Below are positions 1 through 64,000 of a stretch of 64,000 bases of DNA, in pieces. The notes below the pieces were generated by a model, which searched no databases, was not told the DNA's origin, and was given only the letters and a program-made list of their open reading frames with translations. The DNA lies in NCBI GenBank assembly GCA_035512635.1, contig DATKDR010000034.1:2471-66470 (forward strand), read 5' to 3'. Position 1 is the first letter of the stretch. Each line of letters starts with the position of its first letter. This DNA is from Longimicrobiales bacterium (GTDB lineage: Bacteria > Gemmatimonadota > Gemmatimonadetes > Longimicrobiales > RSA9). A program made the position numbers and the translations under genes.

Positions 1-379
<379 letters not shown>

Positions 380-492
380 GGTTGGGCTCTGGTTGCGCCC
401 GCCGCTCCATGTTGGTTCGGCGAAGCCATATTGCTACCGAGCAACAGCTCGAAAGTTTCGCGCAGCGACGCCCCGTGCCGGGCCCGGAAGGC

Positions 493-885
493 TCAGCTGA
501 CCAGCAGCGCCACCTCCCGCGGCCTCGGCCCATCCCACTCGCAGAGGAAAACTTTCTGCCAGGTGCCGAGCACGAGGCGCCCTTCCTCCACGAGCAGCGT
601 TAGGCCCGGCCCGGCCAGCAGGGTCTTGATGTGGGCATCCGAGTTCCCCTCGGCGTGCCGGTAGTCCTCCTCCTTCGGCGCCAGGCGGGCGAGGTGGGCA
701 ACGACGTCGCGCGCGACATCGGGATCGGCGCCCTCGTTCACCGTCAGGCCGCAGGTGGTGTGCAATGACCAGAGGTGCACCACCCCATCGCGCACGCCGC
801 TTCGGGACAGGGCTTCCTGGACCGCCGCCGTGATGTCGAGGAGCTGTTCCCGGCTCTCGGTGCGCAGCTGGATGCGCTGGATCAT
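493..885 (-). CDS. YjbQ/UPF0047 family protein
   Basis: 130-aa ORF with [16 protein letters not shown] ... [15 protein letters not shown] ... GTWQ, typical of UPF0047. AAGGAG Shine-Dalgarno lies 5 nt upstream of the ATG (revcomp of 886-900 = GAGAAAGGAGAAGGG). Confidence 0.8.
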
Positions 886-934
886 CCCTTCTCCTTTCTC
901 AGTCGATCATGACCCGGGCAGCCGCGCCCGGCAG

Positions 935-1945
935 TCAGTGCTCGAGCTGGACCGTCACGTGGCGGATGCCGAAGCGCTGAGCCATCCGGCGGTGGATCTC
1001 GGATAGCACGCGGGTGTGATCCTCGGGACTCGCGACGACGGCATGGCCGCTCATGGCGAGGAAGCCGCTGGTCACGGTCCAGACGTGCAGGTCGTGCACG
1101 TTGTCGACGCCCGGGATCTCGTCGATCGCCCGCTGCACCTCGATCATGTCGACGTGTGCGGGCACGGACTCGAGCAGGATGTCGACCGACTCGCGCAGCA
1201 GGTTCCAGCCGCTGACGAGGATGAGCACGCCGACGAAGACGGAGATGAGCGGATCGGCGGGCGTCCAGCCGGTGGTCAGGATGACGAGCGCGGCCACGAT
1301 CGCGCCGACGGAGCCGAGCAGATCGCCGAGCACGTGCAGGTAGGCGCCGCGGACGTTCAGGCTCTCGCCCGCGAAGCGATGAAGCAGAAACGCGGCGATC
1401 ACGTTGACGACGAGGCCGCCCGCCGCGACGATGAGCATGAGCCCGCCGCGGATCGCGAATGGCTCGGAGAAGCGCTGCCATGCCTCGATGAAGATGAAGG
1501 CCGCGAGGAGGAGCAGCGTGGCGGCGTTCACGAGAGCGGCGAGGATCTCGATGCGGGCCCAGCCGAAGGTCTTGCCGGCCGTGGGCGGGCGGCGCGCGAA
1601 CCAGAGGGCGAAGAGGGAGAGTCCGATCGCGCCCACATCGGTCAGCATGTGCGCGGCGTCGGCCAGCAGCGCGAGCGAGTTCGAGACCAGGCCGCCGACG
1701 AACTCCGCGACCATGAACGTCGCGGTGAGCATCAGGACCCAGCGCAGGCCCTGCTCGCCCGCGGCGCGGTGGTGTTCGTGTCCGTGGCCGCGCGCGTGGG
1801 TGTGCGGATGCGGATGCCCAGGGGCACCGGTTGCGGGCGCGCTCGCCGACGTGATGGCGCAGTGAGGCCCCGTCTCCAGTGTGCAGCAGGACGCGTCCAC
1901 CGTGCGGGTCGCGGGCTCGGCCGCGGGCGGCTGTCGCTCCGTCAT
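935..1945 (-). CDS. Cation diffusion facilitator (CzcD/ZitB-like) metal efflux transporter
   Basis: 336-aa ORF with a His-rich N-terminus (HPHPHTHARGHGHEHH), six hydrophobic segments, CDF signatures (SNSLALLADAAHMLTD, HVLGDLLGS) and a C-terminal cytoplasmic domain (HDLHVWT). Confidence 0.9.
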   Translation of the reverse strand: MTERQPPAAEPATRTVDASCCTLETGPHCAITSASAPATGAPGHPHPHTHARGHGHEHHRAAGEQGLRWVLMLTATFMVAEFVGGLVSNSLALLADAAHMLTDVGAIGLSLFALWFARRPPTAGKTFGWARIEILAALVNAATLLLLAAFIFIEAWQRFSEPFAIRGGLMLIVAAGGLVVNVIAAFLLHRFAGESLNVRGAYLHVLGDLLGSVGAIVAALVILTTGWTPADPLISVFVGVLILVSGWNLLRESVDILLESVPAHVDMIEVQRAIDEIPGVDNVHDLHVWTVTSGFLAMSGHAVVASPEDHTRVLSEIHRRMAQRFGIRHVTVQLEH

Positions 1946-2904
1946 GCCGGGGCCTCGTGCGCGGACCCGAGGGCCGGCTCGCCGTCGTCGAGCGCGAGAG
2001 CCTCGAGCAGCGGCACGAGCCGCTCCGGGGAGTCGACGCGCGCGTCGGCGAGCGTCTCGCGCGCGTGCCTGCCGTCCGCGACCAGCACCGCGAGGCCGCC
2101 GCGTTCCTGAACCGCGCGGAACGCGTCCTCGTCGGTGACGTCGTCGCCGATGAAGACCGGATAGAGCCCGTCGTCGTCGCCGGCAAGCGTGTCGATCAGG
2201 AATTCGACGGCGCGCCCCTTGTGCCAGTCGACGGGAGGCCGAAGCTCGACGACGCGCTTGCCATGCGTGGCGCGCAGGCCGCTGCGCTCCGCCTCGCGTA
2301 CGGTCGTCTGCCGTACCTGCTCCGCCAGCTCGGGGTCGTCGACGCGGCGGTAGTGCACGCTCAGCGTGATGCCCTTGTCCTCGATCTCGGCGCCTTCGAT
2401 GTGCTCGAGCTCCGCCCGCAATCGCTCGGTCAGCGCGCGCAGCTCCGGCCGCAGGCGCTCCGCCGCCTCGATCCGATGCCGCACGCCGGGGCCCTCGATC
2501 TCGAAGCCGTGGTTGCCGGCAAAGAACGCGCGCACCTCGCGCACGCGCGCGCGAACGTCCTCCAGCCCACGCCCGCTGACGATGGCGACCACGGTGTCGG
2601 CCCGATCGGCGAGTGCCCGGAGGGCGTCTCCTGCAGCCGGCAGAATCGTCGCCTGTTCCGGTCCCGGGACGATCGGCGCGAGCGTGCCATCGAAGTCGAG
2701 GGCGAGCAGCAGGCGTCCGCGGGCGCTGCGCTCGAGCCGGATGCGGCGGACCGCGGCGTCGACGTCGATCAACGGTGCTCCGGTGCCATGCAGGACGTGT
2801 TCATCATGGTAGCGTAAAGCTCCGTGCGGCGGCTGTCGAGCGGCGGTTGCCGCGGCGCTCGCGGAGCGGTTACCTTTCACTCGTTCGCTCCTCCTACGAT
2901 GCAA
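1942..2904 (-). CDS. otsB: Trehalose-6-phosphate phosphatase (HAD superfamily); N-terminus uncertain
   Basis: Carries HAD motif I in OtsB context (LLLALDFDGTLAPIV), plus IVSGRG and a C-terminal GDDVTDEDAF. The stop overlaps the CDF gene start (ATGA). The true start may lie downstream of 2904. Confidence 0.75.
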   Translation of the reverse strand: MHRRRSERVKGNRSASAAATAARQPPHGALRYHDEHVLHGTGAPLIDVDAAVRRIRLERSARGRLLLALDFDGTLAPIVPGPEQATILPAAGDALRALADRADTVVAIVSGRGLEDVRARVREVRAFFAGNHGFEIEGPGVRHRIEAAERLRPELRALTERLRAELEHIEGAEIEDKGITLSVHYRRVDDPELAEQVRQTTVREAERSGLRATHGKRVVELRPPVDWHKGRAVEFLIDTLAGDDDGLYPVFIGDDVTDEDAFRAVQERGGLAVLVADGRHARETLADARVDSPERLVPLLEALALDDGEPALGSAHEAPA

Positions 2905-2918
2905 GTCCCTTTCCCGTA

Positions 2919-3926
2919 ATGAGATCCCTTCTTTCGGGCCTGCTGCTGGCGACGTTCCTCCTGGGCGGCTGCGAACGCCGGTCTCCGGTCACGTTTGGCG
3001 CGGCGAACAGCCTGATCGTAGTGGCGCCGGAGCGCCTCTGGGAGGCCGTGCGGGACACCGTGATGTCCGCGCTCGAACCGACCATCCGGACGGTGCGCGA
3101 GGAGCGCACGTTCGAGGTCACGCACGTATCGCCGCTCGATACGGCGTGGCTGGAGCTGCGCAAGTTCCGGCAGGTTATCCTGCTCGGCTACGAGGGCGAC
3201 AGCTGGCTGGCGCCGGCGATGGGCGGCATCGACAGCGTGCCGGAGCAGCTGCCCGCCATCATCGAGGTGGGCGAGGTCTGGGCACGCGAACAGGCGGTGA
3301 CCGCAGTGCTGCTCCCCGGCGGGGCCGGACGGGAGGCGGTGGCGGAAATCGTTCCGGAGCTGCACGCTCTGCTGGACGAGAGGTATCGCACCTACGTGCG
3401 CGGGCGGATGTTCACCAGCGGCGTGGACGAGGGACTTCGCCGCGAGCTGCTGAGAACGGCCGGCTTCGGACTCACGCTGCCGGACGTGTACCGCCACGAG
3501 CAGCCGGGGGGTACACAGCACGTGTTCCGGAACCACTACGCCCAGGGCTCCAAGGAGCTGCGCCGCGGCATCACCATCGACTGGCGCCCGCTCGCGGATT
3601 CCATCTCGCCGCGGGAGCTGATGCGCTGGCGGAATTCCGCGACGACGGCTTTCGGCTTCGAGCAGGAGGTCGCGCCGGAGGCGCCGGACGTACGTCGCCT
3701 GACGGGGCCGGGTGCGGGGGCGCTCGAAGTGCGCGGCGCCTGGCAGACGCCGGCAGGCGACTGGCCCGCCGCGGGTCCGTTCATCAGCCGCGCGGTGCGC
3801 TGCCCGAAGCAGAACCGCATGTATCTGATGGACGCCTGGCTGTACGCGCCGACCGAGTCGAAATACGAGTACGTGATCCAGTTCGAGACCATCCTGAACA
3901 GCTTCACCTGCGGGGACGATCAGTAG
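2919..3926 (+). CDS. Hypothetical lipoprotein (size and architecture reminiscent of DUF4837, unverified)
   Basis: I trimmed ORF 2613..3926 to ATG 2919, which gives MRSLLSGLLLATFLLGGC, a signal peptide plus lipobox Cys. No catalytic motif recognised. Confidence 0.6.
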   Translation: MRSLLSGLLLATFLLGGCERRSPVTFGAANSLIVVAPERLWEAVRDTVMSALEPTIRTVREERTFEVTHVSPLDTAWLELRKFRQVILLGYEGDSWLAPAMGGIDSVPEQLPAIIEVGEVWAREQAVTAVLLPGGAGREAVAEIVPELHALLDERYRTYVRGRMFTSGVDEGLRRELLRTAGFGLTLPDVYRHEQPGGTQHVFRNHYAQGSKELRRGITIDWRPLADSISPRELMRWRNSATTAFGFEQEVAPEAPDVRRLTGPGAGALEVRGAWQTPAGDWPAAGPFISRAVRCPKQNRMYLMDAWLYAPTESKYEYVIQFETILNSFTCGDDQ

Positions 3927-6900
3927 ATGTCATTCGTTCACCTCCATACCCACAGCGAATATTCGCTGCTCGACGGCGCGAACCGGATCGGCGACCTGCT
4001 CGAGCGGGCCCGCGAATACGAGATGCCCGCGCTCGCGCTGACCGATCACGGCTGCATGTTCGGCACGTGGGAGTTCCTCCAGCAGGCGAAGAAGGCGGGC
4101 GTGAAGCCGATCGCCGGCATGGAGGCGTACGTCGCGCCGGGCGATCGTCGCGAGCGGAGCGGCAACCGGGACGAGCGCGCCTACCACCACCTGGTGCTGC
4201 TGGCGCGCGACGCGGAAGGATATCGCAACCTGGTCAAGCTGACGTCGATCGGATACCGCGAGGGCTTCTACCACCGCCCGCGCATCGACCGCGAGGTGCT
4301 GGCCGCGCATTCCGGGGGACTCATCGTCACGTCGGCGTGCATGGCGGGTGAAGTGGCGCGTCACCTCGCGGAGGGCGACCGCGCCAGGGCGCGCGACGTC
4401 GCCGCGTGGTACGCGGAGCTCTTCGACGGGCGCTACTACCTGGAGGTGCAGGCGCACGGCACCCCGGGGCAGGACGCCCTGAACGCGCAGGTCTTCGAGC
4501 TGGCCGCGGAGCTGGGGCTTCCGGTCGTGGCGACCAACGATGCGCACTTCCTGCGGCCCGCCGATCACGAAGCCCACGACGTGCTGCTCTGCATCGGCCT
4601 GGGCAAGGACCACGCGGACCCGAACCGCATGCGCTACGACGACGGCCTGTACTTCAAGGCCGCCGACGAGATCGCGGCGCACTTCCCCGGCCGGCCGGAC
4701 GTGCTCGAGAACACGCTCGCGATTGCCGACTCGGTCGACCTCGCGCTCGAGAAGCGCTACTGCGTGCCGCGTTTCCCGCTGCCGTCCGACGTCGAATCCG
4801 AAGCGGAGATGCTGCGCCGGCTCACATTCGAGGGCGCGCGCGAGCGCTTCGGAGCCGAGCTGCGCCCCGATATCGTCGAGCGCCTCGACTACGAGCTGCG
4901 CGTCATCAGCGAGTCGGACACGGACTACTCCGGCTACTTCCTGATCACGCAGGACTTCATCCGCTGGGCCAAGGCGCGCGGCATTCCGGTGGGTCCGGGC
5001 CGCGGCTCGGCCGCGGGCTCGCTCGTCGCCTACAGCCTCCAGATCACGGACCTGGACCCGATCGAGTTCGACCTGCTGTTCGAGCGCTTCCTGAATCCGG
5101 ACCGCGTGTCGATGCCCGACATCGACATCGATTTCTGCTACGAGCGGCGCGGCGAAGTCATCGACTACGTGCGCGAGAAGTACGGCCGCGACTCGGTGGG
5201 CCAGATCATCACGTTCGGCACCATGAAGTCGCGTGCTGTCGTGCGCGACGTCGGCCGCGTGCTCGGCTTCGAGCCGGCCGAGACGGATCGGCTGGCGAAG
5301 CTGATTCCGAATTCGCCGAACATGTCGCTCACGCTCGCGCAAGCGGTCGAGCAGGTGGGCGAGCTGCGAGAGCTGTACAACGCGGACGAGCGCGTGCGCC
5401 GGCTGGTCGAGTACGCGAAGACGCTCGAGGGGCTGTCGCGGCACGCGAGCGTGCACGCCGCGGGCGTCGTCATCGCCCCCGGCCCGCTCGACGATTACGT
5501 GCCCGTCTGCACGCAGCCCGGGAAGGGCGCCGCCGACGACGTGCTGGTCACGCAGTGGGACATGAACGCGCTCGAGCAGGTCGGGATGCTGAAGATGGAC
5601 TTCCTGGGCCTGAAGACGCTGACGGTGATCCACGACGCGGTGCAGTGGATCGAGCGGCGGCACGGCGCGCTGAAGCATCCGCACAGCGGCGAGTCGTATG
5701 GGAAGATCATGGACCTGCCGCTCGACGACGAAGGCGTCTACCAGATGCTGGCGCGTGGCGGCACCGTGGGCGTCTTCCAGTTCGAGTCTTCGCTGGCGAC
5801 GGACAAGCTCCGCTCGATGAAATGCGACCGCTTCGAGGATCTGGTCGCCACGAACGCGCTCATCCGCCCGGGTCCGCTCGACAGCGGCATGACGGACGTG
5901 TTCATCCGCCGGAAGCTGGGTCGCGAGGCGGTGCGGTACCCGCACCCCGACCTGGTGGAGGTGCTGGAGCCGACGTACGGCGTCATCACCTACCAGGAAC
6001 AGGTGATGCGGATCGCGCAGGTGCTGGCGGGCTTCACGCTGGCCGAAGCGGACGTGCTGCGGAAGGCGGTCGGCAAGAAGGACGCGGAGCTGATCCAGGA
6101 GGAGCTGGCGAAGTTCACGACGCGCGCAGTGGAGCGCGGCGTGGAGCGTGCGCTGGCGGCAGAGCTGGCGGACCAGATCGAGACGTTCGGCCGTTACGGC
6201 TTCAACCGCGCGCACTCGGCGGCGTACGCGCTGCTCAGCTACCAGACCGCGTGGCTGAAGCGCTACTACCCGGCCGAATTCATGGCGGCGATGCTGTCGT
6301 CGGTCGTGGACAGGACGGAGGATGTCGTCAAGTATATCGGCGAGTGCCGGGAGCTGGGTCGCTACATCGACGGCTTCGAGGACGGCATTTCCGTGCTGGC
6401 GCCGTCCGTGAACGAATCGGACTGGAAGTTCACGCCGGTGTCGGCCACGCAGGTCCGCTTCGGTCTCGGCGCCGTGCGCGGCCTGGGTGAGGCGGCGGTG
6501 AATTCGATCCTCACGGCGCGCGCGGAGAAGCCGTTCGAGTCGCTGTTCGACCTCGCGGAGCGCGTCGACCTGCGTGCGACCGGCCGGCGAGCCATCGAAG
6601 CGCTGATCCTCGCCGGCGCGCTCGACGCGTTCGGCGACCGGGCGCGCCTGATGGCGGCGCTGGACGGCGCGCTGGGCGAGGCGCAGGTGCGCCAGCGCGA
6701 GCGCGAGGCCGGCCAGGTGTCGCTCTTCGAGGGGTTCGGCGCCGCAGGCGCCGACGCCGGGGACGCGACGCCCGCCGAGCGAACGTCGCCCAGGCTGCCC
6801 GAGGTGGCGCCCTGGCCGGAGGCGGAGCGGCTGAAGCGGGAAAAGGAGATTCTCGGCTTCTTCATCAGCGGCCACCCACTCGACAAGTACCGCGAGGAGC

Positions 6901-7544
6901 TGCGCGTCTTCGAGGCGGTGAACACGGCCAATCTGAAGGAGCACAGGGATCGGAAGATCGAGATGGCGTGTGTCGTGACCACCATCTCGCGACAGATCTC
7001 GAAGCGGAACGGGAACGAGTGGGGCCGACTGACGGTCGAGGACTTCTACGGCACCGCCACCGTGCTCGCCTTCGGCGAGCAGTGGGAGAAGCACAAGGCG
7101 GCGCTGGTACAGGACGCGGTGGTGCTGCTGCGGGGTACGGTGTCGGGACGCGACCGTGACGAAGAGGATCCGCCGCTCTTCCTGGACGACGCCATCCCTC
7201 TCGCGCGGCTGGCGGAGGACGGCACGCTCGCGGTCGAGCTGCGGCTGGCGCCTTCGGCGGTGCTCGATCCGGATCGCGTGGCCCAGGCGACGCAGGCCCT
7301 GAAATCGCATCGCGGCAGCGCACCGGTCTTCGTCGTCTGGCCCGAAACCGGCGCCGCGTCGGAAAAGCGGGAGCACCGGCTGCGCTCGCGCAGCCTGGCC
7401 GTCCAGCCGTCGCCCGGACTGCTCGAGGAGCTGCGCGACGTCTTCGGCCGGGAGCGGGTGCGACTGGTGCGCGGCACCAACGGTTCGAACGGATCGAATG
7501 GCGAGGCGCGGATGTCCGCGCGGGCGGGAACGGGAGGCGAATGA
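3927..7544 (+). CDS. dnaE: DNA polymerase III alpha subunit
   Basis: 1205 aa. PHP domain at the N-terminus ([16 protein letters not shown]), polymerase core ([28 protein letters not shown]), and a C-terminal OB-fold region. Confidence 0.97.
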
Positions 7545-8494
7545 TGGCGACGGCCAGCACGAAGACGGAGGTCGATCGGATCCGGCATCAGATCGACCAG
7601 CTTCGGCAGATGGCGGATCAGCACGATCTCGACGTCGACGCCGAGGTACGCAAGCTCGAGGAAAAGATCGAGCAATTGCACGAGACTTCGTACCAGGGCC
7701 TGACACCCGTCGAGCGCGTGCAGCTCGCGCGCCACCCGCAGCGACCGTACACGCTCGATTACGTGATTACGCTGTTCTCCGATTTCGTCGAGCTGCGCGG
7801 CGACCGGGCATTTCGCGACGACGCCTCCATCGTCGGCGGCTGGGCTCGCCTGGACGGCAGGACCCTCATGGTCATCGGCCATCAGAAGGGCCGCGACATG
7901 AAGGAGAACCTGCGGCGCAACTTCGGCATGCCCCACCCGGAGGGGTACCGGAAGGCGCTCCGCCTGATGCAGCTCGCGGACAAGTTCGGGCGACCGATCG
8001 TGACCCTGATCGACACGCCGGGAGCGTATCCCGGCATCGGCGCCGAGGAGCGCGGTCAGGCGGAGGCGATCGCGCGCAACCTGCGCGAGATGGCGCGCCT
8101 GCGAGTGCCGATCATCGCGGTCGTCATCGGTGAAGGGGGCAGCGGCGGCGCCCTCGCGCTGGGCGTCGCGGATCGCGTACTCATGCTCGAGAATTCCGTC
8201 TACAGCGTCATCTCGCCGGAGGGCTGCGCCGCGATCCTCTGGAAGACACCGGAAGCCCGTGACCAGGCGGCGGAAGCCCTCAAGCTGACCGCCACCGACC
8301 TCCGTGAGCTGGCCGTGATCGACGACGTCGTCCCGGAGCCGCGCGGCGGCGCCCACGAGGATTTCGAGGCCACGACGACCGTGCTCGCGGAAGCGCTGCG
8401 TCGACACCTCGTGGTGCTGGAGGCGATGAGCGCCGACGAGCTGCGCGAAGCGCGCTGGGCGAAGTTTTCGCGGATGGGAGCCTGGGTCGAGTAG
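7541..8494 (+). CDS. accA: Acetyl-CoA carboxylase carboxyltransferase alpha subunit
   Basis: 317 aa with [11 protein letters not shown]...FVELRGDR...IGHQKGRD...[11 protein letters not shown]...[13 protein letters not shown] start/stop overlap with dnaE. Confidence 0.95.
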
Positions 8495-8524
8495 GCGCGC
8501 GGTGCCGCGCGCGGTGCCGCGCGA

Positions 8525-8579
8525 GGTGAGGTGAGGTGAGGTGAGGTGAGGTGAGGTGAGGTCAGGTGAGGTACGGTCA
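8525..8579. repeat. (GGTGA)n pentanucleotide array, 7 perfect + 4 degenerate units
   Basis: Direct reading of 8525-8579. It follows a perfect tandem 12-mer duplication GCGCGGTGCCGC (8497-8520), which sits just after the accA stop. Confidence 0.95.
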
Positions 8580-8667
8580 GCTGATTGGGTGGGGATCGGG
8601 GAGTCGTCAAAAACACTGTGAGGAATAGAGGCGGGGCTGGCGAGGGGACGAGTGAGTGCGCTGCGCG

Positions 8668-8694
8668 CCTCACCTCACCTCACCTCACCTCACC
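8668..8694. repeat. CC(TCACC)5 array, exact reverse complement of the 8525-8579 array
   Basis: Direct reading. It ends 10 nt before the PSP1 gene ATG at 8705. Confidence 0.95.
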
Positions 8695-8704
8695 TTTTCC
8701 CATT

Positions 8705-9598
8705 ATGGCTCAAATCATAGAAGTCAGCTTCAAGGGGAATCGCCGGGACTATTTCACGCTCGAAGGCGGCGAGGTGGCGCCGGACGACCACGTGATCGTG
8801 GAAGCGGACCGCGGCGAGGATCTCGGTCGGGTGACCGCGGCGGGCGCGGTCGCGGAGCGCAAATGCAGCGGCTCGAGCGGGTGCGCCGCGCCGGTGCCGG
8901 CCAGTCGCGTGCTGCGCACGGCGACCGCGGACGAGGTCGGGCGCTGGCTCGCGTTGCGCGAGGAGGAGGAGCGGATCCGTCGCACTGCGCGCGAGAAGGT
9001 ACAGCAGCACGGACTGAAGATGAAGATCAGCGAGGTCGAGTGGCAGTACGACCGGAAAAAGCTGACCATCTACTTCACGGCCGAGCGGCGCGTCGATTTT
9101 CGTGAGCTGGTGCGTGACCTCGCGCGTACCTTCCGCACACGCATCGAGCTGAAGCAGATCGGCGTGCGCGACGAGGCCGCGCTGCTGGGCGGCGTCGGCC
9201 GCTGCGGCCGCGAGCTGTGCTGCTCGACCTGGCTGCGCGAGATCAAGCCGGTCAGCCTCCAGCTCGCGAAGGACCAGCGGCTGTCGCTGAATCCCGCGCA
9301 GATCTCCGGCTGCTGCGGCCGCCTCATGTGCTGCCTGACCTACGAGCACGGCGCCTATGTCGAGGCCCGCAAGCGGTTCCCCCGCGAGGGCCGCACCATC
9401 CGCACCGGACGCGGGGACGAGCGTGTGGTCGGCGTCGACATCTGGCGCGAGCGCGTGCTGTTGCGCGACGACGAGGGAAATCGGCGTACCGTGCCGCTCG
9501 CGGATCTGCGCGAGGAAGTCAGCCGTGCCGGCGGTTCGCTGCGCGGCACCCGTCGCGATGCGCCCGCGCCCGCCCTCCCGGGAGAAGCCCTCGAGTGA
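8705..9598 (+). CDS. PSP1 domain protein (YaaT/RicT-like)
   Basis: I trimmed ORF 8585..9598 to ATG 8705 (MAQIIEVSFKGNRRDYF), because the upstream part is translation of the repeat. PSP1 C-terminal domain present (KLTIYFTAERRVDFRELVRDLARTFRTRIELKQIGVRDEA) with a Cys cluster CCSTW...CCGRLMCCL. Confidence 0.85.
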   Translation: MAQIIEVSFKGNRRDYFTLEGGEVAPDDHVIVEADRGEDLGRVTAAGAVAERKCSGSSGCAAPVPASRVLRTATADEVGRWLALREEEERIRRTAREKVQQHGLKMKISEVEWQYDRKKLTIYFTAERRVDFRELVRDLARTFRTRIELKQIGVRDEAALLGGVGRCGRELCCSTWLREIKPVSLQLAKDQRLSLNPAQISGCCGRLMCCLTYEHGAYVEARKRFPREGRTIRTGRGDERVVGVDIWRERVLLRDDEGNRRTVPLADLREEVSRAGGSLRGTRRDAPAPALPGEALE

Positions 9599-11220
9599 AC
9601 GGCATCATCGAAGGGCGGCGCGTCTACGTCACCACCGCGATCGACTACGCCAACGGCCCACCCCACCTCGGACACGCGTTCGAGAAGATCGGCGCGGACG
9701 CAGCCGTTCGCTATCTGCGACTGAAGAACATCCCTACGCGGTTCGCGATCGGCATGGACGAGCACGGCCTCAAGGTGCTCCAGAGCGCGGAGAGCGCCGG
9801 CATTACGCCGCAGGAATGGGTCGACGACATCGCCGCCCGCTTCCGCGACGCGTGGCGCCGACTGGGCATCAGCAACGACGATTTCATCCGCACCACCGAG
9901 CTCCGGCATCATCGTGCCGTCACCGAGCTGATCGGCCGCATGGGCGCCGCGGGCGACCTCTACGTCAGTACGTACGCGGGCTTCTATTGCGTGGGCTGTG
10001 AAGCGTACAAGGGCAGCGACGAGCTCGTCGCTGCCCCGGGAGCGGGAGCGGAGGCGGTATCCCGGAAGCATGGAGAGCCGGTCGCGGAGTGGGTCTGTCC
10101 GATCCATCCGACGCGCGAGCTGCTGTGGTACGAGGAGGAGAACTGGTTCTTCCGGCTCTCGCGCTACCAGGAGCGGCTGCTGCAGCTCCTGGACGAGCGG
10201 CCGGAGTTCGTGCAGCCGGACAGTCGCAGGAACGAGATCCGTCGGGTCATCGAGGGCGGGCTGGAGGACATTTCGGTATCGCGCAGCCGGCTGCCGTGGG
10301 GCGTGCCGTGGCCGGAGGATCCGCAGCACACGGTCTACGTCTGGATCGACGCGCTCACGAACTATCTGAGCGCGATCGGCTTTCCGGACGAGCGCTACCT
10401 CGACTGGTGGCCGGCGGGCGCGCACGTGATCGGCAAGGACATAACCCGCTTCCACTGCGTGTACTGGCCGGCGATGCTGCTCAGCGCGGGCATCGAGCCG
10501 CCAGTCAGCGTCTGGGCGCACGGCTTCGCGGAGTTCCAAGGGCGAAAGATGTCGAAGTCCGAAGGCGTGACGTTCGAGCTGGGCCCCGCGATCGAACGGT
10601 ACGGGCCCGACGCGCTGCGCTACTATCTGCTGCGTGAGGTGCCCTGGAGCGGGGACGGCGAGGTGTCGTGGGAGCGTTTCGACGAGCGCTACACGGCCGA
10701 CCTCGCCAACGACCTGGGCAATCTGGCGAATCGCTCGCTCACGATGATCGAGCGATACCGCGAGGGCGTGGTGCCCGCCGGCGAGCGGACCGAGCTCGAC
10801 GCGAGGCTCGCGGAGGCTCTCGTCGCCTACCGCTCCGCCATGGACTCCAGCCTGCTGCACAACGGCGCGGCCGCGGCGCTCGAGCTGGTATCGGACGCGA
10901 ACGGCTTCATCGAGGCCCGCGCGCCCTGGAAACAGGCCCGGGACCCGGATCTCGCCGCGGACCTCGACGGCACGCTCGCTTCGCTCGCGCGCACACTCGT
11001 CGCTCTCGCGAGCCTGCTCCATCCCTTCATGCCGGCCAAGATGGAGGAGCTGGCGCGCAGCGTCGGCCTCGAGGCCCCGCTGCCTCTGGATCGCCTCGCC
11101 GACTGGACCTCCGCGGGCACCCGCGTGCGGCGCGGGGAGATTCTTTTCCCACGTCCCGAGGTCGCGGCGCGGGCGCAGCCGGCTACCGCCGCAGGCGGGG
11201 CCGGATCCGGAAAGGTTTAG
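9595..11220 (+). CDS. metG: Methionyl-tRNA synthetase
   Basis: GTG 9595 overlaps the PSP1 stop (GTGA). HIGH-type motif (NGPPHLGHAFEKI), KMSKS (GRKMSKSEG) and an anticodon-binding region. 541 aa. Confidence 0.93.
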   Translation: MNGIIEGRRVYVTTAIDYANGPPHLGHAFEKIGADAAVRYLRLKNIPTRFAIGMDEHGLKVLQSAESAGITPQEWVDDIAARFRDAWRRLGISNDDFIRTTELRHHRAVTELIGRMGAAGDLYVSTYAGFYCVGCEAYKGSDELVAAPGAGAEAVSRKHGEPVAEWVCPIHPTRELLWYEEENWFFRLSRYQERLLQLLDERPEFVQPDSRRNEIRRVIEGGLEDISVSRSRLPWGVPWPEDPQHTVYVWIDALTNYLSAIGFPDERYLDWWPAGAHVIGKDITRFHCVYWPAMLLSAGIEPPVSVWAHGFAEFQGRKMSKSEGVTFELGPAIERYGPDALRYYLLREVPWSGDGEVSWERFDERYTADLANDLGNLANRSLTMIERYREGVVPAGERTELDARLAEALVAYRSAMDSSLLHNGAAAALELVSDANGFIEARAPWKQARDPDLAADLDGTLASLARTLVALASLLHPFMPAKMEELARSVGLEAPLPLDRLADWTSAGTRVRRGEILFPRPEVAARAQPATAAGGAGSGKV

Positions 11221-11360
11221 TCATCGGTCGGCATTCCGGTACCGGTCGGGCTGCGGGCCTGCTTCACGCCCGATAGTCTATCTTTCGTCGCAGCAATGCT
11301 TTAGGGAAACGGTACCGGCAAGGTACGGCCATTGCCCTTCCCAAACGACGGAAGCGGATG

Positions 11361-11389
11361 TTGACCCTCCCGGTGTATCCGGATATGGT
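11361..11389 (+). promoter_or_regulatory. Possible sigma70-type promoter for the M23 peptidase gene
   Basis: TTGACC (11361-11366), a 17-nt spacer, then TATGGT (11384-11389), about 90 nt upstream of ATG 11478. The promoter consensus of this lineage is unknown to me. Confidence 0.3.
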
Positions 11390-11477
11390 TGCGCCCGACT
11401 CCTCTTGTAAACCGACTCTTCCTACAGACAGACGCAAGTCGTGCGGGCCCCCCCGAGGGTCCGAGGAGCGATGTGAT

Positions 11478-12413
11478 ATGGCTCATCGGCGCTGGACGCT
11501 GCTGATCATCCCGGATGGTCAGGAAAGCATGCGGCAGATGCGGGTTTCGCAGCTGTTCGCGCGTGCCGTGTTCACCGGCCTGGCGGGCCTGATCGGCCTC
11601 CTGCTGTTCTTCGCGACGGGCTTCTTCGTAAAGGAGAGCCAGCAGCTGCGGGCGGATCGTCTGGCGGAGGAGAATCAGCGTCTGGTGGCGCAGCTGGACC
11701 GCCTGGGCGGCCGGCTGGACACCCTCCAGGTGTCGATGGCCGACCTGACGCAGCGGGACGAGCAGTACCGGCTGATTGCGGGTCTGCAGCCTCTGGATGC
11801 TGAAATCCAGCAGGCAGGTATCGGCGGTCCGGGCACGGAGACGCTCGAAGGCAACGCCCTGTACTCGATCGACGCGGAGCTGGGCCAGCGTGCCTTCGCC
11901 GCGACGAGCGACGTGGAGGCGATGATCCGACGCGCGGACGTGCTCAAGGCGAGCTGGTCGGAAGCGGTCGATTCGCTGCGCGTACGGCACGCACTGCTCC
12001 AGGCGACGCCGTCGATCTTCCCTACCCGCGGCATCGTGACGAGCGGCTTCACCCGCGCTCGTATGCACCCGATCCTGCACCGGGCGCGGCCGCACGAGGG
12101 GCTCGACATCGTCGCTCCGCGCGGCACCCCCATCCGCGCCTCGGCCAACGGCGTCGTCTCGTTCTCCGGGCGCCGCGGCGGCTACGGCCTGGTGGTGGAG
12201 ATCGACCATGGCTACGGCATGAAGACGCGCTACGCCCACATGTCTGCGCTCGGCGCGCGCGTGGGACAGCGTATCGAACGCGCCGAGGAGATCGGCCTGG
12301 TCGGCAGCACGGGGCTGTCCGTCTCGCCCCACCTCCATTACGAGGTGCTGATGAACGGCGTGCCGCAGAATCCCGCGCTCTACATTCTGGACGGCGAAGT
12401 CATTCCGGACTGA
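11478..12413 (+). CDS. M23 family (LytM-type) metallopeptidase with N-terminal membrane anchor and coiled coil
   Basis: I trimmed to ATG 11478 (GAGGAG upstream). Motifs HEGLDIVAPRGTPI ... GYGLVVEIDHGYG ... GSTGLSVSPHLHYEV give the HxxxD and HxH zinc ligands. Confidence 0.9.
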   Translation: MAHRRWTLLIIPDGQESMRQMRVSQLFARAVFTGLAGLIGLLLFFATGFFVKESQQLRADRLAEENQRLVAQLDRLGGRLDTLQVSMADLTQRDEQYRLIAGLQPLDAEIQQAGIGGPGTETLEGNALYSIDAELGQRAFAATSDVEAMIRRADVLKASWSEAVDSLRVRHALLQATPSIFPTRGIVTSGFTRARMHPILHRARPHEGLDIVAPRGTPIRASANGVVSFSGRRGGYGLVVEIDHGYGMKTRYAHMSALGARVGQRIERAEEIGLVGSTGLSVSPHLHYEVLMNGVPQNPALYILDGEVIPD

Positions 12414-12437
12414 GTCTCCGGCGGGAACGATCGACAG

Positions 12438-12482
12438 GCGGGCGGGACGCAGTGCATCATGCGTCCCGCCCGCTCGCTTTTG
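12438..12482 (+). terminator. Rho-independent terminator after the M23 peptidase gene
   Basis: Perfect 14-bp stem GCGGGCGGGACGCA (12438-12451) / TGCGTCCCGCCCGC (12460-12473), 8-nt loop, followed by TCGCTTTTGT. Confidence 0.8.
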
Positions 12483-12596
12483 TGGCCCATCGCCGCACTC
12501 CCCCGCCCCTGCTCGAATCGCGACGCGCTTGATCCCTCGCGGGGCAATACCTAGCTTGGCCGATCTTCACAAACCCGACTCGGAGCAAATCCCCTG

Positions 12597-13382
12597 ATGC
12601 GACGTATCCTCTCGCTGATCCCGGCGATCGCGACCGCGACGATCCTGGGCGCCTGTGGCGGAACCGACGTGGTGGTGCAGGCACTGGGGCAGGAAGGCAA
12701 TGGCGAAGCGGCCGCTCAGGCGGCGGAGGCCGTGCCCCTCGCCGGCATCCAGATCCAGCTCCTGCCCTTCGACCGCGACGCGATCTTCGCGTCGCTCGCG
12801 GAGTCCGCGGCCGAGCCGGAGCCGGCGCTGCCCGACACGCTGCTGGCGCTCCAGGAGCAGATCGCGGCGGCGAACGTCGAGTATCAGCGCGCGACCGCGG
12901 AATGGAGCACCGTGCGCGACAGCCTGCGCCAGCTCAGCGAGGAGATGGAGGCGCTGCACCCGGCGTCGCCGGAATATCGTCTGCTGTTCGAGGACTTCGA
13001 GGACCTGGAGGCGCGCGTCACGGGGCTCGAGAACACCATGAACCAGTCCTTTCAGCGGTTCTCGCAGCTCCAGGGACAGTTCACCTCGCAGGCGGAGGAG
13101 ATCCGGCTGGTGCGCGCGCAGTGGGCGGACGAGGCGTTCGCGAGCGTCGATTCGATCTTCGAGGCGCGCATCGAGGAAACGGGTAAGGAGCCGCTGACGG
13201 ACACAACCGGCGCGAATGGTGCGGTGCGCTTCGAGAGCGTCGCATCCGGTGACTGGTGGGTGCACGCGCGCTACGAGCTGCCGTACGAGGAGCTGTACTG
13301 GAACGAGCATCTTCAGGTGGAGGGCGAGCGCATGGAGGTTCAGCTCACTCGCGAGAACGCGGAATCGCGCGCGCGCCTCTGA
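12597..13382 (+). CDS. Hypothetical lipoprotein with coiled-coil middle region
   Basis: MRRILSLIPAIATATILGAC lipobox. E/Q/L-rich heptad-like middle. The C-terminal beta-rich segment (GAVRFESVASGDWWVHARYE) resembles a carboxypeptidase-regulatory-like fold, which is a guess. Confidence 0.6.
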   Translation: MRRILSLIPAIATATILGACGGTDVVVQALGQEGNGEAAAQAAEAVPLAGIQIQLLPFDRDAIFASLAESAAEPEPALPDTLLALQEQIAAANVEYQRATAEWSTVRDSLRQLSEEMEALHPASPEYRLLFEDFEDLEARVTGLENTMNQSFQRFSQLQGQFTSQAEEIRLVRAQWADEAFASVDSIFEARIEETGKEPLTDTTGANGAVRFESVASGDWWVHARYELPYEELYWNEHLQVEGERMEVQLTRENAESRARL

Positions 13383-13440
13383 TCAACGGGTCCGCGTCCC
13401 GGGTGGGGCGCGGGCTTCCCTTCCGCTTCTGCAGGTCCGG

Positions 13441-15564
13441 GTGAGCGCCGATACCGCGAACCGCACGACCGTCCGCCTCGATGTCGCCGCTGGCCTCGCG
13501 GAGGTCGTCTTCGACAATCCCGCGGGCAAGGCGGTGGTGCTGACGTCGGACGTCATGCGGCGGCTGGACGGCATCCTCTCCGAAATCGAAGGGCTCGCGC
13601 GCGCGGGCGACGTGCGGGCGGTCGTCTTCCGCAGCGCGAAGGACGGCATGTTCGTCGCCGGCGTGAACGTCGACGAGATCGCGGACGTGACCGATCGCGA
13701 CGAGGCACGTGACAAGGCGCGACAGGGACAGCAGCTCTTCCGGCGCGTGGATCATCTGCCGGTGCCGAGCGTCGCGGCGATCGACGGCACCTGCCTGGGC
13801 GGCGGCACCGAGCTGGCGCTCGCCTGCACCTGGCGCATCGCGAGCGACCGACGCGAAACGAAGATCGGTCTTCCGGAAGTGCGGCTCGGCATCATTCCAG
13901 GCTTCGGCGGCACGACGCGACTGCCGCGCCTCATCGGACTGCCGGCCGCCCTCGACCTGATTCTCACCGGCAGGACGCTGGATGCTCGGCGCGCGCAGCG
14001 CGTCGGGCTGATCGACGAGCGCGTGCACCCGTCGATCCTGCTGCGACGCGCGCGCGAGCTCGCGCGCGAGGCCGCCGCCGGCCAGCGGCCCGATCGTTCC
14101 CTCCCGCTCACGCAGCGGCTCATGGCCGGGCCCGCCCGCAAGCTGGTGCTGCGAAAGGCGCGGGCCGGCGTCATGAAGGAAACGCGAGGGGCCTACCCCG
14201 CGCCGCTGCGCGCGCTGCGCGTCATCGACGAAGGCCTCGGCCGCTCGGTGGACCGACAGCTGGCGCTGGAGGCGGACGCGGTCGCCGAGCTGGTGCCGAC
14301 CGGGGTCTCGAAGAATCTGATCCACGTCTTCCACCTGATGGAGGACGCGAAGAAGGCGGCACCGTCGGCGGACCCGCAGCCGGTCGAGCGGGTGGGCGTG
14401 CTGGGGGCGGGCGTCATGGGCGGCGGCATCGCGCAGCTCCTCGCCTACAACTCGGTCGGCGTCCGGCTGAAGGACATCCAGGAGCAGGCGCTCGGCCTCG
14501 GGCTGCGCCACGCGCGCGAGCTGTTCGACAAGGCCGTGAAGTCGCGTCGCATGCAGCGTCGCGAAGCGGACCAGGCGATGAATCGCATCTCGCCGACGCT
14601 CGAGTACAGCGGCTTCGGCTCGCTCGACCTGGTCATCGAAGCGGTGGTCGAGCGCATGGACGTGAAGAAGAGCGTCCTGCGCGAAGTGGAAGGACGCGTC
14701 GACGCCGAGTGCGTGCTCACCTCGAACACGTCGTCGCTGTCGATCACGGAGATGGCGGCGGCGCTCGAGCGGCCGGAGCGCTTCGCCGGCATGCATTTCT
14801 TCAACCCCGTGCACCGCATGCCGCTGGTCGAGGTGGTGCGGGGCGAGCGCACCTCGGACGAGACCGTGGCGACGGTGTTCCGCCTCGCGCGCGACCTCGG
14901 CAAGACGCCGATCATCGTCAGGGACGGGCCCGGCTTCCTGGTGAATCGGCTGCTCGCGCCGTACCTGAACGAGGCCGGCTGGCTGCTGTCCGAGGGTGCG
15001 TCCATCGAGCAGGTCGATCGCGTCATGGTCGAGTTCGGCATGCCGATGGGGCCGTTCCGCCTGCTCGACGAAGTCGGCCTCGACGTCGCGCGGCACGCGG
15101 CGGAGACGATGCACGCGTCGTTCGGTGAGCGGTTCCGCCCGTCCCCGCCGCTCGCGGCGCTTGCCCGCCTCGACCGCCTGGGCAGGAAGGGCGACTCCGG
15201 CTTCTACGTCTACGAGGACGGGCGGGAAAAGGGCGTGGACGGGTCGATCTACGCGGCGCTCGGCAGCGACGTGCCGACGGAGCGGCGCAAGATGAACGAT
15301 GAAACGATCCGCACGCGGCTGCTCTACCCGATGGTGAACGAGGCCGCCCGCGTCCTCGAGGACGGCATCGTGCGCAATGCCGGTGACGTCGACCTCGGCC
15401 TGATCACCGGCACCGGCTTTCCCCCCTTCCGCGGAGGGCTGCTGCGCTGGGCCGACACGATCGGTCTGCACAACATCGCTCAGCGCCTCGGCCACTGGAA
15501 GTCACAGCACGGTCCGCGCTTCGCGCCTGCGCCGTCGTTGAAGGATCGCAACAGCTTCTACTGA
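13441..15564 (+). CDS. Bifunctional enoyl-CoA hydratase / 3-hydroxyacyl-CoA dehydrogenase (FadJ/FadB-like)
   Basis: I trimmed to GTG 13441. Crotonase region (FVAGVNVDE, AIDGTCLGGGTELALAC), Rossmann motif VGVLGAGVMGGGIAQ, and the HFFNPV 3-HCDH signature. Confidence 0.9.
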   Translation: MSADTANRTTVRLDVAAGLAEVVFDNPAGKAVVLTSDVMRRLDGILSEIEGLARAGDVRAVVFRSAKDGMFVAGVNVDEIADVTDRDEARDKARQGQQLFRRVDHLPVPSVAAIDGTCLGGGTELALACTWRIASDRRETKIGLPEVRLGIIPGFGGTTRLPRLIGLPAALDLILTGRTLDARRAQRVGLIDERVHPSILLRRARELAREAAAGQRPDRSLPLTQRLMAGPARKLVLRKARAGVMKETRGAYPAPLRALRVIDEGLGRSVDRQLALEADAVAELVPTGVSKNLIHVFHLMEDAKKAAPSADPQPVERVGVLGAGVMGGGIAQLLAYNSVGVRLKDIQEQALGLGLRHARELFDKAVKSRRMQRREADQAMNRISPTLEYSGFGSLDLVIEAVVERMDVKKSVLREVEGRVDAECVLTSNTSSLSITEMAAALERPERFAGMHFFNPVHRMPLVEVVRGERTSDETVATVFRLARDLGKTPIIVRDGPGFLVNRLLAPYLNEAGWLLSEGASIEQVDRVMVEFGMPMGPFRLLDEVGLDVARHAAETMHASFGERFRPSPPLAALARLDRLGRKGDSGFYVYEDGREKGVDGSIYAALGSDVPTERRKMNDETIRTRLLYPMVNEAARVLEDGIVRNAGDVDLGLITGTGFPPFRGGLLRWADTIGLHNIAQRLGHWKSQHGPRFAPAPSLKDRNSFY

Positions 15565-15653
15565 GCCCGTCCACCATTCCTGGGCCCGGTGATCCGATCC
15601 GGATCCGCTACCGGCGGCCGCCGGACCGCGAGCAGATCTTCCGGCAGCACCTG

Positions 15654-16133
15654 GTGACGCGGGAGGCCGGCGCCGTGATCACGCTGCTGGAGGCGACGGA
15701 GATCGAGCGGCCGTCGGTCGTCGCGAAGGCGACGATCCTCGAGCCGGGCAGCCCGATCGTATGGTTCACGTTCCCGGGCGCGCATCACGATATCGGCCGC
15801 TTTCACCTGGCCGACGGCACGCATACCGGTCTCTATGCGAACGTGCTGACGCCGGTCGCGGGACTCGAAACCGGCGAGTGGGAGACGACGGATCTCTTTC
15901 TCGACGTCTGGCTGCCGGTCGGCGGCCGCGCGACCCTGCTGGACGAGGCCGAGCTGGACGACGCGCTCATGCGCGGCTGGGTGGACGCCGCGGCCGCGGA
16001 AGCCGCGCGCGCGGAGGCGCTGCGCCTGCTGGCCGACGCCGCGACCGGCGCCTGGCCGCCGCGGGTGGTCGCGGAGTGGCCGCTCGAGCGCGCCCGCGCG
16101 GCGCTCCGGCACTCGTCCCGCCGGATCGTGTAG
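15654..16133 (+). CDS. DUF402-like protein (start uncertain, may extend upstream with a non-canonical start)
   Basis: 159-aa ORF with YANVLTPV...DLFLDVWLPVGGRATLLDEAELDDA, resembling DUF402 (FomD/Ntdp-like). The in-frame upstream sequence (IRIRYRRPPDREQIFRQHL) also looks coding. Confidence 0.55.
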   Translation: MTREAGAVITLLEATEIERPSVVAKATILEPGSPIVWFTFPGAHHDIGRFHLADGTHTGLYANVLTPVAGLETGEWETTDLFLDVWLPVGGRATLLDEAELDDALMRGWVDAAAAEAARAEALRLLADAATGAWPPRVVAEWPLERARAALRHSSRRIV

Positions 16134-16169
16134 CACGGTGACAACCCGCAGCAACGAATCGAGGAGTCG

Positions 16170-16844
16170 ATGAGCGTCAGCGCGAGAACCCGCGCGAAAG
16201 CCTGCTCGTTCGCGGTCGCCGCCCTGCTTGCGGGCGCCACCCTGCTTTCGGTCGCGGCACCCCTTCAGGCGCAGAGGAATGCCGCGCCCCCGACCATCGA
16301 CGAGGTCCTCGAGGCCGCGGCGATGGCGCGCGCCCGGGGGGCCGAGGGCGCGCCCGTCGTCGTCTTCGAGATCGCTGACTTCCAGTGTCCGTACTGCGCG
16401 CGCTTCGCGGAAGACGTCTTCCCGCACATCGACAGCGCGTACGTGCGCACGGGGCTCGTCCAGTGGGTCTACGTGAACCTGCCCCTGCCCGCGCACCGCG
16501 AAGCCTGGGGCGCGGCCGAAGCCGCTCTGTGCGCCGGCGCGGTATCCGGCCGCTTCTGGCCGATGCACGACCTGCTGTATGCGCGCCAGGACGAGTGGTC
16601 GGGCGCGGTGGACGCGCCGCGCCGTTTCGAGGCTTACGCGCGCGAGGCCGGCGTGGACACCGAAGCGTACGACCTCTGCGTCGCCGACGACCGCGTCGCG
16701 CCGCTCATCGTGCAGGACGTGCTGGGCGCGAGCGCCGCGCAGATCGCCGGCACGCCGACGTTCATCGTGAACCGGGAATCCAAGGTGGTGGGACTGCGCA
16801 CGTTCGAGGAGTGGCGGGAAATCCTGGACGCGGCGGCGCAGTAG
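16170..16844 (+). CDS. Secreted DsbA-family thiol:disulfide oxidoreductase
   Basis: Signal peptide (AVAALLAGATLLSVAAPLQAQ) and a thioredoxin-fold CxxC in FEIADFQCPYCARF. Confidence 0.85.
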   Translation: MSVSARTRAKACSFAVAALLAGATLLSVAAPLQAQRNAAPPTIDEVLEAAAMARARGAEGAPVVVFEIADFQCPYCARFAEDVFPHIDSAYVRTGLVQWVYVNLPLPAHREAWGAAEAALCAGAVSGRFWPMHDLLYARQDEWSGAVDAPRRFEAYAREAGVDTEAYDLCVADDRVAPLIVQDVLGASAAQIAGTPTFIVNRESKVVGLRTFEEWREILDAAAQ

Positions 16845-16848
16845 CCGG

Positions 16849-17049
16849 TTACGGCCCCGTCTCGACGTAGGCCGCCACCAGCCGCTTCGCATCGATGTGA
16901 ATCGAGTGCGTCACTTCGGGATCCTCGCGCAACGCATCGATCAGTCGCTCGTAGCGGTCCACCACGGCTGCGGGGACCTGCACGAAGATCTCGTGGAACG
17001 AGCCGCGGTCCGCGAAGACCAGCTTCACCTGCACGGTCGCCTCGGTCAT
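16849..17049 (-). CDS. Small hypothetical protein (66 aa) translationally coupled to the VKOR gene
   Basis: MTEATVQVKLVFADRGSFHEIFVQVPAAVVDRYERLIDALREDPEVTH... The ATG overlaps the VKOR stop (ATGA at 17046-17049). The rest of track ORF 16849..17574 is out-of-frame overlap with VKOR. Confidence 0.45.
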   Translation of the reverse strand: MTEATVQVKLVFADRGSFHEIFVQVPAAVVDRYERLIDALREDPEVTHSIHIDAKRLVAAYVETGP

Positions 17050-17489
17050 GGTTCGACCTCCCGCCGCAGTCGCGCGGCTTCCGGTAGCGAGAAGAGGAAG
17101 ATCAGCGTCGCGATGACCGCCGACACCACGCACCAGCGGCACCAGGCGTGGATGACGAACGCCTCGAGCGCGGTCAGATAGACGGAGAACAGGAACGCCA
17201 CCGCGGCGAGGACGAGCAGAAGCACCGCGGTCGTACGCTCGTTCCGGATGCGGCCGACGACGGCCGCGTACGATACGCCGAACAGGACCAGGTAGCCCAG
17301 CACCCCGATGAACGGCACGGGCACGCCGACGAAGGTGGCGTACGGCGACGTCTGCACGGTGCTGCAGCCGCCGTCGACGCCGCAGGCGAGCGACCCGATC
17401 AGGCCGATGCGGTGGAGTGCCAGGTAGAGCGCGACGAACAGGCCGGCCAGCGAGAGGACGGCGATCGCCATGCGGTTCCGAGCGCTCAC
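17046..17489 (-). CDS. Vitamin K epoxide reductase (VKOR) family membrane protein (DsbB-replacing type)
   Basis: 147 aa and four or more TM segments. Loop cysteines LACGVDGGC and the redox motif AWCRWCVV. The GTG start overlaps the upstream DsbA-like stop (GTGA). Confidence 0.85.
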   Translation of the reverse strand: MSARNRMAIAVLSLAGLFVALYLALHRIGLIGSLACGVDGGCSTVQTSPYATFVGVPVPFIGVLGYLVLFGVSYAAVVGRIRNERTTAVLLLVLAAVAFLFSVYLTALEAFVIHAWCRWCVVSAVIATLIFLFSLPEAARLRREVEP

Positions 17490-18295
17490 GGACCCGAGGG
17501 TGAGGCCGGAACGGCGCCCTGACCATCGGGGGAATCGACCGGCGCGGGCGCGGCGCCGGACGGGCGCGGCCCATCGGCGAGCGCGCCGTCGATGAGCTGT
17601 CGCATGCGGCCGAAGTCGCTCCAGGCCTCGCCGACGCTGCGGCCGTTCAGGAAGATGGTCGGCGTGCTGCGCACGCCGAGCTGCTCACCGAGCAGCGCAT
17701 TGGCGGTCACGACATCGGCGTACCGTTCGCTGCGCAGGCAGTCCTCGAAGGCGTCGGCATCGGCGCCGATCGACTGGGCGTAGCCGGTGTAGCGCTCGAC
17801 CGGCGCCGTGCGATCGAGGCTCCATTCCTGCTGCCGCGCGTAGAGCATGTCGTGCATCTCCCAGTACAGCTCCTGGTCGCCCGCACAGCGCGCGGCACGA
17901 GCGGCGAGGAAGGCATGCGGATGCGCGGAGGTGATCGGATAATCGTAGTAAACCATCTGGACCAGGCCACTGTCGACGTACGCGGCGCGGATCGGCCGAC
18001 CCACGGTGGTCGCGAAGTAAGCGCAGCCGGGGCACTGGTAGTCGGCGAACTCCACGATTTGTACCGTGGCGCTGGCGCTTCCCTTCCTCACGGGCTGCGC
18101 CTGCTCGGCGATCGCCTGCGGATCCACGTCGTCGAGAGTGACCGGTCCGGTCGCCGCGCCGCCCGCCTTCGCGCTCCAGATCGAGTAGCCGATGCCGACC
18201 ACGCCGAGCACGGCGACCGCGATCAGGATCCACTTGAAGGCGGGGTTGGAGCCGTCCCGTCGCGCCTCTTCCGGCTTTCTCCGATGCTGCGCCAT
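17486..18295 (-). CDS. Membrane-anchored DsbA-family thioredoxin-fold protein
   Basis: I trimmed to ATG 18295 (MAQHRRKPEE...). One TM segment (FKWILIAVAVLGVVGIGYSIW) and CxxC in FADYQCPGCAYF. Confidence 0.85.
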   Translation of the reverse strand: MAQHRRKPEEARRDGSNPAFKWILIAVAVLGVVGIGYSIWSAKAGGAATGPVTLDDVDPQAIAEQAQPVRKGSASATVQIVEFADYQCPGCAYFATTVGRPIRAAYVDSGLVQMVYYDYPITSAHPHAFLAARAARCAGDQELYWEMHDMLYARQQEWSLDRTAPVERYTGYAQSIGADADAFEDCLRSERYADVVTANALLGEQLGVRSTPTIFLNGRSVGEAWSDFGRMRQLIDGALADGPRPSGAAPAPVDSPDGQGAVPASPSGP

Positions 18296-18368
18296 TTTCG
18301 TCCTTCGCTGTGATTTGTCGTTTGCCGCCGCCGAAGATGGCCGCGGCCGCTGCGATGCTGCAAGGCGA

Positions 18369-19061
18369 TCAGTCGAGGAGCCAGTCGACGATCGCGTCCG
18401 TTTCCTCCAGAGTCTCCCATACCACGTCCGCGCCCGCCGAGGCGAGAGCGGCACCGGCGAAGGGGCCCGTCGCCACTGCGGCCGCGCGGCAGCCGATGGC
18501 GCGGCCGCACGAGATGTCGAACGGCGTATCGCCGAGGATGATCACGTCGTCGCCCCGGAAGCGCCGCCCCGTGTGCTCGTGCGCCCGCTCAAGCGCGATC
18601 GCGGGCAGGCGGTCGCGGCTGGCGTCGTCCGAGCCGAACGCGCCGAAGCCGAAGCGGCCCGCAAGTCCGCCGGAGTCGAGCTTGAGCGCCGCGCCCGGCT
18701 CGATGTTGCCGGTCAGCAGCGCGAGGGTCACGGCGTCGGGCATGGACGCCAGGCAATCGAGCAGCGCGACCACGCCGGGCATGACGCGCGTGCGATGACC
18801 ATTGCCACGCAGCTCCACCTCCAGGCGGTCCAGGTAACCCTGCCACAAGCGGTCGAGCCCGGCTTCGATCGCCAGCGGCGCGAGACCGGCGAGCGTGAGC
18901 AGCTCGACCGCGATCTGCGGGTCGGTCTTGCCGGCGAAGCCGTGCGTCTCGATGGGACCCGCGGTGCCGTAGACCTCGAGCAGCGTGCTGTGGAACGCCC
19001 GCCGCGCCGCGCCATCCGTGGACAGCAGCGTGCCGTCGATATCGAACAGGATCAGCTTCAT
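18369..19061 (-). CDS. HAD-superfamily hydrolase (phosphoglycolate phosphatase-like)
   Basis: I trimmed the 508-aa track ORF to ATG 19061 (MKLILFDIDGTLL = HAD motif I). LLTGN and a C-terminal ILGDTPFD (motif IV). ATGA overlap with the upstream gene. Confidence 0.85.
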   Translation of the reverse strand: MKLILFDIDGTLLSTDGAARRAFHSTLLEVYGTAGPIETHGFAGKTDPQIAVELLTLAGLAPLAIEAGLDRLWQGYLDRLEVELRGNGHRTRVMPGVVALLDCLASMPDAVTLALLTGNIEPGAALKLDSGGLAGRFGFGAFGSDDASRDRLPAIALERAHEHTGRRFRGDDVIILGDTPFDISCGRAIGCRAAAVATGPFAGAALASAGADVVWETLEETDAIVDWLLD

Positions 19062-20008
19062 GATGCCGACGTTACCGCGCGCTCGATCGCACGTTCCAGC
19101 GCGCTCGCCGCGCGCACCCCGAGCGCGAACAGATCCGGCGGGTGAAAACGGCGCGGCTCGGCGGCGGTCGACAGCGCGAAGGTGATGTCGCCATCGAAGG
19201 GAGTATGCACGGGCGAGATGCGGCGCGGCAGCGCCGTCCCTGCCATGCGTGCGAGCGCCGCGAGCGCAGTCCGGCCCAAGGGCGCGTCCGTCGCGACCAC
19301 CGCCAGCGTCGTGTTGGTCGGCGGCACGGCGCCCGCGAACGCCTGCGCGCCGCGCCGCCGGATCAGCTCCACCGACTCGGCCAGGCTGCCGTCGTCCAGG
19401 CGCGGCCCCGCCAGGATGCCGCCGCGCCCGTCCAGCACGTCGCCGATCGCGTTCACCACCACGAGCGCGGCGACGATGGGCGCGTCCGGCTGATCCGACT
19501 CCTCCACGGCGGTGCCCACGCCACCGGGCGCCGACCGCTCGATGCCGAGCAGCTTGCCCACGGTCGCGCCCGTGCCCACCCCCACCTGTCCCTCCGACAC
19601 CGGCGAGTCGTCCGCCGCGTCGCAGGCGGCACGCGCCATGGCCGCGTCCGGCCAGCGATCCGCCCGGCCCACGCCTAGGTCGTAGATCACCGCGGCCGGG
19701 ACGATGGGTACCGCGGCGGCGGGCGTGGCGAACCCGAGCCCGCGCTCGCGCAGCCACTCGACCACGCCATTCGCGGCGCCCAGGCCGTAGGCCGAGCCGC
19801 CGGTCAGCAGGAGCGCGTCGATGGATTCGACGACGTGATTGGGATGGAAGACGTCCAGCTCGCGGGTGCCGGTGGCGAGCCCGGAGACGAAGCACGCGCC
19901 GCGGAAGGGGCCCAGCAGAACCGTGCAGCCGGTGCGCGCGTCCACGTCCTGGGCGTGCCCGACCCGAAGCCCGGGCACGCGGGTGATCGACGCGTTGGGA
20001 ACCGCCAC
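19058..20008 (-). CDS. P1/DmpA (peptidase S58) family aminopeptidase
   Basis: 316 aa with VGHAQD...TGCTVLL...GLATGTRE...LLTGGSAYGL...GVGTGATVGK, typical of the DmpA/BapA Ntn-hydrolase family. Confidence 0.75.
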   Translation of the reverse strand: MAVPNASITRVPGLRVGHAQDVDARTGCTVLLGPFRGACFVSGLATGTRELDVFHPNHVVESIDALLLTGGSAYGLGAANGVVEWLRERGLGFATPAAAVPIVPAAVIYDLGVGRADRWPDAAMARAACDAADDSPVSEGQVGVGTGATVGKLLGIERSAPGGVGTAVEESDQPDAPIVAALVVVNAIGDVLDGRGGILAGPRLDDGSLAESVELIRRRGAQAFAGAVPPTNTTLAVVATDAPLGRTALAALARMAGTALPRRISPVHTPFDGDITFALSTAAEPRRFHPPDLFALGVRAASALERAIERAVTSAS

Positions 20009-20012
20009 GATC

Positions 20013-21776
20013 CTATCGCTTCGCGCCCTTGCGACCGGAGGACTTCTTCGAGCCCGCCTTCTTCCGGCTCGGCTTCTTCGCGCCTGCCTTCTTCGCGCCT
20101 GCCTTCTTCGCGCCCGCCTTCCTGGCGCTCGCCTTCTTCGCGGCTGGCTTCTTCGCGGCGGCCTTCTTTCCGGCGGACTTCTTCGCGCGCGGCTTCTTCG
20201 CGGCGGCCTTCTTTCCGGCCGCCTTCCTCGCAGTGGCTTTCTTCGCCGCCGACTTCTTCGCGGCCGCCTTCTTCGCCGCCAACTTCTTCGCGGCCGCCTT
20301 TTTCGCCGTGGACTTCTTCCTCGCCCGCTTCTTCGCGGCTGCAGCCTTCTTCACGGACTTCTTCGCGGCGGACTTTTTCGCGGCGGCCTTCTTTGCGGCC
20401 AGCTGCCTGGCCGAGGCCTCCCTGCCACTCGCCTTGCCAGCGGCGGCCGTCTTCGGCTCCGCCTTGCCGGCGGTCGGCGCGGCGGCCGCGGCCGGCCGCG
20501 ACGGCTCCGTCTTCGCCGGCGTAGGCTGCCTCTCCGTCGGTCGCGCCACGCTCACCTGAGGTGTCGGTCGGCGCGCCAGGTCGGACGGCCGAGGCGCGGG
20601 CGCCGTGATCGGACGCTCGATGCGGGCGGACTCGATGCGCCGTGTGTCCGGCGCCCGCCGCAGGTGGTCCGGCCGACGCGGATCGAAGGCGGCGGCAGCC
20701 GCGGCCGCGCGGGCCTCGGCTTCGGCGGCGGCCGCGGCCACCTCGCCCGCCACCCGGTCCCGCTCGCTCTCCGACGACGGCCGCGCGTAGCTGGTCTTGA
20801 GCAGCTTCATCGTCTCTTCCGGATCGATGTTGCCGCCCGTGATGACGCAGATGGTGCGCTTGCCCTCCGGCTTCCACGACTGCGCGAGCAGCGCCGCCAC
20901 CGCCGCCGCGCCCGAGTACTCGACGACCATGCTCGAGCGGGCGTGCAGAATCGCCGCCGCCTCGCGCATCGCCTCGTCGGGAACCGTCACGATCTCGTCG
21001 ACCAGCTGACGACAATGGGCGAACGTGATGTCGCCCGGCCGCACGGGCATCAAGCCGTCGGCAATCGTCTTCTTCGCCGGTACCGTCGTCGGCTCGCCCC
21101 GCTCGAGCGAGATCTTCATCGACGGAATCGCGTCGCTCTGCACGCCGATGATGCGGCAGTTCGGAATCGCCTCCCGCACCCACGCGCCGATGCCACTGAT
21201 CAGGCCGCCACCACCGACCGGCACCAGGATCGCCTGTACGTCCGGCCAGTCCGACACGATCTCGCGCCCTACCGTGCCCTGCCCCGCAACGATGTCCATG
21301 TCATCGTACGGGGGGATCATCGTCAGCTTCTCCTTCGCCGCGATCTTCTCCGCCCGCTCGCGCCGCTCCTCCGACGTGGTACCGGCGAGGATCACGCGCG
21401 CGCCCAGCTCCTGCGTGCGCTCGATCTTCACCTGCGGAGCGCTCTCCGGCATGACACAGGTCGCCTTGATGTCGAAGAAGCGCGCAGCCATCGCCACCGC
21501 CTGGGCATGATTCCCCGACGAGTAGGTGATGATGCCCCGACGCCGCTCGTACGACGACAGCCGCGACACTTTCGTGTAGGCGCCCCGGATCTTGAAGGAG
21601 CCCGCGAGCTGAAGGTTCTCGCACTTCAGCATGACCTGCGTGCCGAAGCGCTCGGTCAGCCAGCGCGCCGGCAGGAGCGGCGTACGTACAACCACCGCCG
21701 GCAGTCGGCGCGCGGCTTCCTCGATCGTCGACGTCGTGACGCGATTGATCACCTTCTTCTCCACTGTCTGGGTCAC
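20013..21776 (-). CDS. PLP-dependent threonine/serine dehydratase-like enzyme fused to a long Ala/Lys-rich histone-H1-like C-terminal tail
   Basis: GTG start at 21776. PLP lysine context ([16 protein letters not shown]), [10 protein letters not shown] and GGGGLISG. After about aa 325 comes a low-complexity linker, then about 150 aa of (A/S)AKK(A/S) repeats to the stop. Confidence 0.85.
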
Positions 21777-21780
21777 TGCT

Positions 21781-21823
21781 CGTAACCCGTATACCGTATA
21801 CGGTATACGGAGTACGGATTACG
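21781..21823. repeat. Heptamer array CGTAACC CGTATAC CGTATAC GGTATAC GGAGTAC GGATTAC forming a 24-nt perfect palindrome
   Basis: CCGTATACCGTATACGGTATACGG (21787-21810) is self-complementary. It fills the 48-nt gap between the gyrA stop (21825) and the dehydratase-like gene start (21776). Confidence 0.9.
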
Positions 21824-21824
21824 T

Positions 21825-24398
<2,574 letters not shown>

Positions 24399-24503
24399 CT
24401 ATCGCTTTCCTGATTCGGGATCTTCGGGCCGCGGCTCCGCACGGCTCGCCGCCGGCGGCGTCGGCTTCATCCGACCGCGCGTCGCACCCCCTGATACCCC
24501 ACT

Positions 24504-24527
24504 CTCGCGCGCGTGTGCGCGCGCGAG
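24504..24527. other. Perfect 10-bp alternating-CG hairpin/cruciform motif in the gyrA upstream region
   Basis: CTCGCGCGCG TGTG CGCGCGCGAG, about 105-130 nt upstream of the gyrA ATG (24398). Confidence 0.5.
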
Positions 24528-24674
24528 GCGACTTCTGGAGCGATGCTGGGACTCGGGCTGGGACGGATCCATCGGGCCGGGTTTCGGGACCGGGCAGAAT
24601 ACGGCTTTTTGGGGGTGTCGGCAAGGTGCCGCGGCGGTTTTTTTCTGCCGGTATGGCAGGGTGTGGGGCTTTGG

Positions 24675-24729
24675 CAGCGGGAGCGGGGGCGGGAGCGGGA
24701 GCGGCTCCTGCTCTCCGCTCTCCGCCCCC
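24675..24729. repeat. Opposed G-rich/C-rich hexa-heptamer arrays (GGGAGCG-like / CTCTCCG-like) forming an imperfect hairpin
   Basis: GCAGCGGGAGCGGGGGCGGGAGCGGGAGCGG followed by CTCCTGCTCTCCGCTCTCCGCCCCC. It lies 16 nt downstream of the minus-strand amidohydrolase stop (24745), so it is terminator-like for that gene. Confidence 0.7.
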
Positions 24730-24744
24730 AAAGCCCGACGCGTC

Positions 24745-26043
24745 TCACGGCACGTCGTAGCTCTGCGGCAGGGCTTCGCGCTCGCGATAGCGCTCGAAAA
24801 GGAGGCGCTGACGGGTCTCGGTCGGCATCTCGACCCCCCGGATGAAGACGTGCCGGACGAGAGTGGTCAGCTCGAAGGGGTCGCCGGACCAGAGGACGAG
24901 ATCGGCGTCCATGCCGGGAGCGATGCGTCCGTAACGGTCGTCGATGCCCCAGACGGCGGCGGGGTTGACGGTGACGGCGGCGAGCGCGGCCTCGTGGGGC
25001 ATGCCGTTGGCCGCGGCGACGCCGGCGGCGTGCTTGAGGTTGCGGCTGTTGTGGGAGCTTTCGGTCCGACCGGCGCCCATGACGACGCGTACGCCGGCGG
25101 CGTTGAGGCGCGCGGCGTTCTCGAGGGTGGCGCCGAGATCCTCGAAGCCGGGGATGTTCAGAAGTGGGTAGACGACGACGGGGACGTCGGCGGCGGCGAT
25201 CTCGTCGGCGACCATCCAGCCTTCGGCGGCGCCGGACAGAATCATGCGCAGACCGAGTTGCTCGCGCAGTCGGAGTGCGGCCAGGATATCGCTCGCGCGA
25301 TCGACGGCGACGACGAGCGGCAGCCGTCCTTCGACGACCGGTACCAGTGCCTCCAGATCGAGGCGGGAGATCGCGTAATCGCGACGCTGGTTGCTCTCGA
25401 ACGCGGCGCGGTTGGCGGCGTAGTCGCGGGCGTCCTGGAGCGCTTCGCGGAGGATGAGCATGGCGGCGCCGCGGGCGCCGCCGGCGAGGGAAGCGCCGCG
25501 CTCGCCCAGCACGACGAACATGCCGACCGGATTCCGGACGACCCGTTCCTCGACGGGCCCCATGCCGAGGTGCACGACGATGCCCTGCCCGGCGATGAGC
25601 GACGCGGAAGCCGAGGGTGACACGACGGCGCGCGTGACGCCCTCGACGCGCGTCACGGGGATCAGCGTCGACAGGTGGTTGTACGCGTCGGCGACCGAGA
25701 ACGCGGCGGTGATCCTGTCGTTCGAGACCGCCTCGTCGGTGGTGCCGGCGTAGGCATCGATCTCGACGATGCCGAGCTGCGTCGCCGAATCGATGAGCCC
25801 GGGGGTGACCACACCTCCGCTCGCATCGATGACGCGTGCGCCCGCCGGTATCACGACGTCGCGGCCGACCCGCTCGACGCGACCGTCACGGATCAGGACG
25901 GTGGCGTCCTCGAGGACCGGCCCCGCCATCGTGTGCACGCGCGCGTGCGTGATCGCGATGCTCTGCGCGCCGAGAGGGGAGACGACGGAGCAGGCGACGA
26001 ACACGAGGACGAGCGCGCGGCTGAATGGCATGGCTGGTTTCAC
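24745..26043 (-). CDS. Secreted amidohydrolase-family metallohydrolase
   Basis: Signal peptide (MKPAMPFSRALVLVFVACSVVSPLGAQS), an N-terminal beta-sandwich (GRVERVG...VIDASGGVVTPGLID), and a C-terminal GRIAPGMDADLVLWSGDP motif typical of the family. Confidence 0.85.
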   Translation of the reverse strand: MKPAMPFSRALVLVFVACSVVSPLGAQSIAITHARVHTMAGPVLEDATVLIRDGRVERVGRDVVIPAGARVIDASGGVVTPGLIDSATQLGIVEIDAYAGTTDEAVSNDRITAAFSVADAYNHLSTLIPVTRVEGVTRAVVSPSASASLIAGQGIVVHLGMGPVEERVVRNPVGMFVVLGERGASLAGGARGAAMLILREALQDARDYAANRAAFESNQRRDYAISRLDLEALVPVVEGRLPLVVAVDRASDILAALRLREQLGLRMILSGAAEGWMVADEIAAADVPVVVYPLLNIPGFEDLGATLENAARLNAAGVRVVMGAGRTESSHNSRNLKHAAGVAAANGMPHEAALAAVTVNPAAVWGIDDRYGRIAPGMDADLVLWSGDPFELTTLVRHVFIRGVEMPTETRQRLLFERYREREALPQSYDVP

Positions 26044-26309
26044 GGGTCCGAGAGTCAGTCGGCGCTCCGCACCTCGGGACGACGACCGAAGCAGGAGGAG
26101 GCTGCCGGATGGATGCGCTCAAGATCCCCGCCGCCGGCGGCCGGGGCAAGCGATCGGGGGTGGGCCGCTGCGCCCCTGACTTCGGCGTTCACGGCGTCCC
26201 CGGCTGCCCTTGTGACGCCCCGCCTGGCGATGCATGATCGGAAAGCCTCGCCGGACGCCATGGGCGAGGGATCTGCATTGGGGTTGAATCGGCATCCAGA
26301 ACCCTCAGA

Positions 26310-27110
26310 ATGACCCGAATCGTTACAAGTACCGTGGCTCGACTGACCGAAGTGGAAGTAGTCGCGGCACTCCGCGAACGCGGCGTCCTCCAGGTTCGCC
26401 GGGTGGGCTTCCGGGCCAACCGGAGCACGATCCTGTCCCTGAGTCCGGGCGGCGGGCGGCTGAGCCTGCACGTGGCCTTCACGGAGGCGACGCCCCGCAT
26501 CCTGGATGCGCTGGCGGTCTATCTGTTGGAGGGGCCGCGCCGGACGTCGGGATTCCGGCGAGCCAGCCGGACGATCCGGACCTGGCGCCGGCTGGAGCGG
26601 GCGATGGCGGCGGAACTACGGAGGGCGGGCGGTCGCCGGGGGCGACGCCGTCGTCGCATCGAGAAGCCGGCCCCCGGGCCGTGCTGCGCGACCCTCGCGC
26701 AGCGGCGCTATCTCGAAGCCCTGTACGCCCACTACAACCGGACGGCCTTCGGCGGCCGTCTGCCGGCGGACGTGTGCGTGCGGCTGAGCAGCCGGATGAC
26801 GACGCGGCTGGGTCAGGTGAAGCTGTGGCGTGACCGGTGGGGCCGGCGCTCGGTGATCGAGCTGGCGCTCAATGCGGACCTGATGCTGCCCGAGAACGAC
26901 CGCAACCGAAGGGACACCCTGCTGCACGAGATGGCGCACATCGAGGCGTGGCTGGCGTACGGTGATGGCGGCCACGGCGACGCGTGGAAGCACATCGCGC
27001 GGCGCGTCGGCTGCATCGACCTCGCCTGTGCGGGGCGCGGACCGCGCCGCAGGGGACGGGGTCAACGGCCGACGGATCGGGTGCCGGGCGACGTGCGGCG
27101 GGCGGCCTAG
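26310..27110 (+). CDS. SprT-like zinc metalloprotease domain protein
   Basis: YNRTAFGGRLP ... TLLHEMAHIEAW ... HGDAWKHIARRVGC gives the HExxH plus downstream His, the SprT/Wss1-like signature. Confidence 0.75.
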   Translation: MTRIVTSTVARLTEVEVVAALRERGVLQVRRVGFRANRSTILSLSPGGGRLSLHVAFTEATPRILDALAVYLLEGPRRTSGFRRASRTIRTWRRLERAMAAELRRAGGRRGRRRRRIEKPAPGPCCATLAQRRYLEALYAHYNRTAFGGRLPADVCVRLSSRMTTRLGQVKLWRDRWGRRSVIELALNADLMLPENDRNRRDTLLHEMAHIEAWLAYGDGGHGDAWKHIARRVGCIDLACAGRGPRRRGRGQRPTDRVPGDVRRAA

Positions 27111-28483
27111 TCGACGATCGCCGGCAGGATTCCGAGCTCGAAGTCGCTCACGGGCTGGAGCGACGGGTCGTTGCGATCGTACACGACGGCGCCGTCGATC
27201 CAGACGCGCTCCGGGTGGCTGTAGACGCTGAAGGGATCGCCGGACCACAGAACCACGTCCGCCATCCTGCCGACCTCGAGCGAGCCGGTCTGGTCGTCGA
27301 TGCCGAGCGCGCGCGCCGGATTGATCGTGATCCAGCGGATCGCGTCCTCGCGGTCGATGCCCTCCATGCCGACCTGCCAGGCGGCGCGCATCGCCTTCGC
27401 GGCCTCGTGATTGAGGCGCTGGATGCCGCGCGGGTCGTCGGAGTGGATGACGGCACAGCCGCCCGCGCTCTCGACGAGAGCGGCGTTCTGCTGGATGCCG
27501 TCGTACGCCTCCATCTTGAAGCCCCACCAGTCGGCCCAGATCGAAGCGCACACGCCCTCCGCCGCGAGCACGTCCGCGATCTTGTAGGCCTCGACCGCGT
27601 GGTGGAAGGAGGCGATGCGGTAACCGAACTGCTCCGCGAGATCGAGCATGACGAGCATCTCGTCGGCGCGGTAACAGTGGTTGTGTACCAGGATGTCGCC
27701 GCTCAGCACGCCCGCGAGCGTTTCCATGTCGAGGTCCTCGAGGACCTCGGCGCCGTTCAGGCGTTGGTCGCGATACTCCTCCGCCTCCAGCCACGCGCGC
27801 CGATAGCCGGCCACGTTGCCCATGCGCGTGGACGGGCCGCCGCGATTACCGTACACGCGCTTCGGGTTTTCGCCGCAGGCCATCTTGAGCCCGTAGGGCG
27901 CGCCCGGAAACTTCATGTCCATGACGCTGCGGCCGGGCAGATTCTTGACCGTGACGGAACGGCCGCCGAACAGATTCGCCGAGCCGGGCAGGATCTGTAG
28001 CGTCGTGACGCCGCCGGCCAGCGCGCGGGCGAACTGCGGATCCTGCGGCCAGACGGAGTGCTCCGCCCAGACGCCGGCGGTGTTGGGGTTGGTCGCCTCG
28101 TTGCCATCCGACAGCGCCGACCCGCCGGGCGCCGCATAGACGCCGAGATGGGAGTGCGTGTCGATGAGGCCGGGCGTGACCCATCTGCCGGTGCCATCGA
28201 TCACGGTCACGTCGGCCGCCGCGCCGAGCTGCCGCCCCACCGCCTCGATGCGTCCGTCCCGCATGAGGACGTCCGCGTTCTCGAGCGTCGGCCCCGCCGC
28301 CGTCAGTACCGTCGCATTGCGGATAAGGGTCGGCGCCGAGGGCAGCGCCGAATAGGTCGACGCCCACGGCGTCATGCGATCGGCCGGAGCGGGCTCGCCG
28401 CTCGGCGTCGCGCGCGCGCACCCGCCGACCGCGACCAGCAGAAGCGACGCGAAGCCCGTTCGCGAAAACCGATGGCGGTTCAT
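27107..28483 (-). CDS. Amidohydrolase-family metallohydrolase (lipoprotein/secreted)
   Basis: I trimmed to ATG 28483 (MNRHRFSRTGFASLLLVAVGGC). PGLIDTHSHLG (HxH metal site), HNHCYRADE, and GSLEVGRMADVVLWSGDP. The stop overlaps the SprT-like stop (CTAG). Confidence 0.88.
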   Translation of the reverse strand: MNRHRFSRTGFASLLLVAVGGCARATPSGEPAPADRMTPWASTYSALPSAPTLIRNATVLTAAGPTLENADVLMRDGRIEAVGRQLGAAADVTVIDGTGRWVTPGLIDTHSHLGVYAAPGGSALSDGNEATNPNTAGVWAEHSVWPQDPQFARALAGGVTTLQILPGSANLFGGRSVTVKNLPGRSVMDMKFPGAPYGLKMACGENPKRVYGNRGGPSTRMGNVAGYRRAWLEAEEYRDQRLNGAEVLEDLDMETLAGVLSGDILVHNHCYRADEMLVMLDLAEQFGYRIASFHHAVEAYKIADVLAAEGVCASIWADWWGFKMEAYDGIQQNAALVESAGGCAVIHSDDPRGIQRLNHEAAKAMRAAWQVGMEGIDREDAIRWITINPARALGIDDQTGSLEVGRMADVVLWSGDPFSVYSHPERVWIDGAVVYDRNDPSLQPVSDFELGILPAIVD

Positions 28484-28565
28484 GGATCGAGGTTGCGGGA
28501 GGAAACGTTCGACTCGCGAGGAAGCTAGGTCGGGCTTACCGCGCGAAGCAACGCGCCCGCCCGCA

Positions 28566-29009
28566 TCAATCGAGCACCGGCACCGACGCATACCTGAGCG
28601 TGTCGCCGCACGTATGGATCCGACGCACGTGCTCGCCGGCGGAATCCAGGAGCGCGAGCGCGGTGACGCCCCCGGCGGCATCGTGGAGCAGGATGGCGGC
28701 TTCCGTGTGCTCAAATTCACCACGCTCCTCCTGCTGTAGCGGCGGATCGCTGCCGATCTGGATTTCCTGGAGCCGGCCGTAGGAGCCGTCGTCGGCGAGG
28801 GCGATCGACTCGAAGCGCAGGAGCTGATCGACGGAACCCTGCTCGCACACCGGTGCGGGCGGCGGCTCGCCGTCGATCCGGTCGAGCAGGTAGGCGACCT
28901 CGATCACGGGCGGCTCCGGCTCCTCCGGTTGCTCGCAGGCGGCGAGCGCCGCGCACAGCGCGACCAGGGCCACGCGTCGCGCGATCCCTTCGGTCAGCGT
29001 CGAGCTCAT
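28566..29009 (-). CDS. Hypothetical lipoprotein
   Basis: 147 aa with a lipobox (VALVALCAALAAC). No recognisable domain. Confidence 0.5.
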   Translation of the reverse strand: MSSTLTEGIARRVALVALCAALAACEQPEEPEPPVIEVAYLLDRIDGEPPPAPVCEQGSVDQLLRFESIALADDGSYGRLQEIQIGSDPPLQQEERGEFEHTEAAILLHDAAGGVTALALLDSAGEHVRRIHTCGDTLRYASVPVLD

Positions 29010-29107
29010 GCCTCGCTCCGCGCCAGCGTTCCTCTACCTTCCGCCTCGCCGATCGCTACTCTATCTGCGTCCGTCCGGCCCTGGCATTCCATTCCGAGCG
29101 AGCGATC

Positions 29108-29557
29108 ATGTTCAAGGAATTCAGCGACTTCCTGAAGCGCGGCAGCCTGGTCGACATGGCGATCGGCATCGCGGTCGGCACCGCGTTCGCCACCATCGCC
29201 AAGTCGCTGGTCGACGACATCGTCATGCCCCCAGTCGGTCTGATCCTCGGGAACGTCGAGTTCGACAACCTGTTCGTGCTCCTGCGGCACGGTGACCCGA
29301 TCGGTCCCTACACCACGCTCGCGGTTGCGAGGGAGGCCGGTGCGGTCGCGATCGCCTATGGCAACTTCATCAACAACGTCCTGGCCTTCCTGGTCATTGC
29401 GGCGGTCTTCTTCATGATCCTGCGCAGCCTGAATCAGCTGCGGCGCGAAGAGCAGGGCACGCCTGCCGAACCGGACACCAAGACCTGCCCGTTCTGCATC
29501 CACACGATTCCGTTGAAGGCGAGCCGGTGCCCGCAATGCACCTCGTCGCTGGCCTAG
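29108..29557 (+). CDS. mscL: Large-conductance mechanosensitive channel with C-terminal zinc-ribbon-like CxxC...CxxC tail
   Basis: I trimmed to ATG 29108. MFKEFSDFLKRGSLVDMAIGIAVGTAFATI matches the MscL TM1 signature. The tail reads KTCPFCIHTIPLKASRCPQCTSSLA. Confidence 0.9.
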   Translation: MFKEFSDFLKRGSLVDMAIGIAVGTAFATIAKSLVDDIVMPPVGLILGNVEFDNLFVLLRHGDPIGPYTTLAVAREAGAVAIAYGNFINNVLAFLVIAAVFFMILRSLNQLRREEQGTPAEPDTKTCPFCIHTIPLKASRCPQCTSSLA

Positions 29558-29588
29558 CGCCCGCGGGCGAGCCGAGGCGTCCACCGCG

Positions 29589-31751
29589 CTACTCGAGCTC
29601 GGACAACTGGATCAGCACCGGCGCTCCCGGCATGTCCTGCTGAACCAGGATGTGCGGCGCTTCCTTGCGCACCCATGCGTTGACGGTGCCCTGCGTCGTC
29701 GTCTGCTCGAGATGAATCGTCTCGAAGCTGCCGGCCGGCACGTCGATCGTCTCGTCGCCGACGACCCGCACCTGCGTCTGGCCGAGCGTGCCTTCTTCGG
29801 TGATCACCGGAATGGTGAACTGCGGCGTCGCGCGCAGGTCGGCCACCTCCACCGCGTAATCGGACATGCCGGGGAAGAGCGTCCCCTGGGGCGGCGTCAG
29901 ATCGATCGTGCGCGTCTCACGCCCCTGCTGCTCGGAGGTACCGGTGACGCGGCCGCCGTCGTTGGCCAGCTCCAGCGATCCAGCCGGTGACGTGAGCTCC
30001 GCGCTGATGGGCGTGAAATCGGCGCCGAACGCCACGTTCTGCTCGACGCGCATCGGTCCGGCCGCGAACACGCCACGGCTCACGTAGGCGTCGCCTTCCC
30101 GCACGAGCGTCATGGTCATGTCGCCGAAGCGGTTGCCCTGCACCATGATCGCGTAGGTGCGCGTGCCGGTTTCCAGTCTGGCCGCGTCGAAGGCCATCTC
30201 GGATGCGCGCGGCGTGAGCTGCTCCAGCGTCACGCGCCCGCCTTCGACGTTCACGATCGTCGGCCGGTCGGCGAAGCCGGAGACCTTATCGAAGATCTGA
30301 AGCGCGTCCCCCACGACCACCATCTGCAGCGCGGCCGGGTTCAGGTACTGGCGGGCCACGCGCTGAACGTCCGCGGCCGTCACCGACGCCACGCGGTCGC
30401 GGTAGCTCTCGACGTACTCCGGCCCGCGGCCGAGCAGGATCTCCGTCGCGATCTGGCTCGCCACCTGCTGCGATGTCTCGATGCTGCGCGGGAAGCTGCC
30501 GGCGATGAATTCCTTCGCCATGCGCAGGTCGGTTTCGTCGACCGGCGCGTCACGAAGCTGCTCGATCAGGCGAAGCATCTCGGCGATCGCGCTGTCGGCC
30601 ACCTCGTTCCGCGCTTCGGCCCGCGCCGTGAAGATGCCGGGGCCGCGCCGCTCATTGGCGCTCGCGTACGCGCCGTAGGTCCAGCCCTTGTCTTCGCGCA
30701 GCACCTCGAACAGCCAGCCGGTCGAGCCGCCGAGCACCTGCATCGCGACGTCGAGCTCCGGCCAGTCGGCTTCGGTCGCGCTCGGCATCAGATGACCGAC
30801 GCGAACCACGCCCTGCACGCTGCCGGGCTTGTGCACGAACTCGAGTCGCCGCTGCGCGTGCGTCGGTGCTGCCGACGAGGACTGGGCCGGCACGTCGGCC
30901 GGTGTCCATTCCGCGAACGCCCGATTCAGCCGTGCCACCACGTCCGCGGGATTCACGTCGCCCGCCACCACGAACAGCGCGTTGTTCGGCCGATAGTGCT
31001 GCCGGTGGAAGCGCAGCAGGTTCGTGCGCTGAATCGCGCGGATGGATCCTTCCGTCTCGATCTTGCCGTACGGATGCGGTCCGTAGACGAGCTGCGTGAA
31101 GCGCTCCTGCGCGAGTGCCGCCGGCTGGCTCTTCGCCAGTTCCAGCGCCGTCAGGGTGCGGCGTCGCAGGTTCTCGAGCTCGTCGCCCGGGAAGGTCGGG
31201 TTCAGGACGATGTCGGACAGCAGGGTCAGCGCCGTATCGACGAACTCCGTCAGCACGGTCACGCTGAGCGACGTCCAGTCGTTGCCGGCGCCCGCGCTCA
31301 GTGAGCCGCCGACGAAGTCGATCGCCTCCGCGATCTCCGACGCGCCCCGCGTCGCCGTCCCCTTGTCGATCAGGCCGGCCGTCATGTTGGCGAGGCCGAC
31401 CAGCGCCCCCGGGTCGGCACTCGTACCCGTCCGGATGCGCAGATTGAAGCTGACCACCGGCTGCTCGTGATTCTCGACCACGATCACGCGCGTGCCGTTG
31501 TCGAGCGTCGCTTCCGTATAGGCCGGGAAGTCGACCGAAGTCACCGGTGCCGGCTCCGGCAGCAGCGCCACCAGTCGTTCCGCCGCCGGCGCCGTCGCGG
31601 CGGGCGCTACGGGCGCCGCGCCTTCCGGCGCCGGCGTGCCGGGCTCGACGCCGCCGCCGCACGCGGCCAGGAAGAGCGCGGCCGCAATGGCGCAGGATCG
31701 ACGGATCGCTGCGGCCGAGGATGTCGTCGTCCGAGTCATCGTCGTCCTCAT
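29589..31751 (-). CDS. M16 (pitrilysin) family protein, non-catalytic type, with extra C-terminal beta-rich domain
   Basis: 720 aa with a lipoprotein-like N-terminus (AALFLAACGG). M16 N and C domains are present, but the HxxEH position reads NMTAG (GLANMTAGLIDKGT). About 230 additional C-terminal residues. Confidence 0.8.
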   Translation of the reverse strand: MRTTMTRTTTSSAAAIRRSCAIAAALFLAACGGGVEPGTPAPEGAAPVAPAATAPAAERLVALLPEPAPVTSVDFPAYTEATLDNGTRVIVVENHEQPVVSFNLRIRTGTSADPGALVGLANMTAGLIDKGTATRGASEIAEAIDFVGGSLSAGAGNDWTSLSVTVLTEFVDTALTLLSDIVLNPTFPGDELENLRRRTLTALELAKSQPAALAQERFTQLVYGPHPYGKIETEGSIRAIQRTNLLRFHRQHYRPNNALFVVAGDVNPADVVARLNRAFAEWTPADVPAQSSSAAPTHAQRRLEFVHKPGSVQGVVRVGHLMPSATEADWPELDVAMQVLGGSTGWLFEVLREDKGWTYGAYASANERRGPGIFTARAEARNEVADSAIAEMLRLIEQLRDAPVDETDLRMAKEFIAGSFPRSIETSQQVASQIATEILLGRGPEYVESYRDRVASVTAADVQRVARQYLNPAALQMVVVGDALQIFDKVSGFADRPTIVNVEGGRVTLEQLTPRASEMAFDAARLETGTRTYAIMVQGNRFGDMTMTLVREGDAYVSRGVFAAGPMRVEQNVAFGADFTPISAELTSPAGSLELANDGGRVTGTSEQQGRETRTIDLTPPQGTLFPGMSDYAVEVADLRATPQFTIPVITEEGTLGQTQVRVVGDETIDVPAGSFETIHLEQTTTQGTVNAWVRKEAPHILVQQDMPGAPVLIQLSELE

Positions 31752-33112
31752 GTGGTGGGCTCGCCCTCCGGCGCGACGTCGGCCGCGGGCTCCGCGACGA
31801 CCACCGTCCGGTTGTCGGGCACGAGATAGGTGCGCGCGACGCGACGGATGTCGTCGATCGTCACCGCACTCAGCCGATCCAGATCGCTGTTGACCCGATC
31901 GACATCACCGCCGTAGAAGCGGGCGGTCTGCAGGTCCATCGAGATCGAGAAAACCGTCTGGCGGCCCATGATGGTGTTGGCGCGCGCCTGGTTCTTCGCC
32001 TTCTGGAGCTCCCGCGGCGTGACGCCTCGCTCGCGGATCCGGTTCAGCTCCTCCTCGACCAGCGCCTCGATGCGCTCCACCGTGACACCCTGATTGGGGA
32101 GCGCGAACAGGTTGAAGTTGCCGGGGCCGCGGCGCGCATCGAGCCCGCCGCCGATGAATGCCGCCGCTTCCTCCTCGCGCACGAGTCGCTCGTGCATGCG
32201 GCTCGATTCGCCCTCCGTCAGGATGCTCGCGAGGAGCTGGAGCGCGTAGACGTCCTCGTGCTCCGCCGGCGGAATCGTGTGCGCCATCATGAACAGCGGC
32301 GTCGTCGCCATGTCGTCCGGGATGACCACCCGTCGCTCGCCGTCCCTCCGCGGCACGCTCGGAATCGGCGGCAGCGCGGGCGGCTCCTCACCCCGCGGAA
32401 TGGCGCCGAAGTACTGCGTCGTCAGCGCGCGCGCCTGCGCCACGGTCACGTCGCCGGCGAGCACCAGCGTCGCGTTGTTCGGCACGTAGTAGCGCCGATA
32501 GAACGACATGACGTCCTCGGTGGTCGCGGCCTCGAGGTCGTCCATGCTGCCGATGACCGTGTGACGGTACGGATCGTAGTTCGTCGACAGCGTATCGAGC
32601 GTGAGGAACGCGGAGCCGTACGGCTGATTGTCGATCCGCATACGCCGCTCTTCCTTCACCACTTCGCGCTCGCGGCCGAAGTTCTCCGCCGTGACGCGCA
32701 GGTTGCGCATCCGCTCCGCCTCCAGCCAGAGCGCGAGATTCAGCCGGTTCGACGGCATGATCTCGAAGTACGCCGTGCGATCTTCGTTCGTGGTGCCGTT
32801 GTACGTGCCGCCGGAGCCCTGGATCAGGTCGCTGAAGTCACCCGACACGAGGTGCTCCGTCTCCTCGAAGAGCATGTGCTCGAACAGGTGCGCGAAGCCG
32901 GAGCGGCCGAGCTCCTCGTTCGCACTGCCGACGTCGTACCAGAGGTTCACGGCGACGATCGGCACCGAGTTGTCCTCGTGCACGAGCACGCGGAGTCCGT
33001 TGTCGAGCGTGAACTCCTCGTACGCGAGCCGCGGCGTCTCCTGCGCCGTCAGCACGCCCGGTACGATCACGCCGATGAGCAGCGCGAGCGCCGTTGCGGT
33101 GCGTCGAATCAT
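31748..33112 (-). CDS. M16 (pitrilysin) family zinc peptidase, catalytic type
   Basis: I trimmed to ATG 33112 (MIRRTATALALLIGVIVPGVLTAQ). HxxEH is intact (GFAHLFEHMLFEE). The stop overlaps the partner gene start (ATGA). Confidence 0.9.
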   Translation of the reverse strand: MIRRTATALALLIGVIVPGVLTAQETPRLAYEEFTLDNGLRVLVHEDNSVPIVAVNLWYDVGSANEELGRSGFAHLFEHMLFEETEHLVSGDFSDLIQGSGGTYNGTTNEDRTAYFEIMPSNRLNLALWLEAERMRNLRVTAENFGREREVVKEERRMRIDNQPYGSAFLTLDTLSTNYDPYRHTVIGSMDDLEAATTEDVMSFYRRYYVPNNATLVLAGDVTVAQARALTTQYFGAIPRGEEPPALPPIPSVPRRDGERRVVIPDDMATTPLFMMAHTIPPAEHEDVYALQLLASILTEGESSRMHERLVREEEAAAFIGGGLDARRGPGNFNLFALPNQGVTVERIEALVEEELNRIRERGVTPRELQKAKNQARANTIMGRQTVFSISMDLQTARFYGGDVDRVNSDLDRLSAVTIDDIRRVARTYLVPDNRTVVVAEPAADVAPEGEPTT

Positions 33113-33285
33113 GGGCTTGCTCCTGATTTCTGCGGATCTCCGTCGCGGAGGCCCTGGAGGCCGCGGGACTGCGACGGAGGTGTGCGGGTGCGTGCGCTGC
33201 ATGCTAACCAGCGGTCGGCGTCGCAGGCAACCGGAATGGGGATGGAACGATGCAGGAAGGGATGGGGGCTTTGGGCTTCGGGCTT

Positions 33286-36156
33286 CTACGCCGCCGCCGA
33301 CTGTGCGAGCAGCGGCCGGAGGTAGCGGGCCGTGTGGCTCGACTCGACCAGCGCGACCTCCTCGGGTGTGCCCATCGCCACGACGCGGCCACCGGCGGGT
33401 CCCGCGCCCGGGCCGAGGTCGATGATCCAGTCGGCCGCGCGGATCACCTCCAGGTTGTGCTCGATCACGAGGACGGTGTGCCCGGCATCGAGGAGGCGGT
33501 TCAGGACGCTCACGAGCGTCACCGCCTCGTTGCCGGAGAGTCCGGTCGTCGGCTCGTCCAGCACGTAAAGACGTCGGCCGCGCCGCTTGCCGGCGCTCAC
33601 CAGCTCGCGCGCGATCTTGAGCCGCTGCGCCTCGCCGCCTGACAGCGTCGGCGCCGGCTGGCCCAGGCGCAGGTAGCCCAGGCCGACCTGCTGAAGCTGC
33701 CACAGCATCTGACCGAGGCGATCCTCCTTGATGAAGAAGCGGATCGCCTCGTCGATCGTGAGGTCGAGCACCTGCCGGATGTTCAGCCCCTTCACGGTGA
33801 CTTCCAGGACCTCCGGCTTGTAGCGCGAGCCGCCGCACAGGTCGCAGGGCACGAAGACGTCGGCGAGGAAGACCATCTCGACCTGCACGAGACCGTCACC
33901 CTTGCACGCCTCGCAGCGGCCGCCCTTCACGTTGAAGGAGAACGTTCCGGCCGTGTAGCCGCGCTGCTTCGCGAGCGGCTGCGAGGCGAAGAGCTCGCGC
34001 ACGCGATCGAAGGCCTTGATGTAGGTGACCGGGTTCGAGCGCGGCGTCCGCCCGATCGGCGACTGATCGACGAGCACGACGGCGTCGAGCTGGCCGGCGC
34101 CTTCCAGCGCATCGAAACGGCCGACCGACTCGCCCAGATGCAGCTTCGCGGAAGTGGCACCCTCGAGCGTGCGCTCCAGCCCGCGATAGAGGACGTCGTG
34201 CACGAGCGTGCTCTTGCCCGACCCCGAAACGCCGGTCACGACGGTGAGCGCACCGATCGGCACGCGCACGTCCACGTCCTCCAGGTTGTGCAGTCGCGCC
34301 CCGCGCAGCTCGATCGCGCGTCCGTCGACGTCGCGACGACGCGTCCCCGCGCTCGCGCCCGCTCCCGCTCCGGCCCCCGCTCCGGAAGCGGTTCGCAGAT
34401 AGCGCCCGGTCACGGTGTCGGCATGCCGCAACGCCTCGACCGTACCCTGAAACACGAGCATGCCGCCCTTCTCGCCGCTGCCGGGACCGAGCTCGACGAC
34501 GTGATCGGCGCTCTCGATCGCGGCGGGATCGTGCTCCACGACGAGGACGGTGTTGCCGGCGTCGCGCAGCTGGCCGAGCAGTCCGAGCAGCCGGTCGTTG
34601 TCGCGCGGATGCAGCCCGATGGTCGGCTCGTCGAGCACATAGAGCGTGTCGACGAGGGCGGCACCGAGCGAGTTCGCGATGTTGATGCGCTGCGCCTCGC
34701 CGCCCGAGAGCGTACGCGTCTGACGCTCGAGCGTCAGGTAGCCGAGTCCGACGTCGTCCAGGAACCGCAGCCGCGAACGGAGCTCCTTCAGGATGGAGGC
34801 GGCGACGCCGCGCTCGTAGTCGGTGAGCCCGAGCGCGTCGATCCGGATGCGTAAATCCTCGATCGAGAGCGCCGAGGCCGAGGCGATGTCCATTTCGTCC
34901 ACGTGCACGTACAGCGCTTCCGGCCGCAGCCGCGCGCCGCGGCAGTCGGGACATTCGATCGCCGTCTGGTATTGCCGCAGGAAGACGCGAATGTACTGCT
35001 TGTAGCGCTTCTTCTCGCGCGACTTCATGAACGACAGCACGCCCCTGAAGCCTTTCCCGCCGCGGATCACGACCTTTCTGAACTTCTCGGGCAGCCTCTC
35101 CCACGCGTCTTTCACGTTCACGCCCTGCGCCTTCGCGTGCTCGAGCAGCTTCTTCCGGTACTTCCTGTAGCGCGGCTTCTCCCACGGATCGATGGCGCCC
35201 TTGTCGAGCGAGCGGGTCGTGTCGGGGACGATCAGCGCCTCGTCGTACTCGAGCACGGCGCCGAAGCCGGTGCAGCGCGGACAGGAGCCGTACGGGTTGT
35301 TGAACGAGAAGAGGCGGGGCGACGGCTCGATGAAAGCGATGTCGGGATGATCGGGACAGCGGAAGCGCTCGGTGAAACGCAGGGTCGCACCCTCGCCTTC
35401 CACGACCGCGATCGCCTCCCCTTCCCCCTCCGCGAACGCGGTCGACAGGGAATCGGCGAGACGGCCACGCAGGTCGTCGACCCCGCCGCCGTCGCCGTCC
35501 GCGGGGATGCGCAGCCGATCGACGACGACCAGGAGCTCGCGCGAGCCGGCGAGGTCGTGACCGAGCTTCTGCGCCGCTTCGGCGCCCGGCTCGTCCAGCC
35601 GCAGGGTCACGCCCGCGACGAGGACCCGCTGGAAGCCGAGCGCGCGCAGGTTCTCGACGATCGTCTTGTGATCCACGCGCGCACTGCGCGGCAGGGGGAA
35701 CGCGACCTGGAAGCGGCTGCCGGCCGGAAGCGCGAGCGCGCGATCCGTGGCCGACTGCACGGTGTCCGGCCGCACGTCGCGCCCGCACGCGGGGCAGTGC
35801 ACGCGGCCCACGCGCGCCCACAGCAGGCGCAGGTAGTCGTGCACCTCGGTCGCGGTGCCCACGGTCGAGCGGCTGGTCTTGGTCGGGTTCTTCTGCTCGA
35901 TCGCGACCGCCGGGCTGATGCCTTCCACACGGTCGACCGCGGGCTTCTCCATGCGATCGAGGAACTGCTTCGCGTACGACGAGAGGGACTCGATGTAGCG
36001 GCGCTGTCCCTCCGCGTAGATCGTGTCGAAGGCGAGCGACGACTTGCCCGATCCGCTCGGACCGGTGACGACGATGAGCGACCGGCGCGGCAGGTCGAGA
36101 TCGATGCCCTTGAGGTTGTGCTGCCGTGCATTGCGCACGACGATCTTCGACTTCAT
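33286..36156 (-). CDS. uvrA: Excinuclease ABC subunit A
   Basis: I trimmed to ATG 36156 ([23 protein letters not shown]). Two ABC modules ([23 protein letters not shown]; [11 protein letters not shown]), zinc-finger cysteines, and two LSGGEAQR motifs. Confidence 0.97.
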
Positions 36157-36377
36157 CGCTGCTCCACTGCCCGCTGACCTGCACTGCGCTCGTCCGGCCG
36201 ACGCCGCGCGGGCTCTCGTCCCGCGCGCCGGCAATTCGTCCCCGAGCCAATACCCCGCAGGGATCCCTCGGCGTCATAGCTGTCGAGGATGGTCGAAACC
36301 GTGAGCCACTGCGTGCCGTAGGGTGCCGCGAGGCAACAACCATCGACCATGAACGATCCCCGCAGGAGGGTATCCAT

Positions 36378-36518
36378 ATGCAGAGCCATTCGAAAGCAAT
36401 CGACCGGAGCATCGTCCGCATCGCCATCGCGCAGGCGGTCGGAGCCGCGACGCTCTATCTCGTCGTGATCGGCAGCGTCATGTACCAGGTTGCGGTCGCC
36501 GCCGGCTACACGGGCTGA
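36378..36518 (+). CDS. Small hypothetical membrane protein (46 aa)
   Basis: ATG 36378 is preceded by AGGAGGG with an 8-nt spacer. One hydrophobic segment (IAIAQAVGAATLYLVVIGSVMYQVAVAAG). Confidence 0.45.
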   Translation: MQSHSKAIDRSIVRIAIAQAVGAATLYLVVIGSVMYQVAVAAGYTG

Positions 36519-36533
36519 AGCCGGCGCGCAGGA

Positions 36534-37658
36534 GTGCGCCGGGCTCCGGATCATCGCGAGATCCGGAGCCCGCGCGCCGGCGCGGTACCTGCCGGTCGGT
36601 TTTCGAGTCGGGCCGCCGTAGCTTGTCGGCTCGACTCCCGAAAACCGGCGGCGCCCTTCCAGGAGCTCCGTTTGACCTTTCAGCCCGAGGTGTTTCGCGC
36701 GGCGTGGTGGCTGCCGGGCGCGCACGCGCAGACCATCGCCGGGCGAGTGCTGCGCCCGCTCGACCTGCTGCCGCTCGAGCGGGAGCGGATCGACACGCCG
36801 GACGGGGACTTCGTCGACCTCGACTTTGCGCCCGAGCCGTCGCTGGCCGCGCCCCGCCGCCCCGTCGTCCTCGTGCTCCACGGGCTGGAAGGCTCCGCGC
36901 GACGCGGCTACGCCTGGATCACCTATCGGGAGCTGGCCCGTGTCGGCATCCGCGGCGTCGGCTTGAACTTCCGTTCCTGCTCCGGCGAGCCCAACCGCCT
37001 CCCTCGCTTCTACCACTCCGGCGATACCGAAGACGTGCGCCACGTGGTATCGGTGCTGCGCGGGCGCTTCGGCTCGCGCCCCGTCGGCGCCATCGGCTTC
37101 TCGCTCGGCGGCAACGCGCTGCTCAAGTACCTGGGCGAGGAGGGCGATGCCTCCGGGATCGAGGCAGCGGTCGCTGTTTCGGTCCCCTACGACCTCGACG
37201 CCGGCGAGCGGCACCTCGATCAGGATCCGGTGTCGCGCGTCTACGTGCGGCGCTTTGTGCGCAGCCTTCAGGAGAAAGCGGCGCTGAAGGAGCGTGACCT
37301 GCGCGAGCGCTGCGACTACGACGCCATCCGTCGCGCGCGCTCGTTTCGCGAATTCGACGAGGCCGCGACTGCGCCGCTGCACGGCTTCGCGAGCGCCGCC
37401 GACTACTACGCCCGCTCCAGCTCAGCGCCGTTCCTGCATCGCATCCGCGTGCCGACGCTGCTCATCCATGCGCTCGACGATCCCTTTCTGCCGCCCGACG
37501 CGCTGCCGCACGAGGCGCTGCGCCGGAATCCGCTGCTCGAGCATGCCTGGACCGAGCGCGGCGGGCATGTCGGCTTCATCGGCGGCACCCTGCGCCGGCC
37601 TGATTTCTGGGCCGAGCGGCAGGCCGCCCGCTACCTCGCGCTGCGCCTCTCCGCGTGA
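36534..37658 (+). CDS. Alpha/beta hydrolase (YheT/ABHD1-3-like); start uncertain (possibly TTG 36672)
   Basis: WWLPGAHAQTI N-terminal motif, HGLEGS, nucleophile elbow GFSLGGN, and C-terminal D/H residues (DDPF ... GGHVGF). Confidence 0.8.
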   Translation: MRRAPDHREIRSPRAGAVPAGRFSSRAAVACRLDSRKPAAPFQELRLTFQPEVFRAAWWLPGAHAQTIAGRVLRPLDLLPLERERIDTPDGDFVDLDFAPEPSLAAPRRPVVLVLHGLEGSARRGYAWITYRELARVGIRGVGLNFRSCSGEPNRLPRFYHSGDTEDVRHVVSVLRGRFGSRPVGAIGFSLGGNALLKYLGEEGDASGIEAAVAVSVPYDLDAGERHLDQDPVSRVYVRRFVRSLQEKAALKERDLRERCDYDAIRRARSFREFDEAATAPLHGFASAADYYARSSSAPFLHRIRVPTLLIHALDDPFLPPDALPHEALRRNPLLEHAWTERGGHVGFIGGTLRRPDFWAERQAARYLALRLSA

Positions 37659-37760
37659 TCCGCCGCGTGGCTCGGTCGCTGGCCCTAAACCTGCAACTAT
37701 CAGCAAGTTACACGGTCGAACGATTCCGCCGGGATATTCCGGCCCGACGACAAGGCAGCA

Positions 37761-38849
37761 ATGACTGATCAGCAGCGCCGTGCTCCCGAAACCGATCGCA
37801 GCGACCGCAGCTCGCAACGCAGCAAATCCGACGACGCGACGACGACCACCATAGGACGCGAAGGCAGGGGCGGCATGTTCCGGCGGGTGTCGGGTCGCAA
37901 CGCCATGGCGGCTGGTCTCGCGGCCACCTCGTTCGGAGCGCTCGCCGGCGCCACGGCAGGCCCGACGTCGCGGACGGCATCCGGCTCGGGCGAACTAGCG
38001 GGTGCGGGCGACGACGTGGTGCGCGATCTCGAGATCCGTCAGGACTGGGACATCGAAGTCACGCGCAACGATCAGGTGGAGTTCTTCATCGAGTTCCTGA
38101 TGGGCAAGAACCACGACAAGACGAAGCTCTGGCTGGAGCGCCTCGGCCACTACGGCCCGATGATCCAGGAGAGGCTCGCGGAGCGTGGCATGCCGCAGGA
38201 TCTGATCTGGCTCGCCATGATCGAGAGCGGACTCGACGCGAATGCTTACTCCTCGGCGGATGCGGCCGGTATCTGGCAGTTCATTGAGCCGACCGGCGAG
38301 CGGTACGGGCTCGAGGTCTCGAAGTACGTCGACGAGCGACGCAATCCCGAGAAGGCAACGGACGCGGCGCTCGACTATCTGCAGGAGCTCCACGAACGCT
38401 TCGGAAGCTGGTACCTCGCCGCGGCTTCCTACAACACCGGCGAGAATCGCGTCGATCGCGTGCTCAACGAGCGCGCGGGCGGTCAGAAGGGCGTCGAGTC
38501 CGTCTTCTGGGACATCGCCGCACACCTGCCGCGCGAGACCCGCGACTACGTTCCCGTGATGCTCGCGATGGGCCACATCGGCAAGGACCCCGAGCAGTTC
38601 GGGTTCACCGACCTCCAGCTGCAGGAGGCGCGGGCCTTCGACATGGTGCGTCTGCCCGGCGGAACCCGTCTGGAGAAGGTCGCCCAGACGCTCGGCATGG
38701 ACCCCGACTCGCTCTACGACCTGAATCCCGAGCTGATCCAGCAGATGACGCCGCCCGACCGTGAATGGGACGTGCGTATCCCGGCCGGCCAGTCGGAAAC
38801 CTTCCTCGCCCGGTGGACCGGCGGCGCGACCAGCGGGCAGCAGGCGTGA
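37761..38849 (+). CDS. Lytic murein transglycosylase (SLT domain, MltD-like); start uncertain (alternative ATG at 37875)
   Basis: WLAMIESGLDANAYSSADAAGIWQF (catalytic Glu context) and AASYNTGENRV. Confidence 0.85.
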   Translation: MTDQQRRAPETDRSDRSSQRSKSDDATTTTIGREGRGGMFRRVSGRNAMAAGLAATSFGALAGATAGPTSRTASGSGELAGAGDDVVRDLEIRQDWDIEVTRNDQVEFFIEFLMGKNHDKTKLWLERLGHYGPMIQERLAERGMPQDLIWLAMIESGLDANAYSSADAAGIWQFIEPTGERYGLEVSKYVDERRNPEKATDAALDYLQELHERFGSWYLAAASYNTGENRVDRVLNERAGGQKGVESVFWDIAAHLPRETRDYVPVMLAMGHIGKDPEQFGFTDLQLQEARAFDMVRLPGGTRLEKVAQTLGMDPDSLYDLNPELIQQMTPPDREWDVRIPAGQSETFLARWTGGATSGQQA

Positions 38850-38855
38850 AAGCAG

Positions 38856-38876
38856 GCGCTAGGCGCTAGGCACTAG
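38856..38876. repeat. Heptamer array GCGCTAG GCGCTAG GCACTAG
   Basis: Direct reading. It begins 7 nt after the transglycosylase stop (38847-38849). Confidence 0.9.
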
Positions 38877-38882
38877 CAACAG

Positions 38883-38920
38883 AAAAAAAAAACGGGCGGT
38901 CCCTCGAGGGGATCGCCCGT
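38883..38920 (-). terminator. Rho-independent terminator of the DEAD-box helicase gene
   Basis: On the minus strand: ACGGGCGATCCCCTCGAGGGACCGCCCGT hairpin (ACGGGCG/CGCCCGT plus inner CCTCGAGG), followed by T10 (A10 at 38883-38892 on the plus strand). Confidence 0.8.
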
Positions 38921-38943
38921 ATCTGTTCACGCGCACTCTTTGG

Positions 38944-38978
38944 CCAGAGCCTAGAGCCTAGTGCCTAGTGCCTAGCTC
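38944..38978. repeat. Heptamer array CCAGAGC CTAGAGC CTAGTGC CTAGTGC CTAGCTC (near reverse complement of the 38856 array)
   Basis: Direct reading. The helicase stop codon (CTA = TAG, 38972-38974) lies inside the last unit. Confidence 0.9.
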
Positions 38979-40225
38979 CCCAGCAGCGCCTTCAGCTCCT
39001 CCGGCGACAGGTCCGCGGCGCGGCGGCTGCCGAGGCGGCTGCCAGTGCGGTTGGTGCGCACGGCCGGGGCGCGCTCCTGCGTCGCCGCGCCGCCACCATG
39101 CGGATAATCGTATTCGGGGAGTGAGACGCGCGGCAGCACGTAGCCGAGGGTCTGCTCGATTGAGCGCACGAGGGCGAGGTCCATTCCCGTCATCAGCGTG
39201 ATCGCGTCGCCCTTCGCCCCCGCGCGGCCGGTGCGGCCGATGCGGTGCACGTAATCCTCGGGGTCCTGCGGCACGTCGTAGTTGATGACGTGGCTGATGC
39301 CCTCGATGTCCAGGCCGCGCTGCGCGACATCGGTCGCGACCAGCACGCGGATGTGCCCTTCGTCGAACGCCTCGAGCGCCTTCATGCGCTGCTTCATGTT
39401 GCGATCGCCGTGCATGACGCCGACGGACACGCCCGCGCGCTCCAGCCGGGTGCCGAGCGTATCGGCGCCGATCTTCGTGCGCGTGAAGACGAGCACCTGA
39501 TCCATCCCCTCACGCTCGAGCAGCTCGATCACCAGGTCCGCCTTCTTCTCGGGACGGACCGGATACACCACCTGCTCGACGTTCTCGGCGGCCATCTTTT
39601 CCGGGGAGGCGCTGACCCACAGCGGGTCCTTGAGGATGCGGAGCGCGAGCGCGTGCACGCCGTTGGGCATGGTCGCGGAGAAGAGCAGCGTCTGCCGCTT
39701 CGTCGGCACCGTCTTCAGGATCTCCTCGATTTGAGGCCGGAACCCCATGTCGAGCATGCGGTCCGCCTCGTCCAGCACCAGCGTCTCGATCGTCCGGAGG
39801 TTCACGTTGCCGCGCCCCACGTGATCGATCAGCCGGCCGGGCGTGGCGACCACCACGTCCGGGTGCGCCTTCAGATCGCGGATCTGCGGCCCCATCGGCA
39901 TGCCGCCGACGATTTCCACCACCCATGCTCCCGTCGGCGTGCCGAGCTCGCGAGCGTCGGCTGCCACCTGCTGCGCGAGCTCCCGCGTCGGGCAGAGGAC
40001 CAGCAGGCGCAGACCTTCGCTGCCCTCCTGGCGCTCCAGGATGGGGAGCAGGAAGGCTCCCGTCTTGCCCGTGCCCGTCTGGGCGACGCCGACCAGATCC
40101 CGTCCCTCCCGGATGGCGGGAATCGCCTTCTTCTGAATGGGCGTCGGCTCCGTCCAGCCCAGAGCCTGTACGGCCTCCAGCAGCTTCGGCGACGCTACGA
40201 GTTCACTGAATTCCTGACTTTCCAT
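38972..40225 (-). CDS. DEAD-box ATP-dependent RNA helicase (RhlE-like)
   Basis: Q-motif region, AQTGTGKT, PTRELA, DEAD (LVLDEADRMLDMGF), SAT, and HRIGRTGRAG. Confidence 0.95.
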   Translation of the reverse strand: MESQEFSELVASPKLLEAVQALGWTEPTPIQKKAIPAIREGRDLVGVAQTGTGKTGAFLLPILERQEGSEGLRLLVLCPTRELAQQVAADARELGTPTGAWVVEIVGGMPMGPQIRDLKAHPDVVVATPGRLIDHVGRGNVNLRTIETLVLDEADRMLDMGFRPQIEEILKTVPTKRQTLLFSATMPNGVHALALRILKDPLWVSASPEKMAAENVEQVVYPVRPEKKADLVIELLEREGMDQVLVFTRTKIGADTLGTRLERAGVSVGVMHGDRNMKQRMKALEAFDEGHIRVLVATDVAQRGLDIEGISHVINYDVPQDPEDYVHRIGRTGRAGAKGDAITLMTGMDLALVRSIEQTLGYVLPRVSLPEYDYPHGGGAATQERAPAVRTNRTGSRLGSRRAADLSPEELKALLGS

Positions 40226-40390
40226 ACGACTTTGTGTTCCCCTTACGAATAGCGCGGACCGCCCGCTCGGACTGGTCCGCGCATTGCACGTCGTGCTCCA
40301 CGAGCGGCTTCGGTCGCGGCTCCTGGTTCTCTAATCCATTAAGATAATGGAACTTGCCGGCTTTCTCAATGAACCCGGAAGGGGCTTCCG

Positions 40391-41239
40391 GTGAAGCCTG
40401 CCCGCATTCTGGCCGCTCTTCGCATTCGCCAGGGCCGGGTTCTCGCCCCTCACGCCTACGGTGGGGAGCCGGATGCGATCCGGCTGGTAGACGATTTCAC
40501 GGCCGCGGGCGCGACCGAGATCGCCATAATCGAGATGGTCCAGCAGGGCGGAAGCCTCGAGGATTCACTCGCGCTGATCCGGCGGCTGCGGCGTCAGCAC
40601 CCGCACGTCCGCATCGCGGCGGGCGGTGGCGTCGGCGGCCTGGACGACGTGGGTCGCCTGCTCCAGGCGGGCGCGGACCGCGCCATCGTCGGCACCGCGG
40701 CGATCGTCAATCCGGAGCTGCTGCGACAGGCCGCGCAGCGCTTCGGGAGGGACACCATTCTCGCGAGCATGGAGGTCCGCCTGGAGCGGCGCCGCGGCGA
40801 GGAAACGGTGGACGTGTCCGGTGATCGGACGCTACTGCTCGATACCGTGACCACCGGCGGCTGGTATCGCGTCTACGTCCGCGGCGGCACCACCGCGACG
40901 TCACGCGACGCGATCAGCTGGGCCTCGCAATGCGCCGAGATGGGAATCGACGAGCTCATGGTGACGAGCATCGATCCATCGGGGGAGGCGTCGCATTTCG
41001 ACCTGGAGCTCATCGGCCGCATCAGCGAGAGCGTGCCCGCGTCGGTTCTGGCCGCCGGACCCGCGCCGGCCACCGAGATGCTGGTGCGCCTCTTCACGCT
41101 GGCGGGTGGTGGCGGCGTCGTCGTCCTGGACGCCGCGCTGGGTTCGCCGGATGTCATCACGAGGCTGCGCCACGCCATCGAAGCCGCGGGTGTGCCCGTC
41201 GAGGGTGGCATGCCAACCCAACAGCCGCGGCTAGGCTAG
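40391..41239 (+). CDS. Divergent HisA/HisF-family (beta/alpha)8-barrel protein, probably not a canonical HisF
   Basis: GTG start. AAGGGVGGLDDVGRLLQAGADRAIVGTAAI and ELMVTSIDPSGEASHFDLELI resemble HisF. By eye-alignment, though, the catalytic Asp positions read R (AALRI) and E (SMEVR), and the second GG phosphate loop reads AAGPAP. Confidence 0.65.
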   Translation: MKPARILAALRIRQGRVLAPHAYGGEPDAIRLVDDFTAAGATEIAIIEMVQQGGSLEDSLALIRRLRRQHPHVRIAAGGGVGGLDDVGRLLQAGADRAIVGTAAIVNPELLRQAAQRFGRDTILASMEVRLERRRGEETVDVSGDRTLLLDTVTTGGWYRVYVRGGTTATSRDAISWASQCAEMGIDELMVTSIDPSGEASHFDLELIGRISESVPASVLAAGPAPATEMLVRLFTLAGGGGVVVLDAALGSPDVITRLRHAIEAAGVPVEGGMPTQQPRLG

Positions 41240-41275
41240 CGAGCGCCTGACGGGCTGGACTTCGGAACGATCCCC

Positions 41276-41542
41276 CTAAATCCGTCGACGCCGGCCGACG
41301 AACGCGCGATAGATCGCGAGCAGGATGACGGCGCCGAGGACCGCGAGCAGCAGCGAGACCAGATCGAAAGCCGGTGACGCGCTGCGTCCCAGGAGCGCGC
41401 GGCCGATGAAGCCGCCGATCAGGGCGCCGACGATGCCGATGACCATCGTCACGATGCAGCCGCCCGGATCCTTGCCCGGCATGATGAATTTGGCGAGACC
41501 ACCCGCGATGAGGCCGAAGATGATCCAAGCTATGATGTTCAT
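41276..41542 (-). CDS. GlsB/YeaQ/YmgE family (transglycosylase-associated) small membrane protein
   Basis: 88 aa with MNIIAWIIFGLIAGGLAKFIMPGKDPGG...GIVGALIGGFIG. Confidence 0.85.
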   Translation of the reverse strand: MNIIAWIIFGLIAGGLAKFIMPGKDPGGCIVTMVIGIVGALIGGFIGRALLGRSASPAFDLVSLLLAVLGAVILLAIYRAFVGRRRRI

Positions 41543-41643
41543 GGGGTTCCGCCCCGGCGAATAGGTCCGATCCAGCCGTCCGAGAACGCTTGGTCAAGAT
41601 CCGGACCGGCGGACTCCGCGGCGCAGCGCGCCGACCGGCGCCC

Positions 41644-43359
41644 TCAGGTCTTGAAGCCGGAGACCAGCTCCCTCAAACGTTCGGCCGCGCGCAGCAGCTC
41701 GACGCTCGCCGCGCTCATCTCCTCGGTCGCCGCCGACTGCTCCTCCGCGGCCGCACTCACCTCCTGCGCCGACGCGGCATGCGATTCCGCCGTCGCGCCG
41801 ACCGCCTTCACCGTGCCCTCCACCGAGTCGACCGCCGCGCGATTGCCGCCGGCCGCCTCCAGCACCCGCGAAGCCGTATCGCGCACCTCTTCGATCGATC
41901 GAAGGATGGAGTCGAACGCGCCCTCGACGTTCTTCGAGATCTCCTCCACGCCCGCGACCTTCTTCGTGCCTTCCGCCATCGTGCCGACGACGCTCTCGAT
42001 CTGGGCGCGGATGCCGCGTACGGTGCTGGCCACCTCATCGGCCGCGCGCGCACTGCCGTCGGCCAGCTTGCGGACCTCCTCCGCGACGACCGAGAAGCCG
42101 CGGCCGTGCTCGCCCGCCCGCGCCGCCTCGATCGCAGCGTTCAACGCCAGCAGATCGGTCTGGCGCGCGATGCCCTGAATCGTCGCGACGAACTGCGTGA
42201 TCTTGTCCGAGGCTTCCCGGAGCGCGAAGACCTCGCGTCCCGAATTATCGACCACGGCGCGCACCTCGAGCAGCGTCTGCGCGGCGTCGCGTACGTCCTT
42301 TCGCTGGGTCGATGCCAGCTCGAAGATGCCGTCACCGAGCTGCCGAACGCGGCTCGAGCTGGCTGCCACCTGTTCCGAGCTCGAACGGATGAGGTGGAGT
42401 GATTCGTCCACGCTGCGCAGCCCGGCGGCCTGATCCTCGGCGCCGGAGGTGATTCCCTCCATCGCCGACGAGACCTCGCCGCTCGAGGCGGCGACTTCCT
42501 CCGAGATGCTGGACAGGTCCGACGCGGACGCGCTGATCTGCTCCGCGGTGGTCACCGTCTCGGTCACCATCGAGCGCAACCGATCGGCCATACTGCCGAA
42601 CGCCGATGCCAGCACGCTGAACTCCATCGGCATGCGACCGTCGACGCGCGCGTTCAGATCACCTTCGCCGAAGCGATGCGCCGCCGCGACCAGTCGGGTG
42701 AGCGGCTCATCGATCGCCTGGATCGCGCGCCAGACGATTAGACTGGCGAGCAGCACGGTAAAGATCAGCACGAGAACCATGACGGCCTGTCGCTCTTCCG
42801 CGTTGTTCTCGAGGTTCTCCGCCGCCTCACGGATCGCCTCGCTCTCCTCCGCCGACAGGTCACCGATGAGCGTCGTGAGCTCGTCGAGCATCGGACCCAC
42901 ACCGGCGAGCGTGCGCACCGCCTCCGGCCGCCGGCCGAGATCGTACTGCGCGTGCGCCACCGAGTAGAGCACCTCGAGGCGCGAGTGGAGGTCGTCGATG
43001 CGCGCCAGATCCGTCTGCTCCTCCGCCGACAGATTCTCCAGCGCGAGATAGCGCCGCCTCACGTCATGAGCGCGGAAGCCGAGCTGGTCGAAGCGGGCAG
43101 CCGAGGCGCTGTCGCGCTCCACGAGGTAATGCTCGCCCGCCGTGATCTGGGTCAGCACCGTATGCACGAGCTGGGTCCCGAGGCTACTCGCCGACTGCAG
43201 CTCGTTCATGCGCTGCCCGACCTGCGTGCCGTATTCGCGCAGGGCGGTCGCGCCGAACAGCCAGAGCACGAACATGCCCGCCACGAGCAGCGCGTAGGCG
43301 AGGACCAGCCGCCCGCGGATTCGGCTCAGGTATTCCCGAGCTCGCTCGAACCAGTTCAT
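41644..43359 (-). CDS. Methyl-accepting chemotaxis protein (two TM, HAMP, MA domain)
   Basis: Conserved signalling hairpin ([35 protein letters not shown]) and a HAMP region after TM2. No che genes in the window. Confidence 0.92.
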
Positions 43360-43472
43360 CGGTTGCGCCCGCGTGATGAGGAGGGTGAGGGGCAGATATA
43401 CGAGCCGCCGGCGAGCTTTGTCAACGCATTCCGGTCCGTCTATCTTGGCCCCATGAACGATGCTACGCGCTC

Positions 43473-45341
43473 ATGACCGGGCACGAAGAGGAGATCCTCG
43501 GGAAAGCATACGACGGCCGGCTGATGCGCCGGCTGCTGCGTTACCTGCGTCCGTACCGCGCCCGCGTCGCGCTCGCCATCCTGCTGCTGCTGACCGCCGC
43601 GGCGGTCGAGCTGGTCGGACCCTGGCTGACCAAGATCGCGATCGACGAGGCGATCCCCGCCGGCGATCGCTCTCTGCTGCTGCTGCTCACGCTCGGCTTC
43701 GTCGCCGCGCTGCAGCTCGCCTTCGTGCTCGAGTTCGCGCAGACCCTGCTCACCACCTGGCTCGGCCAGCGCATCATGTTCGATCTCCGGCGCGAGATCT
43801 TCGGACACCTCCAGCGCCTGCGCCTGCCATTCCTCGACCGCAATCCGGTCGGTCGACTAATGACCCGCGTGACCAACGACGTCGAAGTGCTGAACGAGCT
43901 GTTCAGCTCGGGCATCGTGACGGTCTTCGGCGATATTTTCACGCTGGTCGGCATCCTCGTCGTGATGCTGCTGCTCGACTGGCGCCTCGCGCTCGTGTCT
44001 TACGCCGTCCTGCCGCTGGTGATGCTCGTCGCGTTCGTCTTCCGCGCGCGCATCCGCGACGCGTATCGCGACATCCGCACGAGGCTCGCGCGCATCAATG
44101 CGTTCCTCCAGGAACGAATCACGGGCATGTCGGTCGTGAAGCTCTTCGGCCGCGAGCGGGAAACCGGCGAGCGCTTCCGCCGCATCGACGCCGAGTACCT
44201 GGATGCGCACCTGCGCTCGATCACCTATTACGCGCTGTTCTTTCCGGTCATCGAGGTGCTGACCGCGGTCGCGCTCGCGCTCATCATCGCCTACGGCGGT
44301 TCGCAGGTGCTGGACGGCACGATCACCGTCGGCGTCGTCGCCGCCTTCCTCCAGTACGCGCGCCGCTTCTTCCGTCCCATCCAGGATCTCTCCGAAAAAT
44401 ACAACATGCTCCAGGGCGCGATGGCGTCGTCGGAGCGGATCTTCAGGCTGCTGGACGAGCCGGTAGCGGATCCGGGATCCCGGATTCCGGATGCGGGACA
44501 GGCCGCGCCGCCTGCCGAGCCAAGGGGTTTCATATCCGGCATCCGGAATCGGGGATCCGGAATCCTGTCACGCGGCGAGCTCGAGTTCAGGAATGTCTGG
44601 TTCGCCTACATCGACCGGGAGGATGGCGAGCCGGAATGGGTGCTGCGCGACGTCAGCTTCCGCATACCGGCGGGCGAGCGGGTGGCCGTGGTCGGTCACA
44701 CGGGCGCGGGCAAGACCACGCTCGCGAGTCTGCTGATGCGCTTCTACGAGCCGCAGCGGGGGGAGATCCTGTTCGACGGCGTGCCGATTCGGGACATTCC
44801 CGTCCGTGAGCTACGCGACCGCATCGGCCTGGTGCTCCAGGACGTGTTTCTGTTCAGCCGCGACGTCGCCTACAACATTCGATTCGGGCGAGACGACATT
44901 TCCGAGGCGGCGATGCGCGCGGCGGCGGAAAGCGTCGGTGCCGCCGACTTCATCGCGAAGCTGCCCCAGCAATACGCCACACCGCTGGGCGAGCGGGGCG
45001 TCACGCTGTCGGTGGGCCAGCGGCAGCTGCTGTCGTTCGCGCGCGCCCTCGCCTTCGATCCGCTGGTGCTGATCCTGGACGAGGCGACCAGCTCCGTGGA
45101 CTCGTCGCTCGAGGAGCGGATCGAGCGTGCGGTCGAGACGCTGCTGCGCGGCCGCACCGCGCTGGTCATCGCGCACCGCCTGTCGACGGTGCAGACGGCC
45201 GATCGGATTCTCGTGCTGCACCACGGCGAGCTGCGCGAGCAGGGCACGCACACCGAGCTGCTGGCGACGGACGGCCTGTACTCGCGCCTGCACGAGCTGC
45301 AGTTCGCCGGTAGCGGAGCGGCTGCGGTCGCAAACCCGTAA
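43473..45341 (+). CDS. ABC exporter, fused TMD-NBD (MsbA/ABCB type)
   Basis: Six TM segments, Walker A (GHTGAGKTTL), signature (LSVGQRQLL), Walker B (LILDEATS) and an H-loop (IAHRL). An unusual long TMD-NBD linker is encoded by an inverted heptamer repeat. Confidence 0.93.
   Translation: MTGHEEEILGKAYDGRLMRRLLRYLRPYRARVALAILLLLTAAAVELVGPWLTKIAIDEAIPAGDRSLLLLLTLGFVAALQLAFVLEFAQTLLTTWLGQRIMFDLRREIFGHLQRLRLPFLDRNPVGRLMTRVTNDVEVLNELFSSGIVTVFGDIFTLVGILVVMLLLDWRLALVSYAVLPLVMLVAFVFRARIRDAYRDIRTRLARINAFLQERITGMSVVKLFGRERETGERFRRIDAEYLDAHLRSITYYALFFPVIEVLTAVALALIIAYGGSQVLDGTITVGVVAAFLQYARRFFRPIQDLSEKYNMLQGAMASSERIFRLLDEPVADPGSRIPDAGQAAPPAEPRGFISGIRNRGSGILSRGELEFRNVWFAYIDREDGEPEWVLRDVSFRIPAGERVAVVGHTGAGKTTLASLLMRFYEPQRGEILFDGVPIRDIPVRELRDRIGLVLQDVFLFSRDVAYNIRFGRDDISEAAMRAAAESVGAADFIAKLPQQYATPLGERGVTLSVGQRQLLSFARALAFDPLVLILDEATSSVDSSLEERIERAVETLLRGRTALVIAHRLSTVQTADRILVLHHGELREQGTHTELLATDGLYSRLHELQFAGSGAAAVANP
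44467..44566. repeat. Opposed heptamer arrays (CGGATCC GGGATCC CGGATTC CGGATGC ... GCATCCG GAATCGG GGATCCG GAATCCT) inside the ABC exporter CDS
   Basis: Left arm 44467-44494 and right arm 44539-44566 (with a weaker unit from 44532), separated by a 44-nt spacer. The arms are near-perfect reverse complements. The region is in frame and encodes DPGSRIPDAG...ISGIRNRGSGILS. Confidence 0.85.
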
Positions 45342-45444
45342 ACGCGCGTCCTCCAAGGTGAATACGGTGTCTGGAAGGCAGGGCGCGCTTTTTGCCCCTC
45401 CGCCCGCTGGGCGGTGCGGGACGGGCCTCAGGTCATGGGTGAGA

Positions 45445-45837
45445 ATGGACACGAATCGAAAGAAGCTGATTCTGGTCGTCGATGACGATCCGAATTCACG
45501 TGAAATCGTGCAGACGTTCCTCGAGTCACGCGGCTACAGCGTGGTCACTGTGCCGACCGGCGAGTCTGCCCTGGCCGCGGTACAGGAGGAGACGCCCGAC
45601 CTGATCCTGCTGGACGTGATGATGCCGGGGATGGACGGGTGGGAAGTGGCGCGGACGCTGAAGGATCATGCCGACTACGCCGGCATCCGCGTCGTCATGA
45701 TGACCGCGCGCAGCGACTTTTCGGACAAGCAGAAAGGGCTACAGGCCGGAGCGGACGACTATATCGTGAAGCCGATCCAGCTGGAGGACCTGGGCAAAAC
45801 CGTCAAGCGCAATCTCGAGGTACGGAGCCGCCGTTAG
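45445..45837 (+). CDS. Single-domain response regulator (CheY-like receiver)
   Basis: I trimmed to ATG 45445. LVVDDDPN, phospho-acceptor context (LILLDVMMPGMDG), MTA and YIVKP. Confidence 0.9.
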   Translation: MDTNRKKLILVVDDDPNSREIVQTFLESRGYSVVTVPTGESALAAVQEETPDLILLDVMMPGMDGWEVARTLKDHADYAGIRVVMMTARSDFSDKQKGLQAGADDYIVKPIQLEDLGKTVKRNLEVRSRR

Positions 45838-47483
45838 TGCGCGTGTTCGTGCATGGCGGCGACGAGCACCTGCGCCGCGGACTGAACGACGCCGCGCACC
45901 GACTCGGCGCCGATATCGTCGACTGGCGCGACCGTGCTTCCGCCGACGGCAACGGGGGCGCCGGACCGCATGTCCTGGTCGCCGGCGCGGCCGACATCGA
46001 CGACCTGCGCAAGCTCCGGCTGGAAGCCCGCCGGGAAGGTGCCGCTCTGGTCGTGGCCTGCACGAGCGCGGACCAGTGCCGTACGGCCGCCCTCGCCCAT
46101 GCCGACGACTGGCTGCTCCTTCCCGGTGACGCGTCCGAGCAGGGCGAGCTGGCGATGCGCATCGAGACGGCGCGTCACCGCGTCTCCGGCGTCGGCCATG
46201 CCCAGGAGGCATCCGACGCGGCCGACCTGATCCGCTACGAGGAGCTGCTCTACGACAAGCTGACCGGCTTCCCCACGCTGCCGGTGATGATCGAGCAGGC
46301 GCGCGCGCTGCTCGAGCGCCGCAACGAGCTGACCATCCTCTACATCCACTTCGTGCGCTACTCGAAGATCGAGGAGATCTACGGCTGGCAGAAGCTGGAC
46401 GACGTGCTCGAGACGACGTCGCACGCGGTGCGCGACTTCTACTCCCGCGAGCACGGGCAGCGCGACCGGATCATGATGGTGTCGCACACCGGCGACGACG
46501 ACTTCATCCTCTTCACCCACGTGCCGGCCGAAGGGGAAGAGGCCCGCAGTCGCATGAGCGACCTCTCGGAGCGCCTCGAAGCCACGCTGAAGGAGCGGCT
46601 GGAGAAGGAGCACGGCGAGGACATCGCCGCGCTGTGCGGCATCTACGTCGGCGCCTCGACCGTCTTCCGCAATCCCAAGATCCGCACCGAGCGCCTCATC
46701 TACCGGGGCCTGCGCGAAGCCGCCGAGGCCGCACGCGGCGCCGAGCAGTGGGAGCGCCGGCAGAAGGTCGACGACCTGAAGGCGACCGTCAACGAGGGCG
46801 CCGTCTTCATCGAGTATCACCCGATCATCATCACGGATACCGGCAAGGTGTACGGCTACGAGGCGCTCGCGCGAGGCATGCGACGCCACCTGCGCTCGCC
46901 CGAAGTGCTCTTCGAGGTCGCGGCCGAGGCCAACCTCGTGTGGGAGCTGAGCCGGCTGCTGCGGCGGGAGGCCGTTTCCGGGATCATCAATCGACTGCCC
47001 GCCGATCAGCTCCTGTTCCTCAACATCGATCCCCACGACTTCGACGATCCGACGTTCCGCAACATGGAGCCGGCCGATCTAGGCATCGAGGATCCGAGCC
47101 GCATCGTGCTCGAGATCACCGAGCGCACGGCGATCACGGACTATCCGCGCTTCCAGGAATACCTGACGCGTTTCCGCCAGATGGGCTTCCGCTTCGCGGT
47201 CGACGACGCGGGCAGCGGCTACGCGGGCCTGGGCTCCATCGCCAACCTCGAGCCCGACTTCATCAAGCTCGACATCTCGCTGATCGGCAACATCGACTCG
47301 AACTTCCTGAAGCAGCATCTCGTGGAGACGATGGTCGGCTTCGCTGAGACGCACGGCGCCATGGTGGTCGCCGAAGGCGTCGAGCGCGAAGAGGAATTCG
47401 AAACGGTCAAGCAGCTCGGCGTACACCTCATCCAGGGGTTCCTCTTCCACAAGCCCCTGTACTCGAAGGAAGTGCCGAGGTGA
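45837..47483 (+). CDS. Degenerate-GGDEF / EAL domain protein (putative c-di-GMP phosphodiesterase) with N-terminal receiver-like region
   Basis: GTG 45837 overlaps the regulator stop (TAGTG). The GGDEF position reads TGDDDF. EAL signatures are intact (YEALARG, LEITER, DDAGSGYAG, KLD, EGVE...QGF). Confidence 0.88.
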   Translation: MRVFVHGGDEHLRRGLNDAAHRLGADIVDWRDRASADGNGGAGPHVLVAGAADIDDLRKLRLEARREGAALVVACTSADQCRTAALAHADDWLLLPGDASEQGELAMRIETARHRVSGVGHAQEASDAADLIRYEELLYDKLTGFPTLPVMIEQARALLERRNELTILYIHFVRYSKIEEIYGWQKLDDVLETTSHAVRDFYSREHGQRDRIMMVSHTGDDDFILFTHVPAEGEEARSRMSDLSERLEATLKERLEKEHGEDIAALCGIYVGASTVFRNPKIRTERLIYRGLREAAEAARGAEQWERRQKVDDLKATVNEGAVFIEYHPIIITDTGKVYGYEALARGMRRHLRSPEVLFEVAAEANLVWELSRLLRREAVSGIINRLPADQLLFLNIDPHDFDDPTFRNMEPADLGIEDPSRIVLEITERTAITDYPRFQEYLTRFRQMGFRFAVDDAGSGYAGLGSIANLEPDFIKLDISLIGNIDSNFLKQHLVETMVGFAETHGAMVVAEGVEREEEFETVKQLGVHLIQGFLFHKPLYSKEVPR

Positions 47484-47489
47484 AGCGAA

Positions 47490-47519
47490 GGTGAGGTGAG
47501 GTGAGGTGAGGTAAGGTGG
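47490..47519. repeat. (GGTGA)4 GGTAA GGTGG array
   Basis: Direct reading. It begins 7 nt after the EAL gene stop (47481-47483). Confidence 0.95.
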
Positions 47520-47693
47520 CTGGTCCATCCGGAAGGCAGAAACCGAGCACGTTCACGTTGAACGTTCACATTCACGACCGATTCGGACGCCGCCCACATT
47601 TGTCCTGTCGTTCGGTCGCGTCGGACGCACCTGAACCTGAACGTTCGACCTGGGCGTGCACGGTAGTTCGCGTCGCCGACCCACCGGCCCGGT

Positions 47694-47779
47694 CCTCACC
47701 TCACCTCACCTCAACGCCACCTCACCTCACCTCACCTCACCTCACCTCACCTTGACGCCACCTCACCTCACCTCACCTT
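47694..47779. repeat. Three (TCACC)n blocks (3, 6 and 3 units) separated by the linkers TCAACGCCA / TTGACGCCA
   Basis: Direct reading. The stop codon of the minus-strand gene (TCA, 47773-47775) lies in the third block. Confidence 0.95.
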
Positions 47780-49281
47780 GGCTTTTCCATCGGCGTCCCC
47801 AGCGGCTGCTTGGCCGGCGCGGTATCGTCCGGCAGCGGGGGCGCTTCCGGGATTCCTATCGTGTCGGCCGGTACGCCGGTCGTGTCCGACCTCGTGATCA
47901 GCTCCGCGAGGCCCTCGATGTCGGGCACGTCCCCCTCCGGGTCGGCGAGGGCGCCTACGGTGTAGCGACTGCTCGCGTTCCAGAGCACCCATTCGTCGAG
48001 GCCAGCGTCGTAGACCGCTCGGATCTGCGCCCGGACGTGCGCCGGGCCGTAGGGAGGCTGGCCCAGCGTGAAATCCTGGAGCCACGGCCTGATGGTGGCG
48101 GCGTTCTCGATGACACGGTTGCGACGTACGGCGTGCCGCAGCGCGGTGAATACCGTGTGATACGGATCGGCGTTCGGGTGACGGATGCCGAAGGAGCCGC
48201 GCGGATAATGTGACGGATACACCATCGGTAGCAGCACGTCGGTCACATCCGACATCGACTCCCAGTGCTGGCCGATGCCGACGTCGTGAGAGGCCGATGT
48301 GCTGACCCCGAAGACGTCGGCGGTGACGGGCACGCCTTCGGGCCCCAGCTGCTCGCGTGTGTAGCGCAGGAACTCGCGAATCGCCTCGGCGCGGGAGCGA
48401 CCCTCGCGCGCGGCGTACACGGCGGTGCGCATGTATGCGCTGGGCACATCGGGGAAGCGAACGTAGTCCCACTGGACTTCGGCGAAACCGAGCGCGACGG
48501 CCTCGCGCGCCAACGCGAGGTTGTACTCCCAGACGTTCGCGTTGTACGGATCGACCCAGACCTCGCGGTTGTGATCGCGCCAGATGCGCTCCTCGGCCGT
48601 GCGGATCGCCCAGTCGGGCCGCGCGATGGCGAGGACCGGATCCTTGAATACGACGATGCGCGCGATGGGATAGATGCCGTTTTCCCGCAGGCGCGCGAGC
48701 AACCCGCCGACGTCGCGGATCGGCCGCATCGTGTTCGCTCCCACCCGGCGCACCATCGGAATGCTGCTCCGGTACGTGACCTGGCCGTCGGCTTCCTTGA
48801 TGTCGACGACGAAGGTGTTGATCTCGGTGCGATTCGCGATGCCGATGAGTGCATTCATGCGCGCGGACGAGCCGGCGCTCCAGGCGTTCACGTAGAGCGC
48901 CCGCACGCGCTCCGGTCGCGGCACCCTCTGCGACGGATCGACCGGCGTCACGCCCACCTCGAAATCCTCGGGACCGACCGCTCTCCCGGGGGTGATGCGC
49001 GCGCCCGCGAGCGCGGCCGCCGCGACGGAATCGATCGCGGCGCCGGGCGCCACGTCGCCCGCTGGCGGGCTGCCTGCGAGCCCGCCGTCGGCGAGGGCGA
49101 GCGAATCCAGGAGCAGCGAGTCGGCCGGGGGCGCTGCGACCGCCGTCGTGTCGGGCAGCACTCCGGGCGCGGCCTGCGGAGCGGGGGCATCGCATGCGAA
49201 CGCGCCGAGCACCGCGAAGGTGCCGAGCACCGCGAGCAACGGGAGCTGCGCGCGTGGTCGCGACCTCGAGCCGATCGTCAT
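47773..49281 (-). CDS. Putative secreted glycoside hydrolase-like TIM-barrel protein (DUF4015-like)
   Basis: I trimmed to ATG 49281 (MTIGSRSRPRAQLPLLAVLGTFAVLGAFAC). VRALYVNAWSAGS...NTFVVDIKEADG...IARIVVFKD...WVDPYN...EVQWDYVRFPD resembles the putative glycosyl-hydrolase DUF4015 family, recalled from memory. Confidence 0.65.
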   Translation of the reverse strand: MTIGSRSRPRAQLPLLAVLGTFAVLGAFACDAPAPQAAPGVLPDTTAVAAPPADSLLLDSLALADGGLAGSPPAGDVAPGAAIDSVAAAALAGARITPGRAVGPEDFEVGVTPVDPSQRVPRPERVRALYVNAWSAGSSARMNALIGIANRTEINTFVVDIKEADGQVTYRSSIPMVRRVGANTMRPIRDVGGLLARLRENGIYPIARIVVFKDPVLAIARPDWAIRTAEERIWRDHNREVWVDPYNANVWEYNLALAREAVALGFAEVQWDYVRFPDVPSAYMRTAVYAAREGRSRAEAIREFLRYTREQLGPEGVPVTADVFGVSTSASHDVGIGQHWESMSDVTDVLLPMVYPSHYPRGSFGIRHPNADPYHTVFTALRHAVRRNRVIENAATIRPWLQDFTLGQPPYGPAHVRAQIRAVYDAGLDEWVLWNASSRYTVGALADPEGDVPDIEGLAELITRSDTTGVPADTIGIPEAPPLPDDTAPAKQPLGTPMEKPR

Positions 49282-49285
49282 CGAA

Positions 49286-50695
49286 TCAATACTTGGGAAC
49301 CGTGGGGTCGACTTCGTCGGACCATGCGCCGATGCCACCGGCGAGGTTGCGCACATGCGTGAAGCCGGCGTCGCGCAGGTAGCGGGCTGCGTGCCCGCTG
49401 CGGGAGCCGGAGCGGCAGGCGACCACGATGTCGCTGTCGGGACTCAGCTCGTCGAGTCGCGCCGGGATATCGGCGAGGGGAATGTGCACCACCGAATAGG
49501 GACGGAAGCTGGCGATGTCGAGCTCGTAGGGCTCCCGCACGTCGATCAGGACGAGATCGGGCTTCCGCTCGAGCTCCGCTTTGAGCTGGGTCGCCGAGAT
49601 GTCCTCGACGCCCGTATTCATGGCGCGTTTCAAGCCGCAGAATTCCTCGTAGTCGATCAATCGGTCGATGGACGGAGCGTCGCCGCAGGCGGGGCACTCC
49701 GGATCGCGCTTCAGTCGCAACTCGCGCCAGCGCATGGCCAGCGCGTCGAAGATCAGCAGTCTGCCGGCGAGAGACGTGCCCGCGCCAGTCAGCCATTTGA
49801 TGGCTTCCAGGGCCTGGAGTGAGCCGATGACGCCGGGCAGCACGCCGATCACGCCGGCCTCCGCGCAGCTCGGCACCAGGCCGGGCGGCGGCGGCTCGCG
49901 GAAGAGACAGCGATAGCAGGGCCCATCCGGCGCGCCGAAGAGCGACGCCTGTCCCTCGAAGCGCAGGATCGCGCCGTACGCGAACGGCTTCTTCAGCAGC
50001 ACGCACGCGTCGTTCACCAGGTAGCGCGTGGGGAAGTTGTCGCTGCCGTCGATGACGACGTCGTAGCCGGCCATCACATCGAGGGCGTTCGATGAATCGA
50101 GTCGCATCTCGTGGCCGACGACGTTCACGTCGCGGTTCAGCGCGCGCAGCCGCGCGACTGCCGCGTCGATCTTCGCTCGCCCCACCTCCGCATCCCCATA
50201 CAGGATCTGGCGATGCAGGTTGGTGACGTCGACGCGGTCGAAGTCGACGAGGCCCACGGTGCCGACGCCCGCGGCGACGAGATAGAGCGCTGCCGGCGAG
50301 CCCAGCCCTCCAGCGCCGACGACGAGCACGCGCGCGCTCGCGAGGCGCCGCTGTCCCTCGACTCCGAGCTCGGGCAGCGAGATCTGTCGAGCGTAGCGGG
50401 CGAGGTCCTCTGCGGACTCCTGTCCGCCGGCGATGCTCGGCACGATCTGGATGCGGTCACCGGGCGCGACGCGCGTCGCGGGCCCGTCCAGAGCACGCAG
50501 CTCTTCGTCGTTCAGGAAGACGTTCACGTGGCGACGCAGCCGGCCGGTCTCGTCGAACAGGTGACGCCGCAGCGTCGGATGTCGCGCCGACAGCGACGCG
50601 AGCGCATCGGCGACCGTCGCGCAGTCGACGTCGATCCGTTCCGCGCCGCCGGCCTCCGCGCGGAGCGCAAGCGGCAGGTGGACGACCGCGCTCAC
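49286..50695 (-). CDS. Tri-domain protein: MoaD/ThiS-like ubiquitin-fold domain ending in GG, fused to a MoeB/ThiF-type E1 adenylyltransferase and a C-terminal rhodanese
   Basis: GTG 50695 overlaps the JAMM stop (GTGA). aa 1-91 end ...GDRIQIVPSIAGG (GG codons at 50423-50428). Then ARYARQISLPELG...VLVVGAGGLGSPAALYL (E1 nucleotide loop) and CxxC pairs (CYRC...CPAC). The rhodanese has an active-site loop VACRSGSRS. Confidence 0.85.
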   Translation of the reverse strand: MSAVVHLPLALRAEAGGAERIDVDCATVADALASLSARHPTLRRHLFDETGRLRRHVNVFLNDEELRALDGPATRVAPGDRIQIVPSIAGGQESAEDLARYARQISLPELGVEGQRRLASARVLVVGAGGLGSPAALYLVAAGVGTVGLVDFDRVDVTNLHRQILYGDAEVGRAKIDAAVARLRALNRDVNVVGHEMRLDSSNALDVMAGYDVVIDGSDNFPTRYLVNDACVLLKKPFAYGAILRFEGQASLFGAPDGPCYRCLFREPPPPGLVPSCAEAGVIGVLPGVIGSLQALEAIKWLTGAGTSLAGRLLIFDALAMRWRELRLKRDPECPACGDAPSIDRLIDYEEFCGLKRAMNTGVEDISATQLKAELERKPDLVLIDVREPYELDIASFRPYSVVHIPLADIPARLDELSPDSDIVVACRSGSRSGHAARYLRDAGFTHVRNLAGGIGAWSDEVDPTVPKY

Positions 50696-51132
50696 TCGAC
50701 CCACTCCAGCTCCTCCGGCTCGAACGTGGTGCGATCGGCGCGCAGGCGCCACGCGCTCACCGCGGGCGCACGCGCGTCGCCCACGATCAGATAGGTGAAC
50801 CACGGCCACGCGGCCTCCAGGTCGCTCGAGGAGGGCGCGACCGAGCCGTCCGGGTGCGAGTGGTAGAAGCCCACCACGTCCAGCCGCGCGGCCGCGGCCT
50901 GCCGCTCGATGCGCCGGATCGCCGCGGCGTCCATGAGATATGCGCGGCGCGTGTCCGGATCGGCGTTCGGCGCCGGCACGACCCGCTCGACCCGCCGCCC
51001 GTCGGATCCGCGAGCGCCCAGCAGCGCGCCGCAGCACTCGCGCGCGGGCGTCGCGCGCGCATGCGCGAGCATCGCTTCCAGCGCGCTGCGGCGCATGTGG
51101 ACGGTGGCGACTGTGGTGGCGACCTCGATCAT
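50692..51132 (-). CDS. JAMM/MPN+ (Mov34) family metalloisopeptidase (Mec+/QbsD-like)
   Basis: 146 aa. Catalytic Glu context (ARECCGALLG) and JAMM motif HSHPDGSVAPSSSD (HxHx7Sx2D). The ATG overlaps the waaA stop (ATGA). Confidence 0.88.
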   Translation of the reverse strand: MIEVATTVATVHMRRSALEAMLAHARATPARECCGALLGARGSDGRRVERVVPAPNADPDTRRAYLMDAAAIRRIERQAAAARLDVVGFYHSHPDGSVAPSSSDLEAAWPWFTYLIVGDARAPAVSAWRLRADRTTFEPEELEWVE

Positions 51133-52472
51133 GGCGATTCGATACCCTGCGGGCGCCGCCGCGTTTCGATCAGATCGGCGATCAGCGCTGCGTTGTGGGC
51201 CGCGCCGCCCAGTCGCTGCTCGACGAAGTCTCGCGCGGCGGCACCCGCCGCGGCGCGGGCGGCGGCGTCGCGGAGGAGCAGCGCGAGCGTGCGCGCGAGG
51301 TCTTCTTCACTCTGCACGTCGAAGCCGCCGCGAGCGTCCGCGAGCTCCGAGGCTTCACGCGCATTGCCGTGCCTGGGCCCGAAGAAAACGGGCACCCCGA
51401 GCGCAGCGGGCTCGACGACGGAATGCAGCCCCTGGTCGTGAAAGCCGCCGCCCACGTACGCGAGGTCGGCGATCGCATACAGATCCGCGAGCACGCCGAC
51501 GCGGTCGACGAGCAGCGCGTTGCGCGCTTCGGCCCCCTGCTCGACCGCGGTCATGCGCGTGGCGCCCAGACCGACCTGTCGGAGCGAGGCTTCGAGCGCG
51601 TTCAGATGCGCCTCCGTAGGCTCGTGCGGCGCGATGATCCAGAGCGGAGCCGAGTCGTTCGCGCGCATGCGCCGCGCCGCCGCGACGAGAAGTCGCTCGT
51701 CCGGTGCCCAGGTCGAACCCGCAACGACCACGCGCCTGCCGGGCGGCACGAGGGCGCGCATGCGCGCCAGGCGCGTGGCGTCGCCGCGCAGGAGCTGCAC
51801 GCGCTGCCAGACCTGATCGAAGCGCGCGTCACCGGTGAGGCGGATGCGCTCCGGCGCGACGCCCACGCGACGGAAGAGGGGCTCGTCGCGTTCCGACACC
51901 ACGCCGACCGCGTCGAGGCGCGCGTGCGTCGGCGCGAGCAGCCAGCGCGCCAGCGGCTTCAGCCGCCCCGACGAGGGTGACATGACCGCATTGACCAGGG
52001 CGACCGCGGCACCGGCCTCGGTTGCCGCGCGCGCGAGCAGCGGCCACACCTCGGTGCGCACGCACGCGACCACGGCCGGTCGAAGCTCCGCCACCGCGCG
52101 CCCGACGTGCGCCGTCACGTCCCAGGGCAGATAACCGGTCACGTCGGCGCCGAGGCTGTCCGCCACCCGCTCGGCGGAGGGACTGAAGCAGGTGAACGCG
52201 ACGTGGACGTCGGGGCGGCTCGAACGCAATGCGCCGATGATCGCCTTCGCCATGAGCGCCTCGCCCACCGAGGGGGCGTGCACCCAGACGAGCGGCCGGG
52301 ACGGGTTGCGCCGGGTGCGCTGCCATTCGATGAGGCGGTCGGCGGCGTCGCCACGCCCGCGCACGCCGACGGCGAGCTTGCCGTTGCCGCGGCCGATCGT
52401 GCGCAGCAGCGGAACTGCGCCCCGTATGGCGGTCTCGAGCAGCCGATCGCGGCCCGTGACCGGGTGCCTCAC
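51129..52472 (-). CDS. waaA: 3-deoxy-D-manno-octulosonic acid (Kdo) transferase
   Basis: I trimmed to GTG 52472. LVWVHAPSVGEALMAKAII, the typical WaaA/KdtA N-terminal motif, and a GT-B C-terminal half (VGGGFHDQGLHSVVEPAALGVPVFFGP). Confidence 0.88.
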   Translation of the reverse strand: MRHPVTGRDRLLETAIRGAVPLLRTIGRGNGKLAVGVRGRGDAADRLIEWQRTRRNPSRPLVWVHAPSVGEALMAKAIIGALRSSRPDVHVAFTCFSPSAERVADSLGADVTGYLPWDVTAHVGRAVAELRPAVVACVRTEVWPLLARAATEAGAAVALVNAVMSPSSGRLKPLARWLLAPTHARLDAVGVVSERDEPLFRRVGVAPERIRLTGDARFDQVWQRVQLLRGDATRLARMRALVPPGRRVVVAGSTWAPDERLLVAAARRMRANDSAPLWIIAPHEPTEAHLNALEASLRQVGLGATRMTAVEQGAEARNALLVDRVGVLADLYAIADLAYVGGGFHDQGLHSVVEPAALGVPVFFGPRHGNAREASELADARGGFDVQSEEDLARTLALLLRDAAARAAAGAAARDFVEQRLGGAAHNAALIADLIETRRRPQGIESP

Positions 52473-52666
52473 TCGGGGGAAAACTCCCGCTCGTCGGGCG
52501 CGGCCTGACGCCTCAGCTCGAGCAGATCCGCACCGGCGGCAACATCCGGCGGCACCACTTCGCGCAGCCGCGCCATGGCCGACAGCAGGTCCGGCGCCTC
52601 GACGTCCGCCATGTGGTAGCGGGGGCGGTCGGCTGTCCAGCGCACGGTGCCGCGCCAGGAAGGCAT
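52469..52666 (-). CDS. Small hypothetical protein (65 aa), translationally coupled to waaA
   Basis: ATG 52666 lies 2 nt after the DUF423 stop, and the stop overlaps the waaA GTG (GTGA). Sequence MPSWRGTVRWTADRPRYHMADVEAPDLL... has no recognisable domain. Confidence 0.35.
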   Translation of the reverse strand: MPSWRGTVRWTADRPRYHMADVEAPDLLSAMARLREVVPPDVAAGADLLELRRQAAPDEREFSPE

Positions 52667-52668
52667 GC

Positions 52669-53040
52669 TCAGACGCGCAGCGCGGCGAGGCCCAGCAGGG
52701 CCCAGCCGGCGATGAGCGCGAGGCCGCCCAGCGGCGTGATCGCTCCCAGCCAGCGCGGTCCGCCGAGCGCGAGCAGGTAGAGCGAGCCGGAGAAGACGAC
52801 GGTGCCGGCGACGAACAGCCAGCCGGCCGCGCCGACCAGTGCCGCAGCGCGCAGCGCGGTCGACACCCACGCGACACCGAGCAGCGCGAGCGCGTGATAC
52901 ATCTGGTAGCGCGCCGCGGTCTCGAAGATGGCCAGACGGTCGGGCTGGAGGCGCGCCTGGAGCGCGTGCGCGCCGAAGGCGCCCGCGGCCACCGCGAGCA
53001 TCCCGAGCAACGCGGCCAGGGCGAGGAACGTGCGATGCAC
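52669..53040 (-). CDS. DUF423 (YgdD/TMEM256-like) membrane protein
   Basis: GTG 53040 gives VHRTFLALAALLGMLAVAAGAFGAHAL... Four TM segments and the conserved GAFGAH motif. The start could alternatively be GTG 53058. Confidence 0.75.
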   Translation of the reverse strand: MHRTFLALAALLGMLAVAAGAFGAHALQARLQPDRLAIFETAARYQMYHALALLGVAWVSTALRAAALVGAAGWLFVAGTVVFSGSLYLLALGGPRWLGAITPLGGLALIAGWALLGLAALRV

Positions 53041-53134
53041 TCCGGTTTCTTCGATCACGCCGCGTATCGTATAGATTGCGCGCGGTGCTAGCCAGTTCGA
53101 GCGACGAATCGATCGACGCGGGGACACGGACCTG

Positions 53135-54214
53135 ATGAAGCGGCCATCCAGGAAGACGTTCGTCATTCTGACGCTCCTGTTCGTCGCGGGCGCCACCTGG
53201 ACGTGCTCGGCCTGCTCGGCCGGCTACATCCTGCGAGCCGGCTACGAGGAGGCGAAGATCCTCGCCCGGCGCGAGCCGATCCGCGATATCATCGCCGCGC
53301 CCGCCACGCCGCCCGAGGTGCGACGCCGGCTGGAGCTGGTGCTCACCGCGCGCGATTTCGCCGAGCACTCACTCGGCCTCGATGCCGGCGACAGCTACAC
53401 CACGTACTCACGGGTGGACCGCGATACGCTGGCCCTCATCCTGTCCGGCGCCCGCCGCGACCGCTTCAGCGCGGTCACCTGGTGGTTCCCCATCGTCGGC
53501 AGCGTTCCCTACAAGGGCTACTTCGACATGGACGACGCGCTCGAGGCACAGCGCGAGCTCGAGGACGACGGCTTCGACACGTTCCTGCGACCGACCGCGG
53601 CCTTCAGCACGCTCGGCTGGTTCAACGATCCCCTGCTCTCGACCGTCCTGCGCTACGGCGACGTCTCCATCGTGTCGACCGTGATCCACGAGCTGACGCA
53701 CAACTCCCTCTACCTGCCGGGGCAGGCCGGCTTCAACGAGAGCTTCGCCAACTTCGTCGGGGACCGCGGAGCCGTCGCGCTGTTCTGCGGCATGGACGGC
53801 CCCGCCTCCGAGCGGTGCGCGCGCACGACGGACGAGTGGGCGGACAACCTGGCATTCGCCGCGTTCCTCAACGGCCTCGTCGCCGAGCTCACGACCCTCT
53901 ACCAGCGCGAGGACATCGACGCCGCCCAAAAGCTGGCGCTGCGCGAGCCGATCTTCGAGCGCGCGCGACTGCGCTTCCGCGACGACGTGCTGCCGCCGAT
54001 GAGGACCGACCGTTTCCGGGGCTTCGAGCGGCTCCCCATGAACAACGCGACGCTCATGGCCCGGCGCCTGTACTACGACCGGCTGGACCGCTTCGAAGCC
54101 GTCTTCGAGCGGCTCGGCCGTGATCTGCCGCGCGCGATCGAGGCGATCATCGAGGCGGCCGAGGCACATCCGGACGATCCCTGGCTCGGACTGGAGCGCC
54201 TGGCCTCGGGCTGA
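53135..54214 (+). CDS. Putative zinc aminopeptidase (COG4324-type)
   Basis: N-terminal anchor (FVILTLLFVAGATWTCSAC), WWFPIVGSVPYKGYF, VIHELTHNSLY (HExxH) and NESFANFVG. Confidence 0.8.
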   Translation: MKRPSRKTFVILTLLFVAGATWTCSACSAGYILRAGYEEAKILARREPIRDIIAAPATPPEVRRRLELVLTARDFAEHSLGLDAGDSYTTYSRVDRDTLALILSGARRDRFSAVTWWFPIVGSVPYKGYFDMDDALEAQRELEDDGFDTFLRPTAAFSTLGWFNDPLLSTVLRYGDVSIVSTVIHELTHNSLYLPGQAGFNESFANFVGDRGAVALFCGMDGPASERCARTTDEWADNLAFAAFLNGLVAELTTLYQREDIDAAQKLALREPIFERARLRFRDDVLPPMRTDRFRGFERLPMNNATLMARRLYYDRLDRFEAVFERLGRDLPRAIEAIIEAAEAHPDDPWLGLERLASG

Positions 54215-54292
54215 GAGGACTTCCCAAATCGGCCGGTCCAGTACGATATTCCGCCAGGAAGCCCGTCGCCCGGTACCTCTCTCCCGCCGGCC

Positions 54293-56851
54293 ATGAGCAG
54301 TTCCGCCATTCCCCAGATCGTGCTCGCGATTTCCGCGCTGCTCGCCCTGGGCACCGTGCTGTCGCTCGCGGCACGTCGGCTGCGGCTGCCCCTCTCCTTC
54401 CTGCTGGTCGTCGTCGGGCTGCTCCTCGCGCTGGCGGCCGATCGCGTCGAGGCGCTCAGCTCCCTGCGCTCGCTCACGCTGTCGCCCGAGCTGCTCGTCT
54501 ACCTGTTCCTGCCGACGCTGCTGTTCGATGCCGCGTTCACCATCGACACACGCGCCCTGCGGCAGAACATCGTGCCGGTCCTCGGCCTCGCGATTCCGGC
54601 CGTCGCGATCACGTTCCTGCTCGCCGGGCTCGGCATCCACTACCTGCTCGCGGTGCCCGCCGCGGCGGCTTTCCTGTTCGCCGCGCTGATCAGCGCCGCC
54701 GACAGCACCGCCGCGCTCGACATCTTCAACGAGACGGCCGCGCCGAAGCGGCTGACGATTCTCGCGCAGGGCGAGAATCTGTTCAACGACGCGACGGCGG
54801 TCGTGCTGTTCGGCATCGTGGTCACGTTCGCGGGCGTCGAGGGCAACCTGTTCGGTGCGGGTGAGACGACGCTCGGCGGCGGAACCGCGCACTTCTTCAA
54901 GAGCTTCTTCGGCGGGCTCGCCACCGGCTGGGCCATCGCGCTCCTCGCCGGCAAGATCATCGAGCTGGTCGAGGACGACCTGATCGAGATCCTGCTCACC
55001 ACCGCCGCCGTCTATCTGTCGTTCATCGCCGGCGAAACCCTGATCGCATCGAGCGGCATCATGTCCGTCGTGGGCACCGGCCTCACGCTCGGCGGCTGGG
55101 GTCGGACCAAGTACACGCCCACCTCGCTCGACTACCTGAACCGCTTCTGGGGCTACCTCGCCTTCGTCGCGCACGCGCTGATCTTCCTGCTGGTCGGGCT
55201 GATGCTCGATGTGTCCAGCCTGCCGCAGTACCTGCTGCCGATCGCCATCGCCATTCCCGTTTCGCTCGTCGCGCGCGCGGTCAGCATCTACGGGCTCTTC
55301 CCGCTGCTCAACCGACTCCCGTGGGTGGAGCGGGCGGATTTCCCGCATCAGACGGCCATGGCCTGGGGCGGGCTGCGCGGCGCGATGTGTCTGGTGCTGG
55401 CGCTCGCGATACCCGAGACCTACGCGTACCGCGAGATCATCCTGAACATGACCGTCGGCGTCGTCCTGTTCAGCCTGCTCGTGCAGGGACTCACGCTGCG
55501 GCCGCTCGTCCAGTGGCTCGGGCTGCACCAGCCGTCGATCCCCGAGCGCTATCTGCTCGAGGAAAGCCTGCTCACCGCGAAGCACCGCGCGCGTGCGATG
55601 ATGAGCGACCTCCTCGAGGGAGGAGTCTTCAGCGACCGCGTCGTCCGCAGCCTCGAAAGCTCGTACGCCAAGCAGGAAGAGGTCATCCAGGCGCAGATCC
55701 GCACCGTGCGCGAGCAGGGCTCCATCGACAGCTGGGACGAGTTCAGACTGCTGAAGCGGGAGCACCTGCTCTTCGAGAAGCGCGTCTACCGCGAGCTGTT
55801 CGAGGGCGGCCAGCTCTCCGAGAAGGTCTACAAGGAGCTGGAGCAGTCGATCGGCATGCAGCTCGACCACCTGCGCAAGGCGGAGGGCCTGCCGGTCTGG
55901 ACCATGTACTCTCCATGGGGCTGGCGTTTCGAGGCCAACGTCTTCCGCGTCTTCGACGTCATCGCGCCCGACAGCTCCTGGGTCCAGCGCTATCGCCTGC
56001 GCCGCATCGCGGAGCGCTACGAGGCCCAGTGGGGACGGCTGGTCGCATCGAAGCGCGTGCTCGACGAGATCCCGCGCATCGAGAAGCACTACCCGAAGTC
56101 CCCCGAGGCGCTCGAGGAGCTGCGCGGGCTCTACTCGCGCTGGCACGAGACCGCGCGCAGCCGCCTCGATGCCGTCGCGCAGCAGTTCCCCGAGTACGTG
56201 CAGAAGGTGCAGGAGCTGATGGTCATGCGACTCTGCCTCCAGGCGGAGGAGAAGACCATTCAGGAGCTCGAGCGACTCGAGGTGCTGCCCGAACGCGAGG
56301 CGCGCGCCGTCCGCGAGCAGCTCCGCAATCAGCTCCGCCGCCTGCGCGAGCGCCCCATCTCGGAGCTCGAGCCCAGGGCCGACGAGCTGCTCGCCAAGGT
56401 GCCGTTCTTCAAGGGCCTGCCGCGGGAGGAGTTCGAGCGCATCGTGCCGCTGCTGCGGCAGCGGACCTACCTGGCCAACGAGATCATCGTGCGCCAGGGC
56501 GCCCTCGATACATCGATGTTCCTGATCAGCCGCGGCGTCGTTCGCGTCATCGTGTCGCGCGAGACTTTCGGCGAGATGCCGGTCGCGACACTGCTCGCCG
56601 GCGATTTCTTCGGCGAGATGGCCGCCCTGACCGCCAATCCGCGCACCGCGACCGTGAAGGCCGTTACCGATTGCAGCGTTTACGTGATGCGCGCCGAAGA
56701 CCTCCAGGCGGTGGCAGTGCTCTGCCCGGTGCTCCACGAGGCGCTCGAAACCAAGTACTTCCAGCGCCGGGCCGAGCTGGACGAGGATGCGCGCGAGGAC
56801 GCGATGAACCTCCAGCATCTCGCCGCGAACACCCCTCCCTCGAACCTGTAA
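54293..56851 (+). CDS. CPA1 (NhaP-type) Na+/H+ antiporter fused to a long cytoplasmic region ending in a cyclic-nucleotide-binding domain
   Basis: About 400 aa of TM transporter (AALISAADSTA, GENLFNDATA), a helical linker, then cNMP-binding signatures FFKGLP...FFGEMAAL...RTATVKA. Confidence 0.9.
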   Translation: MSSSAIPQIVLAISALLALGTVLSLAARRLRLPLSFLLVVVGLLLALAADRVEALSSLRSLTLSPELLVYLFLPTLLFDAAFTIDTRALRQNIVPVLGLAIPAVAITFLLAGLGIHYLLAVPAAAAFLFAALISAADSTAALDIFNETAAPKRLTILAQGENLFNDATAVVLFGIVVTFAGVEGNLFGAGETTLGGGTAHFFKSFFGGLATGWAIALLAGKIIELVEDDLIEILLTTAAVYLSFIAGETLIASSGIMSVVGTGLTLGGWGRTKYTPTSLDYLNRFWGYLAFVAHALIFLLVGLMLDVSSLPQYLLPIAIAIPVSLVARAVSIYGLFPLLNRLPWVERADFPHQTAMAWGGLRGAMCLVLALAIPETYAYREIILNMTVGVVLFSLLVQGLTLRPLVQWLGLHQPSIPERYLLEESLLTAKHRARAMMSDLLEGGVFSDRVVRSLESSYAKQEEVIQAQIRTVREQGSIDSWDEFRLLKREHLLFEKRVYRELFEGGQLSEKVYKELEQSIGMQLDHLRKAEGLPVWTMYSPWGWRFEANVFRVFDVIAPDSSWVQRYRLRRIAERYEAQWGRLVASKRVLDEIPRIEKHYPKSPEALEELRGLYSRWHETARSRLDAVAQQFPEYVQKVQELMVMRLCLQAEEKTIQELERLEVLPEREARAVREQLRNQLRRLRERPISELEPRADELLAKVPFFKGLPREEFERIVPLLRQRTYLANEIIVRQGALDTSMFLISRGVVRVIVSRETFGEMPVATLLAGDFFGEMAALTANPRTATVKAVTDCSVYVMRAEDLQAVAVLCPVLHEALETKYFQRRAELDEDAREDAMNLQHLAANTPPSNL

Positions 56852-56855
56852 CCCC

Positions 56856-57242
56856 TCAGCTCGCGGCTTCGGTGAAGCGCGCGAACGTGATCGCGTTGCC
56901 CGCAGGATCCCGCACGATCAGCTCGTCCGCTCCGTAGAACGTCGTCCGTCTGGGCACGATCGGCGTCACCCCGACGAGCGCCGCCTCGATCGCATCCAGA
57001 TCGTCCACCTCGATGAACAGAAAGCTCGACGCGGGCGCGGTGTCCGCGAGCGACGGCACGTCGGCACGGACGCTGTCCACCGTCTGGTACATGATCTCCA
57101 CCCTGCCCTTCACCAGGATCACGAAGCCGAGCCGGCCCTCGTGCGGCAGCTCGACCGTCTTCTCGAAGCCCAGCCGCTCGACCCAGAACGGCAGCACGGG
57201 CTCGATCTCCTCGACCATCAGCACAGGCGTGATCTTTTTCAT
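56856..57242 (-). CDS. VOC (glyoxalase/bleomycin-resistance) family protein
   Basis: 128 aa showing a paired beta-alpha-beta-beta-beta module pattern (PVLMVEEIEPVLPFWVERLGFEK ... FLFIEVDDLDA ... FYGADELIVRDPAGN). Confidence 0.75.
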   Translation of the reverse strand: MKKITPVLMVEEIEPVLPFWVERLGFEKTVELPHEGRLGFVILVKGRVEIMYQTVDSVRADVPSLADTAPASSFLFIEVDDLDAIEAALVGVTPIVPRRTTFYGADELIVRDPAGNAITFARFTEAAS

Positions 57243-57299
57243 GGAACGCTCGGGGTATGAGTAGCCGTCGCCCGCGGTTATGTTGGCGCGCCTCGTTGG

Positions 57300-57339
57300 G
57301 CGCTAGGCGCTAGGCGCTAGGCGCTAGGCGCTAGGCGCC
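57300..57339. repeat. (GCGCTAG)5 GCGCC heptamer array
   Basis: Direct reading. Located in the divergent VOC / leuS intergenic region. Confidence 0.95.
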
Positions 57340-57378
57340 GACAGTACGCTGCCGCTCCGACAACCGGAAGCCCGGAGT

Positions 57379-57462
57379 CCAGAGCCCGGAGCATCGAGCC
57401 CAGAGCCCAGAGCCTAGAGCCCAGAGCCTAGAGCCTAGAGCCTAGAGCCTAGAGTCTAGAGC
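57379..57462. repeat. 12-unit heptamer array C[CT]AGAGC (with 2-3 degenerate units)
   Basis: Direct reading. It ends 15 nt before the leuS ATG (57478). The unit is the reverse complement of GCGCTAG with one mismatch. Confidence 0.95.
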
Positions 57463-57477
57463 CCAAAGAACCTATCG

Positions 57478-60111
57478 ATGACCGAGCGGGAAAACAGAAG
57501 CGAACGCGGTCCGGCCTACGAGCCGGTGGCGATCGAGCGGAAGTGGCAGGAGCGGTGGGGGACGGAGCACGTGAACGCGTTCTCCGACGACGGGCTCGCC
57601 GCCGCGCCGCGGCCGTTCTACAACCTGATGATGTTCCCCTATCCCTCGGCGGAGGGGCTGCATGTCGGCAACATCTACGCCTTCACGGGCGCCGACATCT
57701 ACGGGCGGTGGATGCGACTGCGGGGCTACGACGTCTTCGAGCCGATCGGCTTCGACGCGTTCGGCATCCACTCGGAGAACTTCGCGCTCAAGCAGGGCAC
57801 GCACCCGCTCGACCTGATCCCGCGCAACGTCGCGAACTTCACGCGCCAGCTACGCCGCACCGGTGCGATGTACGACTGGGATCACACGGTCGACACCACG
57901 GACGCGTCGTACTACCGCTGGACGCAGTGGATCTTCCTCCAGCTCTTCAAGGCAGGACTCGCGGAGCGCAAGGAAGCGCCCGTCAACTGGTGCCCGTCGT
58001 GCATGACCGTGCTGGCGAACGAGCAGGTCATTGGCGGCCGGTGCGAGCGCTGCAACACGCCGGTCGAGCAGCGTACGATCGCGCAGTGGTTCTTCCGCAT
58101 CAGTGACTACGCGCAGCGGCTGCTCGACAACCTCGAGTGGATCGACTGGTCGGAATCGACGCGCAAGGCGCAGCAGAACTGGATCGGCCGCAGCGAGGGA
58201 GCCGAGCTGCGCTTCCCGCTCGACTGGACGCCGCCCGACGAATTCTGGGACAGCGCGTTCGCCGGCGACACGGAGGAAGCCGAAGCGATCGCGGCACTGC
58301 GCGAGGAGCTCGACGAGAACGAGTCGCGCGTCGATGAGATCACCATCGACGTCTTCACGACCCGGCCCGACACCGTCTTCGGCGCGACCTTCATGGTGCT
58401 CGCGCCGGAGCACCCGCTCGTGCCCTGGATCACGGGCGACGCGCAGCGCGCGGCGATCGACGAATACCGGACGCAGGTCGGCGCCATGGACCTCGTCGCC
58501 CGGAAGAAGACAGACAAGGAAAAGAGCGGCGTCTTCACCGGCACCTACGCGATCAACCCCGCGACCGATGAGCGCATCCCCGTCTGGATCGCCGACTACG
58601 TGCTGATGGAATACGGCACCGGTGCGATCATGGCCGTGCCTGGGCATGACGAGCGCGACTTCGAGTTTGCGACGAAGTTCGCCCTGCCGATCGTGCGCGT
58701 GGTCGCCGCGTCGGTCGAGGTCGCGAACGCGCCCATGGCGGCCGCGGAGCCGCATGAAGGCGTGCTCGTCAACTCGGACCGCTTCGACGGCATTCCCGCC
58801 GACGACGCCAAGGCCGAGATCGTCGCGTGGCTCGCCGAACGCGGCATGGCCGAGACGCGCGTCAACTACCGGCTGCACGACTGGTGCATCTCGCGCCAGC
58901 GCTACTGGGGGCCGCCGATTCCGGTGGTCTACTGCGACGTTTGCGGCATCGTGCCCGTGCCGGAGTCCGAGCTGCCCGTGCTGCTTCCCCGCATCGAGAA
59001 CTATCAGCCGAACCAGAGCGGCGTCAGTCCCCTCGCCCGGGACGAGTCGTGGTACCGCGTGCCCTGCCCGCAATGCGACGCAGAGGCGCGACGGGAGACC
59101 GACGTCTCCGACACGTTCCTGGACAGCGCGTGGTATTTCCTGCGCTATCCCTCGGCGAACCGGGACGACGTCGCCTTCGATGCGGAGCTCACGCGGAAGT
59201 GGCTGCCGGTCACCATGTACATCGGCGGCGAGGAGCACTCGGTGCTGCACCTGATGTACGCGCGCTTCATCACGATGGTGCTGAAGGATCTCCACCTCGT
59301 CGACTTCGAGGAGCCGTTTCGCACGTTCCGGAAGCACGGCCTCATCATCCGCGACGGCGCGAAGATGTCGAAGAGCCGCGGCAACGTGGTCGTGCCCGAC
59401 GACTACATCGAGCGCTGGGGCGCCGACACGTTCCGCACCTACCTGATGTTCCTCGGGCCGTATCAGGAAGGCGGCGACTTCCGGGACCAGGGGCTGATGG
59501 GCCCGTACGGTTTTCTGAACCGGCTGTGGGACACCGTGCTGCCGGTGAAGGAGCTGGGCGGTGGACCGCTCGAGGATGCGATCGAGCAGAAGCTGCACGC
59601 GACCATCCGGAAGGTGGGCGACGCCATCGGCTCGCTCAGCTACAACACCGCCATCGCGGCGATGATGGAGTACCTGAACACGGTGCGTGAGGGCGGCCGG
59701 GCCGCCAATCGAGCCGAAGTCGAGCCGCTGATCGTGCTGGTGGCGCCGTTCGCGCCACACATCGCCGAGGAGCTGTGGCAGCACCTCGGCCACGACGAGA
59801 GCCTGTTCCGCCGTGCATCCGTGCGACGCGAGCCGCCCTCGGTCGGTTTCGAGATCGCCATCGACGACGGCGGTGCGCGCGGCCTCTGGCCGGCCTACGA
59901 CGCCGACAAGGCGACGGCGGACATCGTCGAGTTCGTGGTGCAGGTGAACGGGAAGCTGCGCGCGCGCATGCCCATGCCGCGCGGAATCGTCGAGGCCGAG
60001 GCGCGCGAGGCCGCGCTCGCCGATGAGAACGTGCGTCGTTTCGTCGACGGCAAGCAGATCCGGAAGGTGGTCTTCGTGCCCGACAAGCTGGTCAACATCG
60101 TGGCAAGCTGA
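57478..60111 (+). CDS. leuS: Leucyl-tRNA synthetase
   Basis: 877 aa. HIGH-type motif (AEGLHVGNIY), CP1 editing domain, KMSKS (GAKMSKSRGN), and zinc-binding cysteines (CPSC...CERC). Confidence 0.96.
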   Translation: MTERENRSERGPAYEPVAIERKWQERWGTEHVNAFSDDGLAAAPRPFYNLMMFPYPSAEGLHVGNIYAFTGADIYGRWMRLRGYDVFEPIGFDAFGIHSENFALKQGTHPLDLIPRNVANFTRQLRRTGAMYDWDHTVDTTDASYYRWTQWIFLQLFKAGLAERKEAPVNWCPSCMTVLANEQVIGGRCERCNTPVEQRTIAQWFFRISDYAQRLLDNLEWIDWSESTRKAQQNWIGRSEGAELRFPLDWTPPDEFWDSAFAGDTEEAEAIAALREELDENESRVDEITIDVFTTRPDTVFGATFMVLAPEHPLVPWITGDAQRAAIDEYRTQVGAMDLVARKKTDKEKSGVFTGTYAINPATDERIPVWIADYVLMEYGTGAIMAVPGHDERDFEFATKFALPIVRVVAASVEVANAPMAAAEPHEGVLVNSDRFDGIPADDAKAEIVAWLAERGMAETRVNYRLHDWCISRQRYWGPPIPVVYCDVCGIVPVPESELPVLLPRIENYQPNQSGVSPLARDESWYRVPCPQCDAEARRETDVSDTFLDSAWYFLRYPSANRDDVAFDAELTRKWLPVTMYIGGEEHSVLHLMYARFITMVLKDLHLVDFEEPFRTFRKHGLIIRDGAKMSKSRGNVVVPDDYIERWGADTFRTYLMFLGPYQEGGDFRDQGLMGPYGFLNRLWDTVLPVKELGGGPLEDAIEQKLHATIRKVGDAIGSLSYNTAIAAMMEYLNTVREGGRAANRAEVEPLIVLVAPFAPHIAEELWQHLGHDESLFRRASVRREPPSVGFEIAIDDGGARGLWPAYDADKATADIVEFVVQVNGKLRARMPMPRGIVEAEAREAALADENVRRFVDGKQIRKVVFVPDKLVNIVAS

Positions 60112-60793
60112 GCCGTGCGGCCGCGCCGACCAGCAGGAAGGCGAGCGGCGCGCCGATCAGCGAGCGGAGCGTGAGCGGGCCGAGCGAGCTCCAATAGCCC
60201 GGCTCCAGGTGTGTGATACCGAGCACATCGAGCGGCGCGAGCGTGCCGCCCACCATGTAGATCGTGATCACGGTCACGAAGTACGCGAGTAGCACGACGG
60301 CTGCCGGCAACGAGGTGTCCGCCCAGGTCTCGACCAGCATCACCAGCGGGGCGAACATCCACGCGGCGAGCGTGAACGCGAGCGCGAGCCAGGCCGCATC
60401 GGCGAATCCGCCCCCGGAGAAGGCCGCCTCCAGCACGACCGCCACCGCGCCGTAAGCCACCAGCAGAATCGCCATCGCACATACCTTCGCGGACAGGTAC
60501 GTCGCCGGCCGCACGTGGTTCACGATCAGGTATTCGTCGAAGCGCAGCCGTCGATCGGCGGCGAGGCCATAGCGCATGAACGCGATGGCACCGAGGAGGT
60601 AGGCATGGCCGAAAAATCCCTCGCCCGCGCTCCGGCCGCGCCACTCGTCGACGTGGCTGAGCGCCAGCGTCCCGGCGAGCAGCAGCAGCGCGAGCAGCGA
60701 GCTCGGCCGTTGTGCACCACGGCGCAGCTCGAAGAGCGCGAGCGGTCCGATCGCCTCGCCGCGACCACCGCGGGCTGCGTAGCCGCGGCTCAC
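60092..60793 (-). CDS. Hypothetical polytopic membrane protein, probable permease partner of the adjacent ABC ATPase
   Basis: 233 aa and about 6 hydrophobic segments. The start overlaps the ATPase stop. Its 3' end overlaps the convergent leuS by 20 nt. Confidence 0.6.
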   Translation of the reverse strand: MSRGYAARGGRGEAIGPLALFELRRGAQRPSSLLALLLLAGTLALSHVDEWRGRSAGEGFFGHAYLLGAIAFMRYGLAADRRLRFDEYLIVNHVRPATYLSAKVCAMAILLVAYGAVAVVLEAAFSGGGFADAAWLALAFTLAAWMFAPLVMLVETWADTSLPAAVVLLAYFVTVITIYMVGGTLAPLDVLGITHLEPGYWSSLGPLTLRSLIGAPLAFLLVGAAARLSLPRC

Positions 60794-61458
60794 GTCAGGA
60801 TTCCGGTTCCGGTCAACCGCAGCACGGGGCCGTCTGCGCGGTCCGGCACCTCCTGATTCGTCGCCACCACGACGGCGGACCGGCGCGCGAGCCGCGTGAG
60901 CGCGTCGGTCAGCTCGAGCCGCGCGTCGCCCGAAAGGTGCTCGTACGGCTCGTCGAGGAGGAGAAAATCGCGGGCGCGGGCGAGGATCTGGCCGAGGAGC
61001 AGCCTCTTCTCTTCACCGGTGGAGAGGTCCGCGCAGCGCTTTCGTCCGAGCGCGCGATCCGGTGCGAGAGGCTTGTCGTGGGGAACGAGCCGATCGCCCA
61101 GGCGCGTGAACGAACGCGCCACGACCTCCCCCGGCAGGGACATGCTGGGATGGTAGTAGCCGACACGACACGCCCCGCGCCGGCTGGCTTCTGCCGGTGA
61201 GTCGGAGTCGGCATGCCCGCCGAGGTGCGTCACACGACCCGCCGCCGCCGGCTCGAGTCGCGCGAGCACGCGCATGAGCGAAGACTTGCCCGCCCCGTTC
61301 GGGCCGACGAGCCAGGCCACGTGCCCGGCTTCGTGCGTCCAGGTGAAGCCGGACACGATCACGGTCGCCCCGCGCCGGATCTCGAGCGATTCGGCGATCA
61401 GCGTGGGTCGCCGCTCGTTGCCGTCCGAGGCGGCTCGCGAATCCGGTCCATCGCTCAC
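60790..61458 (-). CDS. ABC transporter ATP-binding protein
   Basis: I trimmed to GTG 61458, which overlaps the upstream stop (GTGA). Walker A (GPNGAGKSSL), divergent signature (LSTGEEKR), Walker B (FLLLDEP). Confidence 0.85.
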   Translation of the reverse strand: MSDGPDSRAASDGNERRPTLIAESLEIRRGATVIVSGFTWTHEAGHVAWLVGPNGAGKSSLMRVLARLEPAAAGRVTHLGGHADSDSPAEASRRGACRVGYYHPSMSLPGEVVARSFTRLGDRLVPHDKPLAPDRALGRKRCADLSTGEEKRLLLGQILARARDFLLLDEPYEHLSGDARLELTDALTRLARRSAVVVATNQEVPDRADGPVLRLTGTGILT

Positions 61459-62459
61459 GGCGCCTCGCAGCGGAACCAGTCGTTCTCGTAATCGACCACG
61501 ATGGCCGTGGCAGGATCCGCGGGAAGGTAGCCGAGCGCGACCGCGTTCACGTCCAGCAGGCGCGAGCCGACGTAGCGCAGGTCTCGATCCGCCCGGACCA
61601 GCGCCTTCTCCGAGCGACCCTCCCTCTGTCGTCCGCTGCGCGTGAGATAGAGCAGATCGCGCGTTCTCGGGTCCGACGCAGAGGCGATCACGGGTGCGGC
61701 GATACGCGCAATTTCCTCCTCCCGGAAGGGAATCGGTGGAAGGTAGCCGACGCCGTCGCGCACCGCCGCCGGGAGCGGGACGGTCAATCGCGAAACCACG
61801 TTCGCGGCGTCCACGCGCCAGGCGCGCGGGCGGACGAAGCGATGCGCCAGCAAAGCGGATCCGTCCGGGTATCCGTGCAGCATCACATCGTTCAGAAAAA
61901 GTCGCGCGAGACCGTCCGGATGCGAGGCCAGTGGAACGCCCAGCGGCTCGGCGATCGGCCCTCGCATCGCGTACAGCAGGCCCGGAAGGCGCGTATCCAT
62001 CCCCGCGGCAGCGATCAGCAGACGGCCTCCCGCGAACGCGAGCCGTTGCGGAGGAAAACCCAGCTCCAGCGTCCACAGGTCCCGCCACTCCAGGTCGAAA
62101 CCCCGCAGTCTCTGCCGGCCGCCGTCCGCCACCACCAGCAGCGTGTCGCTCGAGAACGCCGCGTCCGTCAGCATCGCCACGCCGAGCGGTCCGTCCCGGC
62201 TCAACTGGACGCCGCCGATGCGCCGACCGCCGCGATCCAGTATCACCAGCTCCCGGCCGGCACCGTCCACCAGCAGAAACGTGGAATCCGTCATCGGCTG
62301 GAGCCGGGTCACCTCCACCGGTGCGGGATCCGGTCCGGGCAGCGGCTCGCACTCGACCGCCCTGGAGCGGGAAGCGAAATCCGGAATCAGCACCACCGGC
62401 TCCTCCTCATCGCAACCCGCGACGAGGAGAAAGCCGATGGTCAGGGAGAGAAGTCTCAT
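61455..62459 (-). CDS. Hypothetical lipoprotein, possibly beta-propeller-like
   Basis: Lipobox (LLVAGC). Recurrent about 45-aa segments with hydrophobic strand-Asp-Gly-Gly patterns (FLLVDGAGRELVILDRGG, LLVVADGGRQRLRGFD, GRLLIAAAG). The fold assignment is a guess. Confidence 0.55.
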   Translation of the reverse strand: MRLLSLTIGFLLVAGCDEEEPVVLIPDFASRSRAVECEPLPGPDPAPVEVTRLQPMTDSTFLLVDGAGRELVILDRGGRRIGGVQLSRDGPLGVAMLTDAAFSSDTLLVVADGGRQRLRGFDLEWRDLWTLELGFPPQRLAFAGGRLLIAAAGMDTRLPGLLYAMRGPIAEPLGVPLASHPDGLARLFLNDVMLHGYPDGSALLAHRFVRPRAWRVDAANVVSRLTVPLPAAVRDGVGYLPPIPFREEEIARIAAPVIASASDPRTRDLLYLTRSGRQREGRSEKALVRADRDLRYVGSRLLDVNAVALGYLPADPATAIVVDYENDWFRCEAP

Positions 62460-62546
62460 CGAGGTTTCATTTCTTCGTCAGGGCACGGCACCCCACGCCA
62501 CGCCTGACGTCGGACGGTGAATCCGCCCTGGTCCTCCACACTGGCC

Positions 62547-62762
62547 TCAGCCTCCCGCTGCCTTTCGCGCCATGCAGCCGTAGAACCCCACGCCGCACTC
62601 GAACTCGCGTACGGTCCTCCAGAACCGGCTCGAATCCTGCGCCTCGTTCAGGCACAGCAGATAACCGTCCGTACAGCTCACCGCTGCTTGCGCGCCATCC
62701 ACCGGCGCGAAAGCGAGCGACACGGCGGCGAAGAGCGCCGCCACCAGATTTCGCGTCTTCAT
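62547..62762 (-). CDS. Small secreted cysteine-rich peptide (71-aa precursor, about 45-aa mature, two CX6C pairs)
   Basis: AGGAGGAG SD 7 nt upstream of ATG 62762. Signal peptide MKTRNLVAALFAAVSLAFAPVDGAQA, then AVSCTDGYLLCLNEAQDSSRFWRTVREFECGVGFYGCMARKAAGG. Confidence 0.6.
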   Translation of the reverse strand: MKTRNLVAALFAAVSLAFAPVDGAQAAVSCTDGYLLCLNEAQDSSRFWRTVREFECGVGFYGCMARKAAGG

Positions 62763-63006
62763 CGTTTCTCTCCTCCTGGATGCCGATGACGGCCGCTCTC
62801 CCCGATCGCTTTCTCATCGGCGCTTCCGCATGCAATGCATCGGTCCCTCCTCGCCCGAGACATGGATTTCGACCAGTTTCCGTCGCGTGACCGCGCGCAT
62901 CGCCGCGTCAGCCGGTCTCGGTCGTCCATGCCCGCGAGGTCCGGCGATGCGCGACCAACCTGCGCCCGGCGAGCGGGCGCATCCATGGCTGAACGGGACT
63001 GACTCC

Positions 63007-63702
63007 ATGCCTCGTCCGACGCTCGCGATCCTGTCTGTGGCGCTGCTCGCGGCCGCTCTCACCGCGAACGGGACCCGCGCCGCCGCGCAGGCCTTGCACA
63101 TCGTGCATCTGCCTGCCAGCAGCAGAGTTGACGAAATCGCTCTCCAGTCCGCGCGGCTCCGTTTCGAGCCCTGGGGCGGAGTCCTCTTCGATGCGTATCG
63201 GAACGAGGGAGGCAACGGTCGACCCGCGTGGATCGGAGCCGTGCGGCTGGGTTACGAGCTCGGCTCGGGACTGGCGTCGGCGGGTCGAGGCTGGCGCGTG
63301 GTGGGCGAGGTGGCGAGAGCGGAGGCGGCGGAGGCGGGCACGGCGATCGTGCAGGACTCGCTGCTGGTGGGCTTCCGAACGGAATGGTGGCTGGCGACGG
63401 GGGGTGCGGAGTGGGACGTCGTCGGCGGCTGGACGGGGCTCACCCTGGAGGCGCGGGCAGGGGCGGTGTGGCTGCAGCGGGAGATCGTGGCGGGGGACCC
63501 GATCCCGCCGAACACGCCCGGGACGAGCGAGCGTGCCGGCTACGATCCGTTTCCGGCTTTCGTGGTCGGCCTGTCAGGCTACCGCCACCTGACGCACCGG
63601 GTGCAGCTTCGTCTGCGCGTGGCCGACATCGTGACGGACGCCTTCGACCAGGCGGAGCATTCCCCCGCGATCGGCCTGGGGTTCCGCTTCGTGTTCGAGT
63701 GA
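63007..63702 (+). CDS. Hypothetical secreted protein, small outer-membrane beta-barrel-like
   Basis: I trimmed to ATG 63007 (MPRPTLAILSVALLAAALTANGTRAAAQA). Alternating amphipathic strands and a C-terminus ...GLGFRFVFE resembling an OMP beta-signal. Confidence 0.5.
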   Translation: MPRPTLAILSVALLAAALTANGTRAAAQALHIVHLPASSRVDEIALQSARLRFEPWGGVLFDAYRNEGGNGRPAWIGAVRLGYELGSGLASAGRGWRVVGEVARAEAAEAGTAIVQDSLLVGFRTEWWLATGGAEWDVVGGWTGLTLEARAGAVWLQREIVAGDPIPPNTPGTSERAGYDPFPAFVVGLSGYRHLTHRVQLRLRVADIVTDAFDQAEHSPAIGLGFRFVFE

Positions 63703-63737
63703 CGCGCTGACGTTCGGCAACGAGCCGCCAGCCGTCG

Positions 63738-64000
63738 CTACAGCGGCAGCCAGTACGTCGCCTTGACCGCGAGGAAGTTGTCGCCGGCGGCTGAAAAGGC
63801 GTCGCCGAGATCACCCGGCCGCACGGATCGGTTCGGGAGCCCACCGCCCGAGCGGTCCTGCTGCCAGACGAGGAAGAGCGTGCTGCCGGGCCGCCACTCC
63901 CAGCGCAGGACGACGTTGCTGCGGAACGACATCGCCCGGAAATCCGGATTGCCGATGGTGAAGCTCTCGGCGCCGTCGGTCACGACGTAATGATCTTCGG
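63738..64000 (-). CDS. C-terminal end of a larger protein running off the right edge (DUF5916-like C-terminus, unverified)
   Basis: Frame open to the window edge. It ends ...RWEWRPGSTLFLVWQQDRS...NFLAVKATYWLPL, a beta-barrel-like terminal strand. Confidence 0.45.
   Translation of the reverse strand, partial: EDHYVVTDGAESFTIGNPDFRAMSFRSNVVLRWEWRPGSTLFLVWQQDRSGGGLPNRSVRPGDLGDAFSAAGDNFLAVKATYWLPL

Follow-up and report, generated by a model that had tools for sequence, protein, structure and literature searches.

Repeat loci in the window

The window, the whole 64-kb stretch of DNA that was analysed, lies on a 69% G+C contig from the genome of a soil member of the Longimicrobiales (Gemmatimonadota). 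Seven loci within it carry the short repeats listed in Table 1, all of them found by TRF and inspection of the sequence where a sequence-only reading had placed them, and in the settings it had claimed: behind the 3' ends of genes, in a region between divergent genes and within a coding sequence. That reading ascribed to all seven a single architecture, a run of one short unit followed by a run of its reverse complement; this holds clearly for loci A-D, whereas E, F and G are weaker cases. Its two unit families at distant loci are indeed present, GGTGA/TCACC at A and B and the GGCGCTA type at C and D.

Table 1. Positions and composition of the repeat features
Feature	Coordinates	Strand	Composition
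A, clear opposed pair	8523-8695
A, accessory 12-nt tandem repeat	8495-8528	+	GCGCGCGGTGCC x2.8 (TRF)
A, left, G-rich arm	8523-8584	+	(GGTGA)x10 at 8523-8572, degenerate to 8584
A, spacer/loop	8585-8667	+	unlike the locus B spacer
A, right, C-rich arm	8668-8695	+	(TCACC)x5.6
E, weaker case	21781-21823	-	(CCGTATA/CGGTATA) heptads, 24-nt perfect palindrome
F, weaker case	24673-24729	-	(GGGAGC)x5, then directly CTCTCCG-type heptads, no spacer
C, clear opposed pair	38854-38975
C, left arm	38854-38876	+	(AGGCGCT)x3.3: (AGGCGCT)x2 plus AGGCACT
C, central bidirectional terminator, classical	38883-38919	.	A10 run and GC-rich hairpin
C, right arm	38942-38975	+	(AGAGCCT/AGTGCCT)x4.3 at 38946-38975: (AGAGCCT)x2 plus (AGTGCCT)x2
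G, weaker case	44467-44565	+	degenerate CGGATCC-type heptads 44467-44498, inverse 44534-44565
B, clear opposed pair	47477-47778
B, outer left arm	47477-47518	+	(GGTGA)x8
B, inner left arm	47542-47574	+	(CACGTT/GTTCAC) hexamers
B, inner right arm	47632-47664	+	(CTGAAC) hexamers, 79% complementary to inner left arm
B, outer right arm	47694-47778	+	(TCACC)x16 as 41-nt higher-order repeat
D, clear opposed pair	57294-57465
D, left arm	57294-57338	+	(GGCGCTA)x5.7 at 57299-57338
D, right arm	57369-57465	+	(AGCCCAG/AGCCTAG)x14, inner end degenerate

At locus A the 12-nt repeat, with a predicted 12-bp hairpin of its own, begins right behind the accA stop codon (8492-8494). The left arm decays at its inner end to GGTCA and GGTAC, and the right arm, a perfect 28-bp complement of the left, is followed by TTTTCCCATT and then by the ricT (PSP1) start codon at 8705. 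Locus B borrows stop codons at both ends: the TGA of an EAL/GGDEF gene (47481-47483) falls within the first unit of the outer left arm and that of a DUF4015 gene (47773-47775, minus strand) in the last units of the right arm, each 41-nt copy of which mirrors the entire left arm, irregular ends included. A second opposed pair, of hexamers, is nested in B and had been overlooked.

The left arm of locus C starts 5 nt past the stop codon (38847-38849) of the SLT (lytic transglycosylase) gene, the terminator between the arms is T-rich on the opposite strand, and the outermost CTAG of the right arm provides the TAG stop of a DEAD-box helicase gene (38972-38974, minus strand). Locus D lies between divergent genes, its left arm 57 nt from the glyoxalase start (57242, minus strand), with a block of ~50 nt ahead of it that is conserved in relatives, and its right arm stopping 12 nt short of the leuS start codon (57478). 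The right units of C and D are inexact, with TAGAGCC where the reverse complement would be TAGCGCC, so that the arms carry a fixed mismatch, one per heptad.

Locus E is a single array of a self-complementary unit that occupies the 48-nt spacer from the gyrA stop (21825) to the start of a PALP-HC2 gene (21776); its sense (minus) strand has a predicted fold of -28.8 kcal/mol (z -5.7). Locus F lies 16 nt downstream of an amidohydrolase stop (24745, minus strand), has arms that differ in period (6 versus 7 nt) and gives folds with z -4.2 and -5.3. Locus G is in frame within an ABC exporter gene (43473-45341), in the linker that joins its membrane domain to its ATP-binding domain. Long stems are predicted at every locus (z -3.7 to -9.7), in line with the earlier suggestion that the arms can form them, over spacers of 57-194 nt at A-D and of 0-7 nt at E and F. 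It is well supported that every element consists of two simple-sequence repeats in inverted order which together make a long stem, one arm being a run of a 5-7-nt unit and the other a run of its exact or near reverse complement.

Frequency and authenticity of the arrays

The window holds 14 short tandem arrays (period 5-8, at least 3 copies), as against a mean of 1.16 and a maximum of 6 in 100 dinucleotide shuffles. Opposed pairs number five, at four loci, compared with 0.01 in such shuffles, and when the array positions were kept as observed but their units and strands permuted, P was 0.003; the proposal of a non-random architecture is borne out by these counts. The density of four paired loci per 64 kb compares with ~21 in 3.08 Mb of other fetched loci, a set that is itself already array-enriched. 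At least six unrelated units occur within this one window, and the neighbouring genes have many unrelated functions. A strong G-first polarity is seen, 19:1.

The sequence-only reading had itself raised the danger of assembly artefact, with low-complexity reads leading to collapsed or chimeric sequence. The contig comes from a short-read metagenome bin, the spacers of A and D are missing from the Logan contigs of run X1 (depth 0), and the arrays are repeats of very high depth, a kind of sequence that breaks assemblies: depth in this run reaches 8085x over the left arm of A, against 26x in its flanks, and 6931x over the right arm of D, against ~40x. The former value indicates that the left-arm unit of A is highly repeated in the community. 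However, flank-arm, arm-spacer-arm and arm-flank junctions were all recovered in independent soil runs, contigs of X1, the best-matching run, are identical over G, and synteny is conserved at A and D, with relatives carrying related arrays in single contigs. Identical arrays also occur in complete isolate genomes, and the arrays are shorter than the reads. An artefact is scarcely credible.

Turnover at orthologous sites

The adjacency of accA and ricT and that of the glyoxalase gene and leuS are conserved in relatives. At 84-87% identity the arrays are absent or different, and comparison of orthologous loci confirms that relatives differ in the sequence of the units and in how many copies they have. 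In soil run X2 the 12-nt repeat of A is one unit shorter, and the A spacer of a related strain shows substitutions and small indels. The elements are unusually dense and fast-evolving here.

The accA-ricT helix persists across four orthologs while the arm sequence shifts from quasi-periodic to perfect (GGTGA)n. Its 25 pairs are paired in 96.9% of cells, with 10 changed on both sides, a level that none of 500 shuffles matches and that falls to 43-55% in slid controls, although this covariation is that of four sequences with periodic arms, in which a shift of register, or concerted copying from arm to arm, could give the same appearance as compensatory change. On the sense strand, cells that are not Watson-Crick comprise seven G.U and one A.C, and the sense RNA is predicted to fold 14-27 kcal/mol better than the antisense; the G.U bias could reflect transcription-associated C-to-T mutation instead of selection.

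Other sites show the extent of remodelling. At D, the opposed heptamers of ortholog L435 are of another type, (GTCAGCT)n/(AGCTGAC)n, and 39 long-range pairs are predicted for them (z -5.1); the predicted fold of ortholog L434 does not surpass that of shuffled sequence (z -0.7). The ortholog of B in L199 has only the inner hexamer hairpin, of 57 nt, as (AACGTC)x3/(GACGTT)x3. L198 and L199 retain the terminator hairpin of C at the orthologous site, in a spacer of similar length that has no arrays around the hairpin; the arrays are dispensable at this site. The exporter linker at G measures 90 nt in L198 and L199, 111 in L428, 138 in L427, 156 in the window and 171 in L426, always in frame, with the left arm only at 138 nt and both arms at the two greatest lengths. 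Judged from this series, G is a stepwise in-frame insertion. A 30-bp stem within a coding region is hard to rationalise as functional.

There is good support for the view that the elements form and are reshaped where they stand, in intergenic spacers and, in one case, in a protein linker that tolerates them. Equally well supported are a change of copy number by replication slippage inside each arm and the upholding of complementarity, whether through selection for pairing or through correction of one arm on the template of the other (quasi-palindrome template switching), as is the conclusion that the elements are not mobile copies. The earlier labels "MITE-like" and "REP/BIME-like" did not survive: loci with identical arms were searched for similarity in spacer and flank and have none in common, the arms are not individually palindromic, and orthologous spacers grow stepwise in place rather than by insertion. 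A transposase-driven spread of non-autonomous MITE- or REPIN-like elements, their arms expanded later, would accommodate the presence of one arm pair at many loci over short, differing spacers in four soils, and the layout of inverted arms resembles REPIN doublets. Yet loci A-D have neither internal nor flanking sequence in common and show no target duplication, no transposase is found among the Pfam-checked neighbour genes, the arms are not palindromic REP units, and orthologous spacers of similar length have been converted in place. This origin is largely refuted here, and we hold it to be very unlikely indeed.

Slippage might alternatively serve phase variation, altering promoter spacing at D or reading frame at G to switch genes. 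The unit lengths are not divisible by three, D occupies a divergent regulatory region and G a coding sequence, strains show small differences in length, and the heptamer repeat of hmw is a phase-variable precedent (PMC12721329). The genes concerned, however, are housekeeping ones (accA, ricT, leuS, gyrA, rpsC/rplP), G is degenerate and does not differ in length between two soil populations, the linker variants all preserve the reading frame, and the majority of arrays lie past stop codons. For Xanthomonas, Rehm et al. likewise decided against such a role (PMC4692102), and contingency loci are very unlikely.

A neutral origin deserves more weight. Slippage of heptamers and pentamers, with template switching between arms, would inflate pre-existing inverted repeats into opposed arrays that serve no function and persist only because non-coding DNA and flexible linkers tolerate them. 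Quick gain, loss and unit replacement at orthologous sites fit this well, as do the conserved terminator of C standing without arrays in relatives, the expansion of G within a protein linker, the lack of functional relation among the genes, and the wide spread of heptamer arrays, which occur about once per 30 kb in unselected leuS loci and dominate among the periods found. Pure neutrality, on the other hand, predicts neither the pairing at A, with its changes on both sides and sense-strand G.U bias, nor the persistence of the D architecture through unit replacement, nor the 19:1 polarity, nor the consistent placement of arms relative to stop and start codons. Concerted copying could be the source of the first two, and we regard a purely neutral by-product as unlikely, if still a serious contender.

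Proposed action at the RNA level

Our best reading, tentatively held, is that the elements are transcribed long stem-loops with slippage-built arms that act at the RNA level. Transcription would make them part of 3' UTRs, intercistronic spacers or 5' leaders, in which they would act as stem-loops of 20-40 bp, the G-rich arm leading and adjoining or providing the upstream stop codon, and the C-rich arm closing ~9-13 nt ahead of the next start codon. Such stems may block 3' exonucleases, may lengthen or reinforce a terminator hairpin such as that of locus C, and as double-strand substrates of RNase III may direct processing and decay of neighbouring cistrons. They would also tuck the GC-rich spacer away and leave unpaired a start region that is poor in Shine-Dalgarno sequences, a motif of this kind being seen at only ~4 of 23 putative starts. 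Stem length would be tuned by change of copy number. In favour of this reading are the predicted stems, the paired helix at A with its G.U bias, the mirroring of left-arm irregularities at B and the opposed pair of L435 at D. Against it stand the long loops of A-D, the regular mismatch in C and D, the fold of L434, the stem within coding sequence at G, the loss or replacement of arrays at 84-87% identity and their dispensability at C. The sole RNA run with any window sequence holds 7% of words.

The terminator, 3'-end stabiliser and structural roles envisaged earlier are possible. In soil contig L429 the GGCGCTA/TAGAGCC pair sits between rpsC and rplP, a conserved ribosomal-protein pair that is normally co-transcribed in the S10 operon, so read-through past it presumably occurs; a position inside this operon argues against the elements being obligatory terminators.

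A head-to-head array of binding sites for a nucleoid-associated, global regulatory or RNA-binding protein offers another way to read the periodicity, since multimeric binders recognise periodic identical units. The imperfect GGCGCTA/TAGAGCC pair is shared by C, D, L429 and at least 12 other soil contigs, where the two unit types of D are joined over different spacers, and the hairpin alone does not explain this. The variety of units within the window nevertheless argues against one binding protein, orthologous loci carry different units, a 5-7 bp period would place successive sites on different faces of the helix, and no candidate protein is known. The idea, proposed for the Geobacter paired sites (PMC2700814) and the TAACTGA repeats of Beggiatoa (PMC4679880), seems quite improbable here.

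Structures in the DNA itself, namely G-quadruplexes in G-rich arms, i-motifs in C-rich arms or cruciforms in short-spacer elements, would affect transcription, replication or supercoiling. The G3 tracts of F, (GGGAGC)n, invite this reading, and (GGTGA)n could form two-tetrad quadruplexes. The short spacers of E and F are compatible with cruciforms, whereas spacers as long as those of A-D disfavour their extrusion. G-first polarity is a property of G-rich strands, but GGCGCTA, AGAGCCT, GTCAGCT, GTATACC and CGGATCC have no G tracts, and what is conserved is pairing between arms, not the G tracts. The hypothesis was put forward for the Xanthomonas repeats, whose GGGAATC units form G4 in vitro but for which Rehm et al. 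saw no regulatory effect (PMC4692102). Such structures are an improbable basis for the present elements. The transcribed stem-loop remains our preferred reading.

Relation to known repeats

The class had been taken to be lineage-specific, which it is not: (GGTGA)n, (GGCGCTA)n and (AGAGCCT)n arrays are present in all major phyla, and opposed heptamer pairs in Acidobacteriota, Planctomycetota, Patescibacteria (candidate phyla radiation), Proteobacteria and others. A predominance of heptamers was reported by Mrazek 2007, as cited in PMC4692102.

Nor is the family undescribed, as had been supposed, since the architecture is published for Xanthomonas (PMC4692102) and, under the name "paired sites", as paired tandem sites of Geobacter metallireducens (PMC2700814); bacterial repeats of this kind are known from earlier reports, although their explanation is still lacking. 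The inverted heptamer pairs of Xanthomonas, with GGGAATC as unit, are mostly transcribed, are preserved in type between species while varying in length, and have the same geometry with respect to stop and start codons as the elements described here (PMC4692102). For the proposed RNase III step the model is the hmw leader of Haemophilus influenzae, where this has been shown: its heptamer-repeat hairpin, (ATCTTTC)n, has been dissected experimentally and is cut by RNase III, and change in repeat number requires transcription, the hairpin and RNase III (PMC12721329).

Opposed array pairs in the window

As a sequence-only reading had proposed, opposed array pairs are a real and non-random feature of the window. 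Each consists of a run of a 5-7-nt unit, a spacer, and a run of the reverse-complement unit or a near match to it. All of the array coordinates in that reading were confirmed by Tandem Repeats Finder and direct reading, and five opposed pairs were found at four loci, compared with 0.01 in dinucleotide shuffles. Our own scan of the window identified 14 arrays with a period of 5-8 nt and at least three copies, against a mean of 1.16 in 100 dinucleotide shuffles, and permutation of units and strands among the observed array positions gave P = 0.003. Copy numbers range from 3.3 to 16, with periods of 5, 6, and 7 nt (Tandem Repeats Finder and own scan). The window is unusually rich in such pairs, with four in 64 kb compared with ~21 in 3.08 Mb of fetched loci from elsewhere, a set that was itself already enriched in arrays.

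Positions of opposed arrays and other features in the window, with genes named from Pfam matches
Feature	Position (nt)	Adjacent or host genes (strand)	Arrangement
A	8523-8695	accA (+) left, ricT/PSP1 (+) right	co-directional
B	47477-47778	EAL/GGDEF gene (+) left, DUF4015 gene (-) right	convergent
C	38854-38975	SLT transglycosylase (+) left, DEAD-box helicase (-) right	convergent
D	57294-57465	glyoxalase-family gene (-) left, leuS (+) right	divergent
E	21781-21823	PALP-HC2 gene (-) left, gyrA (-) right	co-directional
F	24673-24729	gyrA (-) left, amidohydrolase (-) right	co-directional, 16 nt past amidohydrolase stop
G	44467-44565	within ABC exporter gene	coding
Right arm of D	57369-57465		
12-nt tandem repeat at A	8495-8528	from first base past accA stop	
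Lone (GGGCTTC)x3 array	33266-33286	abuts stop of gene 33286-36234 (-)	
Intrinsic terminator	12437-12474		
15-nt period, ~24 copies	20043-20400	within gene 20013-21776 (-)	coding

The clear cases are A-D. The units of A and B are fully complementary (GGTGA/TCACC), giving near-perfect complementarity over up to 28-42 nt, and in C and D GGCGCTA lies opposite TAGAGCC, with one non-complementary position per heptad. Nested within the outer pair of B is an inner pair of hexamer arrays that was absent from the original list. The weaker cases are E, in which three self-complementary heptads form a 24-nt perfect palindrome; F, where a hexamer arm faces a heptamer arm; and G, the arms of which are degenerate. 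Long stems are predicted at all loci, with z values of -3.7 to -9.7 relative to dinucleotide shuffles. Extrusion of the arms as cruciforms is disfavored by long spacers, and those of 57-194 nt in A-D argue against it at these four loci, whereas E and F could extrude. G-quadruplexes might be considered for F, (GGGAGC)n, the only locus with runs of three G residues, but GGTGA, GGCGCTA, and AGAGCCT contain GG at most, and since most units have no G tracts, quadruplexes are disfavored as a general principle.

The placement of the arms is regular. The G-rich arm comes first in A-D and in F. In A, B, and C, the left arm begins 0-28 nt past a stop codon. On the right, the arms of A and D finish 9-12 nt short of a start codon, and those of B and C hold the stop codon of the convergent gene.

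The possibility that the arrays are an artifact of assembly had been raised as an objection and is unlikely. For A and D, contigs from independent runs contain each of the flank-arm, arm-spacer-arm, and arm-flank junctions, and contigs of the soil metagenome run that best matches the window (X1) are the same as the window across G. In relatives assembled elsewhere, the accA-ricT and glyoxalase-leuS adjacencies are kept on single contigs with related arrays between the genes. The A and D spacers are missing from the Logan contigs of X1, probably because a thinly covered path linking very deeply covered repeat nodes was pruned.

The window has a G+C content of 67-73% along its whole length. Its LeuS is at most 69% identical to those of species-collection genomes, the top matches being bins of Longimicrobiales and other Gemmatimonadota, and an exact 50-mer from the window had no match in that collection. 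X1 contains 93% of the sampled words of the window and several other soils contain 25-35%. Together, these results assign the window to an uncultured Longimicrobiales population from soil, and other soils harbor close relatives of it. Transcript data comprise one metatranscriptome with 7% of the window's words, which is too few to use. A Shine-Dalgarno-like motif (GGAG/GAGG/AGGA type, 5-13 nt upstream) precedes ~4 of 23 putative start codons in the window, which suggests that Shine-Dalgarno use is low in its lineage.

Other repeats were observed in the window. A 12-nt tandem repeat, GCGCGCGGTGCC (2.8 copies), folds into its own 12-bp hairpin 5' of the (GGTGA)n arm of A, and one of its units is absent in a second soil run, X2. 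The lone (GGGCTTC)x3 array has no opposed partner and is an unpaired form. In the right arm of D, AGCCCAG and AGCCTAG alternate; such a C/T change at CTAG is expected from very-short-patch-type repair, and the alternation may bear on CTAG avoidance. The 15-nt period encodes a Lys/Ala-rich tail, histone H1-like HC2 by Pfam, fused to a pyridoxal-phosphate enzyme (PALP) domain, an unusual fusion.

Growth and remodeling at orthologous loci

Comparison of orthologous spacers, an approach advocated in the sequence-only reading, revealed that array presence, unit, or copy number varies among relatives at A, B, C, and D. At A, the accA-ricT spacers of three relatives with 90-92% RicT identity (L430, L431, and L432) each combine a purine-rich left arm with a right arm complementary to it. 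The arms of L430 and L432 are no more than quasi-periodic, consisting of GTGAAGTGAGGTTGAKGTGAGAAA and its mirror, whereas in the window they are perfect (GGTGA)n. A long-range helix of 25 pairs is kept in all four sequences, with 96.9% of cells paired and ten pairs altered on both sides. This level of pairing was reached by 0 of 500 shuffles, and slid controls gave 43-55%. At 84% identity (L433), (GGCTCTG)4 is found at the stop codon instead.

At D, ~50 nt adjoining the glyoxalase start are conserved in relatives. Downstream of these, the ortholog at 95% identity (L434) has degenerate heptads. That at 87% (L435) has a different opposed pair, (GTCAGCT)5/(AGCTGAY)7, with 39 long-range pairs (z = -5.1), and that at 85% (L436) has heptads on the right side only. 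Thus, the architecture persists while the unit is replaced. A sequence-specific binding protein, for which the tandem units would be the recognition sites, is argued against by the variety of units both within one genome and at one locus.

At B, the ortholog in one relative (L199) is a 57-nt zero-spacer pair, (AACGTC)3/(GACGTT)3, like the inner pair of the window, and the outer GGTGA/TCACC arms were gained in the lineage of the window. On the right, the outer arm consists of two 41-nt copies, each a mirror of the whole left arm including its irregular ends. The C orthologs of L198 and L199 keep the central A-run/hairpin/T-run terminator with no arrays, in spacers of 96 and 118 nt, respectively, versus 122 nt in the window; the C arrays are, on this comparison, add-ons around a conserved terminator. 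Pair type is kept with varying length in the A orthologs, in D ortholog L435 and partly at B, but not at C.

The coding instance, G, offers a graded series. The linker from LLDEP to RGEIEFRNVWF is 90 nt in L198 and L199 (~83-85% protein identity). Relatives at ~86% identity have linkers of 111 nt (L428), 138 nt with a left heptamer arm only (L427), and 171 nt with both arms (L426); that of the window is 156 nt, with both arms. All of these linkers are in frame, and the series of lengths shows that growth took place in situ and by steps, one arm first. Homologs of the exporter (P0026, P0042, P0031, and others) have a second hypervariable low-complexity insertion site just past an FAY motif, where the insertion reaches ~100 amino acids in P0042.

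Two further observations concern relatives. Positions 7901-8170 of L198 (GCA_036377695.1) hold opposed arrays with a unit of 17-18 nt (GCGCAGGATGGCGCTTCG, four copies, versus CCATCCTGCCGGCACGG, three copies) between two - strand genes, and the orthologous spacer of L199 is 60 nt long and repeat-free. In a Longimicrobiales contig (L336, 1300-1700), more than 30 consecutive heptads of drifting unit (GAGAGGG, TAGAGGC, TAGAGCC, GGCAAGA, GGCAGGA) precede CGAACT hexamer arrays, and mutation in these arrays seems to proceed one unit at a time along the array.

Occurrence, polarity, and stop codons beyond the window

The proposal that the class is lineage-specific was not borne out: the matches listed in exact scans for three units, (GGCGCTA)3, (GGTGA)6, and (AGAGCCT)3, span nearly every phylum, including complete isolate genomes, and those for (GGTGA)6 include archaea. 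Unselected leuS loci contain approximately one heptamer array per 30 kb, a density at which any heptamer would saturate such a scan, so that phylum-wide matches are to be expected and are silent on any special status of the three units. The exact-unit scans were therefore used only for the fraction with an opposed arm and for polarity.

Among the matches listed, an opposed TAGCGCC-like array lies within 400 nt of ~17% of (GGCGCTA)n arrays, and likewise ~17% of (AGAGCCT)n arrays are accompanied by an opposed AGGCTCT-like array; reversed-unit controls for opposed arrays gave 2-3 matches. Only 1 of 114 (GGTGA)n arrays among those listed has an opposed partner. The arrays reach 50-300 times the depth of their flanks in the soil runs. 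In at least eight contigs (GGTGA)n is linked to (TCACC)n, and in at least 12 (GGCGCTA)n is linked to (AGAGCCT)n, across other short spacers, from which it follows that these communities contain the paired form at many loci. The imperfect pair GGCGCTA/TAGAGCC likewise recurs at many loci with unrelated spacers. Heptamers are the dominant period among arrays found in the fetched loci.

The polarity seen in the window is also found elsewhere. The G-rich arm is first in 19 of 20 opposed (AGAGCCT)n cases among the matches listed, and across all strict pairs at fetched loci the G-rich-first order outnumbers the opposite one by 19 to 6. The main rival to a functional reading is a neutral origin, in which slippage and template switching between the arms generate the pairs. 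Such a process accounts for the turnover at orthologous loci equally well, but it explains polarity and placement less well. Halomonas (L089, L094, L139, and others) has the C-rich arm first, opposite to almost all other taxa, with (GGCGCTA)n 3' of a terminator-like hairpin and C-rich GCGCC[CT]AGCG-type heptads 5' of it.

Embedded stop codons are frequent and are often the gene's own, although they are not universal; among the matches listed, 35 of 91 and 25 of 72 arrays supply the stop of an open reading frame of at least 150 codons. Units of 5 or 7 nt that contain TGA or TAG place stops in all three frames, but this was rejected as the function of the arrays and kept as a side effect. Such stops are missing from the hexamer pair of L199 and from the units GTATACC, CGGATCC, and GTCAGCT, and CTAG units carry stops on both strands yet have a 19:1 polarity.

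Mobile elements, RNA families, and other classes

The original interpretation of the pairs as MITE- or REP-like copies fails on several counts. Local alignment of spacers with 60-nt flanks, A versus B and C versus D, scored below shuffles, and neither target-site duplications nor flanking direct repeats were found at A-D. Orthologous spacers are of similar length with graded array content, rather than empty sites. No conserved 20-40-nt palindromic unit was found, and nothing beyond the 5-7-nt unit is common to the loci. Ten neighboring genes scanned with Pfam included no transposase. A search of the whole window against Rfam, also suggested in the sequence-only reading, returned no curated family at the gathering score or at E ≤ 0.1, and literal unit strings gave no match in the literature.

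Two other candidates were considered. The idea that (GGTGA)n mimics the Shine-Dalgarno sequence or acts as a ribosome sponge was dropped in view of the low frequency of Shine-Dalgarno-like motifs at the window's putative starts, and it is also opposed by the C-rich arm being the one next to start codons. With regard to phase variation, the neighbors are housekeeping genes and the length of G is equal in two populations.

Arm pairing and possible function

The elements are inverted repeat pairs that have grown and been remodeled in place, and pairing between the arms is retained across relatives while the sequence changes, with regular placement and polarity. We infer that they would act as transcribed stem-loops. 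In the helix at A, the non-canonical cells on the sense strand comprise 7 G.U and 1 A.C, and folding of the sense RNA is more favorable than that of the antisense by 14-27 kcal/mol; this bias and the energy gap point to the sense transcript. The series formed by the loci and their orthologs thus favors conserved pairing of the arms in the sense transcript over G-quadruplexes or a binding protein. Such pairing, if confirmed, would provide a testable rule for transcript punctuation in high-G+C, Shine-Dalgarno-poor soil bacteria and would extend the Haemophilus RNase III/repeat-hairpin mechanism to environmental phyla.

Normal intrinsic terminators are present in this genome, one of them at the center of C. 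At A and its orthologs, U3-4 lies 0-4 nt from the stem, and no such run is found at D or in a soil contig, L429. Consensus promoter and terminator scans call no array, but the same scans miss the obvious terminator in C. L429 (1-200, - strand) contains, in order, the rpsC stop, 9 nt, (GGCGCTA)4, 28 nt, (AGAGCCT)4, 13 nt, and the rplP start. The two genes normally share a transcript, that of the S10 ribosomal-protein operon, and a pair between them argues against obligatory termination; L429 is a single locus from a strict gapped scan of metagenome contigs for GGCGCTA...AGAGCCT, which yields no statistics. By analogy with REP elements and the hmw hairpin of Haemophilus influenzae, such stem-loops would be likely to protect 3' ends or reinforce terminators, to undergo intercistronic processing by RNase III, and to fold away GC-rich spacer, leaving Shine-Dalgarno-poor start regions unpaired.

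A more ambitious synthesis, which taken as a whole we consider improbable, is that opposed tandem arrays are phylum-spanning, self-renewing "periodic-stem" RNA hairpins with RNase III-driven turnover and functional polarity that serve as tunable insulators. The arms would stay complementary as the unit drifts or is swapped; transcription, the hairpin, and RNase III, rather than plain polymerase slippage, would drive growth and shrinkage, as in the hmw case. The G-first rule would reflect stops and structure 3' of genes and G-poor, unpaired 5' leaders in Shine-Dalgarno-poor bacteria, and the insulators would operate between cistrons and in untranslated regions, even within ribosomal-protein operons. 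On a practical level, the arrays break short-read assemblies and, as they supply stop codons, affect gene calling in metagenome bins.

Comparison with known repeat systems

REP, BIME, and REPIN elements are intergenic and inverted, with variable linkers, often lie past gene 3' ends and are abundant per genome, and REP stem-loops stabilize upstream mRNA. A REP is, however, a conserved imperfect palindrome of 20-40 nt that has a 5' GTAG motif and is mobilized by a RAYT transposase, whereas arms in the window repeat a 5-7-nt unit, are not palindromic individually, lack a full-length consensus, and grow in place. The STRR sequences of cyanobacteria are intergenic direct repeats of heptamers. Intergenic TAACTGA heptamers were described in Beggiatoaceae, Cyanobacteria, and Bacteroidetes by MacGregor (2015; PMC4679880), just upstream of start codons, including those of ribosomal-protein operons. 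Both resemble the window in their period of 7 nt, intergenic location, and stop codons within the unit, but they are almost always single direct arrays; the Guaymas genome has 169 direct TAACTGA sets versus 1 indirect set (PMC4679880).

The only experimentally dissected analog is the hmw hairpin. In the hmw1A leader of H. influenzae, (ATCTTTC)n forms one arm of a long RNA hairpin that is cut by RNase III, and changes in repeat number were demonstrated to need transcription, the hairpin, and RNase III (Rapun-Araiz et al., 2025; PMC12721329). The hairpin is imperfect, and the stem is the functional unit (PMC12721329). As in the window, a heptamer repeat is an arm of a long hairpin next to a start codon. 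In hmw, however, only one arm is a repeat, the other being a G-rich stretch, and the pyrimidine-rich arm comes first; the gene encodes a phase-variable adhesin of a pathogen, and cleavage was shown directly where for the window it is inferred.

Inverted pairing of heptamer repeats has been noted twice before, contrary to the view that the architecture was of an undescribed kind. In Geobacter metallireducens, Aklujkar et al. (2009; PMC2700814) listed "putative global regulator binding sites" of classes 1-4, made up of 3-5 tandem units of 5-9 nt (GTTGCTYN, TCTCCGTS[Y], MTYCTGA, and CCYTC) at dozens of loci between and within genes, some with insertion sequences. These were guessed, without tests, to be sites for IHF/HU-type proteins (PMC2700814). 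Like the pairs of the window, they are tandem sites paired on opposite strands at varying distance, although the units differ.

The other precedent is in Xanthomonas, where Rehm et al. (2015; PMC4692102) found ~185 GGGAATC heptamer arrays in each of two genomes; over-representation of heptamers in bacterial genomes is attributed there to Mrazek (2007). In the paired cases, a second, reverse-complement array lies close by on the other strand, always convergent with the G-rich arm first, and the G-rich strand is found up to 50 bp past stops if it is the coding strand and up to 50 bp before open reading frames if it is the non-coding one (PMC4692102). Array lengths differ between species while the pair type is kept, and no function was found (PMC4692102). 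Convergent G-first pairs, overlap of some arrays with stop codons, and diverse housekeeping neighbors are common to both systems. The window differs in its phylum and in its units, which include pentamers and represent several families in one genome, and most of these have no G3 tracts, the basis of the G-quadruplex idea; such tracts are rather a feature of the published Xanthomonas example than of the architecture. The observation made from the sequence is thus confirmed and its interpretation partly supported: the architecture was already known yet unexplained, and the window is an instance of it in a new phylum. As a compact natural series, the window brings together several unit families, nested pairs, a coding instance, and orthologs at different stages. 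The nested pairs, the in-frame coding instance, and the comparative support for conserved arm-arm pairing set it apart from Xanthomonas, and this last, obtained by comparison of orthologous loci, is the main new result.
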